A stretch of 64,000 nt of DNA, taken from the IMG/VR virus record IMGVR_UViG_2698536484_000026; one strand, given 5' to 3'. Positions 1 to 64,000 of the stretch are shown here, piece after piece. Below the pieces are notes generated by a model that made no database searches, was not told where the DNA came from, and saw nothing but the letters and a program-made list of their open reading frames with translations. Position 1 is the stretch's first letter. The number at the start of each line of letters is the position of its first letter. The translations under genes were made by a program, and so were the position numbers. This DNA comes from a virus. Its lineage: Duplodnaviria > Heunggongvirae > Uroviricota > Caudoviricetes.

Positions 1-34
1 TCTCTCAATAAATGCAAACTCACACAATGAATAA

Positions 35-1165
35 GTGGTTACTTATCTTTGTGAGGTTTTTGTGTCACTCCTTTTGAATCGTGAGCATACGAACGGTCAG
101 GTAACAAACGCATCGTATGCAAAAGTTATTGAGACGGTGCTTAAAAGCGGCGTGCAGGCTGATGATCGCACAGGCACTGGTACTTTAAGCACCTGCTACG
201 TTCCCTCTTACTACATGCTTACTGGTGGGACTGTGCCGCTTATTTCTGGAAAGGCGGTAAATCTTAAGCCACTACTTGTCGAACTTGAGTGGTATCTGAA
301 AGGCACGGGTAACATTCAATTTCTCAAGGATAACGGCGTTAAGATTTGGGATGCATGGGCCGATGAGAATGGCGATTTGGGGCCAGTTTACGGTAAGCAG
401 TGGCGTCGATGGGAAGATACCCGCATCGTGAGCCATAGTGAATATCTGAGCAAGATCGCTACTTTCCGTGAACGCGGGTACAAAGTCGAGGGATACCTAG
501 GTATCAGTGAAGATCGCGTAGTGCTGTCCCGTGAAATCGATCAGCTACAGCGTATTGTCGATACACTGCGCACGAACCCTACCGATCGTCGCATCATGCT
601 TAACGCATGGAACGTAGGCGAGCTTGAGGATATGAAACTGCCACCTTGCCACTTTGTCTTCTCTTTGTGGAGTCGTGAGCTTGATTTTGAAACCCGTTTA
701 ACGATGGCAACTGACATTGGTCTTCAACACAGTCGCCTCGGTTACGAGTCTATCTACACCAAGATGCTATACGATCTGGAGATGGACGGCAGTGTTACTG
801 AAGCTGAACTGGATGAACTTGGAATCCCCAAACGCATCCTCAACTCCTGCCTCGTACAGCGTAGCGTAGACACTTTTGTTGGTATGCCATTCAATATTGC
901 TGGTTATGGCATTCTCACTCATTTTCTCGCGAAGATTACGGGTCACATGGCCGGTGCCTTTGTGCATTTTGGCTTTGACGTGCATTTGTACAATAACCAC
1001 ATGGAAAGTGTGTGTGAGCTAATGAAACGACAGGCTCCAGAGCATTCAGATCCGGTCGTTATTTTCCCTCATGAATGGTCTGAGCTGGATGATTTCAAAT
1101 GGGACGATATTCTGATTCTTGGCTATGACCCTCTACCGTGGATCAAGGTTCCAGTGGCGGTGTGA
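35..1165 (+). CDS. thyA: Thymidylate synthase family protein (ThyA-like, two insertions; GTG start uncertain)
   Basis: Motifs DRTGTGT, GPVYGKQWR, NAWNVGELEDMKLPPCH, QRSVDTFVGMPFNIAGY, HLYNNH align to ThyA; 376 aa vs about 264 aa for E. coli ThyA. Confidence 0.7.
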   Translation: MVTYLCEVFVSLLLNREHTNGQVTNASYAKVIETVLKSGVQADDRTGTGTLSTCYVPSYYMLTGGTVPLISGKAVNLKPLLVELEWYLKGTGNIQFLKDNGVKIWDAWADENGDLGPVYGKQWRRWEDTRIVSHSEYLSKIATFRERGYKVEGYLGISEDRVVLSREIDQLQRIVDTLRTNPTDRRIMLNAWNVGELEDMKLPPCHFVFSLWSRELDFETRLTMATDIGLQHSRLGYESIYTKMLYDLEMDGSVTEAELDELGIPKRILNSCLVQRSVDTFVGMPFNIAGYGILTHFLAKITGHMAGAFVHFGFDVHLYNNHMESVCELMKRQAPEHSDPVVIFPHEWSELDDFKWDDILILGYDPLPWIKVPVAV

Positions 1166-1166
1166 T

Positions 1167-1580
1167 ATGGCAAGAGGTATGTATGTCTTATGCGAAATTG
1201 AAGGTGTGCTGGCAAATACCAGCCATCGTAAATCTGTATTTGACGCGGATGCAGGCCAGCTCATTGCCGGTGATGACCTCATTTTCCCCACCAGCCGTAT
1301 GTTGCGTGGTTTTGCTCGCTCAGGGGCTGAAGTGGTGCTTATCAGTAGCCGCTCTGAAACTCTTGAAGCGCCCACTAAACGATGGCTGAAAGATTTTGGT
1401 GTTGATTACGACTGGCTTCATCTCGTACCGAATGGCATCAGTTATGAGAAGCATATTAAGCGCACATTAGCGGAGCATAAAGGCGATCTGCTTATCGCTG
1501 CGCTGGTGCACGATCCTCGACTCCGTGCCGCTTTAGCTGACTCTCATCATAGACCGGTCATCTATGAGGTGGGCAAATGA
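1167..1580 (+). CDS. Hypothetical protein, coupled between ThyA-like and DHFR genes
   Basis: ATG at 1167 right after thyA-like stop; 3' end overlaps DHFR start (ATGA); no recognisable motif. Confidence 0.4.
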   Translation: MARGMYVLCEIEGVLANTSHRKSVFDADAGQLIAGDDLIFPTSRMLRGFARSGAEVVLISSRSETLEAPTKRWLKDFGVDYDWLHLVPNGISYEKHIKRTLAEHKGDLLIAALVHDPRLRAALADSHHRPVIYEVGK

Positions 1581-2053
1581 AGATGATAGCTGCTGTTGGC
1601 CGTAATTATGAGATCGGTATAGCGAACGAACTGCCCTGGCGTTGCTCTACCGATCTGAAGCTATTTAAGAGACTCACCAAAAACGCCACTGTCGTTATGG
1701 GACGTAAAACGATGGAAAGTCTCAAACGCCCTCTTCCAGAGCGTCATAATCTCGTTTTGACGCGCTCTCATGGCTTTGTACCAAATGGATTCTACCCTGC
1801 TGGTGTGGATGATGTGTTGCGATTACCAGAGCCTGTGTGGGTGATTGGCGGGGAACAAATTTACTCGCTATTCATGCCGCATGTTGAAGAGATTTGGCTC
1901 TCCCACATCGGCGTTGATGTACCAAACGCTGATGCATTCTTCCCGGCAAGCATGATGCGTAACTTAGGCTTTGTGTCTGTTGAAACAGCTTATACCCAAC
2001 GAGCCAGCGAGGAAGAGCCTGGCTTTTCGCAGATCGTATACAGAAGGTCGTAA
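1577..2053 (+). CDS. folA: Dihydrofolate reductase
   Basis: MIAAVGRNYEIG...LPW, VVMGRKTMESL, PLPERHNLVLTRS, VIGGEQIY match DHFR signature regions. Confidence 0.75.
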   Translation: MKMIAAVGRNYEIGIANELPWRCSTDLKLFKRLTKNATVVMGRKTMESLKRPLPERHNLVLTRSHGFVPNGFYPAGVDDVLRLPEPVWVIGGEQIYSLFMPHVEEIWLSHIGVDVPNADAFFPASMMRNLGFVSVETAYTQRASEEEPGFSQIVYRRS

Positions 2054-2697
2054 TGGATTACCGGATTGGGATCACTGGTGCTCAGGGCAGTGGGAAAACA
2101 ACCCTGGCTAAATATATCGACAAACATTACGGAATCCCTTACGTGGATGCTGGTGTCGGAAGTTTGATGAGCCGCCTCGGTGTTCGAGTAGGTGAGTCTA
2201 TGCCTCTATATGAGCGGCTTCAGATTCAAATGGAAATAGCAAAGCACATAGAGCTACTTACGCGTGGTGTTGAAGGCTTTGTTATCGATCGCACACCTGC
2301 TGATGTTATGGCCTACACGTTGGATTTGGTCGGCCATACAAATGAAGAGCGGTGTATTGAGTTAGCCCTCGATATCGAAAAGTTTTGCCACAAAACTGCC
2401 ATTTCAAACTTTAACGCCATTGCTGGCTTACGCCCGGGAGTCGCTCTCTCAGAGCGAGATTACTTGCGATCACAACGAGCATCATTAGACCGTCTGTATG
2501 TTGCTCGTATTGATGCGTTGATGTGCGGGGAACTGACAAAAATTCACCTGCATCCGCAAAGGGGAGATCTGCAAACCTTCGTCGTTTCCAACCGATATCG
2601 CACGGTTGAAGCAAGAGCCAGATCAGTGATGAGAATGCTAGATAACGCTGTAGAAAAGATAGAAAACCGGTTCTGTGGCCGAGTGACCGTTCATTAG
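2053..2697 (+). CDS. P-loop nucleotide kinase (putative dNMP kinase)
   Basis: Walker A GITGAQGSGKTT at N-terminus; sits in nucleotide-metabolism cluster. Confidence 0.5.
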   Translation: MDYRIGITGAQGSGKTTLAKYIDKHYGIPYVDAGVGSLMSRLGVRVGESMPLYERLQIQMEIAKHIELLTRGVEGFVIDRTPADVMAYTLDLVGHTNEERCIELALDIEKFCHKTAISNFNAIAGLRPGVALSERDYLRSQRASLDRLYVARIDALMCGELTKIHLHPQRGDLQTFVVSNRYRTVEARARSVMRMLDNAVEKIENRFCGRVTVH

Positions 2698-2758
2698 AAA
2701 TTGTTCGCCTCTTCTACATTGCGACAATAAAACTCTCAAAATGGGTTAAGGATAAAAA

Positions 2759-3178
2759 ATGTTTAGTGAAATGTTGCTTGAAGATGAACTGGATCGGAAA
2801 ACAACAGAGGCTTTGATTCGTGTAGCGGACGAACATTCCCGGTCGCTTATGAGCGATCGAGAGGCTCGTCTGGCTATTCGTGCCATATTCGAAACTGCGC
2901 AGGGGCTTGTTGGTACACAAGTGGGTGAAGCCATTAACATCGCCATGTCTCAGTTCAGTGAAGGCAGTAAAAAGCCTCTGTTTCCTATGCATTTGATGCT
3001 GGCTGGTGGCACGGTGCTTTATATCTCTGTTTGTCTGGATAGCAACCAAATCAATATTCTCAACACTGTGTCAGGTAAGTGGAAAGATCCGATTGTCTGT
3101 GAAACCAGTGAAGAAACTTTGAAAAAAGCGGCTCAATTTGTACGTAGCGCACTACTTAAGGGCGCTAAGAAGTTGTAA
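2759..3178 (+). CDS. Hypothetical protein
   Basis: ORF with AGGA-type RBS context, same strand as operon. Confidence 0.4.
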   Translation: MFSEMLLEDELDRKTTEALIRVADEHSRSLMSDREARLAIRAIFETAQGLVGTQVGEAINIAMSQFSEGSKKPLFPMHLMLAGGTVLYISVCLDSNQINILNTVSGKWKDPIVCETSEETLKKAAQFVRSALLKGAKKL

Positions 3179-3187
3179 GGAGTAGTA

Positions 3188-3982
3188 ATGGGACAACCGG
3201 TAGACATAACAGGTAAACGTTTTGGAAAGTTGGTTGCACTTAAATATTCCGGTATTTCAAACAAACAAGGGCGACTTTGGGATTGCATCTGCGATTGCGG
3301 CAACACCTGCCTGGTTAGTTACGGGAAGCTAAATCACGGGGCGACAATATCGTGTGGCTGTGTCTACAACGCACATCGCCGTAGCGTAAAGCCTCATGGT
3401 ATGAGTAAAACGCCAATTTATCGTATATGGCTGGGTATGCGGGAACGATGTGAAAAACCAACCCATCACGCCTATAAGTGGTATGGCGGCCGAGGTATCA
3501 AAGTCTGCGAGCGGTGGCAAATATTTGAAAACTTTTATGCTGACATGGGAGAGCGACCAGAGGGGATGTCTCTTGATCGCAAAGATGTGAATGGTGACTA
3601 CGAACCTGAAAATTGCAGATGGGCGACTTTTGAAGAACAGGCCAATAACACGCGTTCAAACTTAATTTTGGAGCATAAGGGGGAAAAGCTGACTCTCTCA
3701 CAATGGGCTAAAAGAGCCGGGATTCAGACATCAACTCTTCACTATCGAATCAAGAAAGGGTGGCCATTAGATCGCGCGCTTAACGCCAGCGTCGACACGT
3801 ATGCCAACCGAGATAGTAAGCGTCTGATCGAGTGTCGCGGCAGAACTCAGCGAATTACCGAATGGGCTAGAGAGGTTGGCTTGACTGCGACCATTATCTC
3901 GCAGCGAATTTTGAGGGGGTGGGATGTTGAAGCTGCCATCTTCACACCGTCCAAACGACCAGTAAAAGGAGATAAAAAGTGA
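3188..3982 (+). CDS. HNH endonuclease (phage homing-endonuclease type)
   Basis: YRIWLGMRERC and NGDYEPENCRWATFEEQANNTR motifs typical of phage HNH endonucleases. Confidence 0.65.
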   Translation: MGQPVDITGKRFGKLVALKYSGISNKQGRLWDCICDCGNTCLVSYGKLNHGATISCGCVYNAHRRSVKPHGMSKTPIYRIWLGMRERCEKPTHHAYKWYGGRGIKVCERWQIFENFYADMGERPEGMSLDRKDVNGDYEPENCRWATFEEQANNTRSNLILEHKGEKLTLSQWAKRAGIQTSTLHYRIKKGWPLDRALNASVDTYANRDSKRLIECRGRTQRITEWAREVGLTATIISQRILRGWDVEAAIFTPSKRPVKGDKK

Positions 3983-4527
3983 TTGCTACAGGGGTGGACA
4001 TCGAATCAACAGGTCTTGATTTCCTCTCAGGCCATAAAATCATTGAAATCGCAATGGTGAAGTACGAAATTGAGACACAGACAATGGTTGATAGTTTTGT
4101 AATGCGGTTCAACCCGCGTCGCAGTATCGATCCGAAAGCGCAAGCGGTACACGGCATCAGTCTTGAAGATTTAGCCGCCGAGCCGTTACTAGCCGATCAC
4201 GCTTCATCTGTCGCTTCGTATCTCTCTTCTTCCGATATTTGGATAGCCCACAACGGCGAAGCGTTCGATATTCCGTTTATTAGGCATGAGCTGAAAAGTT
4301 ACGGTTTTTCGCTTCCAGACATCCCATTGATTGACACTCTATTTTCCCTGTGGGCCACAGAAGACGGTAAACGTCCCCGCCTTGAAGAGTTGGCCTTCTC
4401 TCTTGGCTTTATATACGATCATGCCAAAGCACATAGTGCCTTATATGACACAAACTTAATGATGCAATGCTTCTTTAAGGCACGTAATAAGTACGGATTT
4501 TTTAAATTACCCTCTGAAATTGTGTAA
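3979..4527 (+). CDS. DnaQ-like 3'-5' exonuclease (DEDDh)
   Basis: Exo I DIESTGLD, Exo II IAHNGEAFDIPFI, Exo III HSALYDT. Confidence 0.7.
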   Translation: MIATGVDIESTGLDFLSGHKIIEIAMVKYEIETQTMVDSFVMRFNPRRSIDPKAQAVHGISLEDLAAEPLLADHASSVASYLSSSDIWIAHNGEAFDIPFIRHELKSYGFSLPDIPLIDTLFSLWATEDGKRPRLEELAFSLGFIYDHAKAHSALYDTNLMMQCFFKARNKYGFFKLPSEIV

Positions 4528-4533
4528 AACAAA

Positions 4534-4570
4534 AGCCTACTTTAAAAAGTTTAAAGTAGGCTTTCTTTTA
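4534..4570 (+). terminator. Rho-independent terminator-like hairpin
   Basis: agcctacttta/taaagtaggct stem followed by T-rich run. Confidence 0.5.
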
Positions 4571-4685
4571 AAGAACAGTCGCCTTTCAATCATTTCCTGC
4601 CTGTATTTAATACTTTTCCGCCTGATAGGTTTAGTCAAAATGTAGCCATCGAAACGCAAATGCAACTAAACAGAAGGAGACTTAC

Positions 4686-5495
4686 ATGAGTTCGGTTGAA
4701 AATGTAATGACAAATGATGATCTGGATGAGCTGACAGCCATGTTGCAATCACTTGATGAACCAGTAAAAAAAGCTGCACAGGTTGAAAATACTGATGATA
4801 TTGACGATCTGCTTCTCGGCCTCGATGCTGGCGTAGCCATGAGTTCTGATGATGTTGCCGAAGAACTGTTCAATGAAGAAAAAGCAGGTGATTTCAGCTC
4901 CGCTTTAAATGAGTTGGAGTTAGCTCATGAGCCTATAAACGTAATTAAGGCTGAAAGTGTTGAATCTGCCGAAAACGAGCCAGAACAATTGGGATTTATT
5001 GAGGTTGAAGAGTGTGTTGAGGTTAATGATGAATTAAAAGTTCAACAGTCAAATGATAGCAATACAAATAAAAAAGCTCGTACTGCAAGAGGTCCTCGTT
5101 TTACTTTAAGTGATAAAGATTATTTGTTTTTCAATAAAGCAGGCTTAGAAAAAGATATTTTCTTAGACGCTTACGAAAACGCGCCTGTCAAAGCAAAGGA
5201 TAAGATATTAAACCTTCTTAATTGGTTTAGCGGAGGTCCAGATATTAGTGTTTACACGGTAATTTCCATGAGACACCTTCTCACAGAAAAGAAGGCTACA
5301 AGTAATAGTATTAAGATTGCTTTAATGAGCAATCCAGAAAAACCGTATCCGCTTAACACTGCGTCAACTCAGGCTGGGCAAATGATGGCTGTATTTCCAG
5401 CTACAGGAATTGCTGTTAGAGACGGTGGAAATCTAACATTGAACGAAGAATCACCGATCGTTAAGAAGTTTGTCGCGGAGTACACTATTGGATGA
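4686..5495 (+). CDS. Hypothetical protein with highly acidic N-terminal half
   Basis: About 120 aa D/E-rich N-terminus, basic C-terminus; RBS GGAGA upstream. Confidence 0.45.
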   Translation: MSSVENVMTNDDLDELTAMLQSLDEPVKKAAQVENTDDIDDLLLGLDAGVAMSSDDVAEELFNEEKAGDFSSALNELELAHEPINVIKAESVESAENEPEQLGFIEVEECVEVNDELKVQQSNDSNTNKKARTARGPRFTLSDKDYLFFNKAGLEKDIFLDAYENAPVKAKDKILNLLNWFSGGPDISVYTVISMRHLLTEKKATSNSIKIALMSNPEKPYPLNTASTQAGQMMAVFPATGIAVRDGGNLTLNEESPIVKKFVAEYTIG

Positions 5496-5570
5496 CGTTC
5501 CCCTACTGAAAATAAAGCCCATAGAGAGCTTTATAGTGCTGGGTAAGCTAACCCATACCCAGCACCACAA

Positions 5571-5616
5571 AAACGCGCCAGAGAGCTTCTTGTTCGCATT
5601 TCTGGCGCGTTTTATT
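5571..5616 (+). terminator. Rho-independent terminator
   Basis: cgcgccaga...tctggcgcg stem followed by tttta. Confidence 0.5.
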
Positions 5617-5677
5617 TGATTGCCATACATAAAATCAAATGCAAAAATAGGTAATCACTTACCTATCGAGAAAGAAG

Positions 5678-6271
5678 ATGATTGCAGCCGAAAAAATCAA
5701 ACAGCGAAAGCGCGACAACTCTCTTCGTGACCTCTGGAGAACACCTGATTGGCTGTTTTCTGCCATTCAACGTTATCTTGGAGTGACATTTGATGTTGAC
5801 GTTGCCTGCAACAAGGACAACGCAAAGCTGCCTAATTTCATAGGCATTGAGCGTGATGCTTTGAAATCTGAATGGGGACAGCCAGGTACAATTGCCTTCC
5901 TCAATCCACCCTACTCCAAAATCTCCCCCTGGATTGATGCTGCTATACGTGAGCAGGCTCGCGGAGTTACAACAGTGATTCTAATTCCTCAATCCCTCGA
6001 TACAAAGTGGTATGAGCGTGCAACAGAGTATGCGAATGAGACGATTATTCTGTCTGGTGGCCGCGTAGCGTTTGTCGAGCCTGACGTCAATTTGGGTCAG
6101 GTAGAAGTAAACATCAACCCCGGTGGCAGTATGCTCGTTGTTTTTCGAGGATTCTGTCAGGACGCTGGGCACTCTATAAGCAAGATCCCTTTGGACGTCA
6201 TGAAAAGTCTGGGAGGGTATGATCCTGCGAATGTGGTCAGGAAAAAAAGACCATCAAAGAAGGCTGCTTAG
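5678..6271 (+). CDS. Phage Dam-like DNA N6-adenine methyltransferase
   Basis: DLWRTPDWLF and LNPPYS motifs. Confidence 0.7.
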   Translation: MIAAEKIKQRKRDNSLRDLWRTPDWLFSAIQRYLGVTFDVDVACNKDNAKLPNFIGIERDALKSEWGQPGTIAFLNPPYSKISPWIDAAIREQARGVTTVILIPQSLDTKWYERATEYANETIILSGGRVAFVEPDVNLGQVEVNINPGGSMLVVFRGFCQDAGHSISKIPLDVMKSLGGYDPANVVRKKRPSKKAA

Positions 6272-6292
6272 TTTGTTCTGGCGTCTGTAATT

Positions 6293-6351
6293 AGCCTGCT
6301 TCTGTATATATAAATAACTACATATTAATTATTAATATACGGAAGCAGGCT
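6293..6351. repeat. Large inverted-repeat element (copy 1 of a conserved element)
   Basis: Perfect 10-bp arms AGCCTGCTTC / GAAGCAGGCT around a 39-nt AT-rich loop containing CTGTATATATAAATAA; repeated at 37413-37461. Confidence 0.5.
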
Positions 6352-6456
6352 GTTTTGTATCAGAGACTCCAGACCTGAACATCACTACAGAATCCACTAG
6401 AACCCTTCCCAGACGCTTTAAAATCGATTTTATGAACCACTTTAAGGAAAACTAAC

Positions 6457-6687
6457 ATGCCATACCCGACCAATGTTGTTGCGCTCGTAGAGAGCGATTT
6501 TCTGGCTAAGGCTCGTGAAATGATGAAAGATCGCGAGCAGGCTTTCAACTTGTACGAATGGGCAATTAAGTGCTTGCATCTTGGGGAGCATCGCGAACTT
6601 GTTGAACAGCTTTTAGGTGAGTTGATCAACGAGGTGTTTGCCTTGAATGTTCAACTACATGGTCGAGAAAATAATCAATCGAAATGA
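6457..6687 (+). CDS. Hypothetical small protein
   Basis: ORF with RBS-like AAGGAAAA upstream. Confidence 0.35.
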   Translation: MPYPTNVVALVESDFLAKAREMMKDREQAFNLYEWAIKCLHLGEHRELVEQLLGELINEVFALNVQLHGRENNQSK

Positions 6688-7271
6688 TAGATAAGTACAA
6701 ACTATTCATAAGATGAATTGTAAGTGCTAAGATCTGATAGTTTCCAGTCGTAGACTGGAGACTCGACCTGATGGGTGGGGGTAAGCGTCACTGGCGTCAG
6801 GTTTAAAAAAGTTCACTACCAGCGTAGAACCGGTGCCGTTTAGGTGTCGGGGAAGGGGGAACCAAAGTGAGCGGAGACAAGGGTCACTTTATGATTGTCG
6901 AGTCTGGGGTGTTTCGAGAGGTTGAATCCAGTACTCCCCTTCATAAAGTGTGGGAAGATCTCGGTTCTGGGGTGCTGTCATCCATAACTTCCCAAGTCTA
7001 AGCTGGCAGTAGACTTAGACCATAACTTTTCAGGTTATGAAACGACCAGGTTGGTGAGGGATTTTTATACTCACCTCCCTGGGAGAGTATTACCTGAAAA
7101 GACAACCTCTCACTTCGTTCGAGGTGAACTTCACTCACTTCGTTCGTTCAGTTCAGGTTTATAAAAACCTGTTCTGGGAAGTAATTTGTTTATTTTAATA
7201 ATTATTAACACGCACGCGTGTGCGCACGCGCGAGGAAAAAAATCGGCGCGGCGCTTGATTCAGGAGTTTAT

Positions 7272-7865
7272 ATGACGACGAAGACACCAGCCCGATCGCA
7301 AGCAAAAACTCGCAAAAAAGCCAAAAACAAAAATTCTCCCCGCACCAATCCCACAACGCCTGTCGTAGAGTTCAATCCCCAGCTTAAAACCGTGAAAATC
7401 TTCAGTGATGGCTCTTGCCTTAAAAATCCGGGTGGCCCGGGCGGTTACGGTATCGTTCTTCAGTATCGTGGAGAGGAACGCGAGTTCTCAGATGGTTTTC
7501 ATAGCACCACCAATAACCGCATGGAGATGATGGGGGCACTTATCGGGCTGGAGCGTTTGAAATATCCATGCAACGTTATTTTACACTCTGATAGCCAGTA
7601 TCTGAAAAACGGCATGACACAGTGGATGAAATGGTGGAAACGCAATGGATGGATGACTTCTGACAAAAAACCGGTAAAGAATGTTGATCTGTGGAAGCGT
7701 CTGGATGAGGCCGCAAGTCGACATAATGTTCGCTGGAAGTGGGTTAAAGGTCACGCCGGGCATCGTGAAAATGAAATATGTGATCGACTCGCGAAGATCG
7801 CAGCTTTTTCAGCAGCAGATATGCCTCACAAGAAAGATATTGGTTTTGTTTATAACAAGCGGTAA
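7272..7865 (+). CDS. rnhA: Ribonuclease H (RNase HI-like) with basic N-terminal extension
   Basis: [52 protein letters not shown] match RNase HI. Confidence 0.75.
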
Positions 7866-8010
7866 GTAAGTGTTTACCTATCATTTTAAATCATGTATCT
7901 TATCGGCGTCAGGATGACAATGTGTCGGTAAGACACAGTTCCAGGATGGAACGAGAAAGGCGGCTGGCAATCGCCAGCCGCAACTCTTTCTGACACTGGA
8001 TGGAGTCCAC

Positions 8011-8505
8011 ATGGCACGTCAAACCTATTTCACTTCTGCAACTAAACGTCCTCGTTCTTTACGTCAAATTTTGGCCGAATTATTTAGCGGTCGTGTTATG
8101 TCACGTCTTGATGAACTAGAGACTACCGTTCGGTTGCTGAATGAACGTTTAGATAATCAAGCGTCAGTTGTTGCGAACGTGGGGGCGATTGTTGCCTCTG
8201 GTTCTTCACGCGAAGCGAAAAGTACACGGCCTTTAGTGAAGGAGAAAAACAACAAGGACAGTTCGAATGGAAAATTTTCAAAGAAAGAGGCTGAAACCAA
8301 TGGCCTACGTTCTCATTATAGTTTCACTGGCGACGGTAGCCGTTCCAGCCGGCCAGAGCCTTTTGATGCCGGATTCATCCATCACCACACCTTCGTCGAC
8401 GACAATTACCACCACTCCAGTGGAGCGTCCTGTCACTCTGGATGGGATGGCGGTGGATGCGATACCTCAAGTTCATCCAGTTACTCAGGATCATGCTGTG
8501 ACTAA
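8011..8505 (+). CDS. Hypothetical protein (C-terminal part questionable; overlaps next ORF in another frame)
   Basis: Good RBS and coiled-coil-like N-terminus; C-terminal 60 aa looks like out-of-frame low-complexity translation. Confidence 0.25.
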   Translation: MARQTYFTSATKRPRSLRQILAELFSGRVMSRLDELETTVRLLNERLDNQASVVANVGAIVASGSSREAKSTRPLVKEKNNKDSSNGKFSKKEAETNGLRSHYSFTGDGSRSSRPEPFDAGFIHHHTFVDDNYHHSSGASCHSGWDGGGCDTSSSSSYSGSCCD

Positions 8506-8518
8506 GGCGGTTGTATGA
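8267..8518 (+). CDS. Small membrane/secreted protein
   Basis: Hydrophobic segment MAYVLIIVSLATVAVPA; stop overlaps next start (ATGA). Confidence 0.35.
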   Translation: MENFQRKRLKPMAYVLIIVSLATVAVPAGQSLLMPDSSITTPSSTTITTTPVERPVTLDGMAVDAIPQVHPVTQDHAVTKAVV

Positions 8519-8703
8519 ACTGGTTTTCAAATCACTTTGGAAAAATTTGGCTGGCAATTCTTGCCCTCATGGCCGCCGGTTGGGTATCGAACATTATAAA
8601 ACTTGTTTGCTCTGGCGATCTCCAGTTTCAGGCTGGCATGACCTTGGCTCGTGTAGTTGGGATTTTTGTTTTTCCAGTTGGTTCGGTACTTGGTTATTTC
8701 TGA
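8515..8703 (+). CDS. Small membrane protein (two hydrophobic segments)
   Basis: IWLAILALMAAGWV and VVGIFVFPVGSVLGYF hydrophobic stretches. Confidence 0.4.
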   Translation: MNWFSNHFGKIWLAILALMAAGWVSNIIKLVCSGDLQFQAGMTLARVVGIFVFPVGSVLGYF

Positions 8704-8796
8704 CGGCTGTTAGTGCATATGCATTGACCATCTCTGCGTAAGCAATTTATGTAATTAGAAAACAACTTGTTTTGACAAATAATAAAAGGAAAACAC

Positions 8797-9222
8797 ATGT
8801 TAGGTTTCTTCAAAAAGAAAACTCGTAAAGCTGTTATCGAAGTCAAAAAAATGGAGAACCGTGATGCGGTTGAGGCCACCGTGTGGGGCGCGTACATGAT
8901 CTCCTATGCCGACGGCACATGTGACGCAAAAGAAATTGCCATTCTTGAGAAGACAATTGCAGCTCTGCCTGCGTTTTCTCCGTTTGCTGGTGAAATTGCC
9001 CAAATGAGCGCCAATATCCGTGCTCGTTACGAAGCGTCCCCTCGTTCTGCTAATGCACAGGCTATTCGTGAGCTGTCTGATATTGCGGGTACTCCAGAGG
9101 CGGTCGATGTTCTGTGTCTGTGCCTTGATATTGCCGATCAGGACGGCATTGGTGAACAAGAAGAGCAGGCACTGAAAAAGATCGCCCAGGCGCTTCAGTT
9201 GTCACTGGATGCTTATCTCTAA
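8797..9222 (+). CDS. TerB-like domain protein (tentative)
   Basis: YADGTCDAKEIAILE...DIADQDGIGEQEEQALKKIA resembles TerB-fold pattern; preceded by AAAACAA-N-TTGTTT motif. Confidence 0.45.
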   Translation: MLGFFKKKTRKAVIEVKKMENRDAVEATVWGAYMISYADGTCDAKEIAILEKTIAALPAFSPFAGEIAQMSANIRARYEASPRSANAQAIRELSDIAGTPEAVDVLCLCLDIADQDGIGEQEEQALKKIAQALQLSLDAYL

Positions 9223-9381
9223 TGCTTGAGAGATTCCGGCTTGTGATCGTCATTGCTCTTCTGGTGATGGCGGTGTTGGTGGATTTTACGGGAAAGATGA
9301 TGTCTGTCATTTCTGATGGCGTCCTCATTGGTTTGGCGATCTACTTCGCTTATCCGTTAGTTCGTAAAGCAAAGTGCTAAT
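9223..9381 (+). CDS. Small hydrophobic protein (52 aa)
   Basis: Mostly hydrophobic; ATG abuts previous stop; followed by terminator hairpin at 9383-9403. Confidence 0.3.
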
Positions 9382-9519
9382 GACAAGGGCCAAATGGCCC
9401 TTGTGTTTCGTTGACCGAAATAGAGAGTTTGCACCTTTACGTTTAGCTTGCTCCCCTTTTATGCCACATCACAATAAAGCCAATAAGAAAACAACTTGTT
9501 TAAGCATTAGGAAAAACAC

Positions 9520-10086
9520 ATGTGCAAGAAATGCAAAGCGATAGCTGATGAACAAAACGCCTTATTCGAAGAAATGGATGCTAATGAACTGGTCAAAATG
9601 TTAGCCATTCTTCGAGGAATAGAAGACGTTTCCATATTTGAGAGAGTGGTTACAGCACTTAATTATGAGTCCGCCTTTGAAGAGCCAACTCAGATTGTAG
9701 CTTTAGCACATCATTTCGGTGTTCATTATCTTGCTGAAAAAGAGAGAGCTGATAAGTTGCAAGCGACTTTGGATATGGTGAGCGAGACTCAAGGATCTCA
9801 TGACGGTAATAAAAGTGAGACGATTATTGCCAGCAAAGATCGTGAAATTGCCGGGCTTAAATCCTCTCTAACGATGTTGATGTCTGCAATTAACCTTATG
9901 TCTTCTAAAGCAGGTTATAAAATGCCATCACTAAACAGCGACGATCCGATGGCCGTTCGCCAGCTTTTAGGTGCAATGGCCGACCAGCTCGACGACACAA
10001 AGAGTCGCCTTGAAGACATGATGCGGGAGCTCACGCATCGCCATGACTTGAATAAGCAGCCGCACAAAACGCAATACGCACTCTAA
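9520..10086 (+). CDS. Hypothetical protein
   Basis: ORF preceded by conserved AAGAAAACAACTTGTTT motif and RBS; terminator hairpin 10104-10119 after it. Confidence 0.45.
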   Translation: MCKKCKAIADEQNALFEEMDANELVKMLAILRGIEDVSIFERVVTALNYESAFEEPTQIVALAHHFGVHYLAEKERADKLQATLDMVSETQGSHDGNKSETIIASKDREIAGLKSSLTMLMSAINLMSSKAGYKMPSLNSDDPMAVRQLLGAMADQLDDTKSRLEDMMRELTHRHDLNKQPHKTQYAL

Positions 10087-10227
10087 TACTGCACCAGTCG
10101 ACAGGGGGCGAAAGCCCCCATTTTTACGCCTTAAATCTGCTGTAACGCCTATGAATGCAGCTTTTATGCCTTTTCAAGTTTGCGATAATTACACCAATCA
10201 GAAAACAAATTATTTAATGGTGTAATT

Positions 10228-11913
10228 ATGAATACAGCCCTTTCTATCATCGACGATGCCAGCTCAAACACGGCTATCGACTATCGTCAGGAAATGAATG
10301 TCATCCACGAAATCGTGGCCGAGTGCGAGAAAGAGATCGCCTTCATGTATCAGGTACACGACTTCGTTTATGGCGACGAACGCCACAACATGATTAATCG
10401 CCTGCTGAGACTAAACCATCGACCAGATGAAGATCGCTCGCGTTTAAATCGAGGTTGGTTGGATAAAGTCGATCTGGAATGGGTGAAACAGAATATTTGG
10501 GCCGAGTACTGGAGGAAGGTCACGGACATGACTAACGTTTTGCTGATCATGCCAGCTTCCCGTCGAGATGAGTGGCGCGAGCAGTTTATAGAGGGCAAAC
10601 AGGAAGTCATCAAAACTGACAGAACCGGCTACCAGATGAAGGTTAAAGAGTTCGTTGGTGTACCGGAGTTCAAAGCAGAAACGGTCATACCCACGATGCT
10701 TAATTTGCTGAATGACAGGCACAAATATCTCTCTGAGCGCGTGTATGGCTTGTTTAAGGCGCTGAGTCCTGCGCACAAGACAAATAAGACAAACGGTTTC
10801 AGCGAGCGTCTGATAATCGCTGACTGCATTTCTGATTTCTGGCGGGACAGCGTTAGCGTGAACTATCGCAAAGAGGACTACATCGACGATCTGCGTGTCT
10901 TGCTTCATTTCTTCGCGCACAAAGAATTTATTACCATCAACCGCACTGCTGAGGTGCTATCAGCTGCGTATAGGGCAAACGACTGCCAGACCGGTGACTG
11001 GATGAACGTCGATGGAAATCTGATGCGCGTGAAGATGTTCAAGAACGGCAACGTTCACTTTGAAATACATCCTGACGTGGCCTGGAAGTTGAATGAGGTG
11101 CTGGCTTACAGTATGCCTGCTGCAATCCCCGCGCCATGCCGAACTGCGCCAAAAACACGGGCACCAAAGCAGTTCGGTTTAATCCAGAAGACGATCTCCG
11201 TGCCGGTTCGCACTGCGCTTCGTGACGGGCGATTGAGCAAAGACAAAGGCGTATGGTACTTCTCTGATTCAGCTCTCCAGAAGTCGCAGGTGGAAGAGCT
11301 TGAGCGCACACTTAGCTTCATTGGCGGCGTGCAGGAGAAAAAGCACTGGCAGTTCCCGTATGAGATCGGCCATACGCTAAATACGATTGTGGCTACCGGA
11401 TTAATACCGGATACAAAATCACACCAGTTCTACCCTACCCCACGCTTGATTGCTGAGTACGTTGCCAGAGCCACTGAATTGAAGCCTGGTGAGAAGCTGC
11501 TGGAGCCTCAAGCCGGACGTGGGGAGCTTCTGGCCTATATTAACGCCGATCTGGAAGATGTTACCTGCATAGAAATCGCACCTCTCTTCGCTGATATCCT
11601 GCGTGGAAAAGGGTATACGAACACGATTTGCTGCGACTTCATAAAGTGGTCTGAGGACAACGCAGGTTATCAGTTCGACAAAATCGTTATGAACCCGCCG
11701 TACTCGCTTGGTCGTCATAGAGAGCACACGATGGCTGCGCTGGGGCATCTGAAAGTCGGCGGGCGTCTTGTAGCAGTATTGCCGGGCACTGCGCCAATAC
11801 TGGACTGGATGACGATGGATAATTACGTTTATGCCAGAGGGAAGTCGTTTACCAACGAGTTTGAAGATACCGGGATCACAGTCAGCGTATACGTTTTCAA
11901 ACGCGTTAAATGA
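10228..11913 (+). CDS. Putative N6-adenine methyltransferase fused to a large N-terminal domain of unknown function
   Basis: C-terminal FYPTP, EPQAGRGELL and NPPYS motifs; N-terminal 380 aa unassigned. Confidence 0.6.
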   Translation: MNTALSIIDDASSNTAIDYRQEMNVIHEIVAECEKEIAFMYQVHDFVYGDERHNMINRLLRLNHRPDEDRSRLNRGWLDKVDLEWVKQNIWAEYWRKVTDMTNVLLIMPASRRDEWREQFIEGKQEVIKTDRTGYQMKVKEFVGVPEFKAETVIPTMLNLLNDRHKYLSERVYGLFKALSPAHKTNKTNGFSERLIIADCISDFWRDSVSVNYRKEDYIDDLRVLLHFFAHKEFITINRTAEVLSAAYRANDCQTGDWMNVDGNLMRVKMFKNGNVHFEIHPDVAWKLNEVLAYSMPAAIPAPCRTAPKTRAPKQFGLIQKTISVPVRTALRDGRLSKDKGVWYFSDSALQKSQVEELERTLSFIGGVQEKKHWQFPYEIGHTLNTIVATGLIPDTKSHQFYPTPRLIAEYVARATELKPGEKLLEPQAGRGELLAYINADLEDVTCIEIAPLFADILRGKGYTNTICCDFIKWSEDNAGYQFDKIVMNPPYSLGRHREHTMAALGHLKVGGRLVAVLPGTAPILDWMTMDNYVYARGKSFTNEFEDTGITVSVYVFKRVK

Positions 11914-11974
11914 TAGGTAAATACTTACTTAATTTGTGTAAGAATGTAGTAACTAAACGAGAAGAGAAAAACAC

Positions 11975-12679
11975 ATGAGCAACCTCCAGTTAGAGCATTT
12001 TAACGTCACAGGCCGTTCTGATTTTTCTTTCAAGTTTACATTGAAAGGTTATGCAGAGGATGCGGTAGGCCAGATCATTATTGATAAAGGCATCGTTAAG
12101 TTTGAGGGGGATTTTGATGAATCCGCGAAAACATTCATAGACTTCGTTGCCAAACGTTGGAGCGAGCAATGGAAAGACCTGGAAAAGCGCGCTAATGAGT
12201 TTGATCGGTTCATGGATGCAATGGATACAGCAAAAGAGGCTCTTGCTGCCGGGACTCCGTTAGATCTGGAGTCACTTTTCAACGGCGAAGTGGCCTCTGC
12301 GATGTTCGCCACCATGTTCGCGGGTGAGTTCGTCCGCAGCGGTGCCAAAAACTACCTTGAGCTGGATTACAACGTCCCTGCAATTGGCGATTTCGTCGTT
12401 ACCATCCAACGCAAAGAAGGTAAGACGCCAGGTGAACGCGTCGCAGAGCTTGAGGCTGTTGTGGATCAGCGTAACGGAGAGTGTGACCGTTTGATCAACG
12501 AGCTTCATGCACTTCGGGAAGAAAGAATATGCGCGGGTAGCAATACACGTAATGCTGCGGATATCTACTTCCAGTTAGTTGAGGAATGCCAGATTCCACC
12601 AGGTGGCTCTCTTGTCGATTACGTCAGACATTTAATGGCGGAAGTTAACTCCAGCCATAAAGATGGTGAGGTGCGCTGA
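11975..12679 (+). CDS. Hypothetical protein
   Basis: ORF with RBS; stop overlaps next start. Confidence 0.45.
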   Translation: MSNLQLEHFNVTGRSDFSFKFTLKGYAEDAVGQIIIDKGIVKFEGDFDESAKTFIDFVAKRWSEQWKDLEKRANEFDRFMDAMDTAKEALAAGTPLDLESLFNGEVASAMFATMFAGEFVRSGAKNYLELDYNVPAIGDFVVTIQRKEGKTPGERVAELEAVVDQRNGECDRLINELHALREERICAGSNTRNAADIYFQLVEECQIPPGGSLVDYVRHLMAEVNSSHKDGEVR

Positions 12680-13059
12680 TGTTTGGCATTGACGCACAGC
12701 GTATAGCCGCTTTTGCAAAAAGCCCTCTTGATAATCCCTTGTCTCGTAGTGAGCAAATGGAGCTGGCAAGGCTTTTTCTTCATATTCAAAAACAGGCAGA
12801 CGTTTTCAATAACATGCCTGATCAACCTATTCTGGATGGTCACATCCAGATGGTCATTAACAGTCATGAGAAAGGCTGGGCTGCAATCGTCCCCTGCACA
12901 ATTACATACAAGTTGGCGAAAGAGGTTCAAGAGTTTCGAAAAGCCAGTGTCGAATCGGAGTCTACCAAAGCCGCAATAAACACTCTTATTCGCATGGGGT
13001 TCACATGGGACGGTGGAGCTTACTGGCAAGCACCTCAACCCATTTTATCCGGCAATTAG
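12679..13059 (+). CDS. Hypothetical protein
   Basis: Coupled to preceding ORF; terminator-like hairpin 13090-13110 follows. Confidence 0.4.
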   Translation: MFGIDAQRIAAFAKSPLDNPLSRSEQMELARLFLHIQKQADVFNNMPDQPILDGHIQMVINSHEKGWAAIVPCTITYKLAKEVQEFRKASVESESTKAAINTLIRMGFTWDGGAYWQAPQPILSGN

Positions 13060-13178
13060 GCGCTACAAATCCTTCTGCATGAATAAATAAAGGCCATAAC
13101 TTATGGCCTTAAATAAATTGTTTTCTGCCTTTTCTTATTTGTGAAAATAACCACAACTAGAAAACAACGGAGTTAAGA

Positions 13179-13820
13179 ATGTCTAGTATTTCCGAAGCAC
13201 ATATGTTCGCCGCTGGCGCTCATGGTGGCGTTGGTCAGAAAAGAAAATATACAGGTGAAGATTATATAAATCATCCGGTTGCTGTCCGAGAGATCGTTGC
13301 ATTGCATGACGGAACCGTGGAGATGCAGATCGCGGCGCTTCTGCATGATGTGGTCGAAGACACAAATGTAACCATAGAGATGGTTCGTGATCACTTCGGT
13401 GAGCGCGTAGCTGAAATGGTTCTGGCTCTGACCAACATTGCAAGGCCAGAAGACGGCAATCGAATACAGCGTTTCATCATCAATGTCCGGGAGCTGGAGC
13501 AAAATCTCAACATGCAGACGCGCATGATCAAGCTGGCTGACCTGCTGGACAATACCTCTTCTATCGTGAGTCGCGATCCTGAGTTTTCAGCTATCTACCT
13601 TGCAGAGAAAGAACTGATGCTGGACGTACTCTTTAACGGCAAAGAGATTGGTGCCAATGCTGATGTTGTCGAGTACATGGAGAGGGTAGGTATAGAACAC
13701 CCGTTGCTATTAAGCGCAATGGCGAAAGTGACAGAAGGTATTGCGCTTCTGAAACCGGTACACATCAAACGTTATGAAAAACACAAATCGCTGATCTGGA
13801 GCGCGTGGGAGGCTGCATGA
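13179..13820 (+). CDS. RelA/SpoT-type HD-domain hydrolase (putative (p)ppGpp hydrolase)
   Basis: AHGGVGQKRKYTGEDYINHPVAV...AALLHDVVEDT matches RelA/SpoT HD hydrolase domain. Confidence 0.65.
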   Translation: MSSISEAHMFAAGAHGGVGQKRKYTGEDYINHPVAVREIVALHDGTVEMQIAALLHDVVEDTNVTIEMVRDHFGERVAEMVLALTNIARPEDGNRIQRFIINVRELEQNLNMQTRMIKLADLLDNTSSIVSRDPEFSAIYLAEKELMLDVLFNGKEIGANADVVEYMERVGIEHPLLLSAMAKVTEGIALLKPVHIKRYEKHKSLIWSAWEAA

Positions 13821-14359
13821 AGGTCGAAAAAATAGATGTTCTTTCCTTTGTGCTGACGGATCTGGAACGCCTCGATCCGGTTCGAGTGATGATTGAAAAC
13901 TACGAACCTGGTAAGGGAAGAATCACCATCACCTGCTACGGAAAAGCGTGGACTGCGGCTTGGTTTGCTATGGGCGGTGATGATGTGCAGACGTTCATCA
14001 AGCGAGTTAGCAACGACTATCTAATCGACAATTTCGACCCTCAACTGCTAAGCACGGTCGACGATGACAACGATGCAAATCTGCTTTTCGTGAAGTCAGA
14101 AATCATAAAGTTACGAAGAGAGAGAGAAATCGATGCTGTACAGGCTCGCGAAATGTGGGTCGAGGCGGAAAACGCAGATGATGTCAAAGAAAGCTGCTGT
14201 TGTCTCGGCATCGGTAACAAACTGCTGAATCTATTTGGTGATGATCCGTGGTATGCCGACTGGCCAACGATACCAAACCCGAAATACCAGTATCTGGAAC
14301 GCATTGTGAACGCGGTACGTGAAGGGCTGAAAGAGTTAGACAAGTTAGAGGCATCGTAA
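13817..14359 (+). CDS. Hypothetical protein
   Basis: ATG overlaps previous stop; part of coupled gene string. Confidence 0.4.
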   Translation: MKVEKIDVLSFVLTDLERLDPVRVMIENYEPGKGRITITCYGKAWTAAWFAMGGDDVQTFIKRVSNDYLIDNFDPQLLSTVDDDNDANLLFVKSEIIKLRREREIDAVQAREMWVEAENADDVKESCCCLGIGNKLLNLFGDDPWYADWPTIPNPKYQYLERIVNAVREGLKELDKLEAS

Positions 14360-14814
14360 TGAGAGAGAAAATCAAGAACCCGGTCGTCGTATTGTATAAA
14401 CGGGAAACCAGCGATTCTTATGCGGTATCCATCACTGATGGAAGCCAGAACATGCACGATGGTCTGCTAATGGCCTCCGTATCTCCTGATGATTCGGACT
14501 ACCCTTTCGCCACTTTCGCTATGGTTGGTTACTACATGGCTGCCGAAATTGAGAAGTTGCGGGCGCAGAGAGACGCATTAGCGGCGGAGAATGCAGCCCT
14601 GAAAGAATCTGAGCGAGCATTCGATGCGATGTGTGCCGAGGAACACGGAGATAATTGGGTTAGCGAATTAACGGAGACTCCAGCAACCGATGCTTTTCTG
14701 GCTGAAGTACGTGCGCAGGGCGTGGAGATGTTTGCTGAGTGCGCATACACACTTGAACATCATGATCACGCAGTAGCTTTTGCCGCTGAGCTTCGTACAG
14801 GAGCTAAACAGTGA
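14359..14814 (+). CDS. Hypothetical protein
   Basis: Coupled ORF. Confidence 0.4.
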   Translation: MREKIKNPVVVLYKRETSDSYAVSITDGSQNMHDGLLMASVSPDDSDYPFATFAMVGYYMAAEIEKLRAQRDALAAENAALKESERAFDAMCAEEHGDNWVSELTETPATDAFLAEVRAQGVEMFAECAYTLEHHDHAVAFAAELRTGAKQ

Positions 14815-15377
14815 ATGAGATTTACTACCTGACGTTACGTGAACGTTATTCACCAAAACCAGCGCCTAAATGCTCTGTTTGTGGCGAGGAAATGTCAATA
14901 CAGCGCATATCTGGAGCACATGTTGTTTATGCCTGTTCCGGTGAGGGTGATGACGGATATTTTAAGATAGGGCGTACTTTTGCAGACGAACATTATGAAA
15001 AATCACGCGTAACAGTAGTTGATGATAGTGATCCCGATGTGATTGCACTGCTGGACGAACTGGATAAAAGACAGCAACACATCCGACGTCTTGAGCAGGA
15101 GAACGTAGAGATGGCCCTAACGCTTGAGAAACTGCGTGTTGAGCTGGAGACCGTTAAACAGCGGGAAAAGGATCTGTTTATGGAAAATGTTCGACTTAAG
15201 TCAGGTATAGCAGGTCTGATACACCTCGGTATTCGATATGCGGATGTCGAAGTCATGAAAATAGCTGGAGATGCCCAGCTTTCTACTCCCTGTACTGACA
15301 GCATCATAAACAGTATTGCATCAGGCGTTTTCACCAAAGAGGGTCAGCATGATGAGAACAGTAGAAGTTCGCGCTGA
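14811..15377 (+). CDS. Hypothetical protein with CxxC...C zinc-ribbon-like N-terminus
   Basis: CSVCGEEMS...YACSG; coupled ORF. Confidence 0.4.
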   Translation: MNEIYYLTLRERYSPKPAPKCSVCGEEMSIQRISGAHVVYACSGEGDDGYFKIGRTFADEHYEKSRVTVVDDSDPDVIALLDELDKRQQHIRRLEQENVEMALTLEKLRVELETVKQREKDLFMENVRLKSGIAGLIHLGIRYADVEVMKIAGDAQLSTPCTDSIINSIASGVFTKEGQHDENSRSSR

Positions 15378-15537
15378 AGATGTAACCCCAGGTGATGTGG
15401 TCATAACATCTAAAGGCAAACGATGTGCGGTTAAATCTTTCTGGATGAACGGTGAAAAAGTGACTCTGTTCGGTACGGATGGTTCCGAAACTGATTATGA
15501 CTACGACGAATTGCTTGTTGTTGAGAGAGCTACCTAA
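15349..15537 (+). CDS. Hypothetical small protein
   Basis: Short ORF overlapping neighbours in operon. Confidence 0.3.
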   Translation: MMRTVEVRAEDVTPGDVVITSKGKRCAVKSFWMNGEKVTLFGTDGSETDYDYDELLVVERAT

Positions 15538-16073
15538 TGACCACCTTTACCAAAGAACAGTTAATCTCCCATGCACGCGAAAGCGTTAGTTATCTGGAAG
15601 ACTTGAAAGGACGTGTTAGTAAAGAAGGAGCGGACTGCAAAGTTGTTCATGAGATGGTTGAACGAGATCTAAAACTGGCTCGAATTGCACTGACCTCACT
15701 GGAGGCAGAGCCAGTGGCGTGGCTGGTAACACTCACAAAAAACGATCAGGAATCAGTCTCTATTATTTACCGTGACTGTGCAGAGAAAGATACATGGGTT
15801 CGGATACATGAGTCACTCGGTTCTGTCGCACATGTTGCCCCGCTTTACATGGCGCAGCCAGAACCGTCGAAGGAGGAGAAAGGACGTTCAGTCATCCAGG
15901 GTAAAGCCGATAATTCACCATTGCCGCGCTACCAGGTTATCGAATTAACAATGCTGGTTAAACAATTGGTCAGCCAACTGAAAAAAGCAAAACCTGATTG
16001 CAAATTACCGGATAGGGCAATGGATTATCTTTTGCGGAACGGACTGCTAAGTGTGGAGGATGCCTTACGATGA
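15537..16073 (+). CDS. Hypothetical protein
   Basis: Coupled ORF. Confidence 0.4.
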   Translation: MTTFTKEQLISHARESVSYLEDLKGRVSKEGADCKVVHEMVERDLKLARIALTSLEAEPVAWLVTLTKNDQESVSIIYRDCAEKDTWVRIHESLGSVAHVAPLYMAQPEPSKEEKGRSVIQGKADNSPLPRYQVIELTMLVKQLVSQLKKAKPDCKLPDRAMDYLLRNGLLSVEDALR

Positions 16074-16657
16074 TTGAAATGACAAAAGAAGAACTAACAC
16101 AGGCAACAAAGGATTACGGAAAAAAGCACATCGCACATCGTATGGCGAATGTGTTACTGGCCTTGTCTGAACAAAAGCCATCTGCGTTTGTAATGAAAGA
16201 TGATTTGGCCGATCCGGCAATTGTTTCGACTCCGGCATATTTAGATATTGAGGATGCGGAACAAAAAACGATTGGGGATATTGTCGCGCTTTATGCCGAT
16301 CCCTTTCCTGTCATCGGCGACACTACTGCTCTTGTGGACGATATTTTAAACATTCTCGCGCTTCTTGAGGCTGGCGATTGGTCAGAACATTGCACTAAAA
16401 CGGAGTTAGGCGGTCGGCTTGAAAGAGAGATTACACAACTTATTGGTGATGCCCAAAATGATTTGTCACCTGAGCATCTCCCCTGCGATGTAGTCCTTGT
16501 GCCAGGGATGAGGATACACGAAGGCGTCAGAACGAAAACATTATTAACCGCATTACAGAGAAGAGCCGAACTAAGCTCGCGGATAAAGTTGATGCCATCC
16601 AAAATATTTGATGTCGTCAAATTTACGCCATCGCAACATACTGAGAGAGATAAATGA
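16070..16657 (+). CDS. Hypothetical protein
   Basis: Coupled ORF. Confidence 0.4.
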   Translation: MIEMTKEELTQATKDYGKKHIAHRMANVLLALSEQKPSAFVMKDDLADPAIVSTPAYLDIEDAEQKTIGDIVALYADPFPVIGDTTALVDDILNILALLEAGDWSEHCTKTELGGRLEREITQLIGDAQNDLSPEHLPCDVVLVPGMRIHEGVRTKTLLTALQRRAELSSRIKLMPSKIFDVVKFTPSQHTERDK

Positions 16658-17286
16658 GCACGGTAGCGAAAGATCTCACAGAAGATATTCTCAATGAAAT
16701 TATTGCTGGTGCAAATACCTCGCTTGAGCAACTTCTTGCGTTAGCACTGAGAGCCGAACGTCGAGACAGAAATCGTTTTTATGAACGATTACCAGGGAAA
16801 CGACCAGATAGATCAGATGAAGAAGGTTGCGATATAGACTACATGGAGCCTTCAGAGATTTATCAACTTGGTAAAGATGACGGCTGGAACGCTTATCACG
16901 ATGCTGTGATGAAGTTGGATGAAAAAGTTAAACCTCTTTCTCGACCGGTAGATCACGGTTTCCGCGATAACTGCGAATGCTCTAGTTGCCAGACCACGGC
17001 CCGTATTTGTTCCGAATTGACAGATAAGTCCAGCCTAATCTACGAAGTTAATGTAGGCGGTAATACATGGGTCGAATGCACAAGAGCTGCATACGTAAGA
17101 GCAAAAGACAAGGGTGAATTAACCAGAGTTGTTGCCCATCACCCAAATAATGAGCTTAAAGATCACCAGATTAGAGAACTGGTGAATGAGTTGCGGGATA
17201 TTGCGGTTCAGTACCACGGAACGCAGCAATTGCGGGAGAAAATTGCCAGAGCAGTGAACAACTCAATTAGATCAGAAAGTATGTAG
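16654..17286 (+). CDS. Hypothetical protein (Cys-containing)
   Basis: Last gene of left + strand operon; hairpin 17302-17321 downstream. Confidence 0.4.
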   Translation: MSTVAKDLTEDILNEIIAGANTSLEQLLALALRAERRDRNRFYERLPGKRPDRSDEEGCDIDYMEPSEIYQLGKDDGWNAYHDAVMKLDEKVKPLSRPVDHGFRDNCECSSCQTTARICSELTDKSSLIYEVNVGGNTWVECTRAAYVRAKDKGELTRVVAHHPNNELKDHQIRELVNELRDIAVQYHGTQQLREKIARAVNNSIRSESM

Positions 17287-17720
17287 TCAATACAATAAAA
17301 TGGCCCCATTTGGATGGGGCCGGTAACAACTAGCATTATGGGCGCTGGTTGACGTACTCAATGATCGCTTCGATGATTGCGAACATAGGCGGCACGATTT
17401 TGAAAAGTAAGTTAAGCACTATAGGCCTCACTTAGTTTTATCGCACCTAGCTGCAAATACCTTTGAGCTTGCCTTTGCAGTTGCAATATCTGTAGTCGCC
17501 AGATACTTACGGCACGATTTCGAGTTAAGGTAAGGTTTTAGAGTCACCAAAAACCTGGACTTAAATCTTCTTTGAGAACAACGATGTTTGGTAAATGGTC
17601 ATTATTACCTAGCATGACGGCTCAACGTTTCTTGATGAATCCAGTACATTCGGTTAATCTTAGCTCAGTCGCCAGATACTTATGGCTCAGGAACAGAGGC
17701 GCAAACTCTGTTTCCTTTTA

Positions 17721-17753
17721 AAAAGCCCAGCCTAGTCAACTGGGCTTTTTTAA
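17721..17753. terminator. Bidirectional rho-independent terminator
   Basis: agcccag...ctgggct stem flanked by A-run upstream and TTTTTTA downstream. Confidence 0.5.
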
Positions 17754-18046
17754 TGTCCGTTTTTAACCAAATGTACCCACAATACCGCAACATCAGTGTC
17801 TTGCGAATTAAGATAGGATTTATAGAGACTATGTGCAAGTGCATAACTTTGTGGATAACTCGTAAAGGAAAAAGTGGTTTCCGCGGACATTAGTTCAGAC
17901 AAGGAGTCTGGGAAAGTCAATGGGAAGTAAAAATTTGTTAAAAATAACGTTTGTTGGAATTGTATATATTTATGCCTTTCAATAGTTAGCATCTTATTAA
18001 CATCTTTTTTAAGAGATAGAGTTCAAAAATATATAGCTTCAACATA

Positions 18047-18066
18047 TACTGTATGCATATACAGCA
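18047..18066 (+). promoter_or_regulatory. LexA (SOS) box
   Basis: TACTGTATGCATATACAGCA fits CTGT-N8-ACAG, 17 bp upstream of UmuD'-like start. Confidence 0.6.
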
Positions 18067-18082
18067 TTAAGAGGCGAGTATT

Positions 18083-18472
18083 ATGGGCTTCCCTTCTCCT
18101 GCGGCGGATTATGCTGAGAGCCGTATTTCTCTTGATCAGCAGATAATTAGACATCCTTCAGCGACCTACTTCATGAGGGCGGCTGATAGTCATCATCGTG
18201 AGGGAATATTGCAGGGTGCATTGCTGGTGGTCGATTCCTCACTGACTCCTGTTGATGGATCTCTTCTTGTATGTGCTCTGGATGGGGAATATCGCGTAAA
18301 AAGATACCGGAAGTATCCACGTCAGCATCTGGAGGATTTAAGAACTGGTAAGAAGGAAGCATTGCCAAAGGATGATGATGGATGCACGGGCAGCAATGCC
18401 GTGTTTGGTGTGATCACTCACATTATCAACGACGCAAGAAGTGGCGAGTTTGATGATTGTCCTGTGATGTAG
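18083..18472 (+). CDS. umuD: UmuD'-like S24 peptidase-fold protein, N-terminally truncated (P1 HumD-like); no umuC partner
   Basis: GFPSPAADY...HPSATYF...DS...VK aligns to UmuD from about residue 25 onward; in-frame stop 15 nt upstream fixes the start. Confidence 0.7.
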   Translation: MGFPSPAADYAESRISLDQQIIRHPSATYFMRAADSHHREGILQGALLVVDSSLTPVDGSLLVCALDGEYRVKRYRKYPRQHLEDLRTGKKEALPKDDDGCTGSNAVFGVITHIINDARSGEFDDCPVM

Positions 18473-18483
18473 GAGAACTGTTT

Positions 18484-18510
18484 AGGTGGTGCATTGCACC
18501 ACCTTTTTAT
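18484..18510 (+). terminator. Rho-independent terminator
   Basis: Perfect 9-bp stem aggtggtgc/gcaccacct followed by TTTTAT. Confidence 0.55.
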
Positions 18511-19610
18511 CACACTGCGCGGAATGCGATTTCGCCAGGTATTACTTCACCTTGCCAATACATTTGGGCAGCAACGCGATCTGCGAGGTCACGATAAATA
18601 GCCGTAAATTCGCTATCTGGACGACTAATAACGGTTGGTGTTCCGTTATCCAGATCTTCACGAAGAGAGATATGAAGTGGCATTTGGCCTAACAACTGCG
18701 TGTTGTATTTCTCGGCCAGTTTCTGTGCGCCACCGGTGCCAAAAATTGGCTCGTGATGACCGCAGTTACTGCAAATATGCACACTCATGTTTTCGACGAT
18801 ACCTAGTACCGGCACTTCGACTTTTTCGAACATCACAATGCCTTTCTTCGCATCGATCAGCGCGATGTCTTGCGGCGTAGTTACCACAACCGCACCAGTT
18901 ACAGGAATGTTCTGCGCCAGCGTCAATTGAATATCACCAGTGCCCGGCGGCATATCGAGAACGAGATAGTCCAGATCAGGCCACAGTGTTTCCTGCAACA
19001 TCTGCATCAACGCCTTGCTGGCCATCGGTCCACGCCACACCATTGCATTGTCGTCGGTGACCAGATAACCAATAGAGTTGGTTGCCAGGCCATGAGACAT
19101 GATAGGTGCCATGTGAGTACCGTCCGGTGAGGTTGGACGTTGGTTTTCCGCGCCCAGCATGGTTGGAATTGATGGACCATAGATATCGGCATCCAAAATA
19201 CCAACTTTCGCACCTTCAGCAGCCAAAGCCAGTGCCAAGTTTACTGCTGTGGACGATTTGCCTACACCGCCCTTGCCTGAGCTTACGGCGATAATATTCT
19301 TAACACCATTAATGCCTGGTTGGTTTTTGACGCGCTTAAGCGTGGCAATGTTGTACGACAGCTTCCAGTCAATAGCCTTTGCGCCAGTGATACGGAGCAG
19401 ATCACCACTACATTGCTCTTTCAGGTCTTCAAAAGGCTTATTCCACACGAAAGGCATGATTAGTTCGACATGCAGTGTGTCATCCATCAACGCAACATGG
19501 TGTAACGCTTTAAGCGTAGTCAGGTTGTGTTTCAGGGTTGGGTGCTGAAAATTAGCCAGCGTACCGGCTACCATTGCTCTCAGGGCATCCGGCGATTTGG
19601 ACTCGCTCAT
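18510..19610 (-). CDS. apbC: Iron-sulfur cluster carrier ATPase ApbC/Mrp
   Basis: Near full-length match to enterobacterial Mrp: AVSSGKGGVGKSSTAVNLALALA, MPPGTGD, C-terminal CSNCGH. Confidence 0.9.
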   Translation of the reverse strand: MSESKSPDALRAMVAGTLANFQHPTLKHNLTTLKALHHVALMDDTLHVELIMPFVWNKPFEDLKEQCSGDLLRITGAKAIDWKLSYNIATLKRVKNQPGINGVKNIIAVSSGKGGVGKSSTAVNLALALAAEGAKVGILDADIYGPSIPTMLGAENQRPTSPDGTHMAPIMSHGLATNSIGYLVTDDNAMVWRGPMASKALMQMLQETLWPDLDYLVLDMPPGTGDIQLTLAQNIPVTGAVVVTTPQDIALIDAKKGIVMFEKVEVPVLGIVENMSVHICSNCGHHEPIFGTGGAQKLAEKYNTQLLGQMPLHISLREDLDNGTPTVISRPDSEFTAIYRDLADRVAAQMYWQGEVIPGEIAFRAV

Positions 19611-19767
19611 CCCGTCTCCTTTATTTTAATTTGCGCAATTGTCGCCTTGTAGTGTACTCCAGCTGCGACATTTAATCATTTATGAGAAATGCTGTTATCA
19701 CATGGCAGACATAAGGCCATTTTGTTACTATCAAGCCCCTTTTCACTACAAAGAAGTAATGCCTACT

Positions 19768-21801
19768 ATGACCCAAGTCGCGAAGAAAATTCTGGTGACG
19801 TGCGCGCTGCCGTACGCTAACGGCTCAATCCACCTCGGCCATATGCTGGAGCACATCCAGGCTGATGTCTGGGTTCGTTACCAGCGAATGCGCGGCCACG
19901 AGGTTAATTTCATCTGTGCCGACGATGCCCACGGTACGCCGATCATGCTGAAAGCACAGCAACTTGGTATCACACCGGAGCAGATGATTGGCGAAATGAG
20001 TCAGGAACACCAGACTGATTTCGCAGGCTTTAACATCAGCTATGACAACTATCACTCGACGCACAGCGAAGAGAACCGTCAGTTGTCTGAGCTTATCTAT
20101 ACTCGCCTGAAAGAGAACGGTTTTATTAAAAATCGCACTATCTCTCAGTTGTACGACCCGGAAAAAGGCATGTTCCTGCCGGATCGTTTTGTGAAAGGCA
20201 CCTGCCCGAAATGTAAAGCGCCAGATCAATACGGCGATAACTGTGAAGTTTGCGGCGCGACCTACAGCCCGACTGAACTGATCGAGCCGAAATCGGTGGT
20301 TTCTGGTGCTACCCCGGTAATGCGTGATTCTGAACACTTCTTCTTTGATCTGCCCTCTTTCAGCGAAATGTTGCAGGCATGGACCCGCAGCGGTGCGTTG
20401 CAGGAGCAGGTGGCAAACAAAATGCAGGAGTGGTTTGAATCTGGTCTGCAACAGTGGGATATCTCCCGCGACGCACCTTACTTCGGTTTTGAAATTCCGA
20501 ACGCGCCGGGTAAATATTTCTACGTCTGGCTGGACGCACCGATTGGCTACATGGGTTCCTTCAAGAATCTGTGCGACAAGCGCGGCGACACTACCAGCTT
20601 CGATGAATACTGGAAGAAAGACTCCACCGCCGAGCTGTACCACTTCATCGGTAAAGATATCGTTTACTTCCACAGCCTGTTCTGGCCTGCCATGCTGGAA
20701 GGCAGCAACTTCCGCAAGCCGACCAACCTGTTTGTTCACGGCTATGTGACGGTGAACGGCGCGAAGATGTCCAAGTCTCGCGGCACCTTTATTAAAGCCA
20801 GCACCTGGTTGAATCATTTTGACGCTGACAGCCTGCGTTACTACTACACTGCGAAACTCTCTTCGCGCATTGATGATATCGATCTCAACCTGGAGGATTT
20901 CGTTCAGCGTGTGAATGCCGATATCGTGAACAAAGTGGTTAACCTGGCGTCCCGTAACGCTGGCTTTATCAATAAGCGTTTTGACGGTGTGCTGGCAAGC
21001 GAGCTGGCTGACCCGCAGTTGTACAAAACCTTCACTGATGCCGCTGAAGTGATTGGTGAAGCGTGGGAAAGCCGCGAATTTGGTAAAGCTATCCGTGAAA
21101 TCATGGCACTGGCTGACCTGGCTAACCGCTATGTCGACGAGCAGGCTCCTTGGGTAGTCGCAAAACAGGAAGGTCGCGATGCTGACCTGCAGGCGATTTG
21201 CTCAATGGGCATCAACCTGTTCCGCGTGCTGATGACTTACCTGAAACCGGTACTGCCGAAACTGACAGAACGTGCGGAAGCATTCCTGAATACGGAACTG
21301 ACCTGGGATGGCATCCAGCAACCGCTGCTGGGCCATAAAGTGAATCCGTTCAAAGCACTGTATAACCGTATCGACATGAAACAGGTGGAAGCACTGGTGG
21401 AAGCGTCTAAAGAAGAAGTGAAAGCTACTGCCGCGCCAGTTACTGGCCCGCTGGCAGACGACCCGATTCAGGAAACCATCACCTTTGACGACTTTGCCAA
21501 AGTTGACCTGCGCGTGGCACTGATCGAAAACGCAGAGTTTGTTGAAGGTTCTGACAAACTGCTGCGCCTGACGCTGGATCTCGGCGGTGAAAAACGCAAT
21601 GTCTTCTCAGGCATCCGTTCTGCTTATCCAGACCCACAGGCACTGATTGGTCGTCACACCATTATGGTGGCTAACCTGGCTCCGCGTAAGATGCGCTTCG
21701 GCATCTCCGAAGGTATGGTGATGGCTGCTGGCCCCGGCGGGAAAGATATCTTCCTGTTAAGCCCGGATGCTGGTGCTAAACCTGGCCACCAGGTTAAGTA
21801 A
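19768..21801 (+). CDS. metG: Methionine--tRNA ligase
   Basis: [26 protein letters not shown] (HIGH), KMSKS, CPKC...C zinc knuckles, C-terminal tRNA-binding domain; 677 aa from ATG 19768. Confidence 0.95.
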
Positions 21802-21820
21802 TTAAGCAACCTCTGTTCGC

Positions 21821-21850
21821 AATGCCCGGCAACACGCTGGGCATTTTCAT
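21821..21850 (+). terminator. Terminator-like hairpin after metG
   Basis: atgccc...gggcat stem followed by TTTT. Confidence 0.5.
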
Positions 21851-21962
21851 ATAGACACAATCCCTCCTGATTTACACAAGCCCTAAAACAATTTGTTTTC
21901 TACCTTTTGTTGATTGAGATAATAAGCCGCATAAGAAAACAAATTGTTTCGGAGTGGTTGAA

Positions 21963-22262
21963 ATGTTGAACATTACCCAAGCCTACCAGGTGGCATTGAT
22001 CAGTTCATCTCATACATCAGAGGAAGATGCTCGCCGATTCATGATCGCAAGCAATGAGCTGGATTGGGTTTCACAAATTGATGGCGGTTGTATTGTCCAC
22101 GCCGGGTTACAGGATGATGTCTGGAAAGACGACTTGCGTCGATATGGTATATCCGAAGGCGCGATTGCTAACATTCAGAAAGTACTTGATGTAGGCTTTG
22201 ACTCTGTACATTTTGATTGTGGTGCGCCGATCGTTGAAGGGCTTGAGTGCTGGTGTTGGTAG
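21963..22262 (+). CDS. Hypothetical protein
   Basis: Preceded by conserved promoter-like element and AAGAAAACAAATTGTTT motif. Confidence 0.4.
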   Translation: MLNITQAYQVALISSSHTSEEDARRFMIASNELDWVSQIDGGCIVHAGLQDDVWKDDLRRYGISEGAIANIQKVLDVGFDSVHFDCGAPIVEGLECWCW

Positions 22263-22393
22263 AGTGTATAAGCGGATCAATGAGTTACGGAAACAGTTAA
22301 TAATGAGGAGCTTGTAATAAGCTGTATACCCTAGAAAAGCTAGACTAGGGAATAAAATGACGTGAAACTGGGCGAGACAGTAAATAATTCCGA

Positions 22394-23623
22394 ATGATAA
22401 TTGAACAAATAACCCCTTGCTCGGAGCTTGGAATGACTGATACCGCTTTTTCAAAATCGTTACAAAAAGAAGTCGATCCTGAGCAGTACTTGGCGCTAAA
22501 GAATTTAGATGACAGCTCGGTTCATGCTATTGCCCGTGACGATATCATCTGCCCCATTTGCAAAGTTGGAGGTGGTTCGTTCGTTAGAGCCACAAGGAAT
22601 GGTGGCTATCACAAGAAGGCGCATTTCAGATTTACCGGTGAAGATGGTCAAGGCCATCATCCATCATGTGATTTCTATGGAGATAGACTAACATCTGAGG
22701 TGAAGCAGCACCTTGTCTCATTCACAAAAGATCGAACAAAGTATTCGCAGGTAATACGAAAGCTGGTCTGTGCCGGCATACAGGAAGGGATATTTACTCA
22801 AGAAAAAATGTGGCAGATGAGGGAATGGTTCTTCAATAAGCGAAAGGATTCCACATTTGAAATATGGTTAGAAAGCGAGCATTTAGACTGGCTTTATTAT
22901 ATTAGTGGGTTACGTGATGCATATCTAGCATGGACAACTCCTGATATTCTACCTTTCGCGCCCATTCAGGTTACTGTGCCTGGTTTTTCTTGGAAGCGTG
23001 CGATTGACAAAGAGGTGCTAAGAGTTCACATCAAGACTCTCCAGCAATTGCGTGAAATTTCAGTCTCACATAGAGACATTGCTGTAATCTTAGAACACAT
23101 AAACAATAATCGTGACCGCACAATTCTCGATCCATCGCATTTGGAGGACGAGATAAGTAAGACCTATAAGCTTACTAGTTTTGTGATGGGCAATTACATT
23201 GAGTTTCAGACAAAAACGGTTAGCGACAGAGCATACGGGGAAGCTAAGTTTCTGGCATTTGCAGCACTTTTGTTGTTCGTGTCAGATTGGGACCTCAACA
23301 TTGCTATTGGTAAGTTTTCTAAGATTGCCAGAGTGAAGGAGGTTGATGACATGCTGGCTGGTAATTTCATTGGTCTTAATCCTTACTTCCGATACGACCT
23401 GGCTAATGCAGTGAAGAGATTGCAGGATAACTGGCCGATTGAATACCAAGAGTTGGAGCATTGGAATGTTGAGAAATCCATGCGTGACGCATATGAAAAG
23501 TGGCGTGCGACAGAGCCTGAATTCGCTCCACCCCTATTGCCAGACTTGTATATTGCCAAACATGAGAAAGAAGTCGCACAAGACGAGCAAGTCAGGCAGT
23601 GGATTAAGAACGGGGATGTTTGA
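22394..23623 (+). CDS. Hypothetical 409-aa protein with CPICK...HHPSC zinc-ribbon-like motif
   Basis: Long ORF with AT-rich upstream region; no recognised family. Confidence 0.45.
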   Translation: MIIEQITPCSELGMTDTAFSKSLQKEVDPEQYLALKNLDDSSVHAIARDDIICPICKVGGGSFVRATRNGGYHKKAHFRFTGEDGQGHHPSCDFYGDRLTSEVKQHLVSFTKDRTKYSQVIRKLVCAGIQEGIFTQEKMWQMREWFFNKRKDSTFEIWLESEHLDWLYYISGLRDAYLAWTTPDILPFAPIQVTVPGFSWKRAIDKEVLRVHIKTLQQLREISVSHRDIAVILEHINNNRDRTILDPSHLEDEISKTYKLTSFVMGNYIEFQTKTVSDRAYGEAKFLAFAALLLFVSDWDLNIAIGKFSKIARVKEVDDMLAGNFIGLNPYFRYDLANAVKRLQDNWPIEYQELEHWNVEKSMRDAYEKWRATEPEFAPPLLPDLYIAKHEKEVAQDEQVRQWIKNGDV

Positions 23624-24689
23624 GTGTAATTAGCTTAATCAATCAGTTGATAATGGCGGTCACAATTTGATTCTTTTCTATAAGAATCCGTTGATCGCCA
23701 CTACTCTTCTTCCATACCTGCAATCACACCTTTAAATATCAATAGGTTAGCGTTGTTTATACCAATAAGAAAACAACTAAATAACAGATCAACGAAACGT
23801 CAACGCTTTCACCCGATTTGGTCTAAAAAATTGACGTTTTCACACATCACTGCTTATACCCGTAACTCTACGCAGCAGACAGCGCCACAGAGTCCAATTT
23901 TCACCACAGACGACTCAACACACTACCAACAAAAACACACGCTCAAAATCGCTCCCGCTGCGTTACACAACCATATAAACAACATATTTTCAGGTATAAC
24001 AAAACAACTAAATAACACATATGCCATTCCCCAAAACAACCAACCTCTTTATGGCAGGCTACCGAAAAGACCCACCTCTTCTCCCCAGGCTACTGGACAA
24101 CCAACCTAACTTTCACAGGCAATCCGAAAACATTCATACGCGCGATACCCACGACACGCCATTCCCCAAACAGCGAAGAAACACCAGAATCACTGAAACC
24201 CCAACGAAGCCTGTAACCGCAAGGATTCTCTCAATCCCAAAAGACTCGAAGCATAACAATCACGGGAAACGCCATTACCCAATACACGAATAACTACAAA
24301 AGCCTTTCACACACTCCAGACAAACAACTCAAACACAATAACGAAAGGAATCGCCCACCTGCCATTACTCCATACACGGAGAAGAACAATCACCAAAACG
24401 ACGAGAACACCCCATAGAAGAACCACCGCAAAACGAACGAAACCACATACACCGACAGAGAAAACAACACACCCAATTCACCAACAGAAATAGTCGCCGT
24501 ATAGAACATTCTGGAAGGAGTGAGCATTAACGCCTATAGAGAGGTTGAGACAGATAAAACACAACATGTATAGCGAAGAAGCCAGGTATGTATAAGTGGG
24601 GAGGGAAGGAGGGGTGTCGCCTCCTTTTTCGTATTTATTCAACTCCTGATTTTATCCCCCCGTAACACCCCTACGGTCAGCCTTCGGTC

Positions 24690-24835
24690 CATACAGGGAA
24701 AAGGCTGCATCCCGCTACAGAAACGGCTGGGTTGCCTTCGGGGAACGGCTGGAGGTTTTCAGGGAAACGGTCGAGTTGCCTGTGTGGATTTCGGGAAAAG
24801 GCTCGATGCCGGTTCAGGAACGGTGGCGTACCGGT
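24690..24835. repeat. Iteron-like direct repeat array A (GGGAAACGGCTG-type units)
   Basis: Six degenerate copies of GG(G)AA(A)(A/C)GG(C/T)NG at about 24696, 24720, 24741, 24761, 24792, 24816. Confidence 0.45.
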
Positions 24836-25185
24836 ATAGCGAGAGGGAGAGTTGCGGCTACCCACCTGTAATGTGCGGGAAGAAGAGAGGCGCTCACGTA
24901 GGCGGACTTGCTTACCGCTGGATTCCCTCTGAATGCCCAGCTACAGCGTAATTGTGCCAGACAGCCAACGGGTCACAATCGATTTCAGTAGGTTTTCGGG
25001 GAGAGGATTATTCTGCCCACCAGCCACCTTCGGCCACTAAATCAGAATAATGTAAAAAGTATACTCGGTACTGAACCTGAAAACTCACTGCCAAAACCAT
25101 ATTCACCGGAATAAAATCCTTTTTCGCCTGTGCGTTATTGCGATAATAACACCATCAAGAAAACATGTTGTTTAAGGATTGCTTT

Positions 25186-25515
25186 ATGTTTGCAAATATC
25201 GACATCAACCAAATCAAGAAATTAACTCAAAAAGAGTTTGATCAGTTTTATGAGTTAGAAGGTTGGTCTTCCACTCTGATCAATTCAAGATGGGTGCTGG
25301 AACTGATGACTCGTGATGACGCACCTGCTTTGATAATTTGCGACATGGGTGAAGATGCTGACTTTATGGATATGAGCGAATTTTGTGTGGACACATACAA
25401 CCGCAGCCAGAAGTACTACTTCACATGCGATAGCGAAAATGACGTGATTTCTAAGGTCTATCTTCACCTCGTCCAGCATTGGGACGTTCAGGAGTTTCTT
25501 GAAGTATTCGAGTAA
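25186..25515 (+). CDS. Hypothetical protein
   Basis: Preceded by CAAGAAAACATGTTGTTTAAGG motif; terminator hairpin follows. Confidence 0.4.
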   Translation: MFANIDINQIKKLTQKEFDQFYELEGWSSTLINSRWVLELMTRDDAPALIICDMGEDADFMDMSEFCVDTYNRSQKYYFTCDSENDVISKVYLHLVQHWDVQEFLEVFE

Positions 25516-25668
25516 CCCCAACCAAAGCCAGCAATGCTGGCTTAATTTCTCTATAGCCGCAGGGAAGAACCTGCATATCGCTCATGCACCTGATCAATAT
25601 GCTTTGTAGCCGTTTTCTTACTGGTATTATTTACGCCATTGAGAAAACAAGTTGTTTACGGAGTTGTA

Positions 25669-25980
25669 ATGAAAAAATCATTGGTTCTTGGTCTGGACAA
25701 AGACCAGAAGAGAAAAGAGAAGCCTGCGCTGGTTGCTCAATTAACTTTGCTGGACATCGTTGCCAATGGAACCTCTATTCGTCTGTTCCGTGAAACAGCG
25801 GTGTCTTTCGATAAAAACACCTTTACTCGTTATGTAATGAATGTTCGTCGCCAGCGTGGAAAAGGCTGGGTGGCATTTCAAAGAATGTGGCCGGAACATC
25901 AGCTCGAACTGGCTTTGATGGAAGTTAACCGCGTGGCCCAGCAAGAGATTCAGAGAGCATCAGTGATGGCAATAGCCTGA
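25669..25980 (+). CDS. Hypothetical protein
   Basis: Preceded by GAGAAAACAAGTTGTTTACGG motif; terminator 26015-26044 follows. Confidence 0.4.
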   Translation: MKKSLVLGLDKDQKRKEKPALVAQLTLLDIVANGTSIRLFRETAVSFDKNTFTRYVMNVRRQRGKGWVAFQRMWPEHQLELALMEVNRVAQQEIQRASVMAIA

Positions 25981-26106
25981 TAATGTGCAAGTGGCAATTA
26001 GTCGACAGTACGACAGCCCCGCCATCCTTACGGGGCTTTTTTGTATTGTAAGTACATACTTACGATCATAGAATATAAAAATAACCAATACACTACGGAG
26101 AGTGAA

Positions 26107-26502
26107 ATGACCGTTAAACGCGAAAAACTGACAGTTGATGTTTACTATGCCTCTGAAACCGCCGAAGGTAAGAATGTGGCAAAAATCACCGTTGTTACGT
26201 ACAACACCGAAACTGGTGCCGAAGTCCAGGCCAGTACGATCGTGCGTAAAGGTGATGCCTCCGGCGGCGAGTACGCGACTCAATACCAGTCCATTCTCGA
26301 TGCAACTGACCCGCTGCTGCTGAAAATCGAGAACTACTTCCGCCAGGTTGATGAAGAGGTGTTTGAAACCATGATGAATATGGTTAACACCGTATTCGCC
26401 TCCAGCCTGAATACCAACACTACCTGGATTGGTCAGTACGGCCTGCGCATTACCTCTGGCATTCCTGCCGACACCTTAATCCCTGAAAGCGTATTCGCTT
26501 AA
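26107..26502 (+). CDS. Hypothetical protein
   Basis: ORF with GGAG RBS; terminator 26511-26538 follows. Confidence 0.4.
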   Translation: MTVKREKLTVDVYYASETAEGKNVAKITVVTYNTETGAEVQASTIVRKGDASGGEYATQYQSILDATDPLLLKIENYFRQVDEEVFETMMNMVNTVFASSLNTNTTWIGQYGLRITSGIPADTLIPESVFA

Positions 26503-26577
26503 TCCTCTTTAAATGGCGCGTAAACCGCGCCATTTTATTAAGCCCGATAACAATTTGTTTTCTGCCTTATCTGATTT

Positions 26578-26994
26578 GTGAAAATGATTTCACTGAAGCA
26601 ACTTAATAAGGAAACCATCATGGGACTTGATATCTATATCGAGACACAGCCTAAAAACGATCTGAATAACGAGGCATCCAGAAAGCAGGTTGCTTACTTC
26701 CGTAAGTTCAATGCGCTCGTTGGGTGGATGGAGCGCAACGTAGGTGAAGTCGAAAATTGTGAGCTTTTAGAATTAACGATGAATGACATTTGTTTTCTGA
26801 AGGCTCATTTGATGCACATAAACGAAAGTAATTGCGAAGAGTACTTGCCTACCCGGGAAGGTTTTTTCTTCGGCAGTCAGGAGTACGATGAAGGTTACTG
26901 GCATGATGTGGGGCAGTTGAAAGAGCTTGTGGAAGATCTGATTAAGAACCACGACTTTCACAATAACAGACTGACCTTCTGCGCCTGGTGGTAA
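26578..26994 (+). CDS. Hypothetical protein
   Basis: Preceded by conserved AACAATTTGTTTTCTGCC...TGTGAAAAT element. Confidence 0.4.
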   Translation: MKMISLKQLNKETIMGLDIYIETQPKNDLNNEASRKQVAYFRKFNALVGWMERNVGEVENCELLELTMNDICFLKAHLMHINESNCEEYLPTREGFFFGSQEYDEGYWHDVGQLKELVEDLIKNHDFHNNRLTFCAWW

Positions 26995-27344
26995 ATATGG
27001 GCGATTTCAAGAAACGCCTGAAGGAAAGAGCCGAGATGGTCAGAAAGCAAAACGCCTCTTCTGTCATCAGATACGCAAGGCAGTTTAGTCGCAACAACAA
27101 ATCAGTTGAGGAAAAGATCCTTAGCGTAATCGTGCGATAATTATTAAGGCCATCAGCATTGGTGGCCTTAAATGACCATCTTGTTTCCCGCAGGCTAAAA
27201 ACACCAACCTCTTACCTCCAGGCAACCGACAAACCCACCTGTTCCCGTCCGGCTACCGCAACTTTCCACTTTGACGCCTTATTCGTACAACGATAATTAA
27301 CACCAACAAGAAAACAATTTGTTATTTACGATAAGGAATTAATC

Positions 27345-27827
27345 ATGAATTTTATCGCTACTGTAAACGCACCCGCACATGGCAATATCGCTGTAACGTT
27401 CTCTGACATTGAAAAACGAGTACTTGGTGCATGGCGCGACAATGAGACGGTAGAACTGTCAGCACAAGAAAAATGCATTATTGCACGCGACATCATTGGC
27501 AATCGTCGTTACTCGCGGGTATTTGAGAAAGCGTATGTGGTAAATTCTGGATTCGGAACGTTCGTCTTTCCGGTGCGCTCCGGGCGATTCTGCCAGTCCA
27601 AGCTGATTGAGTTCGCTACGCAGATTTCTGTCTGGATTAAAACTCAATCGTCGTTCAAATTTTCCGACGATGAAGCAGTATCGCAGGGGATGCGGATCGC
27701 CAACAATGCAATTAAATGCAAAAACATTACGTATACCGCTGGCGTTGATACATGGAAACTGTTTTGCGCTAACTTTATGCTGAATGTATACGCAAGCAAC
27801 CGCATCCACATCCTTGATGGCGTGTAA
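27345..27827 (+). CDS. Hypothetical protein
   Basis: Preceded by CAAGAAAACAATTTGTT motif; hairpin 27830-27858 follows. Confidence 0.4.
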   Translation: MNFIATVNAPAHGNIAVTFSDIEKRVLGAWRDNETVELSAQEKCIIARDIIGNRRYSRVFEKAYVVNSGFGTFVFPVRSGRFCQSKLIEFATQISVWIKTQSSFKFSDDEAVSQGMRIANNAIKCKNITYTAGVDTWKLFCANFMLNVYASNRIHILDGV

Positions 27828-27869
27828 CTGAGAAGAGGGCCAGAAACGGCCCTTTCTCTATAGCCACCA

Positions 27870-28040
27870 GCTGCCGCAGGGAAATTTTCAGAAGCGGCGA
27901 GGAACGTATTCATGAGCCGACGGGGAACGGCCAGGATTTTTTCGGGAAACGGCTGCATTTGCCTTTGTGTAGAAAAAAACATCGGGAAGCTGGTGGAATC
28001 CAACCAGCGGTTGTCGGACAGGTGAGCGGGGAAAATTATG
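27870..28040. repeat. Iteron-like direct repeat array B (GGGAAACGGC-type units)
   Basis: Six degenerate copies (cagggaaatttt, gaggaacg, cggggaacggccagg, cgggaaacggctgcat, cgggaagctgg, cggggaaaatt). Confidence 0.4.
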
Positions 28041-28434
28041 ATGACTTTCGTCACCTGAGACATCCAGATTTCTTTCGTAGCATAATCACATACGTGATTA
28101 AGTGGTGTGATTATGTGAAAAATCACGCGCACATAATACGCGAGCGGATACGGAACAAAACAAAATGCCGATCCGCGCCGACAAATAAACGCGGATCATA
28201 AAGCAAGACTAAAAGCCAATGATTAACTATGCGCTATAACGCGTTTTAAGCGCGTTAATGTGTTAAGTAATGGGTATGTACTGGCAAGGATATAAAAGCG
28301 CGTCTATGGCGTTATTTTGGCGCTTATTTTTATGTTGTTGGAGTGAGTTAAAGACAATAAAAAACGCGCCATCAATGGCGCGTTATTGTGGAAGTATTGG
28401 AAACGAAAAAAGCGCCCATAGTGGGCGCTCGATT

Positions 28435-28665
28435 TTATTTGTGTAAACTGATTTTAAATCCCATTTCTACGAACGCTTTTAACATTAAAAATATATCAGC
28501 GTCGTTCACGTCTGCTTTTTTTCGCTCCTGGTCGCTCAATAAGTCAATTTTGCGCGTCGTTTCATCTATAAGCTCGACTACGCGCCCAGCGTAACCAGCG
28601 ATCCCAGCGATGCGATTAACATAATATTCATTATGGACGTTAACGCCAGCGATAAGAACAAACAT
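28435..28665 (-). CDS. Hypothetical small protein (AT-rich cassette)
   Basis: Minus-strand ORF bounded by GCGCCCATAGTGGGCGC hairpins. Confidence 0.35.
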   Translation of the reverse strand: MFVLIAGVNVHNEYYVNRIAGIAGYAGRVVELIDETTRKIDLLSDQERKKADVNDADIFLMLKAFVEMGFKISLHK

Positions 28666-28685
28666 GATTAAGCTCCTTAAAAAAA

Positions 28686-28889
28686 TTAAATAGAATTTTG
28701 AAGTTTTCCGATTAATGCGCTTAAACGTAAGTATTCACGTTTGCGCTTGCAATCTCGCTTGCTGTTAAGCAAATCAGAAAACGTAAAATTTAATTGGTCG
28801 CGTTGCGCGATTAAATCATCGATTAATTCTAGTTTATAAGCGCGATACTTTGCGCGATATTCCGCGCGGATCTTGTCATAGCTGACCAT
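28686..28889 (-). CDS. Hypothetical small basic protein
   Basis: Minus-strand ORF in same cassette. Confidence 0.35.
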   Translation of the reverse strand: MVSYDKIRAEYRAKYRAYKLELIDDLIAQRDQLNFTFSDLLNSKRDCKRKREYLRLSALIGKLQNSI

Positions 28890-28938
28890 TTTTCAAAGCT
28901 CCTTTAAAGCGCCCATAGTGGGCGCTTGATTCCATTAA

Positions 28939-29589
28939 TTACGCTTTGAAAGCATCAGCTAAATAATTGTAGAAATCATTTTTAATGAAGCGATATTGCT
29001 GAGTACCAGCTTTTGCACTCCCAGCTCCTTTGACTTTTTCAACAAGTCCAAGACGTTCGCAAAGATTGATCAACTGGTTGGCTTGAGTATAGCCAGCGTC
29101 CAATTTAATTTCACACGCTTTTTTAGCTTCATTCATTAAATCGAAAACAGCGCCATTGGTGAACGTGTCGATCTCGTCGTTAATCATATCGATTAAAGCG
29201 AATACACGAGATCCTGACATATCAGCGACGGAATAAACACATTTACCAGCTTTAATGGATTTAACCAGATAAACCAGTTTTTCCAGTGAATAACTATTAG
29301 TCATTGCATCACGGAAAAATACTTCTGGCGCTTGTTTGCTTGCTTTAATCGCATAGTAGAAAACAGAGCATAATTTTTCGTCTTCTACTGCGTTTACGAC
29401 GTTGTTGATGAAGTAAGCAAGTTTAGTGGTCGCAGCTTGCATATTTGCTTTGTCTGCTTTAGTGTGCGTACCATTTTTATAATGTTCGTTATATGTTTGA
29501 GTTGCCAGATCTGCTTTTTCGCGCAGCTCGTCGGATACAATAGATGCAGCTTCAATGATGGACTTTTTAGAAATGATAATGTTAGCCAT
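28939..29589 (-). CDS. Hypothetical protein
   Basis: ATG at 29589 with AAGGA RBS 9 nt upstream. Confidence 0.45.
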   Translation of the reverse strand: MANIIISKKSIIEAASIVSDELREKADLATQTYNEHYKNGTHTKADKANMQAATTKLAYFINNVVNAVEDEKLCSVFYYAIKASKQAPEVFFRDAMTNSYSLEKLVYLVKSIKAGKCVYSVADMSGSRVFALIDMINDEIDTFTNGAVFDLMNEAKKACEIKLDAGYTQANQLINLCERLGLVEKVKGAGSAKAGTQQYRFIKNDFYNYLADAFKA

Positions 29590-29882
29590 GATAATATCCT
29601 TACGAAAAATTAAAATGAATTTATTTTTTACTGTCGTTAGCCAGCTCGCTTTCGACGAGTTCAATTATCGATACGTGAAAAAAGATTGCAAGTGTTTTTT
29701 TAAATTTTTTGCAGGGGTGAAAGCCCTAGAAATAAAAGAGAGAGCGTCGAAGGTGTTCCCTAAATAAATAATCAATTCGGGCCTTTAACCTTATATATTT
29801 ATACGGGGTGGCATTGAAAGAGTTTTAAATGAATGGCATGTAAAATAATAACCGGACTTAGCCGGTTATTACCCTTATAGAT

Positions 29883-30407
29883 TTAAAATGGAAGGATTCG
29901 TTCAACCCAATCGAAGAAAACAAGTATTTTTCTGCCGTCTTCTAACTTAAGAGTGACCTGGCAAGCATCAACGCCTCTTGACACCCCTTCAATTTCACGA
30001 CCGTCTGCCATGTAGACCCTTATAGATTGGTCGTTTTGATAAGCCTTGCGACATATCGCAAAAAAGTCACGGCGTGATGGCTGATTGTCAACATAGTCTG
30101 GATGTATTGTTAGCCTACCTTTGAACTCGCGAGCAATGCCATCGATTACACCTGATTCAATTGTGCTAATGCGCTCAAGTGGGAGTCTTATACGATTTTC
30201 TTTATCATATGGAAGCGGGCATAAATCTAGCTTATTGCGGGAAGGCATTGTCCCCTGAACGTACATGCAAAACACCTGACCGTCTTCAAGCGTGACTCTT
30301 ACAGGAATGTTGTTCTTCCGCCAGAACATAAGTATGTTTTCAGCATGTTCGTAGTCTCGCGGCCAGACTTCAGCCGGTATGCCGTAGGTGATGTCCGATG
30401 TTCTCAT
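29883..30407 (-). CDS. Hypothetical protein (last gene of three-gene AT-rich operon)
   Basis: Start overlaps stop of upstream gene by 4 nt. Confidence 0.45.
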   Translation of the reverse strand: MRTSDITYGIPAEVWPRDYEHAENILMFWRKNNIPVRVTLEDGQVFCMYVQGTMPSRNKLDLCPLPYDKENRIRLPLERISTIESGVIDGIAREFKGRLTIHPDYVDNQPSRRDFFAICRKAYQNDQSIRVYMADGREIEGVSRGVDACQVTLKLEDGRKILVFFDWVERILPF

Positions 30408-31018
30408 TCTGATACTCTTAGAGGTGTTTTCAGCAACCCAAATTTAAATTCTTTGTTACCAACGACAAAGAAGGGAACCTCAACATAGATTTTTTTATCG
30501 ACGGATTTAGAGTTCGCTGTTTTCTGTATGTCACGAACGATACGTTTTGAGGTATTTTCATCGATAAACAATACCTTTCCACTTGTATTCCCTTCAGCCT
30601 TGGCGTAAGTAACGATAGGGTCTTCATTGCCAACCCTAATGTTTACTTGGCAACCTGTTGTAGCCATTTCATCACAGTAAAGTGTGCCGTCTTGAACTTC
30701 TAAAACAATTCCAGATGGCTTCATGGCTTCGTCAGAGCTTACATTAACGTTTTCTGGTACAGCGGTCCCGTTAATTTGCAACCGTAATCTTTCTTTTCCT
30801 CCATTAAGTATTGTTTCTTCTGCGTTGTCTGAGAATCTGAACCAAACTGGCTGATTCAGACCTCGTGATTTGTATTCTACTACATCTTCGGAGGTAAACA
30901 TGCTGTACGTTTTTTGCATGTCAGAGGCGAAATCTGATAATGCGTTGGCGGAAAACGCCGGGAGGCATATACAAGCAAGGAGTAACGAAAGTTTCATTTT
31001 CATATCATGATAATCCAA
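30404..31018 (-). CDS. Secreted or lipoprotein-like protein of unknown function
   Basis: N-terminal MKMKLSLLLACICLPAFSANA signal peptide with possible lipobox LLAC. Confidence 0.5.
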   Translation of the reverse strand: MDYHDMKMKLSLLLACICLPAFSANALSDFASDMQKTYSMFTSEDVVEYKSRGLNQPVWFRFSDNAEETILNGGKERLRLQINGTAVPENVNVSSDEAMKPSGIVLEVQDGTLYCDEMATTGCQVNIRVGNEDPIVTYAKAEGNTSGKVLFIDENTSKRIVRDIQKTANSKSVDKKIYVEVPFFVVGNKEFKFGLLKTPLRVSE

Positions 31019-31507
31019 TTATTTAACATCACACTTTCTAAGTTTTTCTATTTGTTCTAATTTTTCATGATCATCATTTAGATTTCCTTCGACTATCTCC
31101 GTTTCAAGTTTGCTGATTAGCATGTTAAGTGCGTTGTAGTTATTGCATTTTACTTTGTAGGCGTAGTATGACCTTGTCCCTGGTTTTTGTACACCCATAT
31201 CATTAAAGTTAGAGCTTAAAGTATAACCTTCAAGTTCAACCCCTTTTATTGTTGGAAGAATTATATTTAATGGTTCTAATTTAAATGGGTAGATATAAAT
31301 ATGTGATATGAAGTACTCTTCTGAAGAGATTTTCTTCATGTCTTTTGTGATTGAAACTGAATATTTACGGTTCCGAGTGATATAAAATTTTGTGCATCTG
31401 TACAGCTCTAAGTTGAATAGATAATATTTGTCTTTAAAAAGAACATCTTTTCCATGTGATATTTTATGTCGTAAAGAGTTAATTATTTTGTTTATGGAAA
31501 TACTCAT
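31019..31507 (-). CDS. Hypothetical protein (K/I/N/Y-rich)
   Basis: Directly abuts downstream gene; very AT-rich coding sequence. Confidence 0.4.
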   Translation of the reverse strand: MSISINKIINSLRHKISHGKDVLFKDKYYLFNLELYRCTKFYITRNRKYSVSITKDMKKISSEEYFISHIYIYPFKLEPLNIILPTIKGVELEGYTLSSNFNDMGVQKPGTRSYYAYKVKCNNYNALNMLISKLETEIVEGNLNDDHEKLEQIEKLRKCDVK

Positions 31508-31652
31508 CTACAGTATCCGACCTTAGTTATCAATTGAAAAGCCTACAAATATCGTTCTGCCAATCAAGAAATTTTTTCAGCCGGAGGTGTGTACTTCAAA
31601 AAATGTGATGGATGTCACATGCAGGTGCTCTCATACACCTGCATGTAGACTA

Positions 31653-32252
31653 TTAATCATTCAATAATCTATATTTTCTTTTGATTAAATCTTCACCTTT
31701 TTTGGTGAACACAAAACCAAATTGCGATTTTTTGTTCAGCCTCAGTACTCTGTTATCCAACGCATCGGTTGATGGAATCAATGTTTGATCATCTATCCAA
31801 TTAAGTAGCGTAAGAAAGTTCAGCAGCCTCAACGTTGTTGTGCGAAGCTCTTTCGATATATTTTCAATGCTGGCAATTCGTCTTTCTTTTTTCTCAGGTG
31901 GTACAGATAATTGTTCTTGAGGTTTCGTGGATAGATAATCAATTTCGTTTGCTGCATCGAATGATATGTGTGGCGTAATTTTGCTAAAAAAGCCTTTCGC
32001 TGACTCACTTGATAATAAACCAGACCTATTCATATCGTTTGTTATTCTGTACAGGAGTGGACTGTGTTTCATTTCAGGATAACGTTGATAAAAGTTAAGC
32101 AATTCAAAAGCAGCATTAGCACCAACAATAAAATCAGAAGGATCGCTGACTTTCCAGAAAGAATGATTTTTCTTAGCGCCAGTGGTGTCAACAAATGATA
32201 ATTCTTTTAACCAACTCATGATGTGCTCCTTTCTAACAAGTGAGCACATCAT
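31653..32252 (-). CDS. Hypothetical protein
   Basis: Followed on minus strand by a perfect 10-bp inverted repeat CATGCAGGTG/CACCTGCATG. Confidence 0.45.
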   Translation of the reverse strand: MMCSLVRKEHIMSWLKELSFVDTTGAKKNHSFWKVSDPSDFIVGANAAFELLNFYQRYPEMKHSPLLYRITNDMNRSGLLSSESAKGFFSKITPHISFDAANEIDYLSTKPQEQLSVPPEKKERRIASIENISKELRTTTLRLLNFLTLLNWIDDQTLIPSTDALDNRVLRLNKKSQFGFVFTKKGEDLIKRKYRLLND

Positions 32253-32284
32253 AGAATTAGTAGATAGGGGGTAAATATAAAATG

Positions 32285-32563
32285 TTACGGCAACCTGCTC
32301 AGTATTTCCTCTAAATCTTTTTTTGTCATATTGGAGTTTTCATAGATGCGCATGATTTTCTCACGCGTCTTAGCGGAAACCCCAACGGCAGATGTGACTT
32401 TGTCAAATTCAGCCATAGTCATCGTCTCCAGAATGGCATTGATAACTTCAGCCTTAGACATCTTGATTTTTTTCTCTTTGAGTTTTATTTGGAATTTTCC
32501 AAGTTTTTCATTGGCCTTATCAGACAATGCCACTTGGCAATAAGTTGTTTTCTTTTCGCTCAT
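32285..32563 (-). CDS. Hypothetical small protein
   Basis: Coupled to helicase gene stop. Confidence 0.4.
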   Translation of the reverse strand: MSEKKTTYCQVALSDKANEKLGKFQIKLKEKKIKMSKAEVINAILETMTMAEFDKVTSAVGVSAKTREKIMRIYENSNMTKKDLEEILSRLP

Positions 32564-32565
32564 AA

Positions 32566-34125
32566 CTAATCTCGTTTCAGAACTCCAAAATCGAATGCGC
32601 CATCAATAGGCAATACACCTTCCGCAAAGCCAGGTGTGGTGTCGATGATGTGTTTTCGCTCATAAGAGTGAGACAACAGGTATTTGTTGCTAATGTCAAT
32701 GAAATCAGTGATAAAACACACGTTTGCCTGATTCTTCTTGGCTCGTAAGCCACGACCGACACGTTGTCTCATTTCAACTTCTGCTTTCCCACCACCAGCA
32801 AGAATGACCGCACCAACGCTTGGCACATCAACACCGACATCCAGAATAGTCGAGCCTATTAAAACATCTATTTCGCCAGACGCTAAACTGTTCAGCTTTG
32901 CTTGTCTTGTCGCCTGGTTCGATTCCCCATAGATAAAGTCAACTCTAAGGCCTGACTCCTTCATCATCTCCATCAGGATTTGCCCGTGGCGTTTAAGACG
33001 AACTAGAGTCATACAATTGAGAGAATGTTGCTTATAGAGCAATGCCTCGCGCACTATGGCCTCGTTACGTCCCAAATTATACACGATCCCCAACTGATAA
33101 GCCTTTTGGTAGGCGGTGCTCATACCAACTCTAAAATTGAGGTGTTTGTTGGCAAGTTCGGCCTTGATTCTGGCCTCGTCTGGCTTGTAGGCAACTTTAT
33201 GATAAAGGAAGTACGGCTTTGCCAGAATGCCTCGATCAATCAGGTACTTTTCTGTGACTTTAATTTCAATTCGCCCGGCCACCGCCATCAGACGCATGTT
33301 GGCTTCCGTCGAATCCTTCATGAACGGCGTGGCCGTAAGCGCCAGACGATAGTCTGCGTTCACACATAATCTGGCAATGTCATAGAAATTAGAACCTGAA
33401 GACTCATGCGCCTCTTCCAGAATAAGCAGAGACACACTTGAAAGGAAGCGTTTCACCAAGTCCCGACGTTTGAGGTGGTAGCTCTTCTTATCTGGAGTTG
33501 CATCGCGTGGTGGTTCTTCAAGGAAACTTGCCAGAGTTTGAACTGTAGCGACGTTGATATGTCGTGATACCTGGAACTCACCCGAGCCAATGACTCCAAC
33601 CTTTTGGTCTTTTAACCACGGTTCGCCATTTTTGGCGCGGTAGTCGATGGATCTCTGGAAGTTTTCGGCCATTTGAAACATCAGAACAGAGCGGGTTGTT
33701 AAAAATAATGTCATTCGACCGATACGTGCAGCTGCTTTACAGGCAACGTTAGATTTCCCGCCACCAGTAGCGATTTGCGCAATCATCATTCCCTCTCGAA
33801 CTAGTGTTTCCACAGTCTGATCCTGATACGCATAATCAGGATTGTATGGGAATGGGTTAACCGCCGGATTTGGTTTACCAAGCGCCGGGGCTTTGTCTTT
33901 GCGGATATGAACACATCTGATGCCCGCCTTGTTCAAGTTCGCCGCTACAGGCTTGGCAAAGCCAGCAGGGAACGAGTTTTTACTCCAGTTGAACATCGTG
34001 CTTGTGCCCTTCCAGTCGCCAGTCTCGACTTCGTAGCTCAACATTTGCTGCACCAGTTGCTTTACCTTGTCATCTGCGCCAGAAATAAGCGCATTTACTG
34101 CGTTAGATACAATCCGAACAGTCAT
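32566..34125 (-). CDS. Superfamily 2 DEAD/DEAH-box type helicase
   Basis: Walker A ATGGGKS, LILEEAH, LALTATP, RVGRGLR helicase motifs. Confidence 0.7.
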   Translation of the reverse strand: MTVRIVSNAVNALISGADDKVKQLVQQMLSYEVETGDWKGTSTMFNWSKNSFPAGFAKPVAANLNKAGIRCVHIRKDKAPALGKPNPAVNPFPYNPDYAYQDQTVETLVREGMMIAQIATGGGKSNVACKAAARIGRMTLFLTTRSVLMFQMAENFQRSIDYRAKNGEPWLKDQKVGVIGSGEFQVSRHINVATVQTLASFLEEPPRDATPDKKSYHLKRRDLVKRFLSSVSLLILEEAHESSGSNFYDIARLCVNADYRLALTATPFMKDSTEANMRLMAVAGRIEIKVTEKYLIDRGILAKPYFLYHKVAYKPDEARIKAELANKHLNFRVGMSTAYQKAYQLGIVYNLGRNEAIVREALLYKQHSLNCMTLVRLKRHGQILMEMMKESGLRVDFIYGESNQATRQAKLNSLASGEIDVLIGSTILDVGVDVPSVGAVILAGGGKAEVEMRQRVGRGLRAKKNQANVCFITDFIDISNKYLLSHSYERKHIIDTTPGFAEGVLPIDGAFDFGVLKRD

Positions 34126-34189
34126 AAACCTCTTTCCTTAGTGCCTTTTGTATGTTATTTGGCTATTATAATAAGTAAGTGATTACTTA

Positions 34190-34888
34190 GTGGATTGTAG
34201 CAATAAAATGGATGTAAAAATCACGATTTTGCAGGTTGATGTTGCCAACCTTCGCCCGAATACCTGGAACACCAATTCGGTTGGTGCGCAGAATTTTGAA
34301 AAACTGAAAGGTTCTATCGAAAAATTGGGCTTTTTTAAGCCAATTTTGGCTCGTGAACTTGAAGATGGATTTTTTGAAATCCTCGGCGGCGAACATCGCT
34401 GGCGTGCCGCTATTGAGCAAGGAATTTCAACGGTTCCGGTGCTTTCTGTGGGCAAAATTAGCGATGTCGTAGCTAAACAGATGTCACTGGTGGACAACGA
34501 GCGATACGGTGAAGACGACCAAATCGCATTGCAACGCTTCATTGAAGAAATTCAGTCAGAACTTGACTATCAACTGTCTGAAATCGCCCCGTATGACGAC
34601 GAAATCTCGATGGTTTTAGCAAAAGAGGCGGCAATCGACCTTGAAGCACTGGAGGCGTTGTCTCGTGGTAGTGATGAGCCTGTCGATACCGACAAACGAG
34701 AGAAAACCGAACGTGTGGGTGCGGAACATCAGACCATGCGCTTCAAAGTAACTTTCGATGCGTCAGATCGTGTTGCAGAAACCATAAAAAACATCATCAA
34801 AGAGCAGGCTATTAACACCGGTAATGAAATGGAGAACGCTGGTGAGGCTCTGGTGTGGCTGGTCGACTACTACAAGGAGCGTATGTAA
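34190..34888 (+). CDS. ParB N-terminal domain (ParB/Srx fold) protein
   Basis: FEILGGEHRWRAAIEQGISTVPVL. Confidence 0.6.
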   Translation: MDCSNKMDVKITILQVDVANLRPNTWNTNSVGAQNFEKLKGSIEKLGFFKPILARELEDGFFEILGGEHRWRAAIEQGISTVPVLSVGKISDVVAKQMSLVDNERYGEDDQIALQRFIEEIQSELDYQLSEIAPYDDEISMVLAKEAAIDLEALEALSRGSDEPVDTDKREKTERVGAEHQTMRFKVTFDASDRVAETIKNIIKEQAINTGNEMENAGEALVWLVDYYKERM

Positions 34889-35556
34889 TGACCAAAAAGT
34901 TTGAAATCGTATATCGCGACCCGGCAGATCTTATTCCCTATGAGATGAATGCCAAAAAGCATGATGAACAGCAGATCCGAGATCTGGCCGCAGCCATTAA
35001 AAAGCGCGGATTTGACCAGCCAATTACGGTCGATAAGAACGACGTAATTATTACTGGCCACGGCCGCCGTGAGGCTGCAATTTTTGCTGGACTTGAGCGC
35101 GTACCGGTTATTGTTCGCGATGATCTCAGTGATGACGAGGTTCGTGCGAAGCGCCTTGAAGATAACCGACTTGCCAGCATTGATTACGATGCAATTAAGC
35201 TACAGAAAGAGCTTGAGTCGCTTGTTCTGGACGATATCGAGGTTTTCGGCTTTGAAGAGCGTGAGTTGAATGTTCTCGTTGGCAGTATGACAGAAGAAAT
35301 GGACACCGACTCGCTAGTTATCGATCTTGGCGAAGAAACTAAACGACAGAAGGATGAACACACCGAGATCAGTCGTGAAGTTGCAGCGGAAGAAGTACGT
35401 GTTGTCGACGTATTGGGCTTTAAAACGCTCCCTGCTGGCTCTGCCATTGTTGTTGGTGATTTGCTTGCCCACATGGAAGAAATGACGGGAGAAAGCGGGG
35501 TAGACGCATTTGTGGCATATGCGGAGAAGATCTCTTCTGGGGAGATGGCTGCATGA
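34888..35556 (+). CDS. ParB N-terminal domain protein (second tandem copy)
   Basis: ITGHGRREAAIFAGLERVPVIV; ATG overlaps previous stop. Confidence 0.6.
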   Translation: MTKKFEIVYRDPADLIPYEMNAKKHDEQQIRDLAAAIKKRGFDQPITVDKNDVIITGHGRREAAIFAGLERVPVIVRDDLSDDEVRAKRLEDNRLASIDYDAIKLQKELESLVLDDIEVFGFEERELNVLVGSMTEEMDTDSLVIDLGEETKRQKDEHTEISREVAAEEVRVVDVLGFKTLPAGSAIVVGDLLAHMEEMTGESGVDAFVAYAEKISSGEMAA

Positions 35557-36218
35557 GCAAATACATCATCAACGTATCGTTTCAGACACGCGTAAATAAA
35601 ACCACGCGCACGTTGGAAATCGCTGAGTCGTTCGGGCTTGGCCTGGACGAAAAAGAGTGGACGCTTTACGACAATCTGGAGCTGGAAGTGAAGCAGGGCG
35701 ATGTGGTGTATATCACCGGCCAATCCGGTTCCGGCAAATCCGTTGTGCTGCGCGAGTTGCAACGACAGATGAAGGATGAAGGGCTGTCTGTAGCCTCCAT
35801 CGATGATTTTACCTTCGATAATGAGGTTAACGTCATCGATCAGTTGGGCAAAACGACCAGCGATGCGCTTGGGTTGTTATCTATGGCTGGTCTGAACGAT
35901 GCATATCTGTTTGTTCGCAAGCCTTCTGAAATGTCAGACGGTCAGAAATATCGTCTCAAGATTGCCAAACTGATTGAGTCAGGCGCTAAAGTGTGGGCTG
36001 CTGACGAGTTCGGTGCTGTTCTAGACCGTGTAACCGCTCAGGTTGTGGCATCTAACCTCCAGCGTGCCGCTCGAAAGGTTGGTGCGACGGTAATGGTGGC
36101 GACGACTCACGAAGACCTGAAGAACGCGCTGCGCCCGGATATGCAGATCACCAAGCACTACAAAGAACGCGTGAAGGTGGAATATCACAATGGTAGTCAT
36201 GATGAGGTCCATTCATGA
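35553..36218 (+). CDS. ABC-type ATPase domain protein
   Basis: Walker A GQSGSGKS, signature-like SDGQKYRLKIA, Walker B AADEF, H-loop TTHED. Confidence 0.55.
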   Translation: MSKYIINVSFQTRVNKTTRTLEIAESFGLGLDEKEWTLYDNLELEVKQGDVVYITGQSGSGKSVVLRELQRQMKDEGLSVASIDDFTFDNEVNVIDQLGKTTSDALGLLSMAGLNDAYLFVRKPSEMSDGQKYRLKIAKLIESGAKVWAADEFGAVLDRVTAQVVASNLQRAARKVGATVMVATTHEDLKNALRPDMQITKHYKERVKVEYHNGSHDEVHS

Positions 36219-37105
36219 CGGACATCATCATCAAACGCTACCGCCCTGAAGAGTTTCCGCGTCATCTGGACTTTCTGGAGCGAATGACTGTCACAAAGGG
36301 AACTGTAGAGGACTGGCACGCTCTTAAGTCGCTTCACTACAAAACAGACGGCAAACCTTTCGCGCCAACATACTATCGCTGCGAACTGGATGACCGTCTG
36401 GTGGGCGTCGTGGTTATGGCTTACCCGAAACTACTGTTGGCACCTCGCCACCGCATGTTTCCTAAGTTGAAACCAACCACTAATACCACCGTGGCTAACC
36501 AGTACTGGGGTCGGTACGTGAATAACAACTTTGCGGTGATCAGTCGCTCAGTTGTGGATACTCAGTATCGTGGCGTAGGCGTCTCTTATCGAATGATTAA
36601 CCTGGTTAGCAGGATGCATGACCGGCCAATCATTGAGATCCAGTCCTCGATGAGCAAATACAATCCCTTCGCCATGAAAGCAGGGTTTAAGTTCATCCGC
36701 CCTGAGCGACCGAAGAGCTATGAAAGTGCACTGCGTGTGTTCCAGCGCCATTTCCGCTCCGACCCGGGTGATAACGAGGCGATCGTCAAAGAGTTGTTCG
36801 CTATGAGCGAGTCTCGTCGTCGCCGTGCGCTGCGCGATTTGGTGGCGGACTACCATAAGAACAGTTCCCTGGCAAAAGCTGGGCGGAATCGTGGCACGAC
36901 GATTCAGGACATTGCCGACAGTCTGGTGGACGAGGCCAGCATTGTGAAGCTGCTCAAGGACATTCACAACCTGAGCTTTACGTCTCCGTTGTATGGTGTG
37001 TACCGAAACCCTGACTTTGGCCGTCGACTGCCTGACACGCTGCCACTGCTGGCATTCGACAAACAACCTTTGGATAAACCGTTAGAAATTGCTTTACCGG
37101 CATAA
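36215..37105 (+). CDS. Hypothetical protein, possible GNAT-like acetyltransferase fold
   Basis: QYRGVGVSYRMI weakly resembles GNAT motif A; coupled to ATPase gene. Confidence 0.4.
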   Translation: MTDIIIKRYRPEEFPRHLDFLERMTVTKGTVEDWHALKSLHYKTDGKPFAPTYYRCELDDRLVGVVVMAYPKLLLAPRHRMFPKLKPTTNTTVANQYWGRYVNNNFAVISRSVVDTQYRGVGVSYRMINLVSRMHDRPIIEIQSSMSKYNPFAMKAGFKFIRPERPKSYESALRVFQRHFRSDPGDNEAIVKELFAMSESRRRRALRDLVADYHKNSSLAKAGRNRGTTIQDIADSLVDEASIVKLLKDIHNLSFTSPLYGVYRNPDFGRRLPDTLPLLAFDKQPLDKPLEIALPA

Positions 37106-37114
37106 GGATTTGCC

Positions 37115-37381
37115 ATGACGTTAACCGATAAACAAAAGGACATCATCAAAACGCTCAATCTCGGTTATGAGCGAGGTCATCTACTTGACCTGGACGAATT
37201 GCTTGAAGTTTTGCCGTACAAGACAACCAAGCAAAGTATCCAGTTCTCAATTCGCGCTCTGATAAAAAAGGGGCTGGTGGAGAAAGGGCATACGCGCCAA
37301 CGCAGTGACAATCGCTATCACCGCCGAACTCTTGGGTTAACCACTTTAGGTCGAGCCAAAGCGAAGTTACTGGTGATGTAA
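37115..37381 (+). CDS. Small basic protein, possible winged-helix DNA-binding
   Basis: 88 aa, basic; follows GNAT-like gene. Confidence 0.35.
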   Translation: MTLTDKQKDIIKTLNLGYERGHLLDLDELLEVLPYKTTKQSIQFSIRALIKKGLVEKGHTRQRSDNRYHRRTLGLTTLGRAKAKLLVM

Positions 37382-37412
37382 TCGGTCTGGGAGCTTATTT
37401 AAAGACCTGCAT

Positions 37413-37461
37413 CTGTATATATAAATAATAAGTAACTTATTAAATATATACGGAAGCAGGC
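37413..37461. repeat. Conserved element, copy 2 (CTGTATATATAAATAA...TATACGGAAGCAGGCT)
   Basis: About 50-bp match to 6302-6351; both followed by CCAGACCT within 30 bp. Confidence 0.5.
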
Positions 37462-37576
37462 TTCGTAAGACATGCCAGACCTAATTAAACACCCCAGAAA
37501 ACAAGTTGGTTAGCAGATGCAGTAAACAAGTTGTTTTAGAGCGCATGGACGCGCTCTGTGTGTTTTAGAGGGATCT

Positions 37577-38209
37577 ATGACGGTCGAAAAAGACGAGGTA
37601 AAAACTCGCCTGACACCAGCGGAGTGGGCCGAAGCTGAAGCCAAATGGACGTCAGGCGAATATACACTCTCAAAGCTTGAGGAAGAGTACGGCATTCGTC
37701 GTGAAACACTCTCCAGACATTTCAAAAAGCGAGGATTAGAGAAAGGCGCGGACTCTGTTGGGAAGATGGTTCGTGAGTCTCTTAAATCTGACGCAGAGCT
37801 TCGCGCTAAAGCCCGTGCGGAAAAGATAGAAGAACGTCGTACACGTTATGACGGCTGGGCGTATGCGTTGGGGCAGATGGTGATGGTCGAAGTCACTACG
37901 GCCAAACGTGAGGGTAAGCCTTTAGGGGCGATTGAGGATTCTCTCAAGAGCTTACAGAGAGCCAGTAATACCCTTGCAAAATGCTTTGAAGTTTCGTCCA
38001 AAGCATTGGGCATGGATCATGCGGAAAATGACGAGGAAGAAATTCCGAACCTGGTATTTGGTGAGCTTACGCCTTCCCAGGTGGCGAAATTACGTCAGGA
38101 AGACGACGAGCCTGAAATCATCGATGACGAATTGCTTGAGACGTTGGAAGAAGAAGCTCTAAGCGAATTTGATGCGACAGATGATGGAAGTGAAGGGGAG
38201 GACGAATAA
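37577..38209 (+). CDS. Putative terminase small subunit
   Basis: HTH-like N-terminus, acidic C-terminal tail; stop overlaps TerL start. Confidence 0.5.
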   Translation: MTVEKDEVKTRLTPAEWAEAEAKWTSGEYTLSKLEEEYGIRRETLSRHFKKRGLEKGADSVGKMVRESLKSDAELRAKARAEKIEERRTRYDGWAYALGQMVMVEVTTAKREGKPLGAIEDSLKSLQRASNTLAKCFEVSSKALGMDHAENDEEEIPNLVFGELTPSQVAKLRQEDDEPEIIDDELLETLEEEALSEFDATDDGSEGEDE

Positions 38210-39465
38210 TGGCAATCCCGTCCTCGCTCAGTCTTGTGCAACTGCATTCTGGACAGATGAAAGTCTTCCAGTCTCCGCATCGATTTAAAGTTGTTTGTGC
38301 TGGTCGACGCTGGGGAAAATCCCGGTTGTCGATCTCCACTATTATTCGTGCGGCGGCAAAGGAAAAAAAGCAAAGGGTCTGGTATGTCGCTCCTACTTAC
38401 CAGATGGCTCGCCAGATTTTGTGGGACGATCTACAGGAAGTTCTGCCTCGTAAGTGGGTTAGGAAAAAGAACGACACCACGATGACAATCGTGTTGAAGA
38501 ACGGTTCGGAGATCGCCCTCAAAGGTGCTGATAAGCCTGACACTCTGCGCGGCGTAGCGTTGCATTTTGTAGTGCTTGATGAATTTCAGGATATGAAGGC
38601 TGACACCTGGTACAAGGTGTTACGACCTACTCTTTCATCGACACGCGGCGGTGCACTGATCATTGGTACGCCAAAAGGCTTCTCGGAATTTCACAAACTG
38701 TGGACTATAGGCCAGAACGTAGAGCTGCAAAGAAAGGGACAGTGGAAGAGCTGGCAGTTTGTAACTGCCGATTCTCCGTTTGTACCTACGGCGGAAATTG
38801 AAGCTGCTAAGAACGATATGGACCCCAAATCGTTCGCTCAGGAGTACCTGGCCAGCTTTGAGAACATGTCCGGGCGCGTTTACTACCCGTTCGATCGTAA
38901 CGTGCATGTAAAACCGCTTCAGTTCAACCCTCGGTTGCCTATATGGGTAGGGCAGGACTTCAACATTGACCCGATGTCTTCAGTAATTTTGCAACCTCAG
39001 CCAAATGGTGAGCTATGGGCAATTGATGAATTGGTGCTCTTTTCCTCTAACACGGCAGAAGTTTGTGATGAGCTTGAGAGACGCTTCTGGCGCTGGAAAT
39101 CACAGGTAACGGTATTTCCAGATCCGGCAGGTGCTTATCGCCAACATGCTCGTGGGGAGTCTGACGTAGACATATTCAAAGAGAAGGGATTCTTACGTGT
39201 CGATTATTCGAAAAAGCACCCGCCAATTGCGGATCGTGTTAATGCTGTTAACCGAATGCTGATGTCCGCATCTGGAGATATCCGGCTGTATATCGATCCG
39301 AAGTGCAAGCATTTGATTGATTCACTGGAAAAAGTCATCTACAAGCCTGGAACACGAGATATGGATAAGACGGGTGGCATTGAGCATAGTGCAGACGCAT
39401 TGGGCTATCCAGTACATCGTAGGTATCCAGTCAAAAACCGTGTTATTCTTGGTGGTTCTAGATAG
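38209..39465 (+). CDS. Terminase large subunit
   Basis: Walker A CAGRRWGKS and Walker B VVLDEFQDM; upstream of portal. Confidence 0.8.
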   Translation: MAIPSSLSLVQLHSGQMKVFQSPHRFKVVCAGRRWGKSRLSISTIIRAAAKEKKQRVWYVAPTYQMARQILWDDLQEVLPRKWVRKKNDTTMTIVLKNGSEIALKGADKPDTLRGVALHFVVLDEFQDMKADTWYKVLRPTLSSTRGGALIIGTPKGFSEFHKLWTIGQNVELQRKGQWKSWQFVTADSPFVPTAEIEAAKNDMDPKSFAQEYLASFENMSGRVYYPFDRNVHVKPLQFNPRLPIWVGQDFNIDPMSSVILQPQPNGELWAIDELVLFSSNTAEVCDELERRFWRWKSQVTVFPDPAGAYRQHARGESDVDIFKEKGFLRVDYSKKHPPIADRVNAVNRMLMSASGDIRLYIDPKCKHLIDSLEKVIYKPGTRDMDKTGGIEHSADALGYPVHRRYPVKNRVILGGSR

Positions 39466-39491
39466 GTAAGTAATTACCTAAGGTTATTCAA

Positions 39492-41066
39492 ATGGAATTG
39501 AACGACAAACAAATTAAGGATCTGGTGGCGCGACGCCACCCGGAATACGAAAAGAAAAAAGAACATTGGGACTTCCTCGCCAGCACTTACGCTGGCGGGC
39601 GTGGTTGGTTTACAGACAATATCTTTCGTTACTTTAAAGAGGGAGATCAGGAGTTTAAGGAGCGAGTTGAACGTGCTTATCGCTTCAACCACACTCGTGA
39701 GGTGGTAAACCTCATCAACAAATATCTCTTTAAAGAAGACATTCATAGAAATATCGAAGAGGCACCAGAGCAGATCCGCAATTTCTGGAAACGTGCGACT
39801 CGCCAGAATGCCTCTATTGACTCATTTATGGCCGCTATTGATTTGCAGTCGTCTATTTACGGTCGCATATGGGTTGTTGTCGATAGCACGATGAGTGGTG
39901 ATGTTGAGTCAGTAGCTGACGAGAAAAAGAAAGATGCTCGCGCCTACGCCTACTGGATTTCACCTCAGCAAATGCTGGATGTGGCATGGGACGACGACGG
40001 GAATATGTTGTGGGCGTTAATTGTGGAAGTCGCTCGTGATGACGCAGATCCTTTTACTTCTACAGGTCAGGAATACCAACGTTATCGTCTGTGGACACAA
40101 AACGAGTGGTATCTGTTCCGTGAGGAAGTGAAGAAGGGCGCTGGTGGAGCAGGTCGCCGTCAGGCAAAAGTTATTTTAGAGGATAGCGGTGAGCATAATC
40201 TCGGCGTAGTTCCTGTGTTTCCTGTTGATTGTATTGGAGAAAGTGAATCACCGTATTTCAGCCCATCGTTGATCGATGATATCGCTTATCTTGATCGTGC
40301 GGTTGCAAACTATCTGTCAAACCTTGATGCCATTATTCAGGATCAGACATTTAGCCAGTTGGCTATACCGGTACAGTCGCTTTTACCTGGTGATGAAAAC
40401 CACACTAAAGTGCTTGAAATGGGCACAAAGCGAGTCTTCACCTACGATTCTGAAGGTGGAAACCAGCCGTTTTATCTGTCACCAGACCCGAAACAAGCTC
40501 AGATGATCATCACTACGATTAAGACGGTGATTAACGAAATCTACCATTCAGTTGGTGTAGCTGGTGAGCGAACGAAGCAGGACAACGCACAGGGAATCGA
40601 TAATTCATCTGGTGCCGCAAAAATGTATGACTTCCAGCGTGTAAATAGCTTGCTTGTCACAAAAGCAGAGCGTCTGGAAAGGGCTGAACGCCAAATCATG
40701 CTACTGGTTGCGAAATGGATGGGGGTAGATCTGGACGAAGACCACTCTTTAATTGCGTATCCAGAAAGTTTCGATATTCGTGGCCTTACTGATGAATTTT
40801 CTGTTGCCGAGAAACTGTCATTACTTCAGGCACCGGACTCTGTACGTCGTCACCAGATGGAAATGCTTATTGAGAAGATTTTCCCGAACATTACTGAGGC
40901 GATGAAAAAGGAATTTGATAAAGATCTCTTGAATTTTCCTCCAAAAAATGATCTAAACACCCTTGAAAATAAGTCGGTGCTTACTTATGATCGTGGTGCA
41001 GCCCAAGAAAGCGGGCAAGATCAACCCCGAGGGAATGGGGACTCATCTACTCAAGAGAACGAGTGA
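39492..41066 (+). CDS. Portal protein
   Basis: 524-aa ORF immediately after TerL; acidic C-terminus; assignment by position and size. Confidence 0.65.
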   Translation: MELNDKQIKDLVARRHPEYEKKKEHWDFLASTYAGGRGWFTDNIFRYFKEGDQEFKERVERAYRFNHTREVVNLINKYLFKEDIHRNIEEAPEQIRNFWKRATRQNASIDSFMAAIDLQSSIYGRIWVVVDSTMSGDVESVADEKKKDARAYAYWISPQQMLDVAWDDDGNMLWALIVEVARDDADPFTSTGQEYQRYRLWTQNEWYLFREEVKKGAGGAGRRQAKVILEDSGEHNLGVVPVFPVDCIGESESPYFSPSLIDDIAYLDRAVANYLSNLDAIIQDQTFSQLAIPVQSLLPGDENHTKVLEMGTKRVFTYDSEGGNQPFYLSPDPKQAQMIITTIKTVINEIYHSVGVAGERTKQDNAQGIDNSSGAAKMYDFQRVNSLLVTKAERLERAERQIMLLVAKWMGVDLDEDHSLIAYPESFDIRGLTDEFSVAEKLSLLQAPDSVRRHQMEMLIEKIFPNITEAMKKEFDKDLLNFPPKNDLNTLENKSVLTYDRGAAQESGQDQPRGNGDSSTQENE

Positions 41067-41087
41067 TAAGTAACAAAAGGAATTTTT

Positions 41088-41975
41088 ATGAATCTGTGGC
41101 AAATGCTTTTGGCCCGTCGTGGTCTGATGGATGTCGCTGAAGCGCATGAGCGTGGAGGCGCTGGCGGTGTAGCTGCTGATAATGAGCAGAGTACACAAGA
41201 TCCTGACAAACAGGGTGAACAAAAAGAGCAGCCGAAGGGCGATGACGAATACGCTGGCATGACTCAGGAAGAGTTACTGGCCGAACTTCGTAAAACCAAG
41301 AAAGCTGGTGCTGAACTGCTGAAGGAGAACATGAAGCGCAAAGAGAAAGAGCGCACATTGGCCGATCAGCTTGCTCAGTACGGTGATATCGATCCGGCTC
41401 GTGCTCGCCAGCTTTTAGAAGCTGAACAGGCCGCAGAAAACGCACGTCGTGAGGCGGAGCAAGCTGAACTGGAGCGTCGTGGTGAGTTCGATGCTGTTAA
41501 AAAACAGATGATCGAAGCACACCAGGCAGAGCTGGCACAGCGTGACGAACGTTATGCAGCACTGGAAAGTGAAAACGCATCACTGAAATCTCAATTAGTC
41601 GAGATGACCGTGGGCGCTTCCTTCAGTAACTCTCTCTTCCTACGTGACAAAGTTCTGATGACCCCGGCAAAAGCCCGCGTGATCTACGGTTCTCATTTTG
41701 AAGTGGGTGAAGACGGTAGCGTAGTGGGTTATGACAAACCGGCAGGTCACAAAGAACGAGCTGTTCTGGTTGACGGTGAAGGTAAGCCGTTGCCGTTTGA
41801 ATCCGCGATTGAACGCATTGTGCGGGCAGATCCGGAAGCTGACGCATTGATGCGTAGCGAAGCCAAGCAGGGTGTAGGCTCACATTCCAAATCGACCTAC
41901 ACAATATCCCAACCGAAGAACAAGTCGACTATGGATAAGTTGGCCTCCGGTCTGGGGAAAATTGGACTTAAGTAA
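41088..41975 (+). CDS. Scaffolding protein
   Basis: Charged coiled-coil-rich protein between portal and capsid genes. Confidence 0.55.
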   Translation: MNLWQMLLARRGLMDVAEAHERGGAGGVAADNEQSTQDPDKQGEQKEQPKGDDEYAGMTQEELLAELRKTKKAGAELLKENMKRKEKERTLADQLAQYGDIDPARARQLLEAEQAAENARREAEQAELERRGEFDAVKKQMIEAHQAELAQRDERYAALESENASLKSQLVEMTVGASFSNSLFLRDKVLMTPAKARVIYGSHFEVGEDGSVVGYDKPAGHKERAVLVDGEGKPLPFESAIERIVRADPEADALMRSEAKQGVGSHSKSTYTISQPKNKSTMDKLASGLGKIGLK

Positions 41976-42000
41976 CATCTAAATCAAAGGGAATTGATAG

Positions 42001-42876
42001 ATGCCATTACTGCGTGAAGAAGCTGAAAAGCTGTCTAACAACGAACTTGAACAGGGTGTGATCGAAACTATCATCGATCGCGATGACCTGTTTGCCATCC
42101 TGCCTTTTATGAAAATTAATTCAAAGGCATATCTGTACAACCGTGAAAAAACGCTGAGTGAAGCTACCTTCATCGACGTTAACGACACCATCCCTGAAGG
42201 TGCAGCAACCTTCGAAGAATGCGTTGCGAAACTGCGTATTCTGGCTGGTGACGTAGACGTTGATAAATTCCTGGCGACCACTATGGCCGACACCAACAAC
42301 CAGTTGGCTATTCAGGTTCGTCAGAAAGTTAAAGGTCTGGCTCGTGCGTTCCGTCGCAACCTGATTTTGGGTGACTCCAGCTCCAACAACAAGGCGTTTG
42401 ACGGCATTCCACGCCTGATGCACGCAGATCAGAAGATCGATATCGCCGGTGCATCTATGACTTTCTCTATGTTCGACGAACTGGTCGATGCGGTGAAAGA
42501 TCTTGGTGCTGACTGCATCATGATGCGTTCAGAGCACCTGCGTGCTTACCGTGCGCTGCTGCGTACAGTAAATGTAGGTCCGTCTGAAATCATGATGGAG
42601 AACTTCGGTCGTCCGATGCTGTGTCATAACGGCGTTCCGTTCATCATCAACGACTTCATCCCGACCGATTCTGGCAAAGCAAGCATCTACTGCCTGCATC
42701 TGTCAGAAGAGAACGGCGTTACTGGTCTGTATGGCGGCGACAACGCAGGTATCGTTGTTGAAAACATTGGTACTGTACAGAACAAAGACGCAGTACGTAC
42801 CCGTGTGAAGTGGTACTGCTCTCTGGCGAATAAGCACGATAAGGCTATCGCTGCACTGACCAATGTAAAAATTTAA
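42001..42876 (+). CDS. Major capsid protein
   Basis: Position after scaffold; followed by strong terminator. Confidence 0.6.
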   Translation: MPLLREEAEKLSNNELEQGVIETIIDRDDLFAILPFMKINSKAYLYNREKTLSEATFIDVNDTIPEGAATFEECVAKLRILAGDVDVDKFLATTMADTNNQLAIQVRQKVKGLARAFRRNLILGDSSSNNKAFDGIPRLMHADQKIDIAGASMTFSMFDELVDAVKDLGADCIMMRSEHLRAYRALLRTVNVGPSEIMMENFGRPMLCHNGVPFIINDFIPTDSGKASIYCLHLSEENGVTGLYGGDNAGIVVENIGTVQNKDAVRTRVKWYCSLANKHDKAIAALTNVKI

Positions 42877-42908
42877 TCAGTGAAGTAGATAGGTAATTAT
42901 CTATGTTA

Positions 42909-42937
42909 AAGGGTGGGCTATACGCCCACCCTTTTTG
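42909..42937 (+). terminator. Rho-independent terminator after capsid gene
   Basis: gggtgggc...gcccaccc stem followed by TTTTT. Confidence 0.55.
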
Positions 42938-42949
42938 TAGGAGCGAGAA

Positions 42950-43870
42950 ATGCCAGAACAAAAGATGAAGATTACGGAAGAGGCATTTTCGGATTTTACG
43001 GGGCATATGTGCCGTGCCGGATTTACCAATTCTATCTCCGATGAACCTTTAACCGAGCGGCAACAAAGTCAGCTATCTGCTTGTTTGCAGGCGGTTCCCC
43101 TCTCCCAATCCGTAAACATAACCCCGGCTTCACCGTCAGTTTTGGTTGGGAAAACTGTTCAACTTAGTGCAGGTATTAGTATGGGTAAGAGTGCCAGTTC
43201 ATTCACCTGGAAGTCAGCAAATGACCAAATTGCAACCGTTAATGGCACTGGATTAGTAACTGGCGTAGCACCAGGCAAAGTAAAAATTACTGCAACTGAT
43301 CAGGAAACCCAGCTTTCCGCGTCAGTGGAAGTCACCGTAAATCCGGTAGCCGTTCAATCCGTAACGGTAACGCCAGACTCAACCTCTGTTGAGAAAGGGA
43401 AATCAGTCAGTCTGAAAGCGAATGTTCAGCCGTCAAATGCGACGAATAAGGCAGTTACTTGGTCTTCCAAAAATGAAGACAAGGCAACGGTAGACCAGAG
43501 CGGGAACGTTACTGGTGTAGAAGTTGGCACTGCGACGATTGAGATCGTTTCCCAAGATGGCAGCAAAAAGGGAACTGCAACGGTGGAAGTAACTGCGCCT
43601 GTTGTGGCTGTTACCGGCGTCGAAATCGACCCAAATAGCACAACCGTTGAGGCAAACAAAACTGTTCAGCTGACCGCAAATGTCGAGCCGGCAGGAGCAA
43701 CAAATAAAACCGTTACTTGGGAATCCAAAAATACCGAGTTTGCAACGGTGGATAGCGAAACCGGTGTTGTAACTGGCGTTGCGGCTGGTACTGCCACAAT
43801 CGAGGTTACTACCCAAGATGGTAGCCACAAAGCGACAGCGACCGTAGAAGTCACTGCTGCACAGGAATAA
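42950..43870 (+). CDS. Ig-like (Big_2-type) repeat protein, probable capsid decoration protein
   Basis: Three tandem Ig-like repeats of about 90 aa (VTVTPDSTSVEKGKSVSLKANV...ATV... pattern). Confidence 0.6.
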   Translation: MPEQKMKITEEAFSDFTGHMCRAGFTNSISDEPLTERQQSQLSACLQAVPLSQSVNITPASPSVLVGKTVQLSAGISMGKSASSFTWKSANDQIATVNGTGLVTGVAPGKVKITATDQETQLSASVEVTVNPVAVQSVTVTPDSTSVEKGKSVSLKANVQPSNATNKAVTWSSKNEDKATVDQSGNVTGVEVGTATIEIVSQDGSKKGTATVEVTAPVVAVTGVEIDPNSTTVEANKTVQLTANVEPAGATNKTVTWESKNTEFATVDSETGVVTGVAAGTATIEVTTQDGSHKATATVEVTAAQE

Positions 43871-43914
43871 TCAATATTGGGCGGCGAAAGCCGCCCATGT
43901 AGAGAGAATGCGTT

Positions 43915-44349
43915 ATGAAACCAGCAAAAATTGTTTTATTAGAACCGCAATTTTCCGGTTATTCGGGAATGTTGTGCGGCGTTCAGTTCGAGAACGGGGT
44001 GTCCGTAGCGGAGTTGCCTTTTATCGATCAGCAAAGGATTTGTGCCTCAATGCGAGCATCAACAGTCGAGGGCAAAAATGTTTCTCCGTCTGCCGCATAC
44101 AGTGATCGTGGCGAGTTGACCGCAGACCTGATTACCGAGCCAGCAGCACCTGACATTGTGCCAATGAAACGTGGGACACCAGATGAACCGGCCAAACAGA
44201 TTCAGACTTTCACACGAGAAGAGTTGGAGTCAATTGCAGACAATGAAGGCATTGCCGGTCTACGTGTGATTGGTAATCAGGTTGGTGTCAAAGCGAAAGG
44301 AATTGTCGAGATGATTGAAGGCATCCTGAAAGCACAAGGCGGTGAGTAA
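43915..44349 (+). CDS. Hypothetical structural-module protein
   Basis: ORF in head-tail joining region. Confidence 0.4.
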   Translation: MKPAKIVLLEPQFSGYSGMLCGVQFENGVSVAELPFIDQQRICASMRASTVEGKNVSPSAAYSDRGELTADLITEPAAPDIVPMKRGTPDEPAKQIQTFTREELESIADNEGIAGLRVIGNQVGVKAKGIVEMIEGILKAQGGE

Positions 44350-45182
44350 TGGCGCAGATCGACTCGTATCGTAGCGGTGAAGCTGTTTCCCTTTCATTTG
44401 CCTTCAACGTGCTGGATATCGAATCTGCTACCTACACAGTAAAGGACAGCACCGGGGCTATTCTCGTTGATGGCGAGCCGCTAGAAATTACCAGCGGTCA
44501 AATGTCGATTCCGGTTGTCGTGTCGGCTGAATATAACCAGCTCTCTGAGAAAGAACGCGATCTGCGGTACGTCATTGTGAAGGCTGTTGCATCGGGTCTG
44601 ACGCATGAAGAGCGGCAAATGTATGTTCTGCTGAATAGTTTTGAACTGTCGATACCAGAACAGTCGTTTGCAACTGTCGCTGATGCTCAAATGCAGGCGA
44701 TCGATATGCTGAATGGGGACACTTTGCTGTCGGATGGTGAAGGCTTAATGCGCAAGCGTCTCATTGAGGCTACCAGACGAATTAAAACTTTACCGTTCTC
44801 AATCCGCAAAATTCTACGTATCGACTTTGACCGATACGATCGCCCTCAAAATATGCTGAATGTGTATGACATTCCGTGGGGAGCAGATGGAGCGTACCGG
44901 CATGATTTAGTCGATTGGGAAAAGATGACGCAGGAGAAGTTTGAAGAGTTCCCTGACTACTTCAAAGAAGCGTTGATGCTTGCCGTTGTCAACGAAGCGT
45001 GTGAGATCGCAAATGGCAATGATGTTGCCGCAGCACGAGAGGATGGCATTTTGTCAGAGTCAATCGGTGAAACAACCAACATGTACCGTACCGGTAAAGC
45101 TGCAAACGTTCATGTGGCTCGCAGTACCTGGCGCTTGCTGGTCAGTTACATCAACAACCGTATGATTGTTCGCCGTGCGTAA
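44349..45182 (+). CDS. Hypothetical head-tail connector region protein
   Basis: Coupled ORF in structural module. Confidence 0.4.
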   Translation: MAQIDSYRSGEAVSLSFAFNVLDIESATYTVKDSTGAILVDGEPLEITSGQMSIPVVVSAEYNQLSEKERDLRYVIVKAVASGLTHEERQMYVLLNSFELSIPEQSFATVADAQMQAIDMLNGDTLLSDGEGLMRKRLIEATRRIKTLPFSIRKILRIDFDRYDRPQNMLNVYDIPWGADGAYRHDLVDWEKMTQEKFEEFPDYFKEALMLAVVNEACEIANGNDVAAAREDGILSESIGETTNMYRTGKAANVHVARSTWRLLVSYINNRMIVRRA

Positions 45183-45261
45183 CGCCAGTCGCATTATTTA
45201 CTTTTGGTCGAAAGGGTTTTTGGCCAGTAATGAGAGCGACCGACAACAACAGAGAGAGAGC

Positions 45262-45606
45262 ATGAATATTTCGTGGCAAACAGAAATTGCGATCTACCGC
45301 TTTGGCGCAAAGAACGTTTACGGCGAGGCACAATTACAATTCGTCAGGAAGACGAATGTCGGCGTGGTTAAGTTCGAACAGAGTAATGAGAAATCGTCAG
45401 TTCGTGCTGATAGCTCTGGTAGTCGTGGTAAGGCGAGTCTGGAGCTGTTTGATGCTGTGTTAGTTGTCCCTTTAGAAGCGGCTGTACAACTTGATGATGT
45501 GCTGATCCTTGAAGGTCAAAAATTAAAGGTGTCCAGTGTTCATCGCCGCTGGGGGCTACGAGGAAGACCTGGGCATCTTGAAGTGGGGGCGAATATATGG
45601 GTCTGA
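45262..45606 (+). CDS. Hypothetical head-tail joining protein
   Basis: ATG at 45262 within ORF 45166-45606. Confidence 0.35.
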   Translation: MNISWQTEIAIYRFGAKNVYGEAQLQFVRKTNVGVVKFEQSNEKSSVRADSSGSRGKASLELFDAVLVVPLEAAVQLDDVLILEGQKLKVSSVHRRWGLRGRPGHLEVGANIWV

Positions 45607-46070
45607 AATACGATGCGCATCAGTTCAAACGTGCGGGGAATAGACTCAATAACAGCCAGAAAGCATTTAAGCGATATCTTATTCGGGACATGGAAAAGCT
45701 GGCGCGTTTGGTTGAGCGTCTCAGCCGTGCAATGGCCCCGCTGGAAACCGGATCTCTGGAGACAGCCATCTTTGCCAGGGTGATTAAAGAAGGTTATTCA
45801 GGGCTGCGCATTGAGCTTTCTGTGTCTGGAGCAAAACCACGTCAGGGGCATCCGGGCGTAGAAGTCGGTGACTATGCTAAGTACATGGAGCTGGGTAAAT
45901 ACCGACTCGGTTATCTTTCTCGAATGAAGAACGTGACAAACCCACCAATTGCCGGTGTTAAACCTCGTGTTGGGCCACACTTTCTGGAAAGAGCGGTGGA
46001 AATTAGCGAGAAGCAGTTCTCAGAAGCGATTCTTGAGGCTGCCAGAAAAGCCGGTTTTACGAGAGGTTAA
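45597..46070 (+). CDS. Hypothetical head-tail joining protein
   Basis: Coupled ORF. Confidence 0.4.
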   Translation: MGLKYDAHQFKRAGNRLNNSQKAFKRYLIRDMEKLARLVERLSRAMAPLETGSLETAIFARVIKEGYSGLRIELSVSGAKPRQGHPGVEVGDYAKYMELGKYRLGYLSRMKNVTNPPIAGVKPRVGPHFLERAVEISEKQFSEAILEAARKAGFTRG

Positions 46071-46071
46071 T

Positions 46072-46455
46072 GTGTTTATTGAAGCGTTTGCAAGTTTGAT
46101 GCAGAAGGCAAAGATTGGCACGGTCGGGACTGACATTTTCTGTCACTACTTGCCTGCCAATGTGAAATCTGGCGTCCTGCTTATTAACCCAAATACCGGT
46201 ATCAGCATCGATCATGAGCTACAGGGCTTTTACCACGAATCATTCACAATAATTGTGCGTGGTTCGTCAATTACTACGACGGTTGAGAAAGCCAATAAAA
46301 TCATTGAGATGTTTCCAGTAGAGGAAACGGAATCTGGTGGTGTTTATTTTCGACTGGTACGACCGATTGCGATGCCAATCATTTATCCCAAAAATGATGG
46401 AGCATTAATAGAAGCAGGCATTCCTGTTGAATTTGCTGGCTATTTATTGAATTAA
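46072..46455 (+). CDS. Hypothetical tail completion/terminator-like protein (GTG start)
   Basis: ORF immediately upstream of major tail gene. Confidence 0.35.
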   Translation: MFIEAFASLMQKAKIGTVGTDIFCHYLPANVKSGVLLINPNTGISIDHELQGFYHESFTIIVRGSSITTTVEKANKIIEMFPVEETESGGVYFRLVRPIAMPIIYPKNDGALIEAGIPVEFAGYLLN

Positions 46456-46529
46456 GTTAATAGGTAAGCATATACTTACTATTAGCGCAATGAATGCGTA
46501 GAATTAACGGAAAAAGGAGTTTTCCATCA

Positions 46530-47276
46530 ATGTCTAATACCCATGTAAAAAACATCAAACTTGGTGCCTGTAAGGTGTCGTTTGGTGGTGTGGATTTGGG
46601 TTACACCAAAGGTGGTGTTCAGGTTGAAGTAGCCACTGAAACGCTGAAAGTCACTGTCGACCAGCACGGCCAGACAATTATGTCCGAGCTGGTGCAGGGT
46701 CGTAACATTACCATTACTGCGCCGCTGGCCGAGTCTGTGTTGAAAAATATGGTTGATCTGATGCCGGGGTCTACTCTGAACGAAGACGACAACGCTGTGA
46801 CCATCACTTCCGCACAGGGTGTCAACCTGATCGACGTAGCCAAAGAGCTGGTTCTGACTCCGCAGGACACTACCGACTACGTTCTGACCATCCCGAAAGC
46901 TGCGACCGCAGGTAACTTCACCATGACTTACCAGTCTGATGATGTTCGTGTGTTCTCTGTTCAGTTCAGTGCGTACCCTGATGACGAAGGCGTTCTGGGA
47001 AGAATGAGCGGCCCTAAACCGGTAAAAACCGTGTCGATCAAACCGGAATCTCCAACTGTAAAAGCAGGGGAGACTGTGCAACTGACAGCAGAAATCACTC
47101 CAGATGATGCCGCAGATAAAACCGGTGTTTGGGAATCCGAAGACCAGGAAAAGGCCACGGTAGATCAAACGGGTCTGGTACGTGGTGTGGCGCAGGGTAC
47201 TGCAAACATCTCCTTCACCAGCAATAGCGGCGCTAAGAAGACAACTAAGTCAGTAACGATTAACTCCGCAGATTAA
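46530..47276 (+). CDS. Major tail protein (lambda gpV-like) with C-terminal Ig-like domain
   Basis: Size and C-terminal Big_2-like domain as in lambda V; followed by terminator hairpin. Confidence 0.7.
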   Translation: MSNTHVKNIKLGACKVSFGGVDLGYTKGGVQVEVATETLKVTVDQHGQTIMSELVQGRNITITAPLAESVLKNMVDLMPGSTLNEDDNAVTITSAQGVNLIDVAKELVLTPQDTTDYVLTIPKAATAGNFTMTYQSDDVRVFSVQFSAYPDDEGVLGRMSGPKPVKTVSIKPESPTVKAGETVQLTAEITPDDAADKTGVWESEDQEKATVDQTGLVRGVAQGTANISFTSNSGAKKTTKSVTINSAD

Positions 47277-47331
47277 TCAGTAATTAAGCAGAGGCTCAGG
47301 ATGAGCCTCTCTTTTAAAAGGATTTAAACCA

Positions 47332-47649
47332 ATGACCAAATTACTCGATCTCGATTCCATTCTGCCTCCGAAGAAAAGCATCAAATTTGGCGGTCAGGAA
47401 TATCCCATCGTTGAAATGACGGTAGGTTTGTTCGTTTCCATCAAGCAGATGGAAGGCAAAGATCTCATGAACATGTCTCCTGTTGAGCAAGTGACAGCTT
47501 ATGCAGATCTGGTTCGTAAGGTTATCCCTTCAGTGCCTGATGAAGTTCTTGAAAAACTGACTGTTCCGCAACTCCAGCAGATCTTCACCTTCGCTATGGA
47601 AGTGATTGATGAAGAAAACGAAAAAGCGGCTGGCGAAGGGGCAAAGTAA
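47332..47649 (+). CDS. Tail assembly chaperone (gpG-like)
   Basis: Small acidic protein between major tail and tape measure genes. Confidence 0.5.
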   Translation: MTKLLDLDSILPPKKSIKFGGQEYPIVEMTVGLFVSIKQMEGKDLMNMSPVEQVTAYADLVRKVIPSVPDEVLEKLTVPQLQQIFTFAMEVIDEENEKAAGEGAK

Positions 47650-47729
47650 TTTCCCGCGATGAATCCGGGACAAGGACCGTCTCAATAGATCTCGGATTCT
47701 ATTTCAGTCGTGTAGTTGCTCACTACGCC

Positions 47730-47999
47730 GTGTCGCCATTAGAGCTACTGAACGTTCCTCTCACGATGTTCTGGATGCTCAGTCGCAATATAGACCGTCT
47801 GCGTGCGGAAGAGGATGTCCGCAACTTACAAGTCGCTCGTGCGTCCCAGGCGGATGGCGAGGCTGTGAAGGCGTTCATGGAGGGTTTGCAACTCAGGATT
47901 GGAAGACCAGTCGTAACAGATAAAGTCTACGATCCAAGCCAGGATAAGGCAGACCCTGACGCCAAAGAGCAACTGATGCAAATATTTGGCAGAGGATGA
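47730..47999 (+). CDS. Possible gpT-like segment of a G/GT frameshift product
   Basis: -1 frame relative to 47332-47649 is open from 47613; overlaps tape measure start. Confidence 0.35.
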   Translation: MSPLELLNVPLTMFWMLSRNIDRLRAEEDVRNLQVARASQADGEAVKAFMEGLQLRIGRPVVTDKVYDPSQDKADPDAKEQLMQIFGRG

Positions 48000-50900
48000 C
48001 AAGGGAATGTCACAAAACGTAGAGTTTATCCTGTCGCTGGAAGACAAACAGTTTACAGCGTCAATCGATCGTGCGGGGAAACTGCTTACTCGATTTGGTG
48101 AGCAGGTAACAAAGCCTGCTCAAAAAATCCAAACCTTTGAACGCTCTTTGGGTTCGGTCGCCCGTATCATTGGCGTTCTGGAAAGCAAGCTCGATTCTAC
48201 GGCAGATAAACTACAGGATGTAGCTGCCGGTTTTGAGCTTGCTTCAGATGCTACGCGTAAAATGCGTGGCAACATCACCAGCCTCAATTCTGGTCTTAAA
48301 GCCCTGATTGAGCGCGTCGATACGACAACTTCTTCAGTAGATAAACTCACCGCGTCATTACGTAAAGTGCAATCAGAGCTAAATGATTTCTCTGATTGGG
48401 CGACCTATGCAAGCAAAAGCGCAAGCCGCTTTGGTACGGAGGTCAAAGAAGCCTCTGCGTCCGTGAGTGGCATGAATACGCGCCTTAATACCACGACGAA
48501 GCGACTCAGTAATTGGGGTGTCACAACGAGTCAGGCTGCCGAGGGACTGAAAAAGGTTCGTGAGCAGATGGACGAAGTTATCGGACGTCAGCAACTGATT
48601 AGCAAGCCGGTACGCGTTCGTACATCTGGAAGTGGCGATGGTGGTAGCGGGCGGCGTAGCGGCGCTTCTGGCCATAGCGGTAAAAGTAACGAAGGAGGTA
48701 TGTTCTCTGGCCTTCGTGGCAACATTTTCCTGCTTGGCGAGATCGGAGATGCAGCCAGAACGGTTACTGACATCATGTTTGGGTGGCAGAAGCCTATTGT
48801 TGAAGCTGCGGCCGAAATGGAACGTATGCGGGTGATGCTTCGAGGGTTGAATAAGGAGAAGTCCAACCCGGGCCAGGCTGCCGCTGATGATATGAAGTAC
48901 ATCGTAGACATGGCTCAAAATGCGCCGTTCGCGATGCAGGCGTTAACAGACTCCTTCGTGAAGTTTCGTTCTGCTGGCTTAGATCCAACCGATGGTTCTC
49001 TGAAGGCGCTGGTGGACTCCGTTGCTCGTTTTGGTGGTGATAGTGAGCTGTTGAAACGTGCGGCTGTGGCCGTTCAGCAGATGTCCGGTAAGGGCGTTGT
49101 GTCAATGGAAGAGCTACGTCAGCAATTAGGTGAAGCCGTTCCTAACGCGATGCAGGCAATGGCAGACGCCGCAGGCATCACTATGGGGGAACTGACTAAA
49201 GCCGTTGCCAGCGGTACGGTTGAGGCAAAACAGGCGTTGTCTCTGATGTTTGTTGGTCTGCGTGCGGAGAATGAGAACGCAGCGAAAGACATGATGCAAA
49301 CCTACACAGGTGCGCTGGCGCAACTTCAGACGTCATTCACGTTATTTGCTGATCGGGTTGGTCAGGCCGGATATCTGGATTCTCTATCGAAGGGGATGAA
49401 AGAACTGGCTTCAATCATGAATAGCGCCGAAGGGATTTCGTTTGCCAATTCTTTAGGTTCGGGGTTAACAACGGCAATCGATGGGTTGCGTCAGCTTGCT
49501 CAATGGTTAGCAAAGAACCAAGAGCTGGTAATTAATCTCGGTAAGGTCGTGGCCGCGATGGTTGCGTTCAAACTGATGCGAGCAGGGATCATGGGGGTAG
49601 TTGGCGCAGGCAGCCAGATGGTTAGCACCTTTGCCACGATGGCGACAGCCATACAGACTCCATTTAACCTCGGCGCTACAGCAGTAACCCGATTCAATCG
49701 TGCGGCACGTATGGAGCTGGCTCCGATCCCCTCTCTTATTTTCGCCATCCGTGGGGCGATTACGGGGCTTAAAGGCGCTTTTGCTGGATTAACGGCGTTC
49801 ATTGCAGCAAACCCTATAGGGGCAGCATTTACAGTTGCCACTGTAGCTGTTGCTGGCCTAATCACGTACATGACCATGCTCCGCAGCGAAACTTCAAAGG
49901 TCGTTGACGAGATTAGGAAAATACCAGAAGCGATGACAGCGGCCAAACGTGCACAGATGGCGGAGTATAAAGCGCGTCTTGAGCAACAAATCACGCAAAA
50001 GGAACAAGAGTTAAAATCTGGCGAAAAGGTGGTTTATGGGCCGGGTATGGCCGGAACTACAGTAAAGATTAATCAGGATGAACGTAAGCGTATAGAAAAT
50101 GAGCTAAATGACCTTCGTAAGAAACGCGATAAAACTACTGGGGCAATTGAACGCGGAGACATTGCTGTAGCCAAACGTCTTGCAAAAGATGCGGCAGAAT
50201 CACAGATAGAGAAAATACGGGAAGAGAATAGAGACTTTGCGGCAACATTCGTGAAAGCCCGGCAGGAGGCTCTGGATAAGATCCAGAAAATCAATGATGA
50301 CGGTTCACTTTCAGATGACGAAAAGAACAAGCTATTGGCACCGTTACGTGAAACGGTAAACAAAAGCTATCTGGAGCCTGCGCAAAAACTGGTTGATTCA
50401 CTTTCTTCTCGTAAGAATGCGACCGAGAAGCAAATTGCGACTCTTAATGATCAGCTTGAAAAAGCCAAAAAGGATGGAAATACCGAGCAGATCCAGAAAC
50501 TGCAAGGCAGTATTCGTGGTTATCAGGAGCATTTGGAAGCCGTTGCTCAGGAGCTGACTCAGGCAGAGTTCGAGAGAGATAACGCGGCCAAAACTGGTAA
50601 GGGCGTAATGTCAAACCAGGGGACTGTTCTTGGGTTAGGTACAACTGATAAAGCTGCTCAGAAGGCGCTGGCGCAATATATGCGAAACCAGATGGATTCT
50701 GCGACTTATCAACGTACTTTGCCTGACGGCACTCCGATGATGGACTTCGAAGGTAAGCCGATTATTGGGCCTAAACAACTCAAGACGCAGCTTAATTTGC
50801 AGAAAGCATCCAGCGCCAGCTCTCTGGAGAAAATGAGCGATGAAGAGCGTGCCGCAGCTATTGCTGCACTGACTAAAGCTCGTGAACAGGATGCAGCAGC

Positions 50901-52584
50901 TGCCGAGAAAGCAGCCCAACGATCAGCTAACGCCTCGCAGCGTGCGGCCAAGAAGGAACAGGCAGCGCAACAGAAACTGGCAGCCGGATACCAGAAGGCT
51001 CTGGACAAAGCCGATCAGCTTATGGGGCAAATGGGTGAAAGCTCTAAGGCTACGGTATCGTTTGATCAGTCTCTTCGCGATACAACGAAATCGCTGACAG
51101 ATTTGGCTAATGCGGTTCCTAACGAGTTCATCACTCAAGAGATGATCGACAAGGCGAAAAAACGTCTTGAAGACCTCAAAAATGCGACACCTGAATATCG
51201 CGAGATGTTTAATCGCCGCAATGTTGAGCAGATGATCTCCACCTGGGCACCGGAGTCGGATTCCATTATTAGTGCTGGCTATACGCCGTCTCGCGAAGAT
51301 AAAGTTGCTGATTTCGAAGACACCTACAACCGCAATCTCAAAGCGTTGATAGAACTTCGTGATAAGGCGTCTGATCCTAAAGTTGTGGCGCTTTATACAA
51401 AGAAAATCAATCAACTGATTGCTGCTGGCAATACCGCGCTTATTAAAGAGACGGGGACTGCGACGCAGAAGTTGGCACTGGAATACGAAAACCTGGCAGA
51501 GCAGATCGAAAGCACCTGGACTGATTTGTTTAGTGGCTTAACTGATGTCCTGACTGATTTCGTTATTAACGGGAAGATGAGCTTCTCCAGCCTATCTCAG
51601 TCCATTTTGAAAGATATCACCAATATGGTCGTGAAGTCGCAGATCACGCTGCCTCTAATGAACATGTTGGGAATGGGAACCACCGCAGCTGGTAGTTCAC
51701 AGAGTGGTAATTTGCTCACCGGGGTTGCTTCCGCAGTTGCCAATCAAGGTGTGCGCATAAGCAACACTGTTAATGGCGACAAGTCGGTAGGAGAAGCCAC
51801 GAAGGAGACGTCCAGTTCGGTAACTGGATTGGGGCAAACGACACAGCAGACCACCAGCGCAATTGGCACAGCAACAAATGCGATTGGTAGCTGGGTATCA
51901 GGGCTATTTAATAGCACCGAAGCCAAAGATGCTGAGACAAAAGCAGTGAAGGACTCCATCTTCTCGATGCAGAACCTCAGCTCTGTTACCGGCGCTCTGT
52001 CTGCCGCGTTTGCAATGCTTGGAGCTAATGCTTCCGGCTCTGGTAATAAGTGGTTGAATTTCGGCGCGACAGTTGCATCTGGTTTGGTTTCAGTATGGGC
52101 TGGTGGTGGATTCGATGGATTGATGTCCGGTTCTTCTGGCTCAACTTCCGGGTTCAACAATCTGACCAGTTCTGCTGCCGATGGCACGAATGGTATTCCT
52201 GCAATTCCGAAGTTTGCAAATGGTGGCATATTCGGAAAAGACGGCGTGATCCCGCTCCGGGCATACCAGAAAGGCGGTATCGCCAACTCACCTCAATTGG
52301 CGTTGTTTGGGGAAGGCGATATGAATGAGGCGTATGTTCCATTGCCTGATGGTCGAACAATCCCTGTAACGCTCAGTACCGATGGTATGAGTGGAGGAGG
52401 AAATGTTCTTTCTCCTGTATCAATTGAGATCAACGTCCATAGTGACGGTAGCACAACTGAATCCGGCGATACAGAAAGCATATGGAACAATGCCGCTCAA
52501 CGGATGAAAGCAATCGCGCTTGAGACTATCGCTCAAGAGAAACGCCCTGGCGGATCACTCAACCCAAACACTCAACGTAACTAA
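47986..52584 (+). CDS. Tail tape measure protein
   Basis: 1532 aa, coiled-coil and Gly/Ala-rich hydrophobic segments, upstream of M/L/K/I/J. Confidence 0.85.
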   Translation: MAEDDKGMSQNVEFILSLEDKQFTASIDRAGKLLTRFGEQVTKPAQKIQTFERSLGSVARIIGVLESKLDSTADKLQDVAAGFELASDATRKMRGNITSLNSGLKALIERVDTTTSSVDKLTASLRKVQSELNDFSDWATYASKSASRFGTEVKEASASVSGMNTRLNTTTKRLSNWGVTTSQAAEGLKKVREQMDEVIGRQQLISKPVRVRTSGSGDGGSGRRSGASGHSGKSNEGGMFSGLRGNIFLLGEIGDAARTVTDIMFGWQKPIVEAAAEMERMRVMLRGLNKEKSNPGQAAADDMKYIVDMAQNAPFAMQALTDSFVKFRSAGLDPTDGSLKALVDSVARFGGDSELLKRAAVAVQQMSGKGVVSMEELRQQLGEAVPNAMQAMADAAGITMGELTKAVASGTVEAKQALSLMFVGLRAENENAAKDMMQTYTGALAQLQTSFTLFADRVGQAGYLDSLSKGMKELASIMNSAEGISFANSLGSGLTTAIDGLRQLAQWLAKNQELVINLGKVVAAMVAFKLMRAGIMGVVGAGSQMVSTFATMATAIQTPFNLGATAVTRFNRAARMELAPIPSLIFAIRGAITGLKGAFAGLTAFIAANPIGAAFTVATVAVAGLITYMTMLRSETSKVVDEIRKIPEAMTAAKRAQMAEYKARLEQQITQKEQELKSGEKVVYGPGMAGTTVKINQDERKRIENELNDLRKKRDKTTGAIERGDIAVAKRLAKDAAESQIEKIREENRDFAATFVKARQEALDKIQKINDDGSLSDDEKNKLLAPLRETVNKSYLEPAQKLVDSLSSRKNATEKQIATLNDQLEKAKKDGNTEQIQKLQGSIRGYQEHLEAVAQELTQAEFERDNAAKTGKGVMSNQGTVLGLGTTDKAAQKALAQYMRNQMDSATYQRTLPDGTPMMDFEGKPIIGPKQLKTQLNLQKASSASSLEKMSDEERAAAIAALTKAREQDAAAAEKAAQRSANASQRAAKKEQAAQQKLAAGYQKALDKADQLMGQMGESSKATVSFDQSLRDTTKSLTDLANAVPNEFITQEMIDKAKKRLEDLKNATPEYREMFNRRNVEQMISTWAPESDSIISAGYTPSREDKVADFEDTYNRNLKALIELRDKASDPKVVALYTKKINQLIAAGNTALIKETGTATQKLALEYENLAEQIESTWTDLFSGLTDVLTDFVINGKMSFSSLSQSILKDITNMVVKSQITLPLMNMLGMGTTAAGSSQSGNLLTGVASAVANQGVRISNTVNGDKSVGEATKETSSSVTGLGQTTQQTTSAIGTATNAIGSWVSGLFNSTEAKDAETKAVKDSIFSMQNLSSVTGALSAAFAMLGANASGSGNKWLNFGATVASGLVSVWAGGGFDGLMSGSSGSTSGFNNLTSSAADGTNGIPAIPKFANGGIFGKDGVIPLRAYQKGGIANSPQLALFGEGDMNEAYVPLPDGRTIPVTLSTDGMSGGGNVLSPVSIEINVHSDGSTTESGDTESIWNNAAQRMKAIALETIAQEKRPGGSLNPNTQRN

Positions 52585-52626
52585 CTATCGACTGCCCCGA
52601 CCGGGGCAGTCTCACAAGGATGTGAG

Positions 52627-52962
52627 ATGGAAAGACAAACGTTTAATTGGTATCCAGATTACGAATCTGAAAAAAGCGTAAAACCGAATGTAACGGTACT
52701 TAATTTTGGTGATGACTACGAGCAGCGACAGGCTCAAGGTCTTAATCGTATTAAAGAAGAATGGTCGTTAACCTTTACCAGATCATACAACGAAATTAAT
52801 GCAATCGATGACTTCCTGACTGAGCGAGCAGGCGTTGAGTCGTTCTATTGGGTTAATCCAAGAGGAAAACGGATTGTAGTTGTATGTGACAGTCATACGG
52901 TCAAGCGATATCAGGGGTACTGTGTCTTAACTGCTACATTCAGACAAGTATTTGAGGCTTAA
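52627..52962 (+). CDS. Minor tail protein (lambda gpM-like)
   Basis: FGDDYEQR and SFYW align with lambda M (FGDGYSQR, SFLW); 111 aa. Confidence 0.75.
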   Translation: MERQTFNWYPDYESEKSVKPNVTVLNFGDDYEQRQAQGLNRIKEEWSLTFTRSYNEINAIDDFLTERAGVESFYWVNPRGKRIVVVCDSHTVKRYQGYCVLTATFRQVFEA

Positions 52963-53011
52963 GTATCTGGATAAGTAAGTACTAATTTACTATCATTGTG
53001 GCGCTGACAGG

Positions 53012-53743
53012 ATGTTAGCGCCTACTTATTTCAAGGATGAAACAATGGGAATTAAAGCTGATATTCAGAGCTTATCTCCCTCTGCACTCATTGAGTTGTT
53101 CGTACTGGATATGTCGAACACAACTTCAGGGGGGAAGTTATTCTTCCACGCCGGAACAAACGAACTGATGCAACCGGTCGTCTGGCAAGGAGTGACATAC
53201 GAGCCGTGGCCAATCAAAGCATCAGGCTTTGACAAAACTGGCCAGGGAACGTTGCCACGTCCAAAAATTCAGGTATCGAACTTTGCCGGAACCGTCTCTG
53301 CGGAAGTTCAGGCGAACGACGATCTTGTTGGCTGCCGCATTATTCGCAAGATGACGCTGGCTCGCTTCCTCGATGCCGTTAATTTTAAAGACGGCAACCC
53401 AACAGCAGATCCAAACCAACATTTCCCGGATGAAATGTGGTTTATCGAACAGAAAACTCTCGAAACTCATCAGGTTGTCGAGTTTGAATTGTCCAGTGTG
53501 TTCGATTTGATGGGGGTGCAACTGCCGTATCGTCAGATCATTAAAAACACCTGCCCGTGGAAATACCGAGGGCCAGAATGCGGCTATACCGGTCCATATT
53601 TCGACAAAAATAACCAGCAGACGTCTATGTCTGGTGCTGATTACTGCACAAAACGTTATGACGCCTGTAATGCGCGTCGGAATTATTTTGCCAACGGAGT
53701 GATCCATTTTGGCGGGTTTATTGGAGCTACGCGATATGGGTAA
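53012..53743 (+). CDS. Minor tail protein (lambda gpL-like)
   Basis: WQG.TY.P.PI..SGF, ARFLDAVNF, NTCPWKYRGPECGY, FGGF align with lambda L. Confidence 0.8.
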   Translation: MLAPTYFKDETMGIKADIQSLSPSALIELFVLDMSNTTSGGKLFFHAGTNELMQPVVWQGVTYEPWPIKASGFDKTGQGTLPRPKIQVSNFAGTVSAEVQANDDLVGCRIIRKMTLARFLDAVNFKDGNPTADPNQHFPDEMWFIEQKTLETHQVVEFELSSVFDLMGVQLPYRQIIKNTCPWKYRGPECGYTGPYFDKNNQQTSMSGADYCTKRYDACNARRNYFANGVIHFGGFIGATRYG

Positions 53744-54533
53744 TAAAGCAATCCCTGAGCTTGGCTCTGATGTTATGCAGCAAATCTATCTCTGCGCCAT
53801 AAATCGCTACCCTAATGAAGCGTGTGGCTTTCTGGTGAGAACTAATGGCGACAAATATCGCTTTATGGAAGCGCGAAATGTTTCGGAGAACCCGCAGAAC
53901 ACTTTTGTAATGCACGTTGACGACATTATGGCGGCAGAGGATGCAGGTGACGTAATCGCAATCTGGCATTCACATACTGATGAATCAGCAGAAGCATCTG
54001 ATGCCGATCGTGCAGGCTGTGAAGCGACGGAAGTTCCGTGGATGATTCTGGCTATTCGCAAGAATGTTGAGGGAGATGCCCCTTTCCATTTTAGCGAGAT
54101 GAATGTGATCACACCTGATGGTTTCGAAATGCCATACCTGGGTAGACCGTATGTATTTGGCGTATTCGATTGCTGGATGTTGTGTCGGGACTATTTGAAG
54201 CGTGAGTTTAACGTCGAGCTTAACCCGAACGCACACCTGCATATTCCATCGTGGTACACCGGCGATAACGACATTCTCGACCAGAACTACCGAAACGAGG
54301 GATTGGTACGGCTTGCACCTGGAACAGAGCCTCAACGTGGGGACGTCTTCTTTATTCAATACGGGAAAATGCCAGATCACTGCGCGGTTTATATCGGCGA
54401 TGGAATGATTCTTCATCACCAGATCGACCGTCTTAGTTGTCGTGCTTATTACGGCGGAATGTATCAGAAACATACGACGCATCACTTGCGTCACAGAGAC
54501 TTGCTCAAGGGAGATGAGACGTGTCTGAGTTAG
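53709..54533 (+). CDS. Tail tip assembly protein (lambda gpK-like, MPN/JAB plus NlpC/P60)
   Basis: YPNEACGFLV and AIWHSHTDESAEASDAD (JAB/MPN); C-terminal Cys/His domain. Confidence 0.75.
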   Translation: MAGLLELRDMGNKAIPELGSDVMQQIYLCAINRYPNEACGFLVRTNGDKYRFMEARNVSENPQNTFVMHVDDIMAAEDAGDVIAIWHSHTDESAEASDADRAGCEATEVPWMILAIRKNVEGDAPFHFSEMNVITPDGFEMPYLGRPYVFGVFDCWMLCRDYLKREFNVELNPNAHLHIPSWYTGDNDILDQNYRNEGLVRLAPGTEPQRGDVFFIQYGKMPDHCAVYIGDGMILHHQIDRLSCRAYYGGMYQKHTTHHLRHRDLLKGDETCLS

Positions 54534-55114
54534 TTCATGTGCAGCTTGGCGGCCCTATGGCCAAACATTTTGGCCGCCACTGGCATCTAAAGGTGCGCAA
54601 TACAAAACAGGCTCTGGATTTAATTGAGGCCAACAAGCCTGGGTTTAAAGCATGGATGAAGCGCAATATCAAAACCTATGACCGTTACCACATCCAGATC
54701 ACCAATAAACAGGGCCACAAGTGGTCTGTTGACGAAAGTGAATATCAGATGATGGGGCAGTCTGACAACATTGCCAAAATCCGCATTACACCTGTTCCGC
54801 GAGGAAGCGGTGGATCTGCTTTTGGGTGGTTTCAGACGGTAGTAGGGGCCGCTTTGTTGGTTGTATCGGCGGTAGTGATGCCTGCTTTAGCACCTCTCGG
54901 TTTGTCACTGATGATGGGCGGCATATCACAAATCATATCGCCGCAAGCCACTAACGAAAGTGTGAGACAGGCAGATAACTCGAACTCTTATTATTTCGAC
55001 GGCCCTCAAAATACAGAAAACCAGGGCAACCCAGTACAACTTATCTATGGCGAGGAAATTCTGGTTGGCTCACAGGTTGTGAGTTCTTCAATCACGATTG
55101 ACCAGCTAATGTAA
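54521..55114 (+). CDS. Tail assembly protein (lambda gpI-like)
   Basis: Position between K and J; hydrophobic segment VVGAALLVVSAVVMPALAPLGL. Confidence 0.65.
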   Translation: MSELVHVQLGGPMAKHFGRHWHLKVRNTKQALDLIEANKPGFKAWMKRNIKTYDRYHIQITNKQGHKWSVDESEYQMMGQSDNIAKIRITPVPRGSGGSAFGWFQTVVGAALLVVSAVVMPALAPLGLSLMMGGISQIISPQATNESVRQADNSNSYYFDGPQNTENQGNPVQLIYGEEILVGSQVVSSSITIDQLM

Positions 55115-55125
55115 ACAAGGATTTT

Positions 55126-58100
55126 TTGAACATGGAACAGTTCAAGAAGAAAAAGCTACCGCTGTTTATTGCCGGTGCGGGTGGTAAAAAAAGCAGCAAA
55201 AGCTCCAGCCGTACACCGGTTGAAGCCGACGATACCGTAAATTCTCGTGCAATGGCCGCTATCCTCGATCTTCTTGGGGAAGGGGTAATTGGCGGCTTAG
55301 TAAATGGCGCAAGATCTATTTTTATCGACGATCTGCCGATTGTAAATGAAGACGGTTCCTCCAACTTCAGCGGAATCACATGGGATTTTCGCGACGGTTC
55401 ACAAGACCAGACTCCAATGTCTGGCTTTGATTTCGTTGAAACGCCTAAATCCGTCAATATCCAGTTAAAAAAAACACATTATGTAACGGTTTCAATCGAT
55501 AACGATGAAGCTGATCGGGTTCGTGTCATCATGAAGTTTCCTTCTTTGCGAAGCATAGATAAAAAAACTGGTGACACGAACGGTACGACTGTTGAGTACA
55601 AGTTCCAGATAGCAAATGGCGACTCAACATTTGTAGATGTGGTCGCGGAAGGTGAAAAAAGCGTTGGCATTAAGCTAACAGCAAAGAAGACCGGCGTTTA
55701 TTACCGTAGCTACGAGCTGAAGCTGCCTAAGCCTGGACGCGCATACAAGGTTCGTGTAGTCCGTATTACCGATGATAACAGTAGCCAGTATCTCTATAAC
55801 GATACATGGGTGGATTCAATCGGGGAAATTGTCGATACACCGATGAACTATCCAAACTCTGTTTTGGTTGGATTGAAGGTAAACTCTGAGCAATTCGGCA
55901 GCACCATGCCATCTCGCTCTTATCTGGTGCGTGGCCTAAAAATTCGAGTACCTTCAAACTATAACGAGTCAAGTAACACTTACGCTGGGGTATGGGATGG
56001 TACTTTTAAGCTGTTGTCTTCTTCGAACCCCGCGTGGATTCTCTTTGATTTGCTGACCAATGCTCGATATGGCCTTGGTCAGTATGTGTCGGAATCTATG
56101 ATTGACCTTGGCCAGTTGTACCAGATTGGTCGATATTGTGACGAAGAGGTCGATGATGGCTTTGGTGGCAAAGAGAAACGCTTTGCAATCAATACGCAGA
56201 TCACCAGTCGACAGGACGCATACCGGCTAATTCAGGATATTGCTGGAGCATTCCGCGGCATGGTGTTTTGGGCTGGTGGGATGGTTAACATCATGCAGGA
56301 TAGCCCATCAGATCCGGTAATGATGTTTACCAACTCTAACGTCAAAGATGGATTGTTTACCTATAAAGGTTCTGCGCGTAAAGATCGCCCATCCGTTGCG
56401 CTCGTAACCTACAACAACAAGGAGGACGGTTATAAGCAAAACATCGAGTACGTTGAAGATCAGGACGCAATGCGCCGTTATGGTGAGCGTAAGACAGAAG
56501 TCGTAGCATTTGGCTGTACAAGCCGAGGGCAGGCTCACCGAGTTGGTTTATGGCTTTTATATACCGCCAGAATGGAGTCGGATGTAATTACATTTACTGC
56601 CGGCTTAGACGCGTCATTTCTGATGCCTGGTGAAACCGTTCTGATTCAGAACAAATATCGCGCAGGCAAACGTAACTCAGGTCGAATTGTGGCGTTTACC
56701 AAAAACAGCGTCACACTCGATGCGCCTGTGTCGTTAGCCAAAGGCGGCTGCTTTATTCGAATACTGAATCAGGAAGGCAAAATCGTTGAACGCGATGTTC
56801 TTGAAACTGGCGAAAATATAACAAAAGTTACGTTTTCAAAAGCCCTGTCTTCGGCTGAAACGCCTGTTTTGAACGGCGTCTGGACTATTACAGAACCAGA
56901 CCTCGAACCTATGCGCGTTCGCATCGTTAACATCGCGCAGGGGGAAACGCCGGGTAGCTTTGACATCACCGCTGTTGAGAACAATCCGTCTAAATATGAG
57001 GCGATCGACAATGGTGCAACGCTTATCCCGCAAAATACGACGGTATTGGACCCGACTTACTCCAAGCCGTCTAATTTGCAAATCACCGAAGGGACTTATC
57101 TCTCAAGCCCTGGCAACCTGTCAGTAAAACTGACTGCAACATGGGAAGGGAAATCTCCAGAGTATTGGATCAGTTGGCGACGTTCTGATGAAAACAATGT
57201 ATCGAACTGGCAATCGGCGCGTGTAACCGAAGAGCAATACGAAATCGTTAATGTTGCGGAGAATGGACGCTACGACTTCCAGCTGTATGCGGTTTCATTC
57301 AACGGTAAAAAAACAGAGATTATCAGTACCGTTTATCAGGTGCTGGGCACAATGACACCGCCAGATGCCCCAACGTCATTAACGGCCGTTGGAGACTATC
57401 GTAATGTGATACTGAATTGGGTTAATCCAGATTCGGTAGACCTTGATCACATTAATGTTTACGCGTCCCAGACCAATAATCTGGATACGGCGAAACTGAT
57501 CGCAGAGTCTGCAAGCACCACCTTTACACATGCTGGTCTTGGGGATAGCGAAACGTGGTATTACTGGGTTCGAGCATCGAACAAGCGAGGTATGTTAAGT
57601 CCTCCGAACTCAAACTTGGGTACAGAGGCGACAACTCGCGATGTACTGTCGTTCCTGACTGGCAAAATTACATCTTCCGAGCTTGGTCAGGCTCTGCTTG
57701 AGGACATCAACAGCAAAGCCTCTCAAGAAGCCGTTGACGAGTTAAATGAGCATATCAACCAGAGCGTCGAATCTTTGGAGGGGGCGGTAAACGACGTTAA
57801 GGAAGATATAGCTGAATTAGATAAGCAGTTCAGCGATAACCTCGCGGATTTTGAAATAAAATTCAACGAGCGTAGCGATGCTTTGGAGAACGCACAAACC
57901 GAGCTTAAAGGTGAGGTTTCGGCAACGATCGACAAGGTCAATGAAGCGTTTGAAAAAATTGATGCTACTGATGCTGCAATTGTTGAAATCGAAAATACCG
58001 TATCTGAACACGATAAAGCTCTCGCTAATACAGTCGAGGCAATAAAGGCTGCAAGAGATGAAGCGGCGGCTCTTATTGCTAAGGAAAGCGAGGCTCGTGT

Positions 58101-59859
58101 TGAAGGTGATGCTGCAAACGCTAAACAACTGGAAGTGTTGCAGTCAACGGTAGAGGAAAGCTCCGCTGCCGTTGAAGAAATGAAAAAGACGGTTGCAGAG
58201 GTCGATCGTGCCAGTGCAGAACTGACTACGAACATTGAGGCTTTGGCCAAAACAAATATTGACCTGGCTCTTCGTCAAGATGAAGACCAGCACAAGCAGA
58301 TGGTCAATAACGCGAAGATCGCAACAACACAGAAAACCTTTGCTGATGATATGTCTGCAATGGCCACGAAGGTTGAGGAAATTCGCGTAGAAATTGGCGA
58401 AGACATTAAGGCCAGTATTCTGGAAGAGTCCACCGCTCGTGCCGATGGCGATGAAGCGTTGGCAAAGCGTGTCACTCAGCTGCAATCTAAGTTTGAAGGA
58501 GATATCAGCGCGGCGATTAGTACAGAGCAGGAGGCTCGTACATCTGCCGATGAAGCTCTGACGACACAGATCACTCAGCTTGAGTCGAAAGTAAGCAACG
58601 ATATCGTCGCAGCTATTAAGGAAGAGCAAGAAGCCCGAGCAACGGAAGATTCGGCTCTGGCAAGCCAGATCACCCAACTTCAGGCAAAGGTTGATGATGA
58701 TATTTCTGCTGCAATACGTAGTGAGCAGGAGGCCCGAGCAAGCGGGGACTCTGCGTTAGCCAAACAAATAAACCAGCTTCAGTCAAAGGTTGACGGTGAT
58801 ATATCCGCTGCCATCACTCAGGAGCAGGAGGCCAGAGCAAGTGCTGACCAGGCGCTCTCACGAGAAATTAACAGCCTGCGAGCACAAACCGGAACTGATA
58901 TTGCCGCAGCGGTTGCTGTAGAGACAAAGGCAAGGACTGATGCCGATAGTGCATTGTCCACTCAGATTTCGTCTCTTACAGCAAAAGCTAATGATCTCGA
59001 GGCATCTCTTGCCAGAGAAACAACGGCTCGTGCTGATGGTGATACCGCTTTAACAAAAGAGGTTTCAAGTTTAAAAGCACAGACAGCGAAAGATATTAGT
59101 GCGGCCGTTGCAGTTGAAACGCAGGCTCGAACTGATGCTGACTCGGCGTTGTCGTCTCAGATCACCAAGCTGACCTCTCAATACAAAGAGGATATTAAAG
59201 CGGCTGTAGCAACCGAAACGAAAACGCGTACAGAGCAAGATGCTGCATTGGCGACTCAAATCACAAACTTAGAGTCTCAAACGGCAGCCAACATTTCCGC
59301 GGCGGTAACAACTGAAACGACAGCGAGAACGCAGGCAGATAATGCTCTGAGTGGGCGAATCGATACTCTGAAAGCAGAGGTGGATGGAAATACCGCGACA
59401 ATTCAACAGCAGGCAACAGCTATTGCTGATACCAACAAAAAAGTGTCAACCGCGTGGACGTTGAAAATGGAGACTTCAACGAGCGGAGGGCAGAAGTATG
59501 TTGCCGGTATTGCGCTTGGTATTGACACCACTGGGCTATCTCAGTTTTTGGTTCAGGCGGACAGGTTTGGTTTGGTCAACTCTGTTAACGGGAAGATCAC
59601 AACGCCATTTGTTATCGAAAACAGTATCGCCTATATGAATGGAGCGTATATCAAGGATGGCACAATCACCAATGCAAAAGTAGGCGATCTGCAATCTACC
59701 AATTTTGTTAGCGGTAGATCTGGATGGCGATTCGGCAAAAATGGAACGCTTGAGATCAACGGTAATAGCGGCGGCAATGGGCGACTGGTCATAAATGGTC
59801 AGCGGATTGACGTTTATGACGATAACAACGTCCTACGAGTAAGAATTGGCCTTCTGTAA
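55126..59859 (+). CDS. Tail tip/host specificity protein (lambda gpJ-like) with C-terminal tandem coiled-coil repeats
   Basis: YPNSVLVGLKVNSEQFGS, GVWDGTFK, FGCTSRGQAHRVGLWLL, GQKYVAGIALGIDTTGLSQFLV align with lambda J. Confidence 0.85.
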   Translation: MNMEQFKKKKLPLFIAGAGGKKSSKSSSRTPVEADDTVNSRAMAAILDLLGEGVIGGLVNGARSIFIDDLPIVNEDGSSNFSGITWDFRDGSQDQTPMSGFDFVETPKSVNIQLKKTHYVTVSIDNDEADRVRVIMKFPSLRSIDKKTGDTNGTTVEYKFQIANGDSTFVDVVAEGEKSVGIKLTAKKTGVYYRSYELKLPKPGRAYKVRVVRITDDNSSQYLYNDTWVDSIGEIVDTPMNYPNSVLVGLKVNSEQFGSTMPSRSYLVRGLKIRVPSNYNESSNTYAGVWDGTFKLLSSSNPAWILFDLLTNARYGLGQYVSESMIDLGQLYQIGRYCDEEVDDGFGGKEKRFAINTQITSRQDAYRLIQDIAGAFRGMVFWAGGMVNIMQDSPSDPVMMFTNSNVKDGLFTYKGSARKDRPSVALVTYNNKEDGYKQNIEYVEDQDAMRRYGERKTEVVAFGCTSRGQAHRVGLWLLYTARMESDVITFTAGLDASFLMPGETVLIQNKYRAGKRNSGRIVAFTKNSVTLDAPVSLAKGGCFIRILNQEGKIVERDVLETGENITKVTFSKALSSAETPVLNGVWTITEPDLEPMRVRIVNIAQGETPGSFDITAVENNPSKYEAIDNGATLIPQNTTVLDPTYSKPSNLQITEGTYLSSPGNLSVKLTATWEGKSPEYWISWRRSDENNVSNWQSARVTEEQYEIVNVAENGRYDFQLYAVSFNGKKTEIISTVYQVLGTMTPPDAPTSLTAVGDYRNVILNWVNPDSVDLDHINVYASQTNNLDTAKLIAESASTTFTHAGLGDSETWYYWVRASNKRGMLSPPNSNLGTEATTRDVLSFLTGKITSSELGQALLEDINSKASQEAVDELNEHINQSVESLEGAVNDVKEDIAELDKQFSDNLADFEIKFNERSDALENAQTELKGEVSATIDKVNEAFEKIDATDAAIVEIENTVSEHDKALANTVEAIKAARDEAAALIAKESEARVEGDAANAKQLEVLQSTVEESSAAVEEMKKTVAEVDRASAELTTNIEALAKTNIDLALRQDEDQHKQMVNNAKIATTQKTFADDMSAMATKVEEIRVEIGEDIKASILEESTARADGDEALAKRVTQLQSKFEGDISAAISTEQEARTSADEALTTQITQLESKVSNDIVAAIKEEQEARATEDSALASQITQLQAKVDDDISAAIRSEQEARASGDSALAKQINQLQSKVDGDISAAITQEQEARASADQALSREINSLRAQTGTDIAAAVAVETKARTDADSALSTQISSLTAKANDLEASLARETTARADGDTALTKEVSSLKAQTAKDISAAVAVETQARTDADSALSSQITKLTSQYKEDIKAAVATETKTRTEQDAALATQITNLESQTAANISAAVTTETTARTQADNALSGRIDTLKAEVDGNTATIQQQATAIADTNKKVSTAWTLKMETSTSGGQKYVAGIALGIDTTGLSQFLVQADRFGLVNSVNGKITTPFVIENSIAYMNGAYIKDGTITNAKVGDLQSTNFVSGRSGWRFGKNGTLEINGNSGGNGRLVINGQRIDVYDDNNVLRVRIGLL

Positions 59860-59951
59860 TGTAGAAAAAAATATTTATATCGGTAAAAATAAGTAGGTAC
59901 ATACTTAATGGTGGGCAAGGATAGCCCACCAAATCAAGGAGCATATTCAAC

Positions 59952-62900
59952 ATGTGGTACAGGGAAGGTACTATCACATTTACACAGGGCAGCAATACTC
60001 TGGTTGGGGCAGGGACAGCCTGGAACGTAACAGCTAATGGTGTGTTGCCGGGGATGATCGTCATTGGCCCCGACAATAAGCTGTATGAGATCAAGCGCGT
60101 AACCAGTGATACGAACATTGTTCTCTCAGAACCTTATACCGGCGAAACTCAGTCTGAAGTTCCGTGCCGAATCATTACGACCTATGAAGGCGACTTAACA
60201 CAGTTTAGCGCGCGCTTTACTGCACTAATGTCGCGTATGTCGGCTGATTCCAAGTCCATGCGCAGTTGGTTGACTGCTCTGGATGAGGTGACAATCGAGC
60301 GTGAAGACGGTACAGAAGTGACCGTTAAGCCGCTAATGCAGATCGTCAACGAGCACAACGAAAACGTTGAGTGGTATAAAAATAACACTGACGCGATTGA
60401 TGCTGCTGGCGACAAAGCTCGTGAGGCGGCGGCCAGTGCTGCCGCAGCAGCAGAAAGCGCCAATACCGCTGGAGAAAAAGCCTCTCAAGCGTCTCAAAGT
60501 GCATCCGCTGCGGCATCCTCACAAAGTGCTGCAAGTGCGAGCGCAACTGCTGCGAAAAAATCTGAAACGAACGCACAAGCCGCAAAAGAAGCGGCAGCAG
60601 AATCAGCATCTGTAGCGTCGGCCAAAGCATCGGAGGCAGCAACATCTGCGTCCAGTGCCTCTGCATCTAAGGATGCAGCCAAAGCATCAGAGACTAACGC
60701 TTCATCGAGCGCAAACGCGGCAGCATCATCGGCAACAGAAGCTGCAAATTCGTCTAAGGCAGCAAAAACGTCAGAGGCAAACGCAAAAGCATCTGAAACG
60801 GCAGCCGAACAGAGTGCATCGTCTGCAAACAGTTCGAAATCTGCGGCAGAAGCGTCAGCAAGCGCAGCCTCAGCAAGTGCGGATAGTGCTTCATCAAGTG
60901 CAACAGCGGCAGGAAAATCTGCGGATAGCGCATTGTCATCAGCGACAACAGCTACCACAAAAGCGACAGAGGCGACGAGTCAGGCTACAGCTGCTAAAAA
61001 TTCAGCATCGGCAGCAAAAACCTCTGAAACAAATGCAAAGACTTCAGAAGACAATGCTGCTTCCTCTAAGGCGGCAGCTGCTGAATCTGCAAGTTCTGCG
61101 TCTGCATCAGCCTCCTCAGCATCCGCTTCAAAAGATGAGGCGACCAAGCAGGCATCAGAAGCGAAGGGCAGTGCTTCAACGGCATCCACGAAAGCAACAG
61201 AGGCGGCAGGCAGTGCGACGGCTGCATCTCAGAGCAAAACTGCTGCTGAATCCGCTGCGACCCGTGCGGAAGCTGCTGCTGATCGTGCTGAAGAGATTGC
61301 CGGTGCAGTTGCGATGGAAGACGCAAGCCTTACAACTAAAGGTGTTGTGAAACTTAGCAGTGCTGTCGATAGCACCAGTGAATCGCTGGCCGCAACGCCA
61401 AAAGCAGTTAAAGCAGCCAATGACAATGCGAATAGCAGGGTGCCATCTAACCGAAAAATTAACGGAAAAGCACTGACTGCGGATATAACATTAACGCCGA
61501 AAGATATTGGTACTTTAAATTCAGTAACGATGTCTTTCTCTGGCGGGGCTGGGTGGTTCAAACTGGCTACGGTTACCATGCCACAAGCGAGTTCCATCGT
61601 TTACATCACATTGATTGGTGGTGCTGGATATAATGTTAACTCCCCTATGCAGGCTGGTATATCTGAACTTGTTCTTCGTGCGGGAAATGGAAATCCAAAA
61701 GGTCTTACTGGTGCGTTATGGCGAAGGACATCGGTTGGATTTACTAATTTTGCATGGGTGAATACATCCGGCGATACATATGATATTTATGTTGAGATTG
61801 GCAATTATGCGACGAGTGTAAATGTCCACTGGGATTGTACTGCAAATGCGTCAGTTTCTATTTATACATCGCCAACATATTCAGCGAGTAAGCCTGCCAG
61901 CGTTACCGATGGTGTTGTTTATACGATGTATAGCTCACATCAGAAACCTACGCCATCAGATATTGGAGCACTGCCAACAACCGGAGGAACAGTTTCTGGT
62001 CCGTTGTCTGTTACAGGCGGATTAACTGGTTCATTGAATGGTAATGCAAGTACAGCAACGAAATTACAGACGACAAGAACTATCGGTGGAGTTGGTTTCG
62101 ACGGTTCTGCCAATATTAATCTTCCAGGTGTAAACACTACGGGTAATCAGAACACCACTGGTAATGCCGCAACTGCTACAAAACTACAGACGGCAAGAAC
62201 TATCGGCGGCGTGAGCTTTGATGGTACTGCAAATATTAATTTGCCAGGTGTTAATACGACTGGTAATCAGAATACAACAGGTAATGCGGCTACTGCTACG
62301 AAGTTGCAGACTGCGCGTACTATCAATGGGGTGTCGTTTGACGGCTCGGCAAATATTTCCTTGTCGCCAGCAAATATAGGTTGCCCGGCATCTCCTACTG
62401 GTTGGTTAACTACAGGAAGTAATGGCGGAGCAATAACAACAGCCCAGTTAGTGACGTTATTGCAAAATAATGGAGCCTTTAACACAAAGGCATGGATTGC
62501 TCGATGTGCGTGGGCCTATGCCAATAGCGCAACCATACCAAATAGTGAAACTGGTTGTGGCGTTATTCCATTGGCAGGAGCTGTTATAGAAGTATTTAAT
62601 AACGGTAGTAGTTCAAATAATTATACGATCCGCATAACAACGGCCACAACGACAAGTGTTTCCGGTGCTCTCACTAATGCGGAGTTTATCTATGTATTTA
62701 ATGGCACAGATTATTCTCCAGGATGGCGAAGAGTATATAACACGAAAAACAAACCAACTGCATCTGACGTTGGTGCATTACCTCTTACCGGTGGTACATT
62801 ATCTGGAGGTTTGACATCTTCTGGTGAGATCGTTTCAAAATATGCAAATGGTTTCCGCATTGCTTACGGTAGCTTTGGGTTCTTTATCCGTAATGACGGC

Positions 62901-64000
62901 GGCAGCACATATTTCATGCTAACAGCATCAGGAGATACGTTAGGTTCATGGAACGGCTTGCGACCGATTACAATTAATAATACTAGCGGTGTTGTGTCTA
63001 TTGGTAATGGACTAAATGTTACTGGTGGCATAAATGGTAGTTTGAACGGTAATGCTTCAACAGCTACGAAGTTGCAAACAGCGAGAAACATCAATGGTGT
63101 TAAGTTTGATGGCTCAGGCGATATCAACATTAATACATTGGTATCTCGTGGCCGAGTTACGGCGTTAAGCGGCTCTACTCAAGGCACTGCTGGCATTCAA
63201 ATGTACGAGGCGTACAACAATAGCTATCCGACCACGTATGGCAACGTATTGCACATGAAAGGTGCGAGTGCTGCTGGCGAGGGTGAGTTGCTTATTGGCT
63301 GGAGTGGTACGAGCGGTGCACATGCGCCGGTTTTCATTCGCTCCCGAAGAGATACCACTGATGCAGCATGGTCAGCGTGGGCACAGGTATATACCGCTAA
63401 GGATTCAATCCCTGGTGTGAATACAACTGGTAATCAGAACACTACTGGTAATGCCGCAACCGCCACAAAATTGCAGACAGCAAGGAAAATTGCTGGTGTG
63501 GCGTTTGATGGCTCTGCCGATATCAACCTGCCGGGTGTAAACATTGCTGGTAACCAGAACACAACCGGTAATGCAGCGACAGCGACCAAGTTGCAGACAG
63601 CATGTACTATCAACGGCGTCTCGTTTGATGGTTCTAAAAATATTGAGCTAACGGCGGAAGATTTAAATCTTGAGCAAACCGTAGAATTAGCCGCTGGATC
63701 ATTGCAAAAAAACCAGAACGGCGCGGATATTCCTGATAAAGATCGCTTCCTGAGTAACATTAATGTTTACAGCAAAGGCGAAGTGGATAAGAAAAAAGGA
63801 ATGCGGCAGTACGCATTTAATGCGCCGTCTAATGCAGTTGGTGGAAAGTGGTATCCAGTTATTTTCCGGCGTTCCACAGGCAGCACTGGCGAGCTGGCTT
63901 CCAGAGTGATTATAACGACCACATCTGCCGGTGGTAATTACGAAATGAATAACTGCGAATTCAATGGAATGGTAATGCCTGGTGGCTGGACTGATCGTGG
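59952..64000 (+). CDS. Side tail fiber protein (partial, 3' end beyond window)
   Basis: No stop through window end; Ala/Ser-rich region, KGVVKLSSAVDSTSESLAATPKAVK motif, repeated GNAATATKLQTARTINGVSFDGSANI units. Confidence 0.75.
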   Translation, partial: MWYREGTITFTQGSNTLVGAGTAWNVTANGVLPGMIVIGPDNKLYEIKRVTSDTNIVLSEPYTGETQSEVPCRIITTYEGDLTQFSARFTALMSRMSADSKSMRSWLTALDEVTIEREDGTEVTVKPLMQIVNEHNENVEWYKNNTDAIDAAGDKAREAAASAAAAAESANTAGEKASQASQSASAAASSQSAASASATAAKKSETNAQAAKEAAAESASVASAKASEAATSASSASASKDAAKASETNASSSANAAASSATEAANSSKAAKTSEANAKASETAAEQSASSANSSKSAAEASASAASASADSASSSATAAGKSADSALSSATTATTKATEATSQATAAKNSASAAKTSETNAKTSEDNAASSKAAAAESASSASASASSASASKDEATKQASEAKGSASTASTKATEAAGSATAASQSKTAAESAATRAEAAADRAEEIAGAVAMEDASLTTKGVVKLSSAVDSTSESLAATPKAVKAANDNANSRVPSNRKINGKALTADITLTPKDIGTLNSVTMSFSGGAGWFKLATVTMPQASSIVYITLIGGAGYNVNSPMQAGISELVLRAGNGNPKGLTGALWRRTSVGFTNFAWVNTSGDTYDIYVEIGNYATSVNVHWDCTANASVSIYTSPTYSASKPASVTDGVVYTMYSSHQKPTPSDIGALPTTGGTVSGPLSVTGGLTGSLNGNASTATKLQTTRTIGGVGFDGSANINLPGVNTTGNQNTTGNAATATKLQTARTIGGVSFDGTANINLPGVNTTGNQNTTGNAATATKLQTARTINGVSFDGSANISLSPANIGCPASPTGWLTTGSNGGAITTAQLVTLLQNNGAFNTKAWIARCAWAYANSATIPNSETGCGVIPLAGAVIEVFNNGSSSNNYTIRITTATTTSVSGALTNAEFIYVFNGTDYSPGWRRVYNTKNKPTASDVGALPLTGGTLSGGLTSSGEIVSKYANGFRIAYGSFGFFIRNDGGSTYFMLTASGDTLGSWNGLRPITINNTSGVVSIGNGLNVTGGINGSLNGNASTATKLQTARNINGVKFDGSGDININTLVSRGRVTALSGSTQGTAGIQMYEAYNNSYPTTYGNVLHMKGASAAGEGELLIGWSGTSGAHAPVFIRSRRDTTDAAWSAWAQVYTAKDSIPGVNTTGNQNTTGNAATATKLQTARKIAGVAFDGSADINLPGVNIAGNQNTTGNAATATKLQTACTINGVSFDGSKNIELTAEDLNLEQTVELAAGSLQKNQNGADIPDKDRFLSNINVYSKGEVDKKKGMRQYAFNAPSNAVGGKWYPVIFRRSTGSTGELASRVIITTTSAGGNYEMNNCEFNGMVMPGGWTDR

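Follow-up and report, generated by a model that had tools for sequence, protein, structure and literature searches.

A probable large structured non-coding RNA gene next to the RNase HI gene of SSU5/pHCM2-type phage-plasmids

Positions 6739 to approximately 7182–7255 on the + strand of the viral sequence analysed here (64,000 nucleotides, referred to as the window) very probably constitute a stand-alone gene encoding a large, highly structured non-coding RNA, about 440–515 nt in length, that is specific to SSU5/pHCM2-type phage-plasmids. An earlier note on this DNA had reported a hairpin-rich non-coding gap 5' of an RNase H gene. Such a gap is indeed present at 6688–7271 (584 bp), between the stop codon of a 76-aa open reading frame and the ATG of rnhA. 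The note had listed separate hairpins, and these were all recovered, but this description was too modest in that they belong to a single RNA of about 450 nt. The region is one RNA unit, with at least 12 helices plus a probable long-range helix, rather than a collection of scattered hairpins.

BLAST searches with positions 6300–7300 and 6688–7272 identified the window as part of an SSU5/pHCM2-type phage-plasmid. It is closest to phage-plasmids from E. coli, Cyrano and PhiR41_1 among them (97–99% identity), and Cyrano, which E. coli LF82 carries, shares 97% identity with the window. The 76-aa open reading frame (6457–6687, + strand) is the syntenic upstream neighbour of the RNA. It belongs to phrog_5343, a family of unknown function, and is regarded here as context, not as a demonstrated part of the RNA system. 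The AlphaFold model of its product is a small three-helix protein (pLDDT 80), for which Foldseek returned no significant match in the PDB (best E = 6.4) and which resembled no known RNA-binding fold in structure comparisons. On the 3' side, rnhA (7272–7865, + strand, with its ATG at 7272; Pfam RNase_H, E = 1e-44) encodes an RNase HI that carries a basic extension, about 40 aa long, at its N-terminus. The genes located 5' of the locus include thyA, dam and genes for a kinase-like ATPase, an HNH endonuclease and a DnaQ-like exonuclease, which places the locus in a DNA-metabolism and early region.

Two open reading frames are found inside the region, at 6867–7001 and 7051–7164. The first of these corresponds to CYRAN_81 of Cyrano, which is labelled in public records as a hypothetical 44-aa “moron” protein. 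The internal reading frames contain frameshifts or stop codons in KpST13, SalConcord, L037, L057 and L097, and copies from the JZ38 clade have lost the start codon. Since both frames are interrupted in several lineages, the region is non-coding, and we rejected the possibility of hidden small proteins because the frames are not conserved among relatives. CYRAN_81 thus marks an interval (window 6867–7001) that lies inside the RNA. In published RNA-seq data for E. coli LF82 carrying Cyrano, grown overnight in LB, this interval received 117 normalised reads (PMC9928086 S1 Table), as compared to 9.5 for the upstream open reading frame CYRAN_80 and 8.4 for the RNase H gene CYRAN_82 in the same sample (PMC9928086). 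The RNA region therefore exceeded either neighbour gene 12–14 times in LB, and 11- to 40-fold across ten samples, in which the log2 values ranged from 6.8 to 10.35 for CYRAN_81, from 3.1 to 5.8 for CYRAN_80 and from 2.6 to 5.0 for CYRAN_82 (PMC9928086). The abundance of CYRAN_81 relative to both neighbours argues that the region gives rise to an abundant transcript of its own while the element is a plasmid prophage. RNA-seq had been proposed in the earlier note as a check, and a discrete abundant transcript over the region is what the published data contain (PMC9928086); the evidence for expression was already in print, but had been overlooked.

A putative sigma-70 promoter, read from the sequence and the lineage alignments, is located directly upstream of the RNA (6705–6733, + strand). 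It is composed of a −35-like TTCATA (6705–6710), a 17-nt spacer and an extended −10 element TGcTAAGAT (6725–6733), and the pattern GTGnTAnnAT is invariant or nearly so in all lineages (alignments A1 and A2). Our promoter consensus scan used a cut-off of 9 of 12 positions, below which this promoter scores, and it was hence not listed by the scan. We propose that the RNA would be driven by this promoter of its own, acting constitutively through its extended −10 element, and that the transcript would begin at the protective 5' hairpin P1 and stop before rnhA. The 3' end probably lies within the spacer at 7183–7271 (+ strand), which was delimited from the sequence, alignment A1 and the fold, although a sequence scan found no canonical intrinsic terminator before rnhA. 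This spacer starts with an AT-rich stretch (7183–7207). It is followed by an alternating purine-pyrimidine tract (7208–7232), which bears out the alternating tract described in the earlier note; this tract is Z-DNA-prone and its length varies among relatives. Next is a conserved purine run, CGCGAG(G)AAAAA (7227–7242), which is located in the loop of a GC hairpin (7222–7254) and includes GAGGAAAAAAA at 7232–7242. CGCGAG(G)AAA is kept in the alignments of all lineages, and folding showed that the GC hairpin with its A-rich loop recurs in the window, SSU5, a Klebsiella copy and the divergent lineage L097. The ribosome-binding site of rnhA, AGGAG, is located at 7262–7266 (+ strand).

This arrangement raises the question of whether the RNA could be a long cis-acting 5' leader of rnhA and other downstream early genes, serving as an attenuator, a processive antitermination element, or an element for stability or translation. 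The RNA is co-oriented with rnhA and lies immediately 5' of it with no canonical terminator in between, and the GC hairpin, followed by a weak U-rich tail just 5' of the ribosome-binding site, could attenuate. However, abundance falls about 14-fold from the RNA to rnhA under every condition (counts of PMC9928086, taken here without regard to strand). The downstream gene is rnhA in most lineages, but it is a different one in JZ38-type plasmids and in one C. freundii plasmid. Since these two lineages retain the RNA with other genes 3' of it, there is no fixed link between the RNA and RNase H. In addition, 430 nt with 12 helices and 95% conservation are far beyond what is known for bacterial leaders. 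We therefore consider a leader function to be improbable.

The RNA core (6762–7180) is 95.0% identical to that of SSU5, as compared to 77.5% for the upstream open reading frame, 77.3% for rnhA, 75.1% for dam and 57–66% for the other neighbours. This shows that the RNA is the slowest-evolving segment of its neighbourhood. In elements from Salmonella, Klebsiella, Enterobacter, Citrobacter and Cronobacter, BLAST revealed 88–92% identity over the non-coding core (approximately 6762–7266), with the flanking genes being more diverged. The intergenic region was found in 687 PLSDB plasmids, almost all of them non-mobilizable, in 12 phage records and in 232 of the 5426 complete RefSeq genomes of E. coli (about 4%), where it is nearly always located on a plasmid of about 110 kb. 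None of the public records listed from these sources (PLSDB, phage and RefSeq) carries an RNA feature annotation over the region. In the plasmid records that we examined, the RNA-bearing elements were typed as IncFIB, i.e. as having a RepA-type replicon.

Additional copies were gathered through an invariant 23-mer of the RNA (in genomes and IMG/VR), through homologs of the 76-aa neighbour, and with a gapped three-block pattern in metagenomes. These searches for distant homologs recovered the family only in SSU5-type contigs of about 105–112 kb and added only two lineages, L097 and L102. The contigs of all 54 metagenome matches fitted SSU5-type elements of this size and represented no new clade, and the L097 variant of the 23-mer had no match in the IMG/VR scan. 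The lineages are thus the main one (SSU5/E. coli/Klebsiella), L097 (about 82% identity), the JZ38 type (about 68%), L102 (82% to JZ38) and minor variants. One record (L098) was left out because it had been assembled from bisulfite-converted reads and shows T in place of C throughout. A match in Acidobacteria (L012) was judged to be due to chance, as it represents a ribosome-binding site plus start codon on the opposite strand. In three further elements (L099–L101), this slot is occupied by another structured spacer, for which neither Rfam nor our covariance model R1 gave a match, and which is not a detectable homolog. Altogether, the RNA is a new family that is restricted to SSU5/pHCM2-type phage-plasmids of about 110 kb in the Enterobacteriaceae.

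The segment 6740–7200 has a minimum free energy of −170 kcal/mol on the + strand (z = −5.1, with 0 of 100 shuffled sequences being as stable). The − strand gives a close value (z = −4.9), again with no shuffle as stable. Folding energy alone is no proof of function, and it is the comparative evidence that is decisive. RNAalifold predicted 99 pairs from 24 non-redundant copies, 29 of which showed compensatory double changes. We also ran an unbiased scan over every column pair, curated a set of helices from it and counted changes on alignment A4 (22 sequences from 5 lineages). The resulting structure comprises 12 helices with 83 pairs, and 99.7% of the 1817 cells are paired. Double changes were observed in 29 of these 83 pairs, versus 1–4 when the 3' partners were slid by 1–3 columns, and none of 500 shuffles came up to the real alignment in pairing, number of double changes or covariation score. 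The shuffle control ignores relatedness; the slid controls preserve it, and they support the covariation unambiguously. It should be noted that the alignment includes only about five lineages, so that the independent events are far fewer than the 121 compensatory cells, many of which stem from few ancestral events. The structured non-coding RNA suggested by the earlier note is thus upheld, since covariation in homologs, which it had put forward as a check, is strongly positive. The note had regarded the lack of both a transcript and a conserved structure as fatal to its view; a transcript as well as a conserved structure were found.

Covariation cannot separate RNA from single-stranded DNA, and DNA tolerates G-T wobbles. 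The covarying structure, together with the similar z-scores of the two strands, could in principle reflect an element that is structured as single-stranded DNA, for instance a single-strand origin or a single-stranded DNA promoter, instead of an RNA. However, the element is directly preceded by a conserved promoter and gives rise to an abundant transcript, and the elements that carry it are non-mobilizable and are not rolling-circle plasmids. In addition, 192 of the paired cells are G-U, and on the − strand, where these would be C-A mismatches, the pairing would fall to 89.1%. Model R1, which represents the 3' domain, scored 202.5 bits on the + strand and 20.5 bits on the − strand. The G-U cells assign the RNA to the + strand, and this wobble-pair bias agrees with the transcribed strand. 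We regard a single-stranded DNA element as scarcely credible.

All helices of the model are on the + strand. The 5'-terminal hairpin P1 (6739–6763, inverted repeat I7) contains the ccagtcgtagactgg hairpin that had been pointed out in the earlier note. A hairpin folds here in each lineage from at least 10 different sequences, with the stem being kept, and the 25 nt of this region (6737–6761) are only 44% identical to SSU5 versus 95% in the core. This pattern of a variable sequence with a kept stem is typical of a protective 5'-terminal stem-loop. P2 (6766–6802) has 12 pairs, 5 of them with double changes, and 100% of its cells are paired; it bears an invariant GGGUGG(G/A)GG segment. The P3 domain (6812–6871) is closed by a helix (6812–6817 with 6866–6871) in which 3 of the 6 pairs show double changes, and it contains P3a, P3b and the G-rich segment GGGGAAGGGGGAACC. 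P4 (6885–6894 with 6941–6950, inverted repeat I10) is complementary at 10 of 10 positions, includes 4 pairs with double changes and encloses the invariant segment GAGAGGUUG (6916–6924). P5 (6951–6957 with 6988–6994) has 3 pairs with double changes and its internal hairpin P5a (6970–6974 with 6979–6983) has one, both with 100% pairing, and the P5 domain (6951–6994) includes the invariant sequence GAUCUyGrUUCUGGGG.

In the 3' part of the RNA, P6 (6996–7020) corresponds to the hairpin GUCUAAG...CUUAGAC, whose arms had been noticed before in the DNA (GTCTAAG at 6996–7002 and CTTAGAC at 7014–7020). It consists of 10 pairs, 5 of which have double changes, with 100% pairing, and it was the best-supported stem in the unbiased scan. 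It is followed by P7 (CAUAACU with GGUUAUG, 7021–7039, curated helix 10) and by P8 (CCAGG..GGUG with CACC..CCUGG, 7046–7082), in which 2 pairs show double changes and which harbours the previously noted GGTGAG...CTCACC (7054–7059 with 7070–7075). P10 (GAACU with AGUUC, 7126–7154) likewise has 2 pairs with double changes; its stem reads GAGCU with AGCUC in L097, and its loop carries the second copy of CUCACUUCGUUCG. Lastly, P11 (CAGGUUU with AAACCUG, inverted repeat I8) together with the invariant tail (U/A)UCUGGG(A/U)A spans 7154–7182. Compensating changes between lineages in the P11 stem were read off alignment A4 rather than formally counted, and its tail, ending at 7182, is the final block that is conserved across all lineages. 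The strongest helices overall are P6 (6996–7020), P2 (6766–6802), P4 (6885–6950) and P5 (6951–6994).

A candidate long-range helix or pseudoknot connects positions 6917–6924, in the otherwise invariant GAGAGGUUG block, with 7103–7110 (+ strand, inverted repeat I14, 9 of 9 positions complementary). This pairing is compatible with all 22 of the 22 sequences. L097 alone alters either block, and there both blocks change in a compensating manner, from G-C to U-A. We regard this helix as probable from the sequence comparison, with support that is modest because it stems from a single evolutionary event; it also competes with a small local hairpin in each of the two blocks. The 3' strand of the helix is formed by the 5' half of the invariant 23-mer ACAACCUCUCACUuCGUUCGAGG (7102–7124, + strand), which could alternatively fold into a local hairpin with an 11-nt loop. 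The 23-mer occurs once in the window, where no occurrence is expected, and it is identical in all lineages except L097. The direct repeat for which two copies had been claimed was also found; it is 13 nt long, reads CTCACTTCGTTCG and is located at 7109–7121 and 7134–7146. By itself this repeat is not significant in the window (2 occurrences found versus 1.6 expected when 2 mismatches are allowed), and it is kept in relatives as the loops of two neighbouring hairpins. We rejected the 13-mer and the 23-mer as a genome-wide promoter or binding site, since each is unique to the RNA locus in the 64-kb window. Neither a ToxI-like type III antitoxin RNA nor a CRISPR-like array is indicated, as there are only two copies of the 13-mer, 25 nt apart, and no array.

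A search of the whole window against Rfam 15 (4227 models) produced no matches at the gathering thresholds. This set included the models for RNase P, tmRNA, 6S RNA, group I and II introns, GOLLD, ROOL, OLE, HEARO, raiA, RNAI and self-cleaving ribozymes. With permissive filters, positions 6250–7350 yielded chance-level scores only (11–27 bits versus thresholds of 37–101), and ARAGORN found no tRNA or tmRNA. Accordingly, the Rfam/Infernal check that had been recommended returned no match, and the RNA is outside every described family. Our literature searches found no earlier description of it. Its long invariant unpaired blocks, multi-helix fold and probable pseudoknot are typical of ribozymes, and would be in line with a catalytic RNA, either as a new ribozyme or as a degenerate element of group I or II type. 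Considering that there is no Rfam ribozyme or intron match up to E = 10, and that the RNA is intergenic with no exon continuity, we judge this to be very improbable. A group I intron in particular was rejected, because the RNA is intergenic with a promoter-like element of its own, its neighbouring genes vary independently and no Intron_gpI match was obtained up to E = 10.

Close parallels are the orphan large RNAs GOLLD, ROOL, OLE, raiA and HEARO. They resemble the present RNA in being several hundred nt long, in having many covarying helices and invariant unpaired blocks, and in that their function was unknown at the time of discovery; GOLLD and ROOL are, in addition, carried on phages or mobile elements. 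The present RNA does not match their Rfam models. Whereas those RNAs occur mostly in Firmicutes and metagenomic lineages, the present one is confined to the phage-plasmids of Enterobacteriaceae, a single and much narrower group, and it is expressed in lysogeny.

Among the functional options we favour, with a confidence that stays just short of even, an RNA that acts in trans and in which the three-dimensional fold would be the functional entity. Such an RNA could be a subunit or scaffold of a ribonucleoprotein, or a decoy that sequesters a protein. Candidate sites for protein or tertiary contacts would then be the invariant single-stranded blocks and the pair of hairpin loops with similar sequence (UCACUuCGUUC). 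The RNA may act during lysogeny on replication and DNA metabolism, or on host or defence factors. Taken together, two further options appear possible but doubtful to us: either the RNA and the adjacent RNase HI of the phage-plasmid would form a self-contained, RNA-primed origin, as a second replication system next to RepA, or the RNA would be a new ribozyme or RNA-only architecture acting on host or defence factors. In the case of an origin, the hypervariable 5' hairpin would set incompatibility or immunity.

The main rival to the trans-acting reading, which we rank below it and consider unlikely, is a primer and origin similar to RNA II of ColE1. Here, the folded transcript would form a persistent RNA-DNA hybrid in the spacer, RNase HI (that of the phage-plasmid or that of the host) would cut within GAGGAAAAAAA (7232–7242), and the resulting 3' end would prime DNA synthesis from a second origin for lytic or plasmid replication. 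ColE1/pMB1 RNA II likewise has a fold that matters and a length of about 500 nt, and it is transcribed toward a GGAAAAA-type purine run on a plasmid replicon; it is processed by RNase HI, and the present RNA has an RNase HI gene next door. Indeed, the locus is located directly 5' of this gene in a DNA-metabolism module (thyA, exonuclease, dam, rnhA), and about 495 nt separate the putative start from the purine run. RNA II of ColE1 measures about 555 nt. A GGAAAAA run similar to the purine run is present in the ColE1 sequence (L160), and it is at this run that the RNA-DNA switch of ColE1 presumably sits. The sequence GCGCAGAAAAAAAGG belongs to the promoter side of RNA II, not to this junction. 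The RNA is moreover expressed while the element is a plasmid, G-rich runs occur on the RNA-like strand, an AT-rich stretch and the Z-DNA-prone tract lie between the RNA and the conserved purine run (about 55 nt past the core), and its hypervariable 5' hairpin is reminiscent of incompatibility-determining loops. The 23-mer recurs in the linker of the replication-initiator gene of an unrelated GC-rich phage, where it has a GC palindrome and a purine run behind it and adjoins an AT-rich stretch and iteron-like repeats, at the place where lambdoid origins lie; this match may, however, be a coincidence.

Several observations speak against such a primer. The elements already carry an IncFIB RepA replicon, so that a primer RNA would be unneeded for plasmid maintenance. 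There is no homology to RNA II: model R1 finds nothing in ColE1 (L160), and no Rfam RNAI match was obtained. A partner corresponding to RNA I was not found. The consensus scan detected no − strand promoter within 6740–6900, although weak promoters could escape it, and the single − strand promoter site nearby (6746 to 6717) points away from the RNA. No Rop-like protein was found either, and such a role is unsupported for the 76-aa neighbour, whose AlphaFold model has three helices and no Rop match in Foldseek. Furthermore, the RNA persists where rnhA is absent. The GC skew shows no switch at the RNA locus, which is uninformative if replication is unidirectional.

RNA-based origins do exist in plasmid-prophages of mycobacteriophages (PMC7157519). 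In the extrachromosomal prophages of cluster A mycobacteriophages, a transcribed non-coding region is necessary and sufficient for replication (PMC7157519). The likeness consists in a transcribed non-coding region of a phage that lives as a plasmid. The mycobacteriophages have no RepA, whereas SSU5-type elements have RepA; there is no sequence relation between the two, and the sections of PMC7157519 that were consulted report no conserved complex fold.

Phage-plasmids are known to express other RNA genes in lysogeny, namely the c4 RNA of P1, the CB RNA of N15 and the CI RNA of P4. These are 70–100 nt in length and act as antisense RNAs or are processed. The present RNA is five times larger, has a conserved architecture of tertiary type, and no antisense target was identified for it.

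Large intricate non-coding RNAs are rare, and most classes occur in organisms that are hard to manipulate. The present RNA is found in E. coli, Salmonella, Klebsiella, Enterobacter, Citrobacter and Cronobacter, and some of the elements that carry it are clinically relevant and bear resistance genes. Its presence in E. coli, Salmonella and their relatives means that its function can be tested directly by standard genetics. If the RNA were a primer at an origin, the view of the replication and incompatibility of SSU5-type phage-plasmids would change; if it were a trans-acting ribonucleoprotein component or a ribozyme, it would provide a tractable new class of large RNA. In the published samples, CYRAN_81 reached its maximum in bacteria that had spent 6 h inside macrophages (PMC9928086), and a ribozyme or RNA-only entity acting during lysogeny would fit this peak of expression.

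The position held by the structured RNA in the window, between orf76 (a 76-aa ORF) and the RNase HI gene rnhA, is occupied by a different sequence in three metagenome contigs (L099 to L101). These contigs encode an orf76 homolog that is 71% identical to the orf76 of the window, and between this homolog and two RNase H ORFs lies a non-coding region of about 710 nt (2726-3437) that is wholly unlike the RNA. When folded as RNA, this spacer displayed a high stability (z = -6.2). It matched neither an Rfam family nor model R1, the covariance model of the 3' domain of the RNA, and searches of the plasmid and phage collections and of IMG/VR gave no match to it. The spacer may represent a second structured RNA, non-homologous to the first, at the same locus.

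Two copies of the RNA locus itself were atypical. In a contig of Buttiauxella gaviniae (4792-5306), the 3' two-thirds of the RNA were retained with about 95% identity and the 5' third was exchanged for unrelated sequence, the junction probably being a recombination breakpoint within the RNA gene. The other copy, in a Logan contig (SRR8137545), carries T in place of nearly every C. It was rejected as a sequence variant, as it is apparently an assembly of bisulfite-converted reads, in which C is replaced by T. Between the RNA and rnhA, the Z-DNA-prone alternating CA/CG tract (window 7208-7232) varies from about 12 to 26 nt among close relatives in alignment A1, which covers the RNA region and this spacer, and it is truncated in pHCM2. 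The tract behaves like a hypervariable microsatellite.

An exact copy of the invariant 23-mer of the RNA was present at 6200-6400 of L031, an IMG/VR contig of a GC-rich phage; a second such contig, L058, is identical at this site. Here, the 23-mer lies in the linker region of the gene for a 442-aa replication-initiation protein. Repeats of TCAGTGAGC and an AT-rich stretch of AAGTT repeats precede it, and after it come the palindrome ACGTGCGCGCACG and GAAAGGAA. This layout looks like an origin embedded within the initiator gene. The match to the RNA could reflect a shared function or be a coincidence.

In the JZ38-type loci L094 and L095, the RNA is followed, after a few intervening genes, by a gene (4105-4416) for a 103-aa protein with a weak Pfam match to a Tad2-like (anti-Thoeris) family; TerB/TciA-like and DNA methyltransferase genes lie near it. 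This hints that the neighbourhood is in part an anti-defence region.

Elsewhere in the window, a long, near-perfect AT-rich hairpin (6290-6355; arms GCCTGCTTC...GAAGCAGGC around an AT-rich loop) separates dam from orf76. Its Rfam matches were exclusively weak and miRNA-like, and it is probably a terminator or regulatory palindrome. The phage-plasmid also carries two divergently oriented host-type genes (18510-21801), which look like a mrp-metG locus captured from a chromosome. The gene on the - strand (18510-19610) encodes a Mrp/ApbC-like ParA-family ATPase, and that on the + strand (19639-21801) encodes a full-length methionyl-tRNA synthetase (Pfam tRNA-synt_1g, E = 5e-166). The 376-aa thymidylate synthase ORF (35-1165) matches its Pfam model in two stretches with about 55 residues between them, suggesting that ThyA is interrupted by an insertion. 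A free-standing HNH endonuclease gene (phrog_374; 3188-3982) is located among the nucleotide-metabolism genes.

Follow-up and report, generated by a model that had tools for sequence, protein, structure and literature searches.

Within the 64,000 nucleotides of DNA analysed here (the window), two reading frames at 8011-8505 (gene A) and 8267-8518 (gene B) share 239 nt, and this stretch probably encodes two proteins at once: gene B, which overprints the 3′ half of gene A in the +1 frame, is likely to code for a protein in its own right. Together with a third gene (C), the pair appears to form a three-gene operon (8011-8703) that is conserved in phage-plasmids of the SSU5/pHCM2 type, always directly after rnhA. 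The window is itself such an element, with 99.9% identity to E. fergusonii pRHB19-C05_2. The element is found in 210 of 5426 complete E. coli genomes, where A and C are annotated but B is not, and in about 680 plasmid records from Klebsiella, Salmonella (pHCM2), Enterobacter and others; resistance genes are also carried by elements of this type. Gene A alone is called, and not B, in all of the RefSeq, SSU5 and Cyrano annotations, and B is annotated almost nowhere. Gene callers forbid long overlaps, and this explains why B is missing from nearly all annotations; the consequence is that a conserved gene of common elements is absent from almost every description of them. A search of the literature on SSU5/pHCM2 phage-plasmids and on TciA/TciB found no account of the genes at this locus.

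Gene A (plus strand; 164 amino acids) is preceded by the Shine-Dalgarno sequence GGAG at 8002-8005, and gene B (plus strand; 83 amino acids) by AAGGA at 8254-8258, with a spacing of 8 nt; a second in-frame ATG lies within B at 8300. The dual-coding stretch (8267-8505, plus strand) comprises codons 86-164 of A and codons 1-80 of B. The stop codon of B overlaps the start of gene C (8515-8703, plus strand; 62 amino acids) in the sequence ATGA at 8515-8518, or GTGA in the Klebsiella clade, and the overlap is present in every clade that has C. Downstream are a TerB-domain protein (8797-9222, plus strand; 141 amino acids) and a DUF3927 two-helix membrane protein (9222-9380, plus strand; 52 amino acids), whose stop and start codons overlap in TAATG at 9220-9224. 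Much of the preliminary description of this region is borne out: the frames opening at 8011 and 8267 do overlap as it described, the start/stop overlaps at these two junctions agree with the coupling that it proposed, and small hydrophobic proteins do flank a TerB-like protein (a match to PF05099). Topology prediction with Kyte-Doolittle windows gives one membrane-like segment in B (residues 8-35), two in C, two in the DUF3927 protein and none in A or the TerB protein.

The product of gene A consists of a conserved N-terminal part, which includes one long helix (residues 17-64 in the AlphaFold2 model), and a disordered tail rich in Ser, Gly, His and Cys that ends in C-x-SGWD...SGSCCD; pLDDT is mostly below about 55 after residue 65. 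Its highest 19-residue hydropathy is 0.79, and no segment reaches 1.6. The Cys/Ser/Gly content of the tail raised the idea of a RiPP- or microcin-like precursor, which was rejected: no modifying enzyme is encoded close by, and the amino-acid sequence of the tail shows no constraint. The B protein begins with a basic N-terminus (MENFQRKRLKP), continues with a hydrophobic helix and the motif VPAGQSLLMPD, and then has a variable Thr/Pro-rich linker leading to a conserved end, LDGM-x2-D-x-IP...VTKAVV. The AlphaFold2 models of both proteins are of low confidence, with one helix each and the remainder disordered, and no fold search was made with them, matches to such models being meaningless. The products of A, B and C match the PHROGs families phrog_10411, phrog_15659 and phrog_6006, respectively, which have no assigned function, and none of the three has a match in Pfam, NCBIfam, PADLOC or a PDB sequence search. 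Gene C, predicted to encode a two-helix membrane protein, belongs to a wider family of phage proteins of about 60 amino acids with the signature GWVxNIVKL...ARVVGIFxPxGSVLGF; none of the distant homologues that were checked has an A/B-like pair upstream, and the C-family genes stand alone in those contigs.

Of 58 distinct nucleotide versions, drawn from six or more genera, 56 have both frames open, and the two-frame layout is seen in elements of Escherichia, Salmonella (SSU5, pHCM2), Klebsiella, Enterobacter, Citrobacter, Cronobacter, Kluyvera and Buttiauxella. It is also present in two far more distant contigs (L095 and L096), which have no C gene and in which the gene caller chose B, not A. 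B stops 13 nt beyond the A stop in every case, these two contigs included, and even there the end of the A tail is recognizable as G(W/Y)D-x-G...SSS...D. Divergent B homologues (P0196-P0205; about 35-45% identity, as estimated by eye from the listed sequences) keep the N-terminal, LDGM and C-terminal motifs, while the A sequence encoded by the same DNA diverges. On these comparisons, the overlap of A and B goes beyond chance. Natural variants with a -1 frameshift, in which the N-terminal part of A is joined to the C-terminal part of B, do occur (P0036, with 80 contigs, L065 and L087), so that maintenance does not depend on the C-terminal parts.

Selection in the two frames was estimated by a site-class test (dNN/dNS for B, dNN/dSN for A) in our own pairwise implementation, which ignores phylogeny; its control, for which the +1 frame of the A-only part was used, comes out at 0.61-0.66 instead of 1, so that constraint tends to be overstated. 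For A itself, dNN/dSN in that part is 0.30-0.33 and diversity by codon position is 0.29/0.20/0.43, with its peak at position 3; sequence comparison shows these N-terminal 85 codons to evolve like a normal coding region. In the overlap, dNN/dNS for B is 0.45 (CI 0.31-0.66), or 0.42 with 10 clade representatives, and over B codons 1-37 it is 0.27 (0.17-0.41), or 0.26 with the representatives, which is below the control interval; none of 2000 bootstraps reaches 1. The periodicity of coding switches from the A frame to the B frame from the B start onward, with diversities at B positions 1/2/3 of 0.14-0.18/0.04-0.10/0.30-0.32 over codons 1-37. Amino-acid identity over B codons 1-11 is 0.87 in B against 0.63 in the A frame, and it is also higher in B over codons 1-37. 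Through the first half of the overlap, the coding signature is that of the B frame.

The remainder of the overlap behaves differently in its two parts. Its middle is a hypervariable linker in both frames. Over the final 24 or so codons, variation is low and flat, as expected if both frames are constrained; in the last segment amino-acid identity is higher in A (0.72) than in B (0.65), and the final 13-23 gap-free codons give ratios of 0.81-1.15 for A and 0.76-0.94 for B, with wide intervals that resolve neither frame. Taken over the overlap, dNN/dSN for A is 1.08-1.53, which indicates no amino-acid constraint. The A frame is open all the same, and the probability of this by chance, given the B protein, is 0.03-0.12 per lineage. 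T is absent at all 326 at-risk wobble sites of B, where it would create a stop codon in A; counted by column, T is used in 0/8 at-risk columns compared with 46/70 of the others (Fisher p = 4.5e-4). It appears that the A frame is kept free of stops by selection. The B frame, given the composition of A, would be open by chance with a probability of 10-70%, and its openness alone therefore lends no support to B.

These results have to be set against the idea that only B is functional in the overlap, A being a helical protein of about 85 residues whose ribosomes run on to the next stop. The A tail would then have no function of its own, and its openness would be inherited or translational, avoiding polarity or keeping ribosomes on the mRNA up to C. 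The rise of the A ratio from its upstream value to 1.08-1.53 is what a tolerated run-on would give; the tail is predicted to be disordered, and variants in which a frameshift replaces it persist in nature. Against this are the open A frame in every lineage and the avoidance of T at every at-risk site, the fixed position of the A stop in all clades and in both distant contigs, the recognizable tail end in the latter, and the low, flat diversity of the last segment with its higher identity in the A frame. Moreover, the A frame and its stop position are retained in L095 and L096, which lack C, so the delivery of ribosomes to C is not the reason there, and as a general cause of the openness of A it is weakened. 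We consider this explanation unlikely. It is far less probable still that A is the only gene and B a chance open frame arising from the Ser/Gly/His-rich composition of A, with the apparent constraint a by-product of A or of the method. Existing annotations, which all call A alone, would fit, as would the chance of B being open given the A protein and the spurious ratio of the control frame. However, most variation should then fall at the third position of A, which over B codons 1-37 is the least variable (0.04-0.10), and the B ratio there lies below the control interval. In addition, B starts at a conserved site behind a Shine-Dalgarno sequence, its N-terminus is basic and then hydrophobic, its stop overlaps the start of C in all clades with C, and its motifs outlast the A sequence in distant homologues.

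The preliminary description had suggested a frameshift, a sequencing error or one spurious call as the origin of the overlap, and had singled out conservation of only one of the frames in relatives as the finding that would count against its account; in fact both frames are conserved in relatives, and the layout recurs in the 56 versions and in the distant contigs. Sequencing error and pseudogene are ruled out by this recurrence, the 56 sequences coming from independent projects and genera. Database proteins of 168 amino acids might seem to favour an error or a programmed frameshift giving a single product, as they are A-to-B fusions; their junctions, however, fall at many positions and most are singletons, as would follow from chance deletions of 1 nt or from errors in the reads. 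No slippery site was seen, a shift into the B frame would have to be +1, and the signal-like N-terminus of B makes sense only as a free N-terminus, so that explanations of this kind, taken together, are extremely improbable. It is also most unlikely that A and B are a spanin pair or a toxin module of the hok/mok type, although each has parallels here. As in lambda Rz/Rz1, the 3′ part of a coiled-coil gene holds, in its +1 frame, a small gene that specifies an exported, Pro/Thr-rich product; but A, with its low hydropathy, has no i-spanin N-terminal membrane anchor, B lacks cysteine in the window, no cysteine or lipobox of the o-spanin kind is conserved across clades, and B extends 13 nt past A and is coupled to a third gene. 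As in hok/mok/sok, a small hydrophobic protein has its gene overlapped by an upstream frame, and the operon has a highly structured and conserved leader in front of it; but A is long (164 amino acids) and has a conserved N-terminal domain, unlike mok, the overlap runs to the end of B and not just across its start, and no antisense RNA gene or regulator was found at A/B. The neighbours of the locus are rnhA and methyltransferases, not a lysis cassette.

If, as seems probable, both genes are real, then transcription of A/B/C would start from a promoter near 7873-7901 and pass through the structured leader, and translation of A (GGAG) and of B (AAGGA) would be initiated separately. Ribosomes that finish B at UGA may restart on the overlapping AUG of C. 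The A protein would be cytoplasmic, with its long helix and its disordered Cys/Ser/His-rich tail, and B is predicted to be inserted into or exported across the inner membrane by way of its basic-then-hydrophobic N-terminus, so that its Thr/Pro linker and the conserved end behind it would be periplasmic. C could be its two-helix partner in the inner membrane. Our guess, held with somewhat less than even confidence, is that the three proteins have an accessory role for the resident element at the envelope, excluding other phages, for example, or modifying the envelope of the host. Like overprinted gene pairs of other phages, A and B have their constraint partitioned between the frames, and they would provide a clean natural example of this. 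Single-base changes can separate the two: T8268C removes the B start (ATG to ACG) and is silent in A (AAT to AAC), and G8293T stops A at codon 95 (GAA to TAA) and is silent in B (CTG to CTT).

Upstream of A there is a promoter-like site (7873-7901, plus strand) consisting of TTTACC at 7873-7878, a 17-nt spacer and TATCTT at 7896-7901. With 8 of 12 matches, it is not among the hits of a scan of the sequence; across clades, the intergenic alignment shows both hexamers to be conserved, and the site is a putative promoter for what follows. This is a structured leader or small RNA (7908-7991, plus strand; fold z-score -4.64). On the plus strand it contains a first GGA (GGA-1, 7912-7914, within GUCAGGAUGAC) and three stem-loops: SL2 (7921-7937), with compensatory changes at 4 pairs; SL3 (7938-7952), with a GGA loop at 7944-7946 and compensatory changes at 3 pairs; and SL4 (7960-7981), terminator-like with the tail AACUCUUUCU and compensatory changes at 3 pairs. 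In SL2-SL4, 94-99% of cells are paired, compared with 12-58% when the partners are slid; a further hairpin, SL1, is unsupported in distant relatives, and a long-range helix of 7908-7917 with 7986-7995, proposed by RNAalifold, is invariant in every column, so that the alignment speaks neither for it nor against it. GGA-1 and the loop GGA of SL3 are conserved in all clades, while the SL3 stem covaries. The leader is 80-90% identical in 504 plasmids where identity over the A DNA is no more than about 70%, and being more conserved than the genes behind it, it is a candidate regulatory RNA.

The repeats of CsrB are CAGGAUG in hairpin loops. The leader resembles CsrA-binding RNAs (CsrB and leaders of the glgC type) in having CAGGAUG at 7910-7916, CAGGAUGG in the SL3 loop and a GGA in the Shine-Dalgarno region of A; it differs from CsrB in having two or three sites only, and in L095 and L096 the Shine-Dalgarno sequence of A is AAGAGG, without GGA. 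The Rfam match to CsrB (7907-7952) is weak, at 16.8 bits and an E of 0.11, and so falls far short of the gathering score of 71. It is unlikely that all parts of a wider reading hold together, namely that the dual-coding module is old and maintained by selection and that its expression is governed by the leader, which binds host CsrA or ends early as a GGA-bearing small RNA that titrates it. Were this so, widespread phage-plasmids, including pHCM2 of S. Typhi, would couple an envelope-directed three-protein module to the Csr state of their host.

The preliminary description had treated the whole region as a single cluster; it consists instead of two separate units, A/B/C after rnhA and a swappable unit of TerB and DUF3927 with its own palindrome and hairpin. 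The latter unit (8797-9380) is a mobile copy of the known tciA/tciB cassette of phage P1. The TerB protein matches PF05099 over residues 33-136 (31.5 bits against a cut-off of 24.4, E 2.4e-7) and phrog_632 (E 4.8e-63), and is 78.7% identical in amino acids to P1 TciA over its full length of 141 residues; the function of tciA is assigned in the P1 annotation 'by homology' only. The DUF3927 protein, a homologue of P1 TciB, matches PF13064 (46.6 bits against a cut-off of 25, E 3.4e-12) and phrog_1470 ('TciB-like'), and is named P1 TciB-like in the annotation of phage Cyrano. The end-to-start layout is that of P1 tciA-tciB(-tciC), and a TerB gene paired with a TciB-like gene recurs in many unrelated phages; unlike in P1, no tciC is present, and the backbone that carries the cassette is of the SSU5 type, with a palindromic junction motif in front of the cassette. 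Close relatives lack it or have something else in its place: a Rha antirepressor in SSU5/pHCM2, a restriction enzyme in L011, and no cassette at all in L005 and L012. A terminator-like hairpin (9383-9404, plus strand; ACAAGGGCCAAATGGCCCTTGT followed by GTTTCGTT) closes the cassette. The palindrome, AAAACAA-C-TTGTTTT, lies at 8759-8773 (reading alike on either strand), 24 nt before the TerB start, and occurs at about 15 sites in the window (26 strand matches against 3.9 expected; none of 100 shuffles reaches 26). Copies also precede ORF188 (9487) and a methyltransferase gene (10201), and in L095 and L096 the motif follows directly after B.

Three small genes, here called A, B and C, follow rnhA: A (8011–8505, 164 aa), B (8267–8518, 83 aa), which lies in the +1 frame and overlaps the 3′ half of A by 239 nt, and C (8515–8703, 62 aa). 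Beyond them are the genes for a TerB-domain protein (8797–9222) and a DUF3927 protein (9222–9380). All of these ORFs, and the overlap of the frames that start at 8011 and 8267, are where the preliminary description had placed them. The TGA stop of B and the ATG start of C share the sequence ATGA (8515–8518), and the TAA stop of TerB and the ATG of the DUF3927 gene form TAATG. B has one hydrophobic segment, C and the DUF3927 protein have two each, and A and the TerB protein have none. Public annotations call A and C and leave out B; each of the overlapping frames has a PHROGs family (phrog_10411 for A and phrog_15659 for B residues 12–83). Sequence comparison argues that A and B are a genuine, conserved dual-coding pair, of which B is almost never annotated, and that B is translationally coupled to C, a third small membrane-protein gene. 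The pair belongs among the overprinted phage genes, an already known kind. The region shares 97–99.9% identity with phage-plasmids of the SSU5/pHCM2 type, among them E. fergusonii pRHB19-C05_2, phages Cyrano, PhiR41_1 and CMS-2020a, and more than 170 E. coli plasmids; the stretch is carried by 210 of the 5426 complete E. coli genomes, in nearly every case on a plasmid.

It had been proposed that the overlap reflects a frameshift, a sequencing error or one spurious call. This is unsupported: 87 related loci yielded 58 versions that differ in A/B nucleotide sequence, 56 of them with both frames open. Across these versions the start of B is invariably M(E/D)(N/Q)(F/Y)Q-RKRL-P-MAY, indels have lengths divisible by three and the distance from the A stop to the B stop is constant at 13 nt. 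The two exceptions (loci L065 and L087) carry a frameshifting indel in a variable stretch, which fuses the N-terminal part of A to the C-terminal part of B. Similar fusions account for many 168-aa ‘A’ proteins in databases, with junctions spread along the overlap (for example P0036, P0040–43, P0049, P0050, P0058 and P0059, the Klebsiella proteins P0062 and P0069, and the divergent P0053). The majority occur only once and could be read errors, the alternative for such variants being tolerated mutations; P0036, present on 80 contigs, looks like a real lineage. The natural fusions imply that the element can be maintained without the C-terminal parts of A and B.

A B profile search of 1.84 billion representative proteins found distant homologues (P0196, P0197, P0198, P0202 and P0205) that retain the basic N-terminus, the hydrophobic helix, an L(D/E)GM-x-(L/V)D motif and a T(K/E)-x-x-A end. 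On their contigs (L095, from an NCBI assembly, and L096–L098, from metagenomes), the gene caller picked B and left A uncalled. An A-like ORF is likewise open there, with a coiled-coil N-terminal part and a tail ending G-Y-D-S-G-C-S-D-S-x-S-S-S-G-x-x-D, and its stop again lies exactly 13 nt ahead of that of B. These elements are without the C gene, a palindrome and the TerB cassette following B directly. That A is kept open to deliver ribosomes to C is thus ruled out as a general reason.

Changes were classed by their effect in both frames with our own OLGenie-like script. A is constrained in the part that it does not share (dNN/dSN 0.33); within the overlap it is without amino-acid constraint (dNN/dSN 1.14, CI 0.74–1.94), and changes that alter B are rare (dNN/dNS 0.45, CI 0.31–0.66; 0 of 2000 bootstraps reach 1), above all in B codons 1–37 (0.27, CI 0.17–0.41). 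Ten clade representatives agree, the corresponding ratios being 0.30, 1.08, 0.42 and 0.26. A control, the +1 frame of the part of A outside the overlap, gives 0.61–0.66, which means that the method leans towards apparent constraint; the ratio for B codons 1–37 falls beneath the control interval. Nucleotide diversity by codon position, an independent and model-free measure, agrees with these ratios. At A positions 1/2/3 it is 0.29/0.20/0.43 in the A-only part, the classic signature of frame A. The values become 0.30/0.14/0.04 over B codons 1–11, highest at the third position of B and lowest at its second, and 0.32/0.18/0.10, with the same pattern, over codons 12–37. Diversity is high and flat (about 0.37 at all three positions) in the Thr/Pro linker, and low and flat (0.21–0.26) in the last 24 codons, as would be expected if both frames were under constraint. 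Amino-acid identity is greater in the B frame over B codons 1–37, and in the A frame over the last segment (0.72 vs 0.65 for B). When synonymous codons of B were resampled, the A frame stayed open by chance in only 3–12% per lineage; given the A protein, the B frame is open by chance in 10–70%. At B wobble positions where a T would give A a stop codon (TAA, TAG or TGA), T occurs at 0 of 326 sites (0 of 8 columns), compared with 38.8% at the other wobble positions (46 of 70 columns; Fisher p = 4.5e-4).

A is modelled as a single long helix (17–64) with a disordered tail beyond it, in which Ser, Gly, His, Asp and Cys are abundant, and B as an N-terminal helix with low confidence beyond. The N-terminus of B (four basic residues, about 15 hydrophobic ones, A-x-A/T, then V-P) is compatible with a signal anchor as well as with a cleavable signal peptide. 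C is a member of a wider family of two-helix phage proteins of about 60 residues, whose genes stand alone in distant contigs. Searches of families, defence systems and solved structures gave no function-giving match for A, B or C. In the Klebsiella clade, a C homologue (L014 2592–2780, plasmid NZ_CP031791.1) has a GTG start overlapping the B stop (GTGA) and is missing from the plasmid collection’s gene table.

The 145-nt spacer between rnhA and A, in which 7873–8010 of the window contains the leader (7908–7991), is more conserved than the genes on either side: in 504 plasmids it is 80–90% identical, although their A/B DNA can hardly be aligned or reaches only about 70% identity. The leader folds well, with a z-score of −4.64, and compensatory changes occur in three hairpins (four pairs in SL2, three each in SL3 and SL4), with 94–99% of cells paired vs 12–58% when the partners are slid. 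The SL3 loop holds GGA in every case; a second GGA motif, (C/A)AGGAUGA, lies 5′ of SL3 (CAGGAUG in the window), and GGA is also found within the Shine–Dalgarno region of A in most clades. SL4 (7960–7981) and its U-rich tail are terminator-like and look like a leaky terminator. The Rfam CsrB match is weak (16.8 bits, far under the gathering score of 71); a leader or small RNA that responds to CsrA is a sensible lead rather than an established result.

The preliminary description had grouped these genes as one cluster around TerB. Small hydrophobic proteins are indeed encoded there, but in two modules. A and C directly follow rnhA in all 15 annotated relatives; in SSU5 and pHCM2 the place of TerB and DUF3927 is taken by a Rha-family antirepressor, in locus L011 by a restriction enzyme, and L005 and L012 lack the pair. 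The neighbour of the A/B/C group is thus the tciA/tciB cassette, which is known and mobile: its TerB protein shares 78.7% identity with TciA of phage P1, which has the same tciA–tciB layout. This cassette is already annotated, its function being assigned by homology alone. It lies between the palindrome AAAACAA-N-TTGTTTT (8759–8773) and a terminator-like hairpin (9383–9404). The palindrome, with 26 strand matches in the window vs 3.9 expected, sits at the boundaries of cassettes; it could serve as an operator, belong to an early promoter or be a recombination junction. The three copies examined, before TerB (8759–8773), ORF188 (9488–9502) and a methyltransferase gene (10202–10216), lie roughly 12–25 nt 5′ of the start codon, with AGGAAA-CACATG after them; there are about 12 more sites (13111, 21884, 21935, 25159, 25643, 26546, 27310, 29916, 32538, 37497 and 37522). 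The 188-aa ORF (phrog_5508, 9520–10086) is its own unit, with the same palindrome upstream, and is closed by a strong terminator-like hairpin at 10104–10119 (GGGGGCGAAAGCCCCC, then ATTTTT). In some relatives, additional small genes separate it from the DUF4942 methyltransferase gene (10228–11913), the product of which has a C-terminal methyltransferase region matching PADLOC mad2 and type II methyltransferase models (E 3.5e-16).

Follow-up and report, generated by a model that had tools for sequence, protein, structure and literature searches.

The 64-kb stretch of DNA analysed here (the window) derives from an Escherichia coli SSU5-like phage-plasmid with 96-97% identity to phage Cyrano/pLF82 and carries a 17-base near-palindrome, AGAAAACAA-N-TTGTTT (motif A; AGAAAACAANTTGTTT when written as a double-stranded probe sequence), which follows promoter-like sequence and lies ahead of about ten gene starts. 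We put it at about an even chance that motif A is a DNA operator set in a promoter cassette conserved among SSU5-like elements and serving a plasmid-encoded global repressor. In the literature searched, we found no description of motif A, which appears to be undescribed, and none of gene control in SSU5-like phage-plasmids.

These phage-plasmids are common in clinical Enterobacteriaceae, and a module of a CI-like gene and an integrase occurs in 865 plasmid records, Salmonella enterica and Yersinia pestis among them. Together with a second palindrome (motif B), motif A provides a concrete regulon map that includes the replication helicase, nrdB, parA and the late operon, as well as a short list of possible regulators. 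Should the partition protein be the binder, a single protein would couple plasmid maintenance to the silencing of phage genes; should it be the FljA-like protein encoded by the element, lysogeny would be controlled in a new way, and the origin of a classic phase-variation regulator would be accounted for.

Motif frequency and position

A preliminary description of the window had reported a recurrent palindrome ahead of many small genes, and the recurrence is real: AAAACAANTTGTTT occurs eight times exactly against 0.00 expected from shuffles of the window, and 20 times with at most one mismatch against 0.28 expected, a count reached by none of the shuffles. Several of these matches are one site counted on both strands, because the core is palindromic. 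All of the sites reported earlier exist at their positions to within 1-3 nt, including both half-sites: AGAAAACA starts at 8757, 9486, 10200, 21934, 25158, 25642, 27309 and 37496, a second site ahead of terS starts at 37523, and the half-site AGAAAACAAC starts at 13159 and 23768. The inverted upstream copies, the conserved -10-like hexamer and an ATG at 25165 inside the motif were additional to that description. The sites and the features around them are as follows.

8757..8773, plus strand: motif A AGAAAACAACTTGTTTT, 24 nt ahead of ATG 8797 of a TerB/TciA-like gene
9470..9502, plus strand: -10-like CACAAT (9470-9475), 10 nt, motif A AGAAAACAACTTGTTTA (9486-9502); ATG 9520
10184..10216, plus strand: TGcGATAAT, -10 at 10184-10189, 10 nt, motif A AGAAAACAAATTATTTA (10200-10216); ATG 10228 of a DUF4942/methylase-like gene
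13110..13126, minus strand: flipped upstream copy, AGAAAACAATTTATTTA in the minus-strand reading, directly after a GC hairpin and ahead of tctGCCTTTT
13143..13168, plus strand: TGtGAAAAT, -10 at 13143-13148, 10 nt, left half-site only, AGAAAACAAC (13159-13168), running directly into the Shine-Dalgarno sequence (SD) GGAG; ATG 13179 of an HD-domain gene
21885..21901, minus strand: upstream copy in flipped orientation, minus-strand sequence AGAAAACAAATTGTTTT; 51 bp separate its centre from the downstream site
21918..21950, plus strand: TGaGATAAT, -10 at 21918-21923, 10 nt, motif A AGAAAACAAATTGTTTC (21934-21950); ATG 21963 of a DUF5983-like gene
23768..23777, plus strand: left half-site AGAAAACAAC after a degenerate cassette, GCGTTGTTTATACCAATA, bordering a 1.5-kb non-coding repeat region; a 25-nt unit is repeated at 23996
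25142..25174, plus strand: TGcGATAAT, -10 at 25142-25147, 10 nt, motif A AGAAAACATGTTGTTTA (25158-25174); likely ATG 25186
25625..25658, plus strand: TGgTATTAT, -10 at 25625-25630, 11 nt, motif A AGAAAACAAGTTGTTTA (25642-25658); ATG 25669
26547..26563, minus strand: upstream copy in flipped orientation, minus-strand sequence AGAAAACAAATTGTTAT, located behind a terminator and followed by tctGCCTTaT...TGtGAAAAT; the downstream site is degenerate only
27292..27325, plus strand: GATAAT, -10 at 27292-27297, 11 nt, motif A AGAAAACAATTTGTTAT (27309-27325); ATG 27345
37496..37537, plus strand: two motif A sites, AGAAAACAAGTTGGTT and TAAACAAGTTGTTTT, 25 bp apart in the late-operon leader upstream of terS (37577)
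37539..37566, plus strand: GC hairpin GAGCGC-atggac-GCGCTC followed by TGTGTGTTTT, terminator-like, following the paired motif A sites and preceding the terS SD; SSU5 and pJN2-26 conserve it

The earlier suggestion that the motif is tied to gene starts holds as well. For the full sites from 8757 through 27309, the gaps between motif end and ATG are 24, 18, 12, 13, 12, 11 and 20 nt, and the gap is 4 nt at half-site 13159, so that sense sites end 4-24 nt from the start codon, except at terS (65 and 40 nt), while only 6.4% of window positions have the ATG of a called gene 5-45 nt downstream. The crude gene caller left out two of these genes, with starts at 21963 and 27345, but PHROG matches back both. 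For the site at 25158 the start is probably 25186, since the PHROG alignment begins at residue 8 and ATG 25165 falls within the motif. The leader position beside the SD is equally compatible with a mechanism at the RNA level. A two-mismatch site at 29917, on the other strand within the FljA-like coding region, was taken as chance.

Promoter cassette and inverted copies

The sites share a common architecture, which runs gCCTTTT, 9 nt, a (TGn)GATAAT-like -10, 10-11 nt, AGAAAACAA-N-TTGTTT(A), SD and ATG. The -10-like hexamer, assigned by eye, lies at a fixed 10-11 nt upstream of the motif at seven of the nine window sites, five of them with TGn, whereas the gap between motif and ATG is variable (4-65 nt); a profile of 37 sense sites from three genomes has the same fixed -10. 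A sigma-70 scan, which needs a -35, called no promoter at the motif sites (14 in the region against 28.9 in shuffles), so that the promoter calls rest on the extended -10 as read by eye. Conservation extends to AACACCAACA, which separates the -10 from the palindrome, so that constraint may act on the entire cassette, or the cassette may have been copied as a unit.

Three cassettes in the window (13110, 21885 and 26547) have an extra, inverted copy of the motif about 51 bp upstream, and such copies are found in cassettes whose downstream site is weak or a half-site (13159, 26547). Across three genomes, all seven promoter-linked flipped sites keep the asymmetric AGAAAACAA half, with its AG extension, on the opposite strand, and they always face the -10, at 16 nt. 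Cassettes without an upstream palindrome showed no conserved CT at the corresponding place. The retained asymmetry and the fixed -10 spacing of the flipped copies argue for recognition of double-stranded DNA and not of sense RNA.

A second class of palindrome, motif B (GTAAGTRCTTAC), occupies the same place in the scaffold at the promoter of a ParB-like operon at 34175 (GCCTTTT-N14-TATTAT-N10-palindrome), which suggests that this position is an operator slot. Motif B is also present in the control region of the CI-like gene.

Conservation in related elements

Motif A is likewise found in Salmonella SSU5, in Klebsiella pJN2-26 and in relatives further removed, at about 16-20 sites per genome, including those before parA, dnaB, nrdB, cobT and terS. 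The motif is kept despite diverged flanks in SSU5, pJN2-26, a Nissabacter-type element and elements with a diverged par locus. Three genomes together contain 53 matches with at most one mismatch, a few of them by chance; about 37 are sense sites in 5' leaders near the SD and about 16 are flipped, of which seven are the promoter-linked upstream copies and the remainder lie in other contexts or are chance matches.

Among the relatives fetched, no variation was found that would discriminate between regulators by covariation with the motif; these relatives keep both the motif and the putative DNA-reading residues down to 57% (FljA-like) or 48% (ParG-like) identity. At the two most distant loci (L150 and L151), the comparison of motif and regulator is suggestive only.

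Expression in the lysogen

In the Cyrano lysogen, the genes with motif A are at background, with values of 5.7-25.5 against a median of 9.8 (PMC9928086, S1 table): CYRAN_1 7.1, CYRAN_32 21.1, CYRAN_47 7.8, CYRAN_58 5.7, CYRAN_70 12.9, CYRAN_85 7.0, CYRAN_87 7.1, CYRAN_90 7.8, CYRAN_101 7.5, CYRAN_105 12.8, CYRAN_106 12.2, CYRAN_108 5.7, CYRAN_110 6.7 and CYRAN_111 25.5 (PMC9928086). Despite its motif, parA is active in the lysogen, at levels between 50 and about 1000 FPKM (PMC9928086), which implies that repression there is partial or that a second -10 downstream of the motif is used. The gene for the ParA partner, CYRAN_29, reaches 89 FPKM, equal to the CI-like repressor, and the FljA-like gene has log2 values of 7-8 in most conditions, while the ParB_N proteins of the element are not expressed (PMC9928086).

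Proposed mechanism and alternative explanations

The preliminary description had proposed one shared site for one regulator, acting as an operator, an RNA hairpin or a processing site. The shared site fits the enrichment, the strand-specific and gene-start-tied placement and the conservation in diverged relatives, and the operator is the best supported of its three options. As an operator, motif A would be centred at about +13 of a promoter with a gCCTTTT box at about -27, an extended -10 (TGnGATAAT) and no canonical -35, with the SD and start codon immediately after it; in some cassettes a second, inverted operator would be centred at about -38, 51 bp or about five turns of the helix from the first. 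These roughly 17-20 sites in each genome would be occupied by a single DNA-binding protein encoded by the plasmid, which would keep the downstream genes switched off together in the plasmid state; the proposed targets are dnaB, nrdB, cobT, small accessory genes and the late operon of terS, with parA covered only in part.

The hairpin and processing readings fared worse. A structured RNA element, in which the palindrome would form a hairpin serving as processing site, stabiliser or terminator, would suit its place within transcribed leaders, and the two sites of the terS leader can pair (z = -1.76). When eight leaders were folded and compared with shuffles, however, the palindrome on its own reached only about -1 to -2 kcal/mol with z near 0 (single-site hairpins -1.2 to -1.8 kcal/mol where formed; leaders z -0.7 to +1.1), the variants TTATTT, TTGGTT and ACATG break the pairing without compensation, and a scan of the whole window at Rfam gathering thresholds gave no match. 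With a fold this marginal and no better than in shuffles, we rejected a hairpin as the main function and regard any structural role of this kind as very improbable.

An RNA-level operator is the main rival, although we consider it doubtful. The leader motif would be bound by a protein that blocks translation and destabilises the mRNAs, as Salmonella FljA does with fliC, and the window contains a full-length gene of this family:

29883..30407, minus strand: FljA-like gene (Pfam Flag1_repress PF03614, 5e-81), candidate RNA-level binder with two predicted tandem Sm/Hfq-like domains

Every SSU5-like element examined has the gene, and among phage records it occurs in no others (14 records). Contigs of 105-111 kb assigned to Escherichia, Salmonella, Enterobacter, Citrobacter, Cronobacter and Klebsiella account for nearly all of its 82 homologues. 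The presence of the gene in Klebsiella, whose species K. pneumoniae is classically regarded as non-flagellate, hints at a role unrelated to flagellin. Motif A is sense-oriented and abuts the SD, the FljA-like gene is expressed in the lysogen, and the Salmonella and Citrobacter fliC 5' UTRs contain CAAGTTGT 10 nt before the SD, which equals the 8-mer core of the motif in similar placement. FljA binds fliC mRNA and blocks its translation, according to a statement in PMC2652032 that cites earlier work. The likeness to FljA and fliC covers the homologous protein, the leader site beside the SD and the common core. It is weakened by the flipped upstream copies, whose AG extension on the other strand and fixed -10 distance sense RNA cannot explain and which misfit the FljA model, and by the fixed distance to the -10 against the variable distance to SD and ATG. 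FljA has one known target, whereas the element itself would have about 17-20. Further, the fliC match is a single post-hoc 8-mer (p roughly 0.003-0.01), the half-sites of E. coli fliC are spaced differently, and the FljA-like gene may be a mere moron that silences host flagellin. In its fullest form, which we advance tentatively and think improbable, the FljA-like protein would be a master post-transcriptional silencer binding AGAAAACAA-N-UUGUUU in about 17-20 leaders, with chromosomal fljA a domesticated copy whose fliC target keeps the CAAGUUGU core; replication, accessory and late-operon mRNAs would then stay untranslated and decay, and lysogeny would be maintained partly at the RNA level.

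It is also conceivable, if rather unlikely, that the palindrome is not a repressor site and that the whole cassette is the recognition unit of a phage activator, sigma-appropriator or antiterminator-loading factor, defining a lytic temporal class. There is no canonical -35, as with activator-dependent promoters, and the conserved box, at about -27 to -22, occupies the position of the -22 box in P1 late promoters. The class includes the terS late-operon promoter, followed by a terminator-like hairpin in an arrangement that resembles lambda pR'-tR', and directly upstream is the motif B operon with two ParB-like proteins, ATPases and an 88-aa winged-helix-like protein; the genes of the class are silent in the lysogen. 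Against this, activators rarely bind at +5 to +20, parA carries the motif yet is lysogen-expressed, and inverted palindromes flanking a -10 are typical of repressors. The Lpa-dependent P1 late promoters likewise have a -10 without a -35 and a conserved box at about -25, but theirs is a 9-bp inverted repeat, AAGTGACTT, centred at -22 and followed by TANNNT, unrelated in sequence to the gCCTTTT box, and motif A lies downstream of the -10.

For the operator reading, the closest parallels are found in two other systems. The operators of P1 C1 resemble motif A in being many copies scattered over promoter and start regions of early operons, some of them paired, but they are asymmetric 17-mers of unrelated sequence bound by C1, and residues 1-50000 of P1 contain no copy of motif A. 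With KorB (IncP) and omega (pSM19035), a partition protein acts as global repressor through about a dozen short sites, either palindromes or repeats, one of them ahead of its own par operon, and motif A shares with the KorB OB a 13-bp palindromic core. The sequences of the KorB and omega sites are unrelated to motif A, omega uses heptad arrays as opposed to the mostly single palindromes here, and KorB is a ParB/HTH protein, unlike the present candidate, a small ParG-like protein that partners a type Ib ParA. To our knowledge, motif A resembles neither the C1, the OB nor the heptad consensus.

Candidate DNA-binding proteins

The leading candidate for the binder of such an operator is CYRAN_29, the ParG/omega-like, putatively ribbon-helix-helix partner of the type Ib ParA, which would then be a global co-regulator like omega or KorB. 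This 119-aa protein is encoded outside the window and annotated as RelE/ParE. In every lineage, parA and its partner form the sole operon that includes a candidate DNA-binding protein and has motif A ahead of it, 35-45 nt upstream of parA in Cyrano, SSU5, pJN2-26 and the loci L147-L149. The region upstream of parA has the highest density of AAACA/TGTTT words in L147 and L149 (six in 110 nt, top 0.2%), the distant homologue L150 has three direct AAAACA repeats at that place, and the Cyrano lineage has a single palindrome there. Residues 25-119 of the ParG-like protein are near-identical among the E. coli, Salmonella and Klebsiella elements, against 52-79% identity for the other proteins of these elements; recent exchange of the par module, instead of constraint, could account for conservation this extreme. 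The putative beta-strand and helix of the protein, IKSRTMS and FTRSDVIRAAI, do not vary among homologues with as little as 48% overall identity, which parallels the invariance of the motif. The sequence pattern fits a ribbon-helix-helix with a flexible basic N-terminal tail, and two ParG-like members match Pfam RHH_1 in the register of the strand and helix, at sub-threshold E values of 0.005 and 0.11. For CYRAN_29 itself, no HMM match to a ribbon-helix-helix was significant, and a PDB profile search and hhalign against ParG and omega were negative.

The CI-like repressor (CYRAN_45) was rejected as the binder because its own control region has a different palindrome, GGTAAGTGCTTACC, and because SSU5 is without the gene yet keeps motif A. 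Autoregulation by the proteins encoded directly downstream of the motif sites was likewise rejected, as Pfam and PHROGs give no DNA-binding domain for these proteins. With respect to host transcription factors, we know of no E. coli factor with the motif A consensus. Two proteins encoded in the window are secondary candidates, the first of them a weak one.

32285..32563, minus strand: 92-aa protein, CYRAN_117 homologue, lysogen-expressed, with a weak ribbon-helix-helix-like pattern
37115..37381, plus strand: 88-aa protein weakly similar to winged-helix domains, encoded immediately before the terS control region

For the 92-aa protein, a PDB profile search was uninformative and the AF2 model was poor (pLDDT 62), and hhalign to CopG gave E = 0.033.

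Comparison genomes

Between 8 and 28 kb the window shares 96-97% identity with two phage-plasmids of E. coli, CMS-2020a and Cyrano (pLF82); parts of this region are about 80-87% identical to phage SSU5 of Salmonella and to phage-plasmids of Klebsiella. The comparison set consisted of the complete genomes of Cyrano, SSU5 and the Klebsiella element pJN2-26. Window position 8000 corresponds to Cyrano 79789, and terS at window 37577 is Cyrano gene 1.

Occurrence and conservation of motif A

Within the window, AAAACAANTTGTTT occurs 8 times exactly (0.00 expected) and 20 times at up to one mismatch (0.28 expected), which bears out the recurrence that the preliminary description had noticed for motif A, the near-palindrome AGAAAACAA-N-TTGTTT. 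Every site named there was found in the sequence, and the list proved an undercount, as inverted copies had been missed. The proposed link to gene starts also held: sense sites, lying in the leader, end 11-24 nt before ATGs of genes that are each backed by a PHROG family (the 13159 and terS sites apart), while only 6.4% of window positions have a called start 5-45 nt downstream. The sites outside this pattern are:

13159, half-site, ending 4 nt before its ATG
two sites before terS, ending 65 and 40 nt before the gene
13110, 21885 and 26547, inverted copies

One ATG, at 25165, falls within motif A itself (AAAACATGTTG). The mechanical ORF starts at 25165 and 26578 are placed too far upstream; the PHROG alignments begin at residues 8 and 15, which points to starts at 25186 and about 26620, respectively. 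The start of CYRAN_110 in the Cyrano annotation is likewise too far upstream.

The comparison genomes carry about 17 (Cyrano), 20 (SSU5) and 16 (pJN2-26) motif A sites which, beyond the small genes of the window, precede parA, a DnaB-like helicase gene, cobT, nrdB and terS. At orthologous sites the flanks have diverged and motif A has not. It stays the same in a Nissabacter-type element, where identity of the FljA-like protein is down to 57%, and in elements with a par locus of only 48-64% identity. Multi-copy loci in IMG/VR are on contigs of 90-112 kb, and the first 50 kb of P1 contain no copy. Motif A is a real, conserved and genome-wide cis-regulatory site of SSU5-like phage-plasmids. It belongs to a known kind, that of dispersed operator regulons as in P1, IncP and Inc18. 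Its sequence matches no known operator, and no description of it was found in the searchable literature.

A putative promoter cassette around motif A

Alignment of the sites showed that the palindrome belongs to a longer conserved cassette, of which it forms the downstream part: a gCCTTTT box is followed by 9 nt, a -10-like hexamer (GATAAT, GAAAAT or TATTAT, with an extended -10 TGn in 5/7), 10-11 nt (usually aACACCAACA), AGAAAACAA-N-TTGTTT(A), the SD and the ATG. If the hexamer is numbered -12 to -7, the centre of the palindrome falls near +13. Three cassettes, including those with a half (13159) or degenerate (after 26547) downstream site, have a second copy further upstream, its centre near -38 and 51 bp away from that of the first. 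This copy is flipped: its more conserved, extended half AGAAAACAA is on the minus strand and again faces the -10, always 16 nt away. All 7 promoter-linked flipped sites in the three genomes, representing 3-4 independent cassettes, share this arrangement. A canonical -35 is absent from the motif A cassettes and a standard sigma-70 scan calls no promoters there; that they form an activator- or antiterminator-dependent promoter class, with motif A as one of its parts, is a reading we consider improbable.

DNA operator or RNA element

Among the functions initially suggested for the motif, that of a shared operator is favoured by the fixed -10 spacing, the flipped copies and the 51-bp pairing. The distance to the -10 is fixed while that to the ATG varies, the AG extension of flipped copies is retained on the opposite strand, and paired copies are separated by about five turns; all three speak for a site recognised as duplex DNA at a promoter. 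A DNA operator within a modular promoter cassette is the most likely description of motif A, with about an even chance of being correct. The other suggestion, an RNA hairpin or processing site, was not supported. In eight folded leaders the palindrome hairpin reached -1.2 to -1.8 kcal/mol where it formed at all (z-scores -0.7 to +1.1), natural variants (TTATTT, TTGGTT, TTGTTA, ACATG) occur without compensating change, and Rfam gave no match; a structured RNA element is therefore very improbable.

The main rival would act at the RNA level and involve the following protein:

29883-30407 (-), full-length FljA-family protein

Its gene is universal in SSU5-like elements, and the family is found almost exclusively on such phage-plasmids, those of Klebsiella included in both cases. 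An FljA-type RNA operator would fit published work, as cited in PMC2652032, in which FljA binds fliC mRNA and blocks its translation, and CAAGTTGT, the core of motif A, lies just 5' of the SD in the Salmonella/Citrobacter fliC leader; in E. coli fliC the half-sites are kept, 3 nt further apart. The protein was modelled with confidence as two tandem Sm/Hfq-like domains without an HTH (pLDDT 84, pTM 0.82), a predicted fold that would supply a structural basis for FljA action on mRNA. That the -10 spacing is fixed and that some copies are flipped counts against such an RNA operator as the sole mechanism, and we consider it unlikely, if less so than the activator- or antiterminator-dependent class. 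A small share of the probability falls to none of these four readings.

Candidate binding proteins

For the putative DNA operator, the candidate binders are:

Cyrano 29975-30334 (outside the window), CYRAN_29, ParG-like protein encoded after parA, annotated as a RelE/ParE putative toxin
32285-32563 (-), 92-aa protein, a weaker candidate
37115-37381, 88-aa protein with sub-threshold winged-helix similarity, a weaker candidate
two ParB_N proteins, weaker candidates

Among proteins conserved in all relatives, only the 119-aa type Ib ParA partner (CYRAN_29) has motif A before its own operon. Its N-terminal tail, basic and variable, precedes the core IKSRTMSL-EDEYFELLEMM...FTRSDVIRAAI, which is read as a strand-helix-helix (ribbon-helix-helix) pattern, and the protein looks like a ParG/omega-type centromere-binding partner rather than a RelE/ParE toxin. 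Over residues 25-119 the proteins of the E. coli, Salmonella and Klebsiella elements share almost 100% identity, and even at 48% identity the putative strand and second helix are unaltered. Pfam RHH_1 matched two relatives below threshold, in ribbon-helix-helix register; PDB and hhalign searches with the protein returned nothing. In diverged lineages the region upstream of parA holds the richest AAACA/TGTTT window or three direct AAAACA repeats. By analogy with omega and KorB, partition proteins that double as global regulators, we infer that the ParG-like protein is a candidate global regulator acting through motif A. The CI-like protein was excluded as the binder, as its own region carries a second palindrome, motif B, and the SSU5 phage isolate, which lacks the int/CI/cro module, retains motif A.

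In RNA-seq of the Cyrano lysogen (S1 table, PMC9928086), motif A genes are at background (5.7-25.5 vs a median of 9.8), with the exception of parA (49.8) and its operon mates (89 and 55). Expressed genes include those of the CI-like repressor (96), CYRAN_117 (92 aa; 114) and the ParG-like CYRAN_29 (89). The FljA-like gene is weaker in LB (18) and reaches log2 7-8 in other conditions, and no expression is seen for the ParB-like genes (5.0 and 9.5) or for the gene of the 88-aa protein (7.8) (PMC9928086).

Motif B and the late-operon leader

Motif B, (A)TAG-GTAAGTRCTTAC-CTA(T), is also dispersed and is perfect for up to 20-28 bp, with 7 matches in the window at up to one mismatch (1.4 expected) and 12-18 per genome. 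Its sites include:

window 5651, 7866, 11917, 26048, 34175 and 39466
Cyrano 42607
many in SSU5 and pJN2-26

Almost all copies are intergenic, preceded by an A-rich tract and 10-30 nt ahead of a start codon. Some belong to the late operon, one in the gap from the terL stop to the portal start (39466) and, in SSU5, others before the tail fibre and holin genes; one further copy is in the CI-like/cro-like intergenic region, the control region of the CI-like gene. In the ParB-like operon promoter at 34175, motif B fills the place of motif A (GCCTTTT-N14-TATTAT-N10-palindrome), and the slot thus behaves as an exchangeable operator position. Motif B is probably the operator of the CI-like repressor, though a stable RNA hairpin is also possible. 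The SSU5 phage isolate lacks the integrase/CI-like/cro-like module (SSU5 42525-42761 vs Cyrano 41090-43038) and keeps its motif B sites, which fits the operator reading; the loss also fits SSU5 behaving as a lytic derivative. Related plasmid records with the module number 865, among them one of a Salmonella enterica plasmid of 106.7 kb and those of Yersinia pestis plasmids of 96-101 kb.

The late-operon leader (37496-37576) contains two motif A sites, a GC hairpin (GAGCGC-atggac-GCGCTC), TGTGTGTTTT and, directly after it, the terS SD. This arrangement, conserved in SSU5 and pJN2-26, resembles lambda pR'-tR', with a terminator- or attenuator-like element between promoter and late genes, here before terS.

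Other features of the element

Window 8500-28400 has an excess of terminator-like hairpins (34 vs 19.4 expected), several of them directly adjoined by flipped motif A copies, and a depletion of canonical sigma-70 promoter matches (14 vs 28.9 expected); it looks like a chain of small cassettes, each terminator-promoter-leader-gene. Unusual cargo for a phage-plasmid comprises:

18510-19610 (-), Mrp/NUBPL-type P-loop ATPase gene, annotated MinD and expressed in the lysogen
19639-21801 (+), full-length methionyl-tRNA synthetase gene

A degenerate motif A cassette at 23750 leads into an ORF-less 1.5-kb stretch (23633-25165), A/C-rich on the plus strand, with several repeat families: ATAAGAAAACAACTAAATAACA (2 copies, 231 bp apart), GCCATTMCCCAAA (3-4 copies, 113-135 bp apart) and a 31-nt unit, GGGAAAAGGCTG...GGAACGG (3 copies). 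The stretch could serve as origin, iteron field or centromere, or encode non-coding RNA. Additionally, a decayed piece of an SSU5-like element is found at 385-398 kb in the E. coli chromosome CP125919.1, with a degenerate, apparently frameshift-scarred FljA-like ORF (48% identity) and two motif A cassettes still present.

Follow-up and report, generated by a model that had tools for sequence, protein, structure and literature searches.

In the C1 immunity regulon of the plasmid-prophage P1, one operator sequence recurs at many dispersed promoters, which it overlaps or just follows, and the lysogen keeps the genes under its control silent. The P1 operator is an asymmetric 17-mer (ATTGCTCTAATAAATTT). 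A further point of comparison is the lac operator pair O1/O3, an arrangement in which an operator centred just past the start site has an auxiliary partner upstream. In Salmonella, FljA acts post-transcriptionally on one host mRNA, that of fliC (PMC2652032). Promoter-early stem-loop (PeSL) cassettes have been described for T4-type phages (PMC2839356, PMC4122927). These are intergenic composites of a promoter and a terminator-type stem-loop, conserved over ~60-100 bp and present as many repeats in hyperplastic regions, immediately before small genes without known function.

The DNA analysed here, a stretch of 64,000 nucleotides (the window), belongs to an SSU5-like phage-plasmid with ~96% identity to Escherichia phages Cyrano and CMS-2020a. 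It contains a family of at least 11 promoter cassettes (modules), in which three repeats reported in an initial annotation form one subfamily; further cassettes of the same family are present elsewhere in related genomes. The 5' part of a module consists of a terminator hairpin, an inverted palindrome (restricted to the three reported copies), TTTnnnGCC and N13, and the 3' part of an extended -10 (TGnGATAAT or GAAAAT), 10-11 nt, the palindrome AGAAAACAAnTTGTTT, a SD sequence and the ATG. The most informative feature is the operator common to the modules, not the promoter hexamers, and the family is genome-wide and regulon-like. This palindromic control site, for which no description was found in the searchable literature, probably holds early phage genes off during plasmid life.

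The modules resemble the P1 regulon in the dispersal and placement of their site and in the silence of the genes behind them. However, the site is a palindrome of 16-19 bp, no C1 homolog was identified, and the P1 operator as given above has no match in the window at up to three mismatches. With the PeSL cassettes they share composition, size, repetition in a hyperplastic region and position before small genes. On the contrary, PeSLs have strong consensus sigma-70 promoters, lack an operator and belong to virulent T4-like myoviruses, whereas the modules of this temperate siphovirus phage-plasmid have a weak -35 and the palindromic operator is their most conserved part. Similarly to lac O1/O3, the main site has its centre near +13, and the reported copies have an upstream site 51 bp off, centre to centre, but the sites are unrelated in sequence to the lac operators, and a LacI-family protein was not found.

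Coordinates of the modules and related features in the window (operator, promoter and terminator denote putative functions)
Feature	Position	Strand	Sequence	Remarks
Copy 1, 41 nt	13108-13148		CTTAAATAAATTGTTTTCTGCCTTTTCTTATTTGTGAAAAT	
Copy 1 GC-rich terminator-like hairpin	13090..13110	+	AAGGCCATAACTTATGGCCTT	directly abuts upstream palindrome
Copy 1 upstream operator, inverted	13108..13126	-	AGAAAACAATTTATTTAAG (- strand)	overlaps -35 region
Copy 1 promoter core	13121..13148	+	TTTTCT-GCC-N13-GAAAAT	extended -10 TGTGAAAAT at 13140-13148
Copy 1 downstream half-site	13159..13167	+	AGAAAACAA	10 nt past -10
HD-domain phosphohydrolase gene behind copy 1	13179..13820	+		Pfam HD_4, E = 1e-16
Copy 2, 41 nt	21883-21923		CTAAAACAATTTGTTTTCTACCTTTTGTTGATTGAGATAAT	
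Copy 2 terminator hairpin	21822..21844	+	ATGCCCGGC-AACAC-GCTGGGCAT	then TTTTCA
Copy 2 upstream operator, inverted	21883..21901	-	AGAAAACAAATTGTTTTAG (- strand)	centre near -38
Copy 2 promoter core	21896..21923	+	TTTTCT-ACC-N13-GATAAT	extended -10 TGAGATAAT at 21915-21923
Copy 2 downstream operator	21934..21952	+	AGAAAACAAATTGTTTCGG	10 nt past -10
DUF5983-C gene behind copy 2	21963..22262	+		
Copy 3, 41 nt	26545-26585		CGATAACAATTTGTTTTCTGCCTTATCTGATTTGTGAAAAT	
Copy 3 terminator hairpin	26512..26534	+	AATGGCGCG-TAAAC-CGCGCCATT	then TTATT
Copy 3 upstream operator, inverted	26545..26563	-	AGAAAACAAATTGTTATCG (- strand)	
Copy 3 promoter core	26558..26585	+	TTTTCT-GCC-N13-GAAAAT	extended -10 TGTGAAAAT at 26577-26585
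phrog_7971 gene behind copy 3	26620..26994	+		function unknown
Core without palindrome	4614..4641	+	TTTTCCGCC-N13-CAAAAT	before gene 4686
Family member	8724..8775	+	canonical -35 TTGACC, 17-nt spacer, TTATGT	before TerB/TciA-like gene
Operator of member 8724..8775	8757-8775	+	AGAAAACAACTTGTTTTGA	
Operator	9486..9504	+	AGAAAACAACTTGTTTAAG	in leader of gene 9520-10086
Core and operator	10162..10218	+	TTTTATGCC..TGCGATAAT; AGAAAACAAATTATTT	before DUF4942 gene (10228)
Core and operator	25120..25176	+	TTTTTCGCC..TGCGATAAT; AGAAAACATGTTGTTT	before gene 25186
Core and operator	25603..25660	+	TTTGTAGCC..TGGTATTAT; AGAAAACAAGTTGTTT	before gene 25669
Core and operator	27270..27327	+	TTTGACGCC..GATAAT; AGAAAACAATTTGTTA	before gene 27345
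Tandem operator pair, 25 bp apart	37496..37539	+		upstream of terS (37577); then GC hairpin, T-run
FljA-family protein	29883..30407	-		Pfam Flag1_repress, PF03614, E = 5e-81; adjoins region
19-mer, 2 mismatches to palindrome	29915-29933			3' end of FljA-family gene
92-aa core protein	32285..32563	-		ribbon-helix-helix-like sequence pattern; expressed in lysogen
Operator-like site	32535-32553			codons 4-9 of 92-aa protein gene
88-aa protein	37115..37381	+		weak winged-helix (Sta1/Lrs14) similarity; directly upstream of terS double operator

The three repeats are present where they had been reported, each with a GC-rich hairpin on its 5' side and an ATG behind it, as described. Their coordinates were correct within a few bases, except that copy 1 really starts near 13108, its left palindrome arm being a degenerate AAATAA in place of AAACAA. 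The description "near-identical" is true of an identical core of 14-19 nt common to the three, but over the full 41 nt they match pairwise at only 32/41, 34/41 and 31/41 positions (76-83%). The 14-mer TTGTTTTCTGCCTT is exact in two copies and has one mismatch in the third, and by our own arithmetic the chance expectation for an exact 14-mer is ~5e-4 in 128 kb, both strands. The repeat is far above chance and larger than reported; the wider regulon-like family and the shared operator had been overlooked.

The core TT[TG]NNN[GAC]CC-N13-[GTC]A[TA][AT]AT occurs eight times on the + strand of the window and never on the - strand (0.83 expected). All copies are oriented with the downstream gene, 31-40 nt before its ATG, and seven out of the eight have TG at -15/-14 before a -10-like hexamer (GATAAT or GAAAAT). 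The hexamer and the spacing are kept across genera, whereas the flanks diverge. This fits the promoter-like reading proposed from the outset, and the extended -10 is well supported. The assignment of TTGTTT as -35 is not supported: its distance of 19 nt to the -10 exceeds the usual 16-18 nt, it scores only 3/6, no better than TTTTCT at 16 nt, and it is the right arm of the conserved palindrome AAACAAnTTGTTTTCT, which recurs ~10 nt past the -10 in at least eight further promoters. The -35 of the reported copies is poor (at most 3/6), and because of this weakness a simple sigma-70 promoter scan of the window called none of the reported sites. Judged from their sequence, the cassettes appear to be early sigma-70 promoters with a weak -35 and an extended -10, and their user is probably the host sigma-70 RNA polymerase.

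The 19-bp palindrome AGAAAACAA-N-TTGTTTTCT has TTGTTT as its half-site. In the window, AGAAAACAA is found as a half-site 16 times, where 1.2 are expected, and the 13-bp palindrome core with up to two mismatches 17 times against 6.1, a number reached in none of 100 shuffles. Of the 38 distinct contexts in eight genomes, 37 place the operator 10-11 nt past the -10; its distance to the -10 is fixed, and that to SD and ATG varies. In copies 1 and 2, 51 bp separate the centre of the upstream operator from the downstream site, which in copy 1 is a half-site with the SD sequence GGAG in place of the right arm. Copy 3 has no recognisable downstream operator. The site is also asymmetric, the AGA being invariant on one side only, and most sites hold one orientation to the gene.

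Relatives from E. coli, Salmonella, Klebsiella, Enterobacter and a Nissabacter-type contig all have the palindrome in unaltered form, and the sequence around the sites diverges. In detail, palindrome and layout are found in Cyrano, two CMS-2020a records, PhiR41_1, Salmonella SSU5, Klebsiella pJN2-26 and p4727, and in Nissabacter-type and Enterobacter kobei contigs in which the neighbouring proteins are only 36-57% identical. The hairpin-palindrome junction of copy 1 is kept in SSU5, Klebsiella and a P1-like plasmid, and 637 PLSDB plasmids contain the 13.1-kb module. Among 5,426 complete E. coli genomes, 248 have the palindrome (1,093 matches), always on plasmids and never on a chromosome. This is an indication that control is encoded by the element and does not belong to a host regulon.

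In published RNA-seq of the LF82 (Cyrano) lysogen, the first genes behind modules stand at background level, with values of 5.7-12.8 and one at 25.5, against a median background of 9.8 and a floor of 5.0 (PMC9928086 Table S1). Inside macrophages the genes behind modules are up by ~2-3.5 log2 units, and so is an SOS-type umuD-like gene (PMC9928086 Table S1). Cyrano is inducible with ciprofloxacin. Against silencing by a repressor, the parA operon has a palindrome site, yet is expressed at ~5 times background in the lysogen.

It seems rather likely that the modules are early promoters sharing the operator of a putative element-encoded repressor and silent in the plasmid-prophage state. Each would be a compact cassette of terminator hairpin, operator, promoter and leader, with the operator AGAAAACAA-N-TTGTTT(TCT) common to all family promoters. 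In most members one operator, placed 10-11 nt past the -10, would span about +4 to +20, and a protein bound there would prevent initiation or escape. In the reported copies the second, inverted operator overlaps the -35 region and may allow double occupancy; the geometry of the pair suggests that binding could be cooperative or involve looping. A DNA-binding repressor occupying these sites in the plasmid-prophage state would keep the dispersed early or accessory operons silent, and the cassettes, in which ~60-100 bp of shared sequence fronts small variable genes, would thereby double as homologous crossover points for gain and loss of gene cassettes.

The asymmetry and prevailing orientation of the site count against the operator reading, since a simple symmetric dimer does not require them. 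They would suit control at the RNA level, in which single-stranded AGAAAACAA-N-UUGUUU in the leaders is bound by a FljA-family tandem-Sm protein or host Hfq, so that early mRNAs are translationally repressed or destabilised, as fliC mRNA is by Salmonella FljA. Conservation is indeed stronger in the AGAAAACAA arm than in the right arm, the AGA of the former lacks a symmetric counterpart, and 9 of 12 good sites in the window are sense-oriented within leaders, 12-40 nt upstream of the ATG. In Cyrano, some sites stand between cistrons, before the helicase and nrdB genes, with no evident promoter upstream, which also counts against the operator reading. Moreover, the core genes of the group include one of the FljA family, which adjoins the region; its product models as a tandem Sm/Hfq-like fold without HTH, and FljA-type repressors are reported to act post-transcriptionally (PMC2652032). 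Nevertheless, we consider this explanation unlikely. The reported copies and their orthologs in every genus have an inverted site upstream of the -10, outside that promoter's transcript; spacing follows the -10 and not SD or ATG; the dyad symmetry, dispensable for a single-stranded RNA motif, is conserved; and expression of the FljA-family gene in the lysogen is very low (18, with the background at 9.8). Target-gene mRNAs at floor level in the lysogen point to transcriptional silence. Variation in the arms is one-sided and pairing-breaking with no compensatory pattern, the RNA hairpin of the palindrome has an energy of 0 to -1.8 kcal/mol, leaders are no more structured than shuffled sequence, and there is no Rfam match. 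Such features suggest a DNA site rather than an RNA structure, in contrast to the fliC mRNA on which FljA acts.

Silence in the lysogen is equally expected of promoters that require an activator. In T4, MotA boxes replace the -35, and in the modules TTTnnnGCC near -30 and/or the palindrome near -38 could be the site of a phage activator of middle promoters, for want of which they would be silent. The poor -35, the GCC at ~-30 to -28 kept in 8/8 cores (ACC and CCC variants counted) outside the sigma-70 consensus, the very poor -10 of the terS-upstream member and the fact that no lysogen-expressed repressor could be tied to the palindrome agree with this. However, most palindromes lie at ~+4 to +20, where repressors rather than activators typically bind, the core at 4614 has no palindrome, and extended -10 promoters work without a -35 or an activator. 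An unsystematic look noticed no MotA/AsiA-like protein. Dependence on an activator is considered improbable. It is very doubtful that the repeats serve chiefly as recombination linkers or are leftovers of cassette duplication, with no specific regulatory role for the palindrome. Homology breakpoints do fall in modules, in 3 of 30 cases against 1.7% of the sequence (p = 0.013; p = 0.06 under an intergenic-only null), for instance at 10169 inside module 10162..10218. Like PeSLs, modules mark junctions at which close relatives differ by insertion, deletion or replacement, though the recombination evidence here is modest. A cassette indel in PhiR41_1 has its crossover at module 25120..25176, with the junction within or next to the operator, and in the one module copy of a P1-like plasmid the -10 is degenerate and no gene follows on the same strand. 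Against a linker role alone, the palindrome is invariant across genera amid diverging module sequence and its spacing to the -10 is fixed, which indicates that the site itself is under selection, beyond what common descent would give.

Against the repressor reading, the control region of CYRAN_45, the annotated Cyrano lysogen repressor, has different repeats and no palindrome. The neighbouring FljA-family protein, labelled a transcriptional repressor, is unlikely to read double-stranded DNA because of its modelled fold, and would be a candidate only for the RNA-level form of control. The 92-aa core protein with the ribbon-helix-helix-like pattern is a candidate operator-binding repressor; its structure model is poor. 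The 88-aa protein upstream of the terS double operator is a second candidate.

Within 12-27 kb, the window matches the Escherichia phages CMS-2020a (96.6%), Cyrano (95.8%) and PhiR41_1 (94.8%), with Salmonella phage SSU5 as a more distant match (~85% over parts), and it was therefore assigned to the SSU5-like phage-plasmids. The early and accessory region extends over ~1-37 kb, and virion genes are found from terS on. The three promoter-like copies of the initial annotation were all located in place. As had been described, each one follows a terminator (a GC-rich hairpin) and precedes a gene, which begins 31-40 nt further on. Their designation as near-identical applies to a core of 14-19 nt, which is identical, but not to the full 41 nt, which share only 76-83% identity. 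The three copies are far beyond chance, since counts against shuffles ruled out a chance origin, and they are part of a larger family.

This family comprises at least 11 intergenic modules of the window with a common layout. In detail, a weak -35 region (TTTnnn) with a conserved GCC is followed by a 13-nt spacer and a -10 hexamer (GATAAT, GAAAAT or TATTAT), usually with TG ahead; then 10-11 nt resembling aACaCCAAcA, the palindrome AGAAAACAAnTTGTTT, an SD sequence and the ATG. Eight matches to the promoter core pattern, all of them on the plus strand, were counted in the window, where 0.83 would be expected. Copies 1 and 3 carry GAAAAT and copy 2 GATAAT, all keeping A2 and T6 and close to TATAAT; GATAAT is found in 25 of the 38 family contexts. 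The TG at -15/-14 (TGT, TGA and TGT in copies 1-3) is present in seven of the eight cores of the window.

The promoter interpretation of the initial annotation is thus retained in part: these hexamers and the TG give good support to the extended -10 box, but the -35 assignment is wrong and the wider regulon was missed. TTGTTT, which had been taken as the -35 box, is separated from the -10 hexamer by 19 nt and agrees with TTGACA in three of six positions, no better than TTTTCT at 16 nt. It belongs to an inverted upstream palindrome and is therefore an operator arm rather than a -35. At any spacing of 15-19 nt (16-18 nt being usual), the best match to TTGACA in the reported copies is 3/6, and a generic promoter scan did not call these sites. 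In extended -10 promoters the -35 hexamer is dispensable. A sigma-28 promoter was considered for the CGATAA core, which is like the sigma-28 -10, and was rejected: the reported copies have GAAAAT, and by eye nothing like TAAAGTTT is found at the right distance. All promoter cores, and all relatives too, have a GCC (or ACC) triplet near -30 to -28 that does not belong to the sigma-70 consensus.

Repeat searches and pattern scans defined the palindrome as a 19-bp site, AGAAAACAA-N-TTGTTTTCT, the half-site of which was counted 16 times in the window, with 1.2 copies expected. The three reported copies contain a second palindrome, inverted and overlapping the -35 region. The distance from the centre of the upstream palindrome to the downstream one is 51 bp, as it is in SSU5, and in several relatives the upstream palindrome directly adjoins the conserved hairpin AAGGCCAC..GTGGCCTT. 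The spacing between palindrome and -10 is 10-11 nt in 37 of the 38 distinct contexts; the distance to the ATG is variable.

The same site is present at the modules of the window, at least 11 in number, and at further sites throughout the genome of Cyrano, where palindrome and layout are unchanged and are also located ahead of terS, parA, a helicase gene, CYRAN_58 and nrdB. Both remain unchanged in two CMS-2020a records, PhiR41_1, SSU5, two Klebsiella phage-plasmids, and Nissabacter-type and Enterobacter kobei contigs, the flanking proteins of which share only 36-57% identity with their counterparts in the window. The module at 13.1 kb has matches in 637 PLSDB plasmids, most of which are Enterobacteriaceae replicons of ~100-117 kb that are non-mobilizable. 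A 31-nt probe of leader plus operator gave 1,093 matches in 248 of the 5,426 complete E. coli genomes, all plasmid-borne. A host chromosomal regulon site is not supported, as this probe had no chromosomal match in the 5,426 genomes at BLAST sensitivity, which needs about 19 or more exact bases of one 31-nt variant, so that shorter or diverged host sites escape.

Positions of features and expression of the first genes behind modules. Positions refer to the window unless another genome is named; LB values are from the published RNA-seq of LF82, the lysogen carrying Cyrano (PMC9928086, Table S1; median background 9.8, floor 5.0).
Feature	Position	LB value	Description
Copy 1	13108-13148
Copy 2	21883-21923
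Copy 3	26545-26585
GCC/ACC triplets (examples)	13127-13129; 21902-21904; 26564-26566
terS	37577		start of virion genes
Breakpoints inside modules	10169; 13151; 25161
p14146 unit	NZ_CP064673.1, 1505-1562		next to S24-peptidase region
LexA box	18049-18064		CTGTATGCATATACAG
umuD/humD-like gene	18083-18472		S24 peptidase
FljA-family gene	29883..30407 (-)
Operator-like 19-mer	29915-29933		AGAAAACAAGTATTTTTCT
92-aa protein gene	32285-32563 (-)		CYRAN_117 in Cyrano
88-aa protein gene	37115-37381
CYRAN_45 control region	Cyrano, 42575-42825
CYRAN_102	~22394-23623		second gene of a reported operon
CYRAN_109	just after 26994		second gene of a reported operon
Methionyl-tRNA synthetase gene	19639-21801		full-length
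Iteron-like array, three units	24033-24129
Iteron-like array, two units	27197-27262
Cyrano indel junction	27143-27176
57-bp palindromes	6295-6351; 37406-37462		81% identical
GC hairpin with T-rich tail	37539-37566		AGAGCGCATGGACGCGCTCT
Tail-fibre gene	62004-63647
CYRAN_85		7.0	first gene behind module
CYRAN_87		7.1	first gene behind module
CYRAN_90		7.8	first gene behind module
CYRAN_93		6.3	first gene behind module
CYRAN_101		7.5	first gene behind module
CYRAN_105		12.8	first gene behind module
CYRAN_106		12.2	first gene behind module
CYRAN_108		5.7	first gene behind module
CYRAN_110		6.7	first gene behind module
CYRAN_111		25.5	first gene behind module

Since the first genes behind the modules are near background in the lysogen, the module promoters are silent in the plasmid-prophage state. 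Inside macrophages the module genes rise by ~2-3.5 log2 units, as does the umuD-like gene controlled by a LexA box (PMC9928086). This box, of consensus type, is directly ahead of the gene, the Cyrano ortholog of which is strongly expressed in the lysogen and higher still in macrophages. Ciprofloxacin induces Cyrano. No LexA box (CTGT-N8-ACAG) was found in the modules, the one ahead of the umuD-like gene being the sole AT-rich box in the scan; SOS induction must therefore reach the modules indirectly. CYRAN_102 and CYRAN_109 are ~6-fold above background in the lysogen, and the first genes of their operons are at floor level, a difference that implies either promoters within these operons or stable RNAs, downstream of the module promoters, which are themselves silent.

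When the window was compared with four close relatives, the homology blocks gave 30 distinct breakpoints in the 1-40 kb interval, three of which fall inside modules. The modules make up 1.7% of this sequence; the p value is 0.013 if positions are taken at random and 0.06 if the null is confined to intergenic sequence. The junction at 25161 is the one clean example: as far as the operator, the window follows the left junction of PhiR41_1, and from there on the right one. PhiR41_1 itself has one more small ORF, flanked by two copies of the module. A hairpin-palindrome-promoter unit is also located in the P1-like, SJ46-type plasmid p14146, with a degenerate -10 and no downstream gene on the same strand, and is evidence of cassette movement between phage-plasmid lineages. 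In T4-type phages, promoter-early stem-loop cassettes (PeSLs) are promoter and stem-loop units mediating modular shuffling in hyperplastic regions (PMC2839356). Similarly, all three reported copies combine hairpin and promoter in one intergenic unit, and the modules cluster at 8.7-27.3 kb, a region only 64-74% covered by close relatives, ahead of genes mostly of no known function. On the contrary, they have a weak -35 instead of a strong consensus sigma-70 promoter, and they reside in a temperate phage-plasmid and not in a virulent phage. By analogy, the junctions in modules and the copy in the P1-like plasmid resemble PeSL shuffling; the statistics are modest.

The modules may be regarded as promoter cassettes with an operator of their own, belonging to a conserved regulon that is specific to the element. 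They probably serve the host sigma-70 polymerase, combining a weak -35 with an extended -10, and an element-encoded protein would bind DNA at the common palindromic operator and repress them in the lysogen. The three reported promoters would then be doubly guarded, by the upstream and the downstream operators. The silence in the lysogen is predicted by such a repressed early regulon; activator-dependent promoters would look alike. That the modules are middle promoters of the latter kind seems unlikely to us; a T4 MotA box at -30, which belongs to this explanation by analogy only, is not matched, as the TGCC of the modules differs from TGCTT. It is highly improbable that they are purely recombination linkers, to which the junctions inside modules could be ascribed; palindrome and layout are kept in all the relatives mentioned.

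The FljA-family gene adjoins the region (Pfam Flag1_repress, E = 5e-81), and FljA-type repressors have been reported to block the translation of fliC mRNA (PMC2652032). An RNA reading of the motif was therefore tested. In its explicit form, AGAAAACAA-N-UUGUUU would be read on at least a dozen early mRNAs by the FljA-family protein, a translational repressor with a predicted tandem Sm/Hfq-like fold, of which Salmonella FljA/fliC would be a domesticated single-target offshoot. If true, immunity would be exerted by a post-transcriptional regulon with an Hfq-like scaffold. The predicted fold is, in itself, in line with the long-standing observation that FljA acts on mRNA. Counting toward this route, the left arm including the unpaired AGA is better conserved than the right one, the sense orientation is kept at most sites, and a few Cyrano sites have no evident upstream promoter. 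Nine of 12 good sites lie in the transcribed 5' leader. The upstream copies, by which the reported element is defined, do not; these inverted palindromes are outside the transcript of their own promoter. A structured RNA element or a known RNA family was rejected: the hairpin of the palindrome has 0 to -1.8 kcal/mol, the leaders show no more structure than shuffled sequences do, and no Rfam 15 covariance model matched at the gathering threshold within 8000-38000 of the window. The variation of the arms is one-sided and breaks the pairing, the recurrent TTATTT variant losing the sole G-C pair, and no compensatory changes or covariation were found among the family contexts. The fixed spacing to the -10 and the inverted upstream copies speak for a DNA site that is linked to the promoter. 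A regulon of the FljA/Sm-like kind acting on RNA is thus considered improbable in general, and the explicit form described here is quite doubtful.

For the repressor postulated in the preferred reading, several proteins were taken into account. The operator is invariant in all relatives examined, so co-variation could not be used to choose among them. A CYRAN_45-type HTH "putative repressor", encoded outside the window, is expressed in the lysogen (96), and its candidacy is weakened by its own control region, which has GGTAAG/CTTACC repeats and no palindrome of the 19-bp type. These repeats, which include the palindrome GGTAAGTGCTTACC, suggest from their sequence a second, separate repressor-operator pair in these elements. 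For the FljA-family protein (lysogen expression 18, weak), binding of double-stranded DNA is made less plausible by its modelled Sm-like fold. The 92-aa core protein has a lysogen expression of 114, a ribbon-helix-helix-like N-terminus by sequence (TTYCQVALS, helix, helix), and a putative recognition strand (CQV.L..AN) invariant in orthologs only 36-38% identical overall; an operator-like site is found at codons 4-9 of its gene. Its monomer model is poor (pLDDT 64), and Pfam, NCBIfam and PDB profile searches gave no support for the fold. It may be the missing repressor. The 88-aa protein is encoded directly ahead of the double operator of terS, shows weak winged-helix similarity and is silent in the lysogen. 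Both the ribbon-helix-helix-like and the winged-helix-like protein are only leads as candidate binders.

In its logic, the proposed regulon is like that of P1 C1: one site recurs at many promoters or initial transcribed regions, and the genes are near background in the lysogen and elevated in macrophages. The kind would thus be familiar: its mode of action would be that of the multi-operator immunity regulon of P1 C1, its architecture that of the T4 PeSL cassettes. The consensus of the P1 C1 operator had no match with up to three mismatches in the window. The 13-mers of the palindrome gave no result in the searchable literature, in which neither a regulatory or TSS study of the SSU5-like group nor a description of its lysogeny control was found. 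No description of operator, regulon or binder seems to exist for this plasmid group, which is widespread and of clinical relevance: Enterobacteriaceae commonly harbour SSU5-like phage-plasmids, and these, according to phage-plasmid papers, can carry antibiotic-resistance genes. An invariant operator common to about a dozen or more promoters offers a concrete handle on lysogeny control and defines a probable early regulon. Its sequence can be used as bait for fishing out the putative repressor, and its sites would predict the accessory genes that remain silent in carriers. The way in which small genes are swapped in the SSU5-like group and, occasionally, P1-like plasmids may have its explanation in the architecture of the cassettes.

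A few other features of the window were recorded. On the opposite strand in the 3' end of the FljA-family gene, a 19-mer with two mismatches to the full palindrome (estimated chance expectation ~3e-6 per window) is followed by GCCGTCTTC, a stretch similar to the promoter core; this site may be what is left of an antisense promoter, or it may serve autoregulation. Tandem repeats of the iteron type, with units of 30-31 nt (consensus ~AAAACAACCAACCTCTT....CAGGCTACCGAAAA), are placed in non-coding stretches between modules, the second array just downstream of the Cyrano indel junction. An AT-rich palindrome of 57 bp with GC-clamped ends (CCTGCTTCTGTATATAT...ATATATACGGAAGCAGG) is found twice, once after a Dam-like methylase gene and once a short way ahead of the terS double operator; a bidirectional terminator is one possible role, a function in replication or packaging another. 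The GC hairpin between the tandem operators and terS, if a terminator within the late-operon leader, would suggest late control of the antitermination type. The terminator ahead of copy 2 comes directly after the methionyl-tRNA synthetase gene. The tail-fibre gene contains six repeat units of 120 nt (40 aa) with 67-78% identity.
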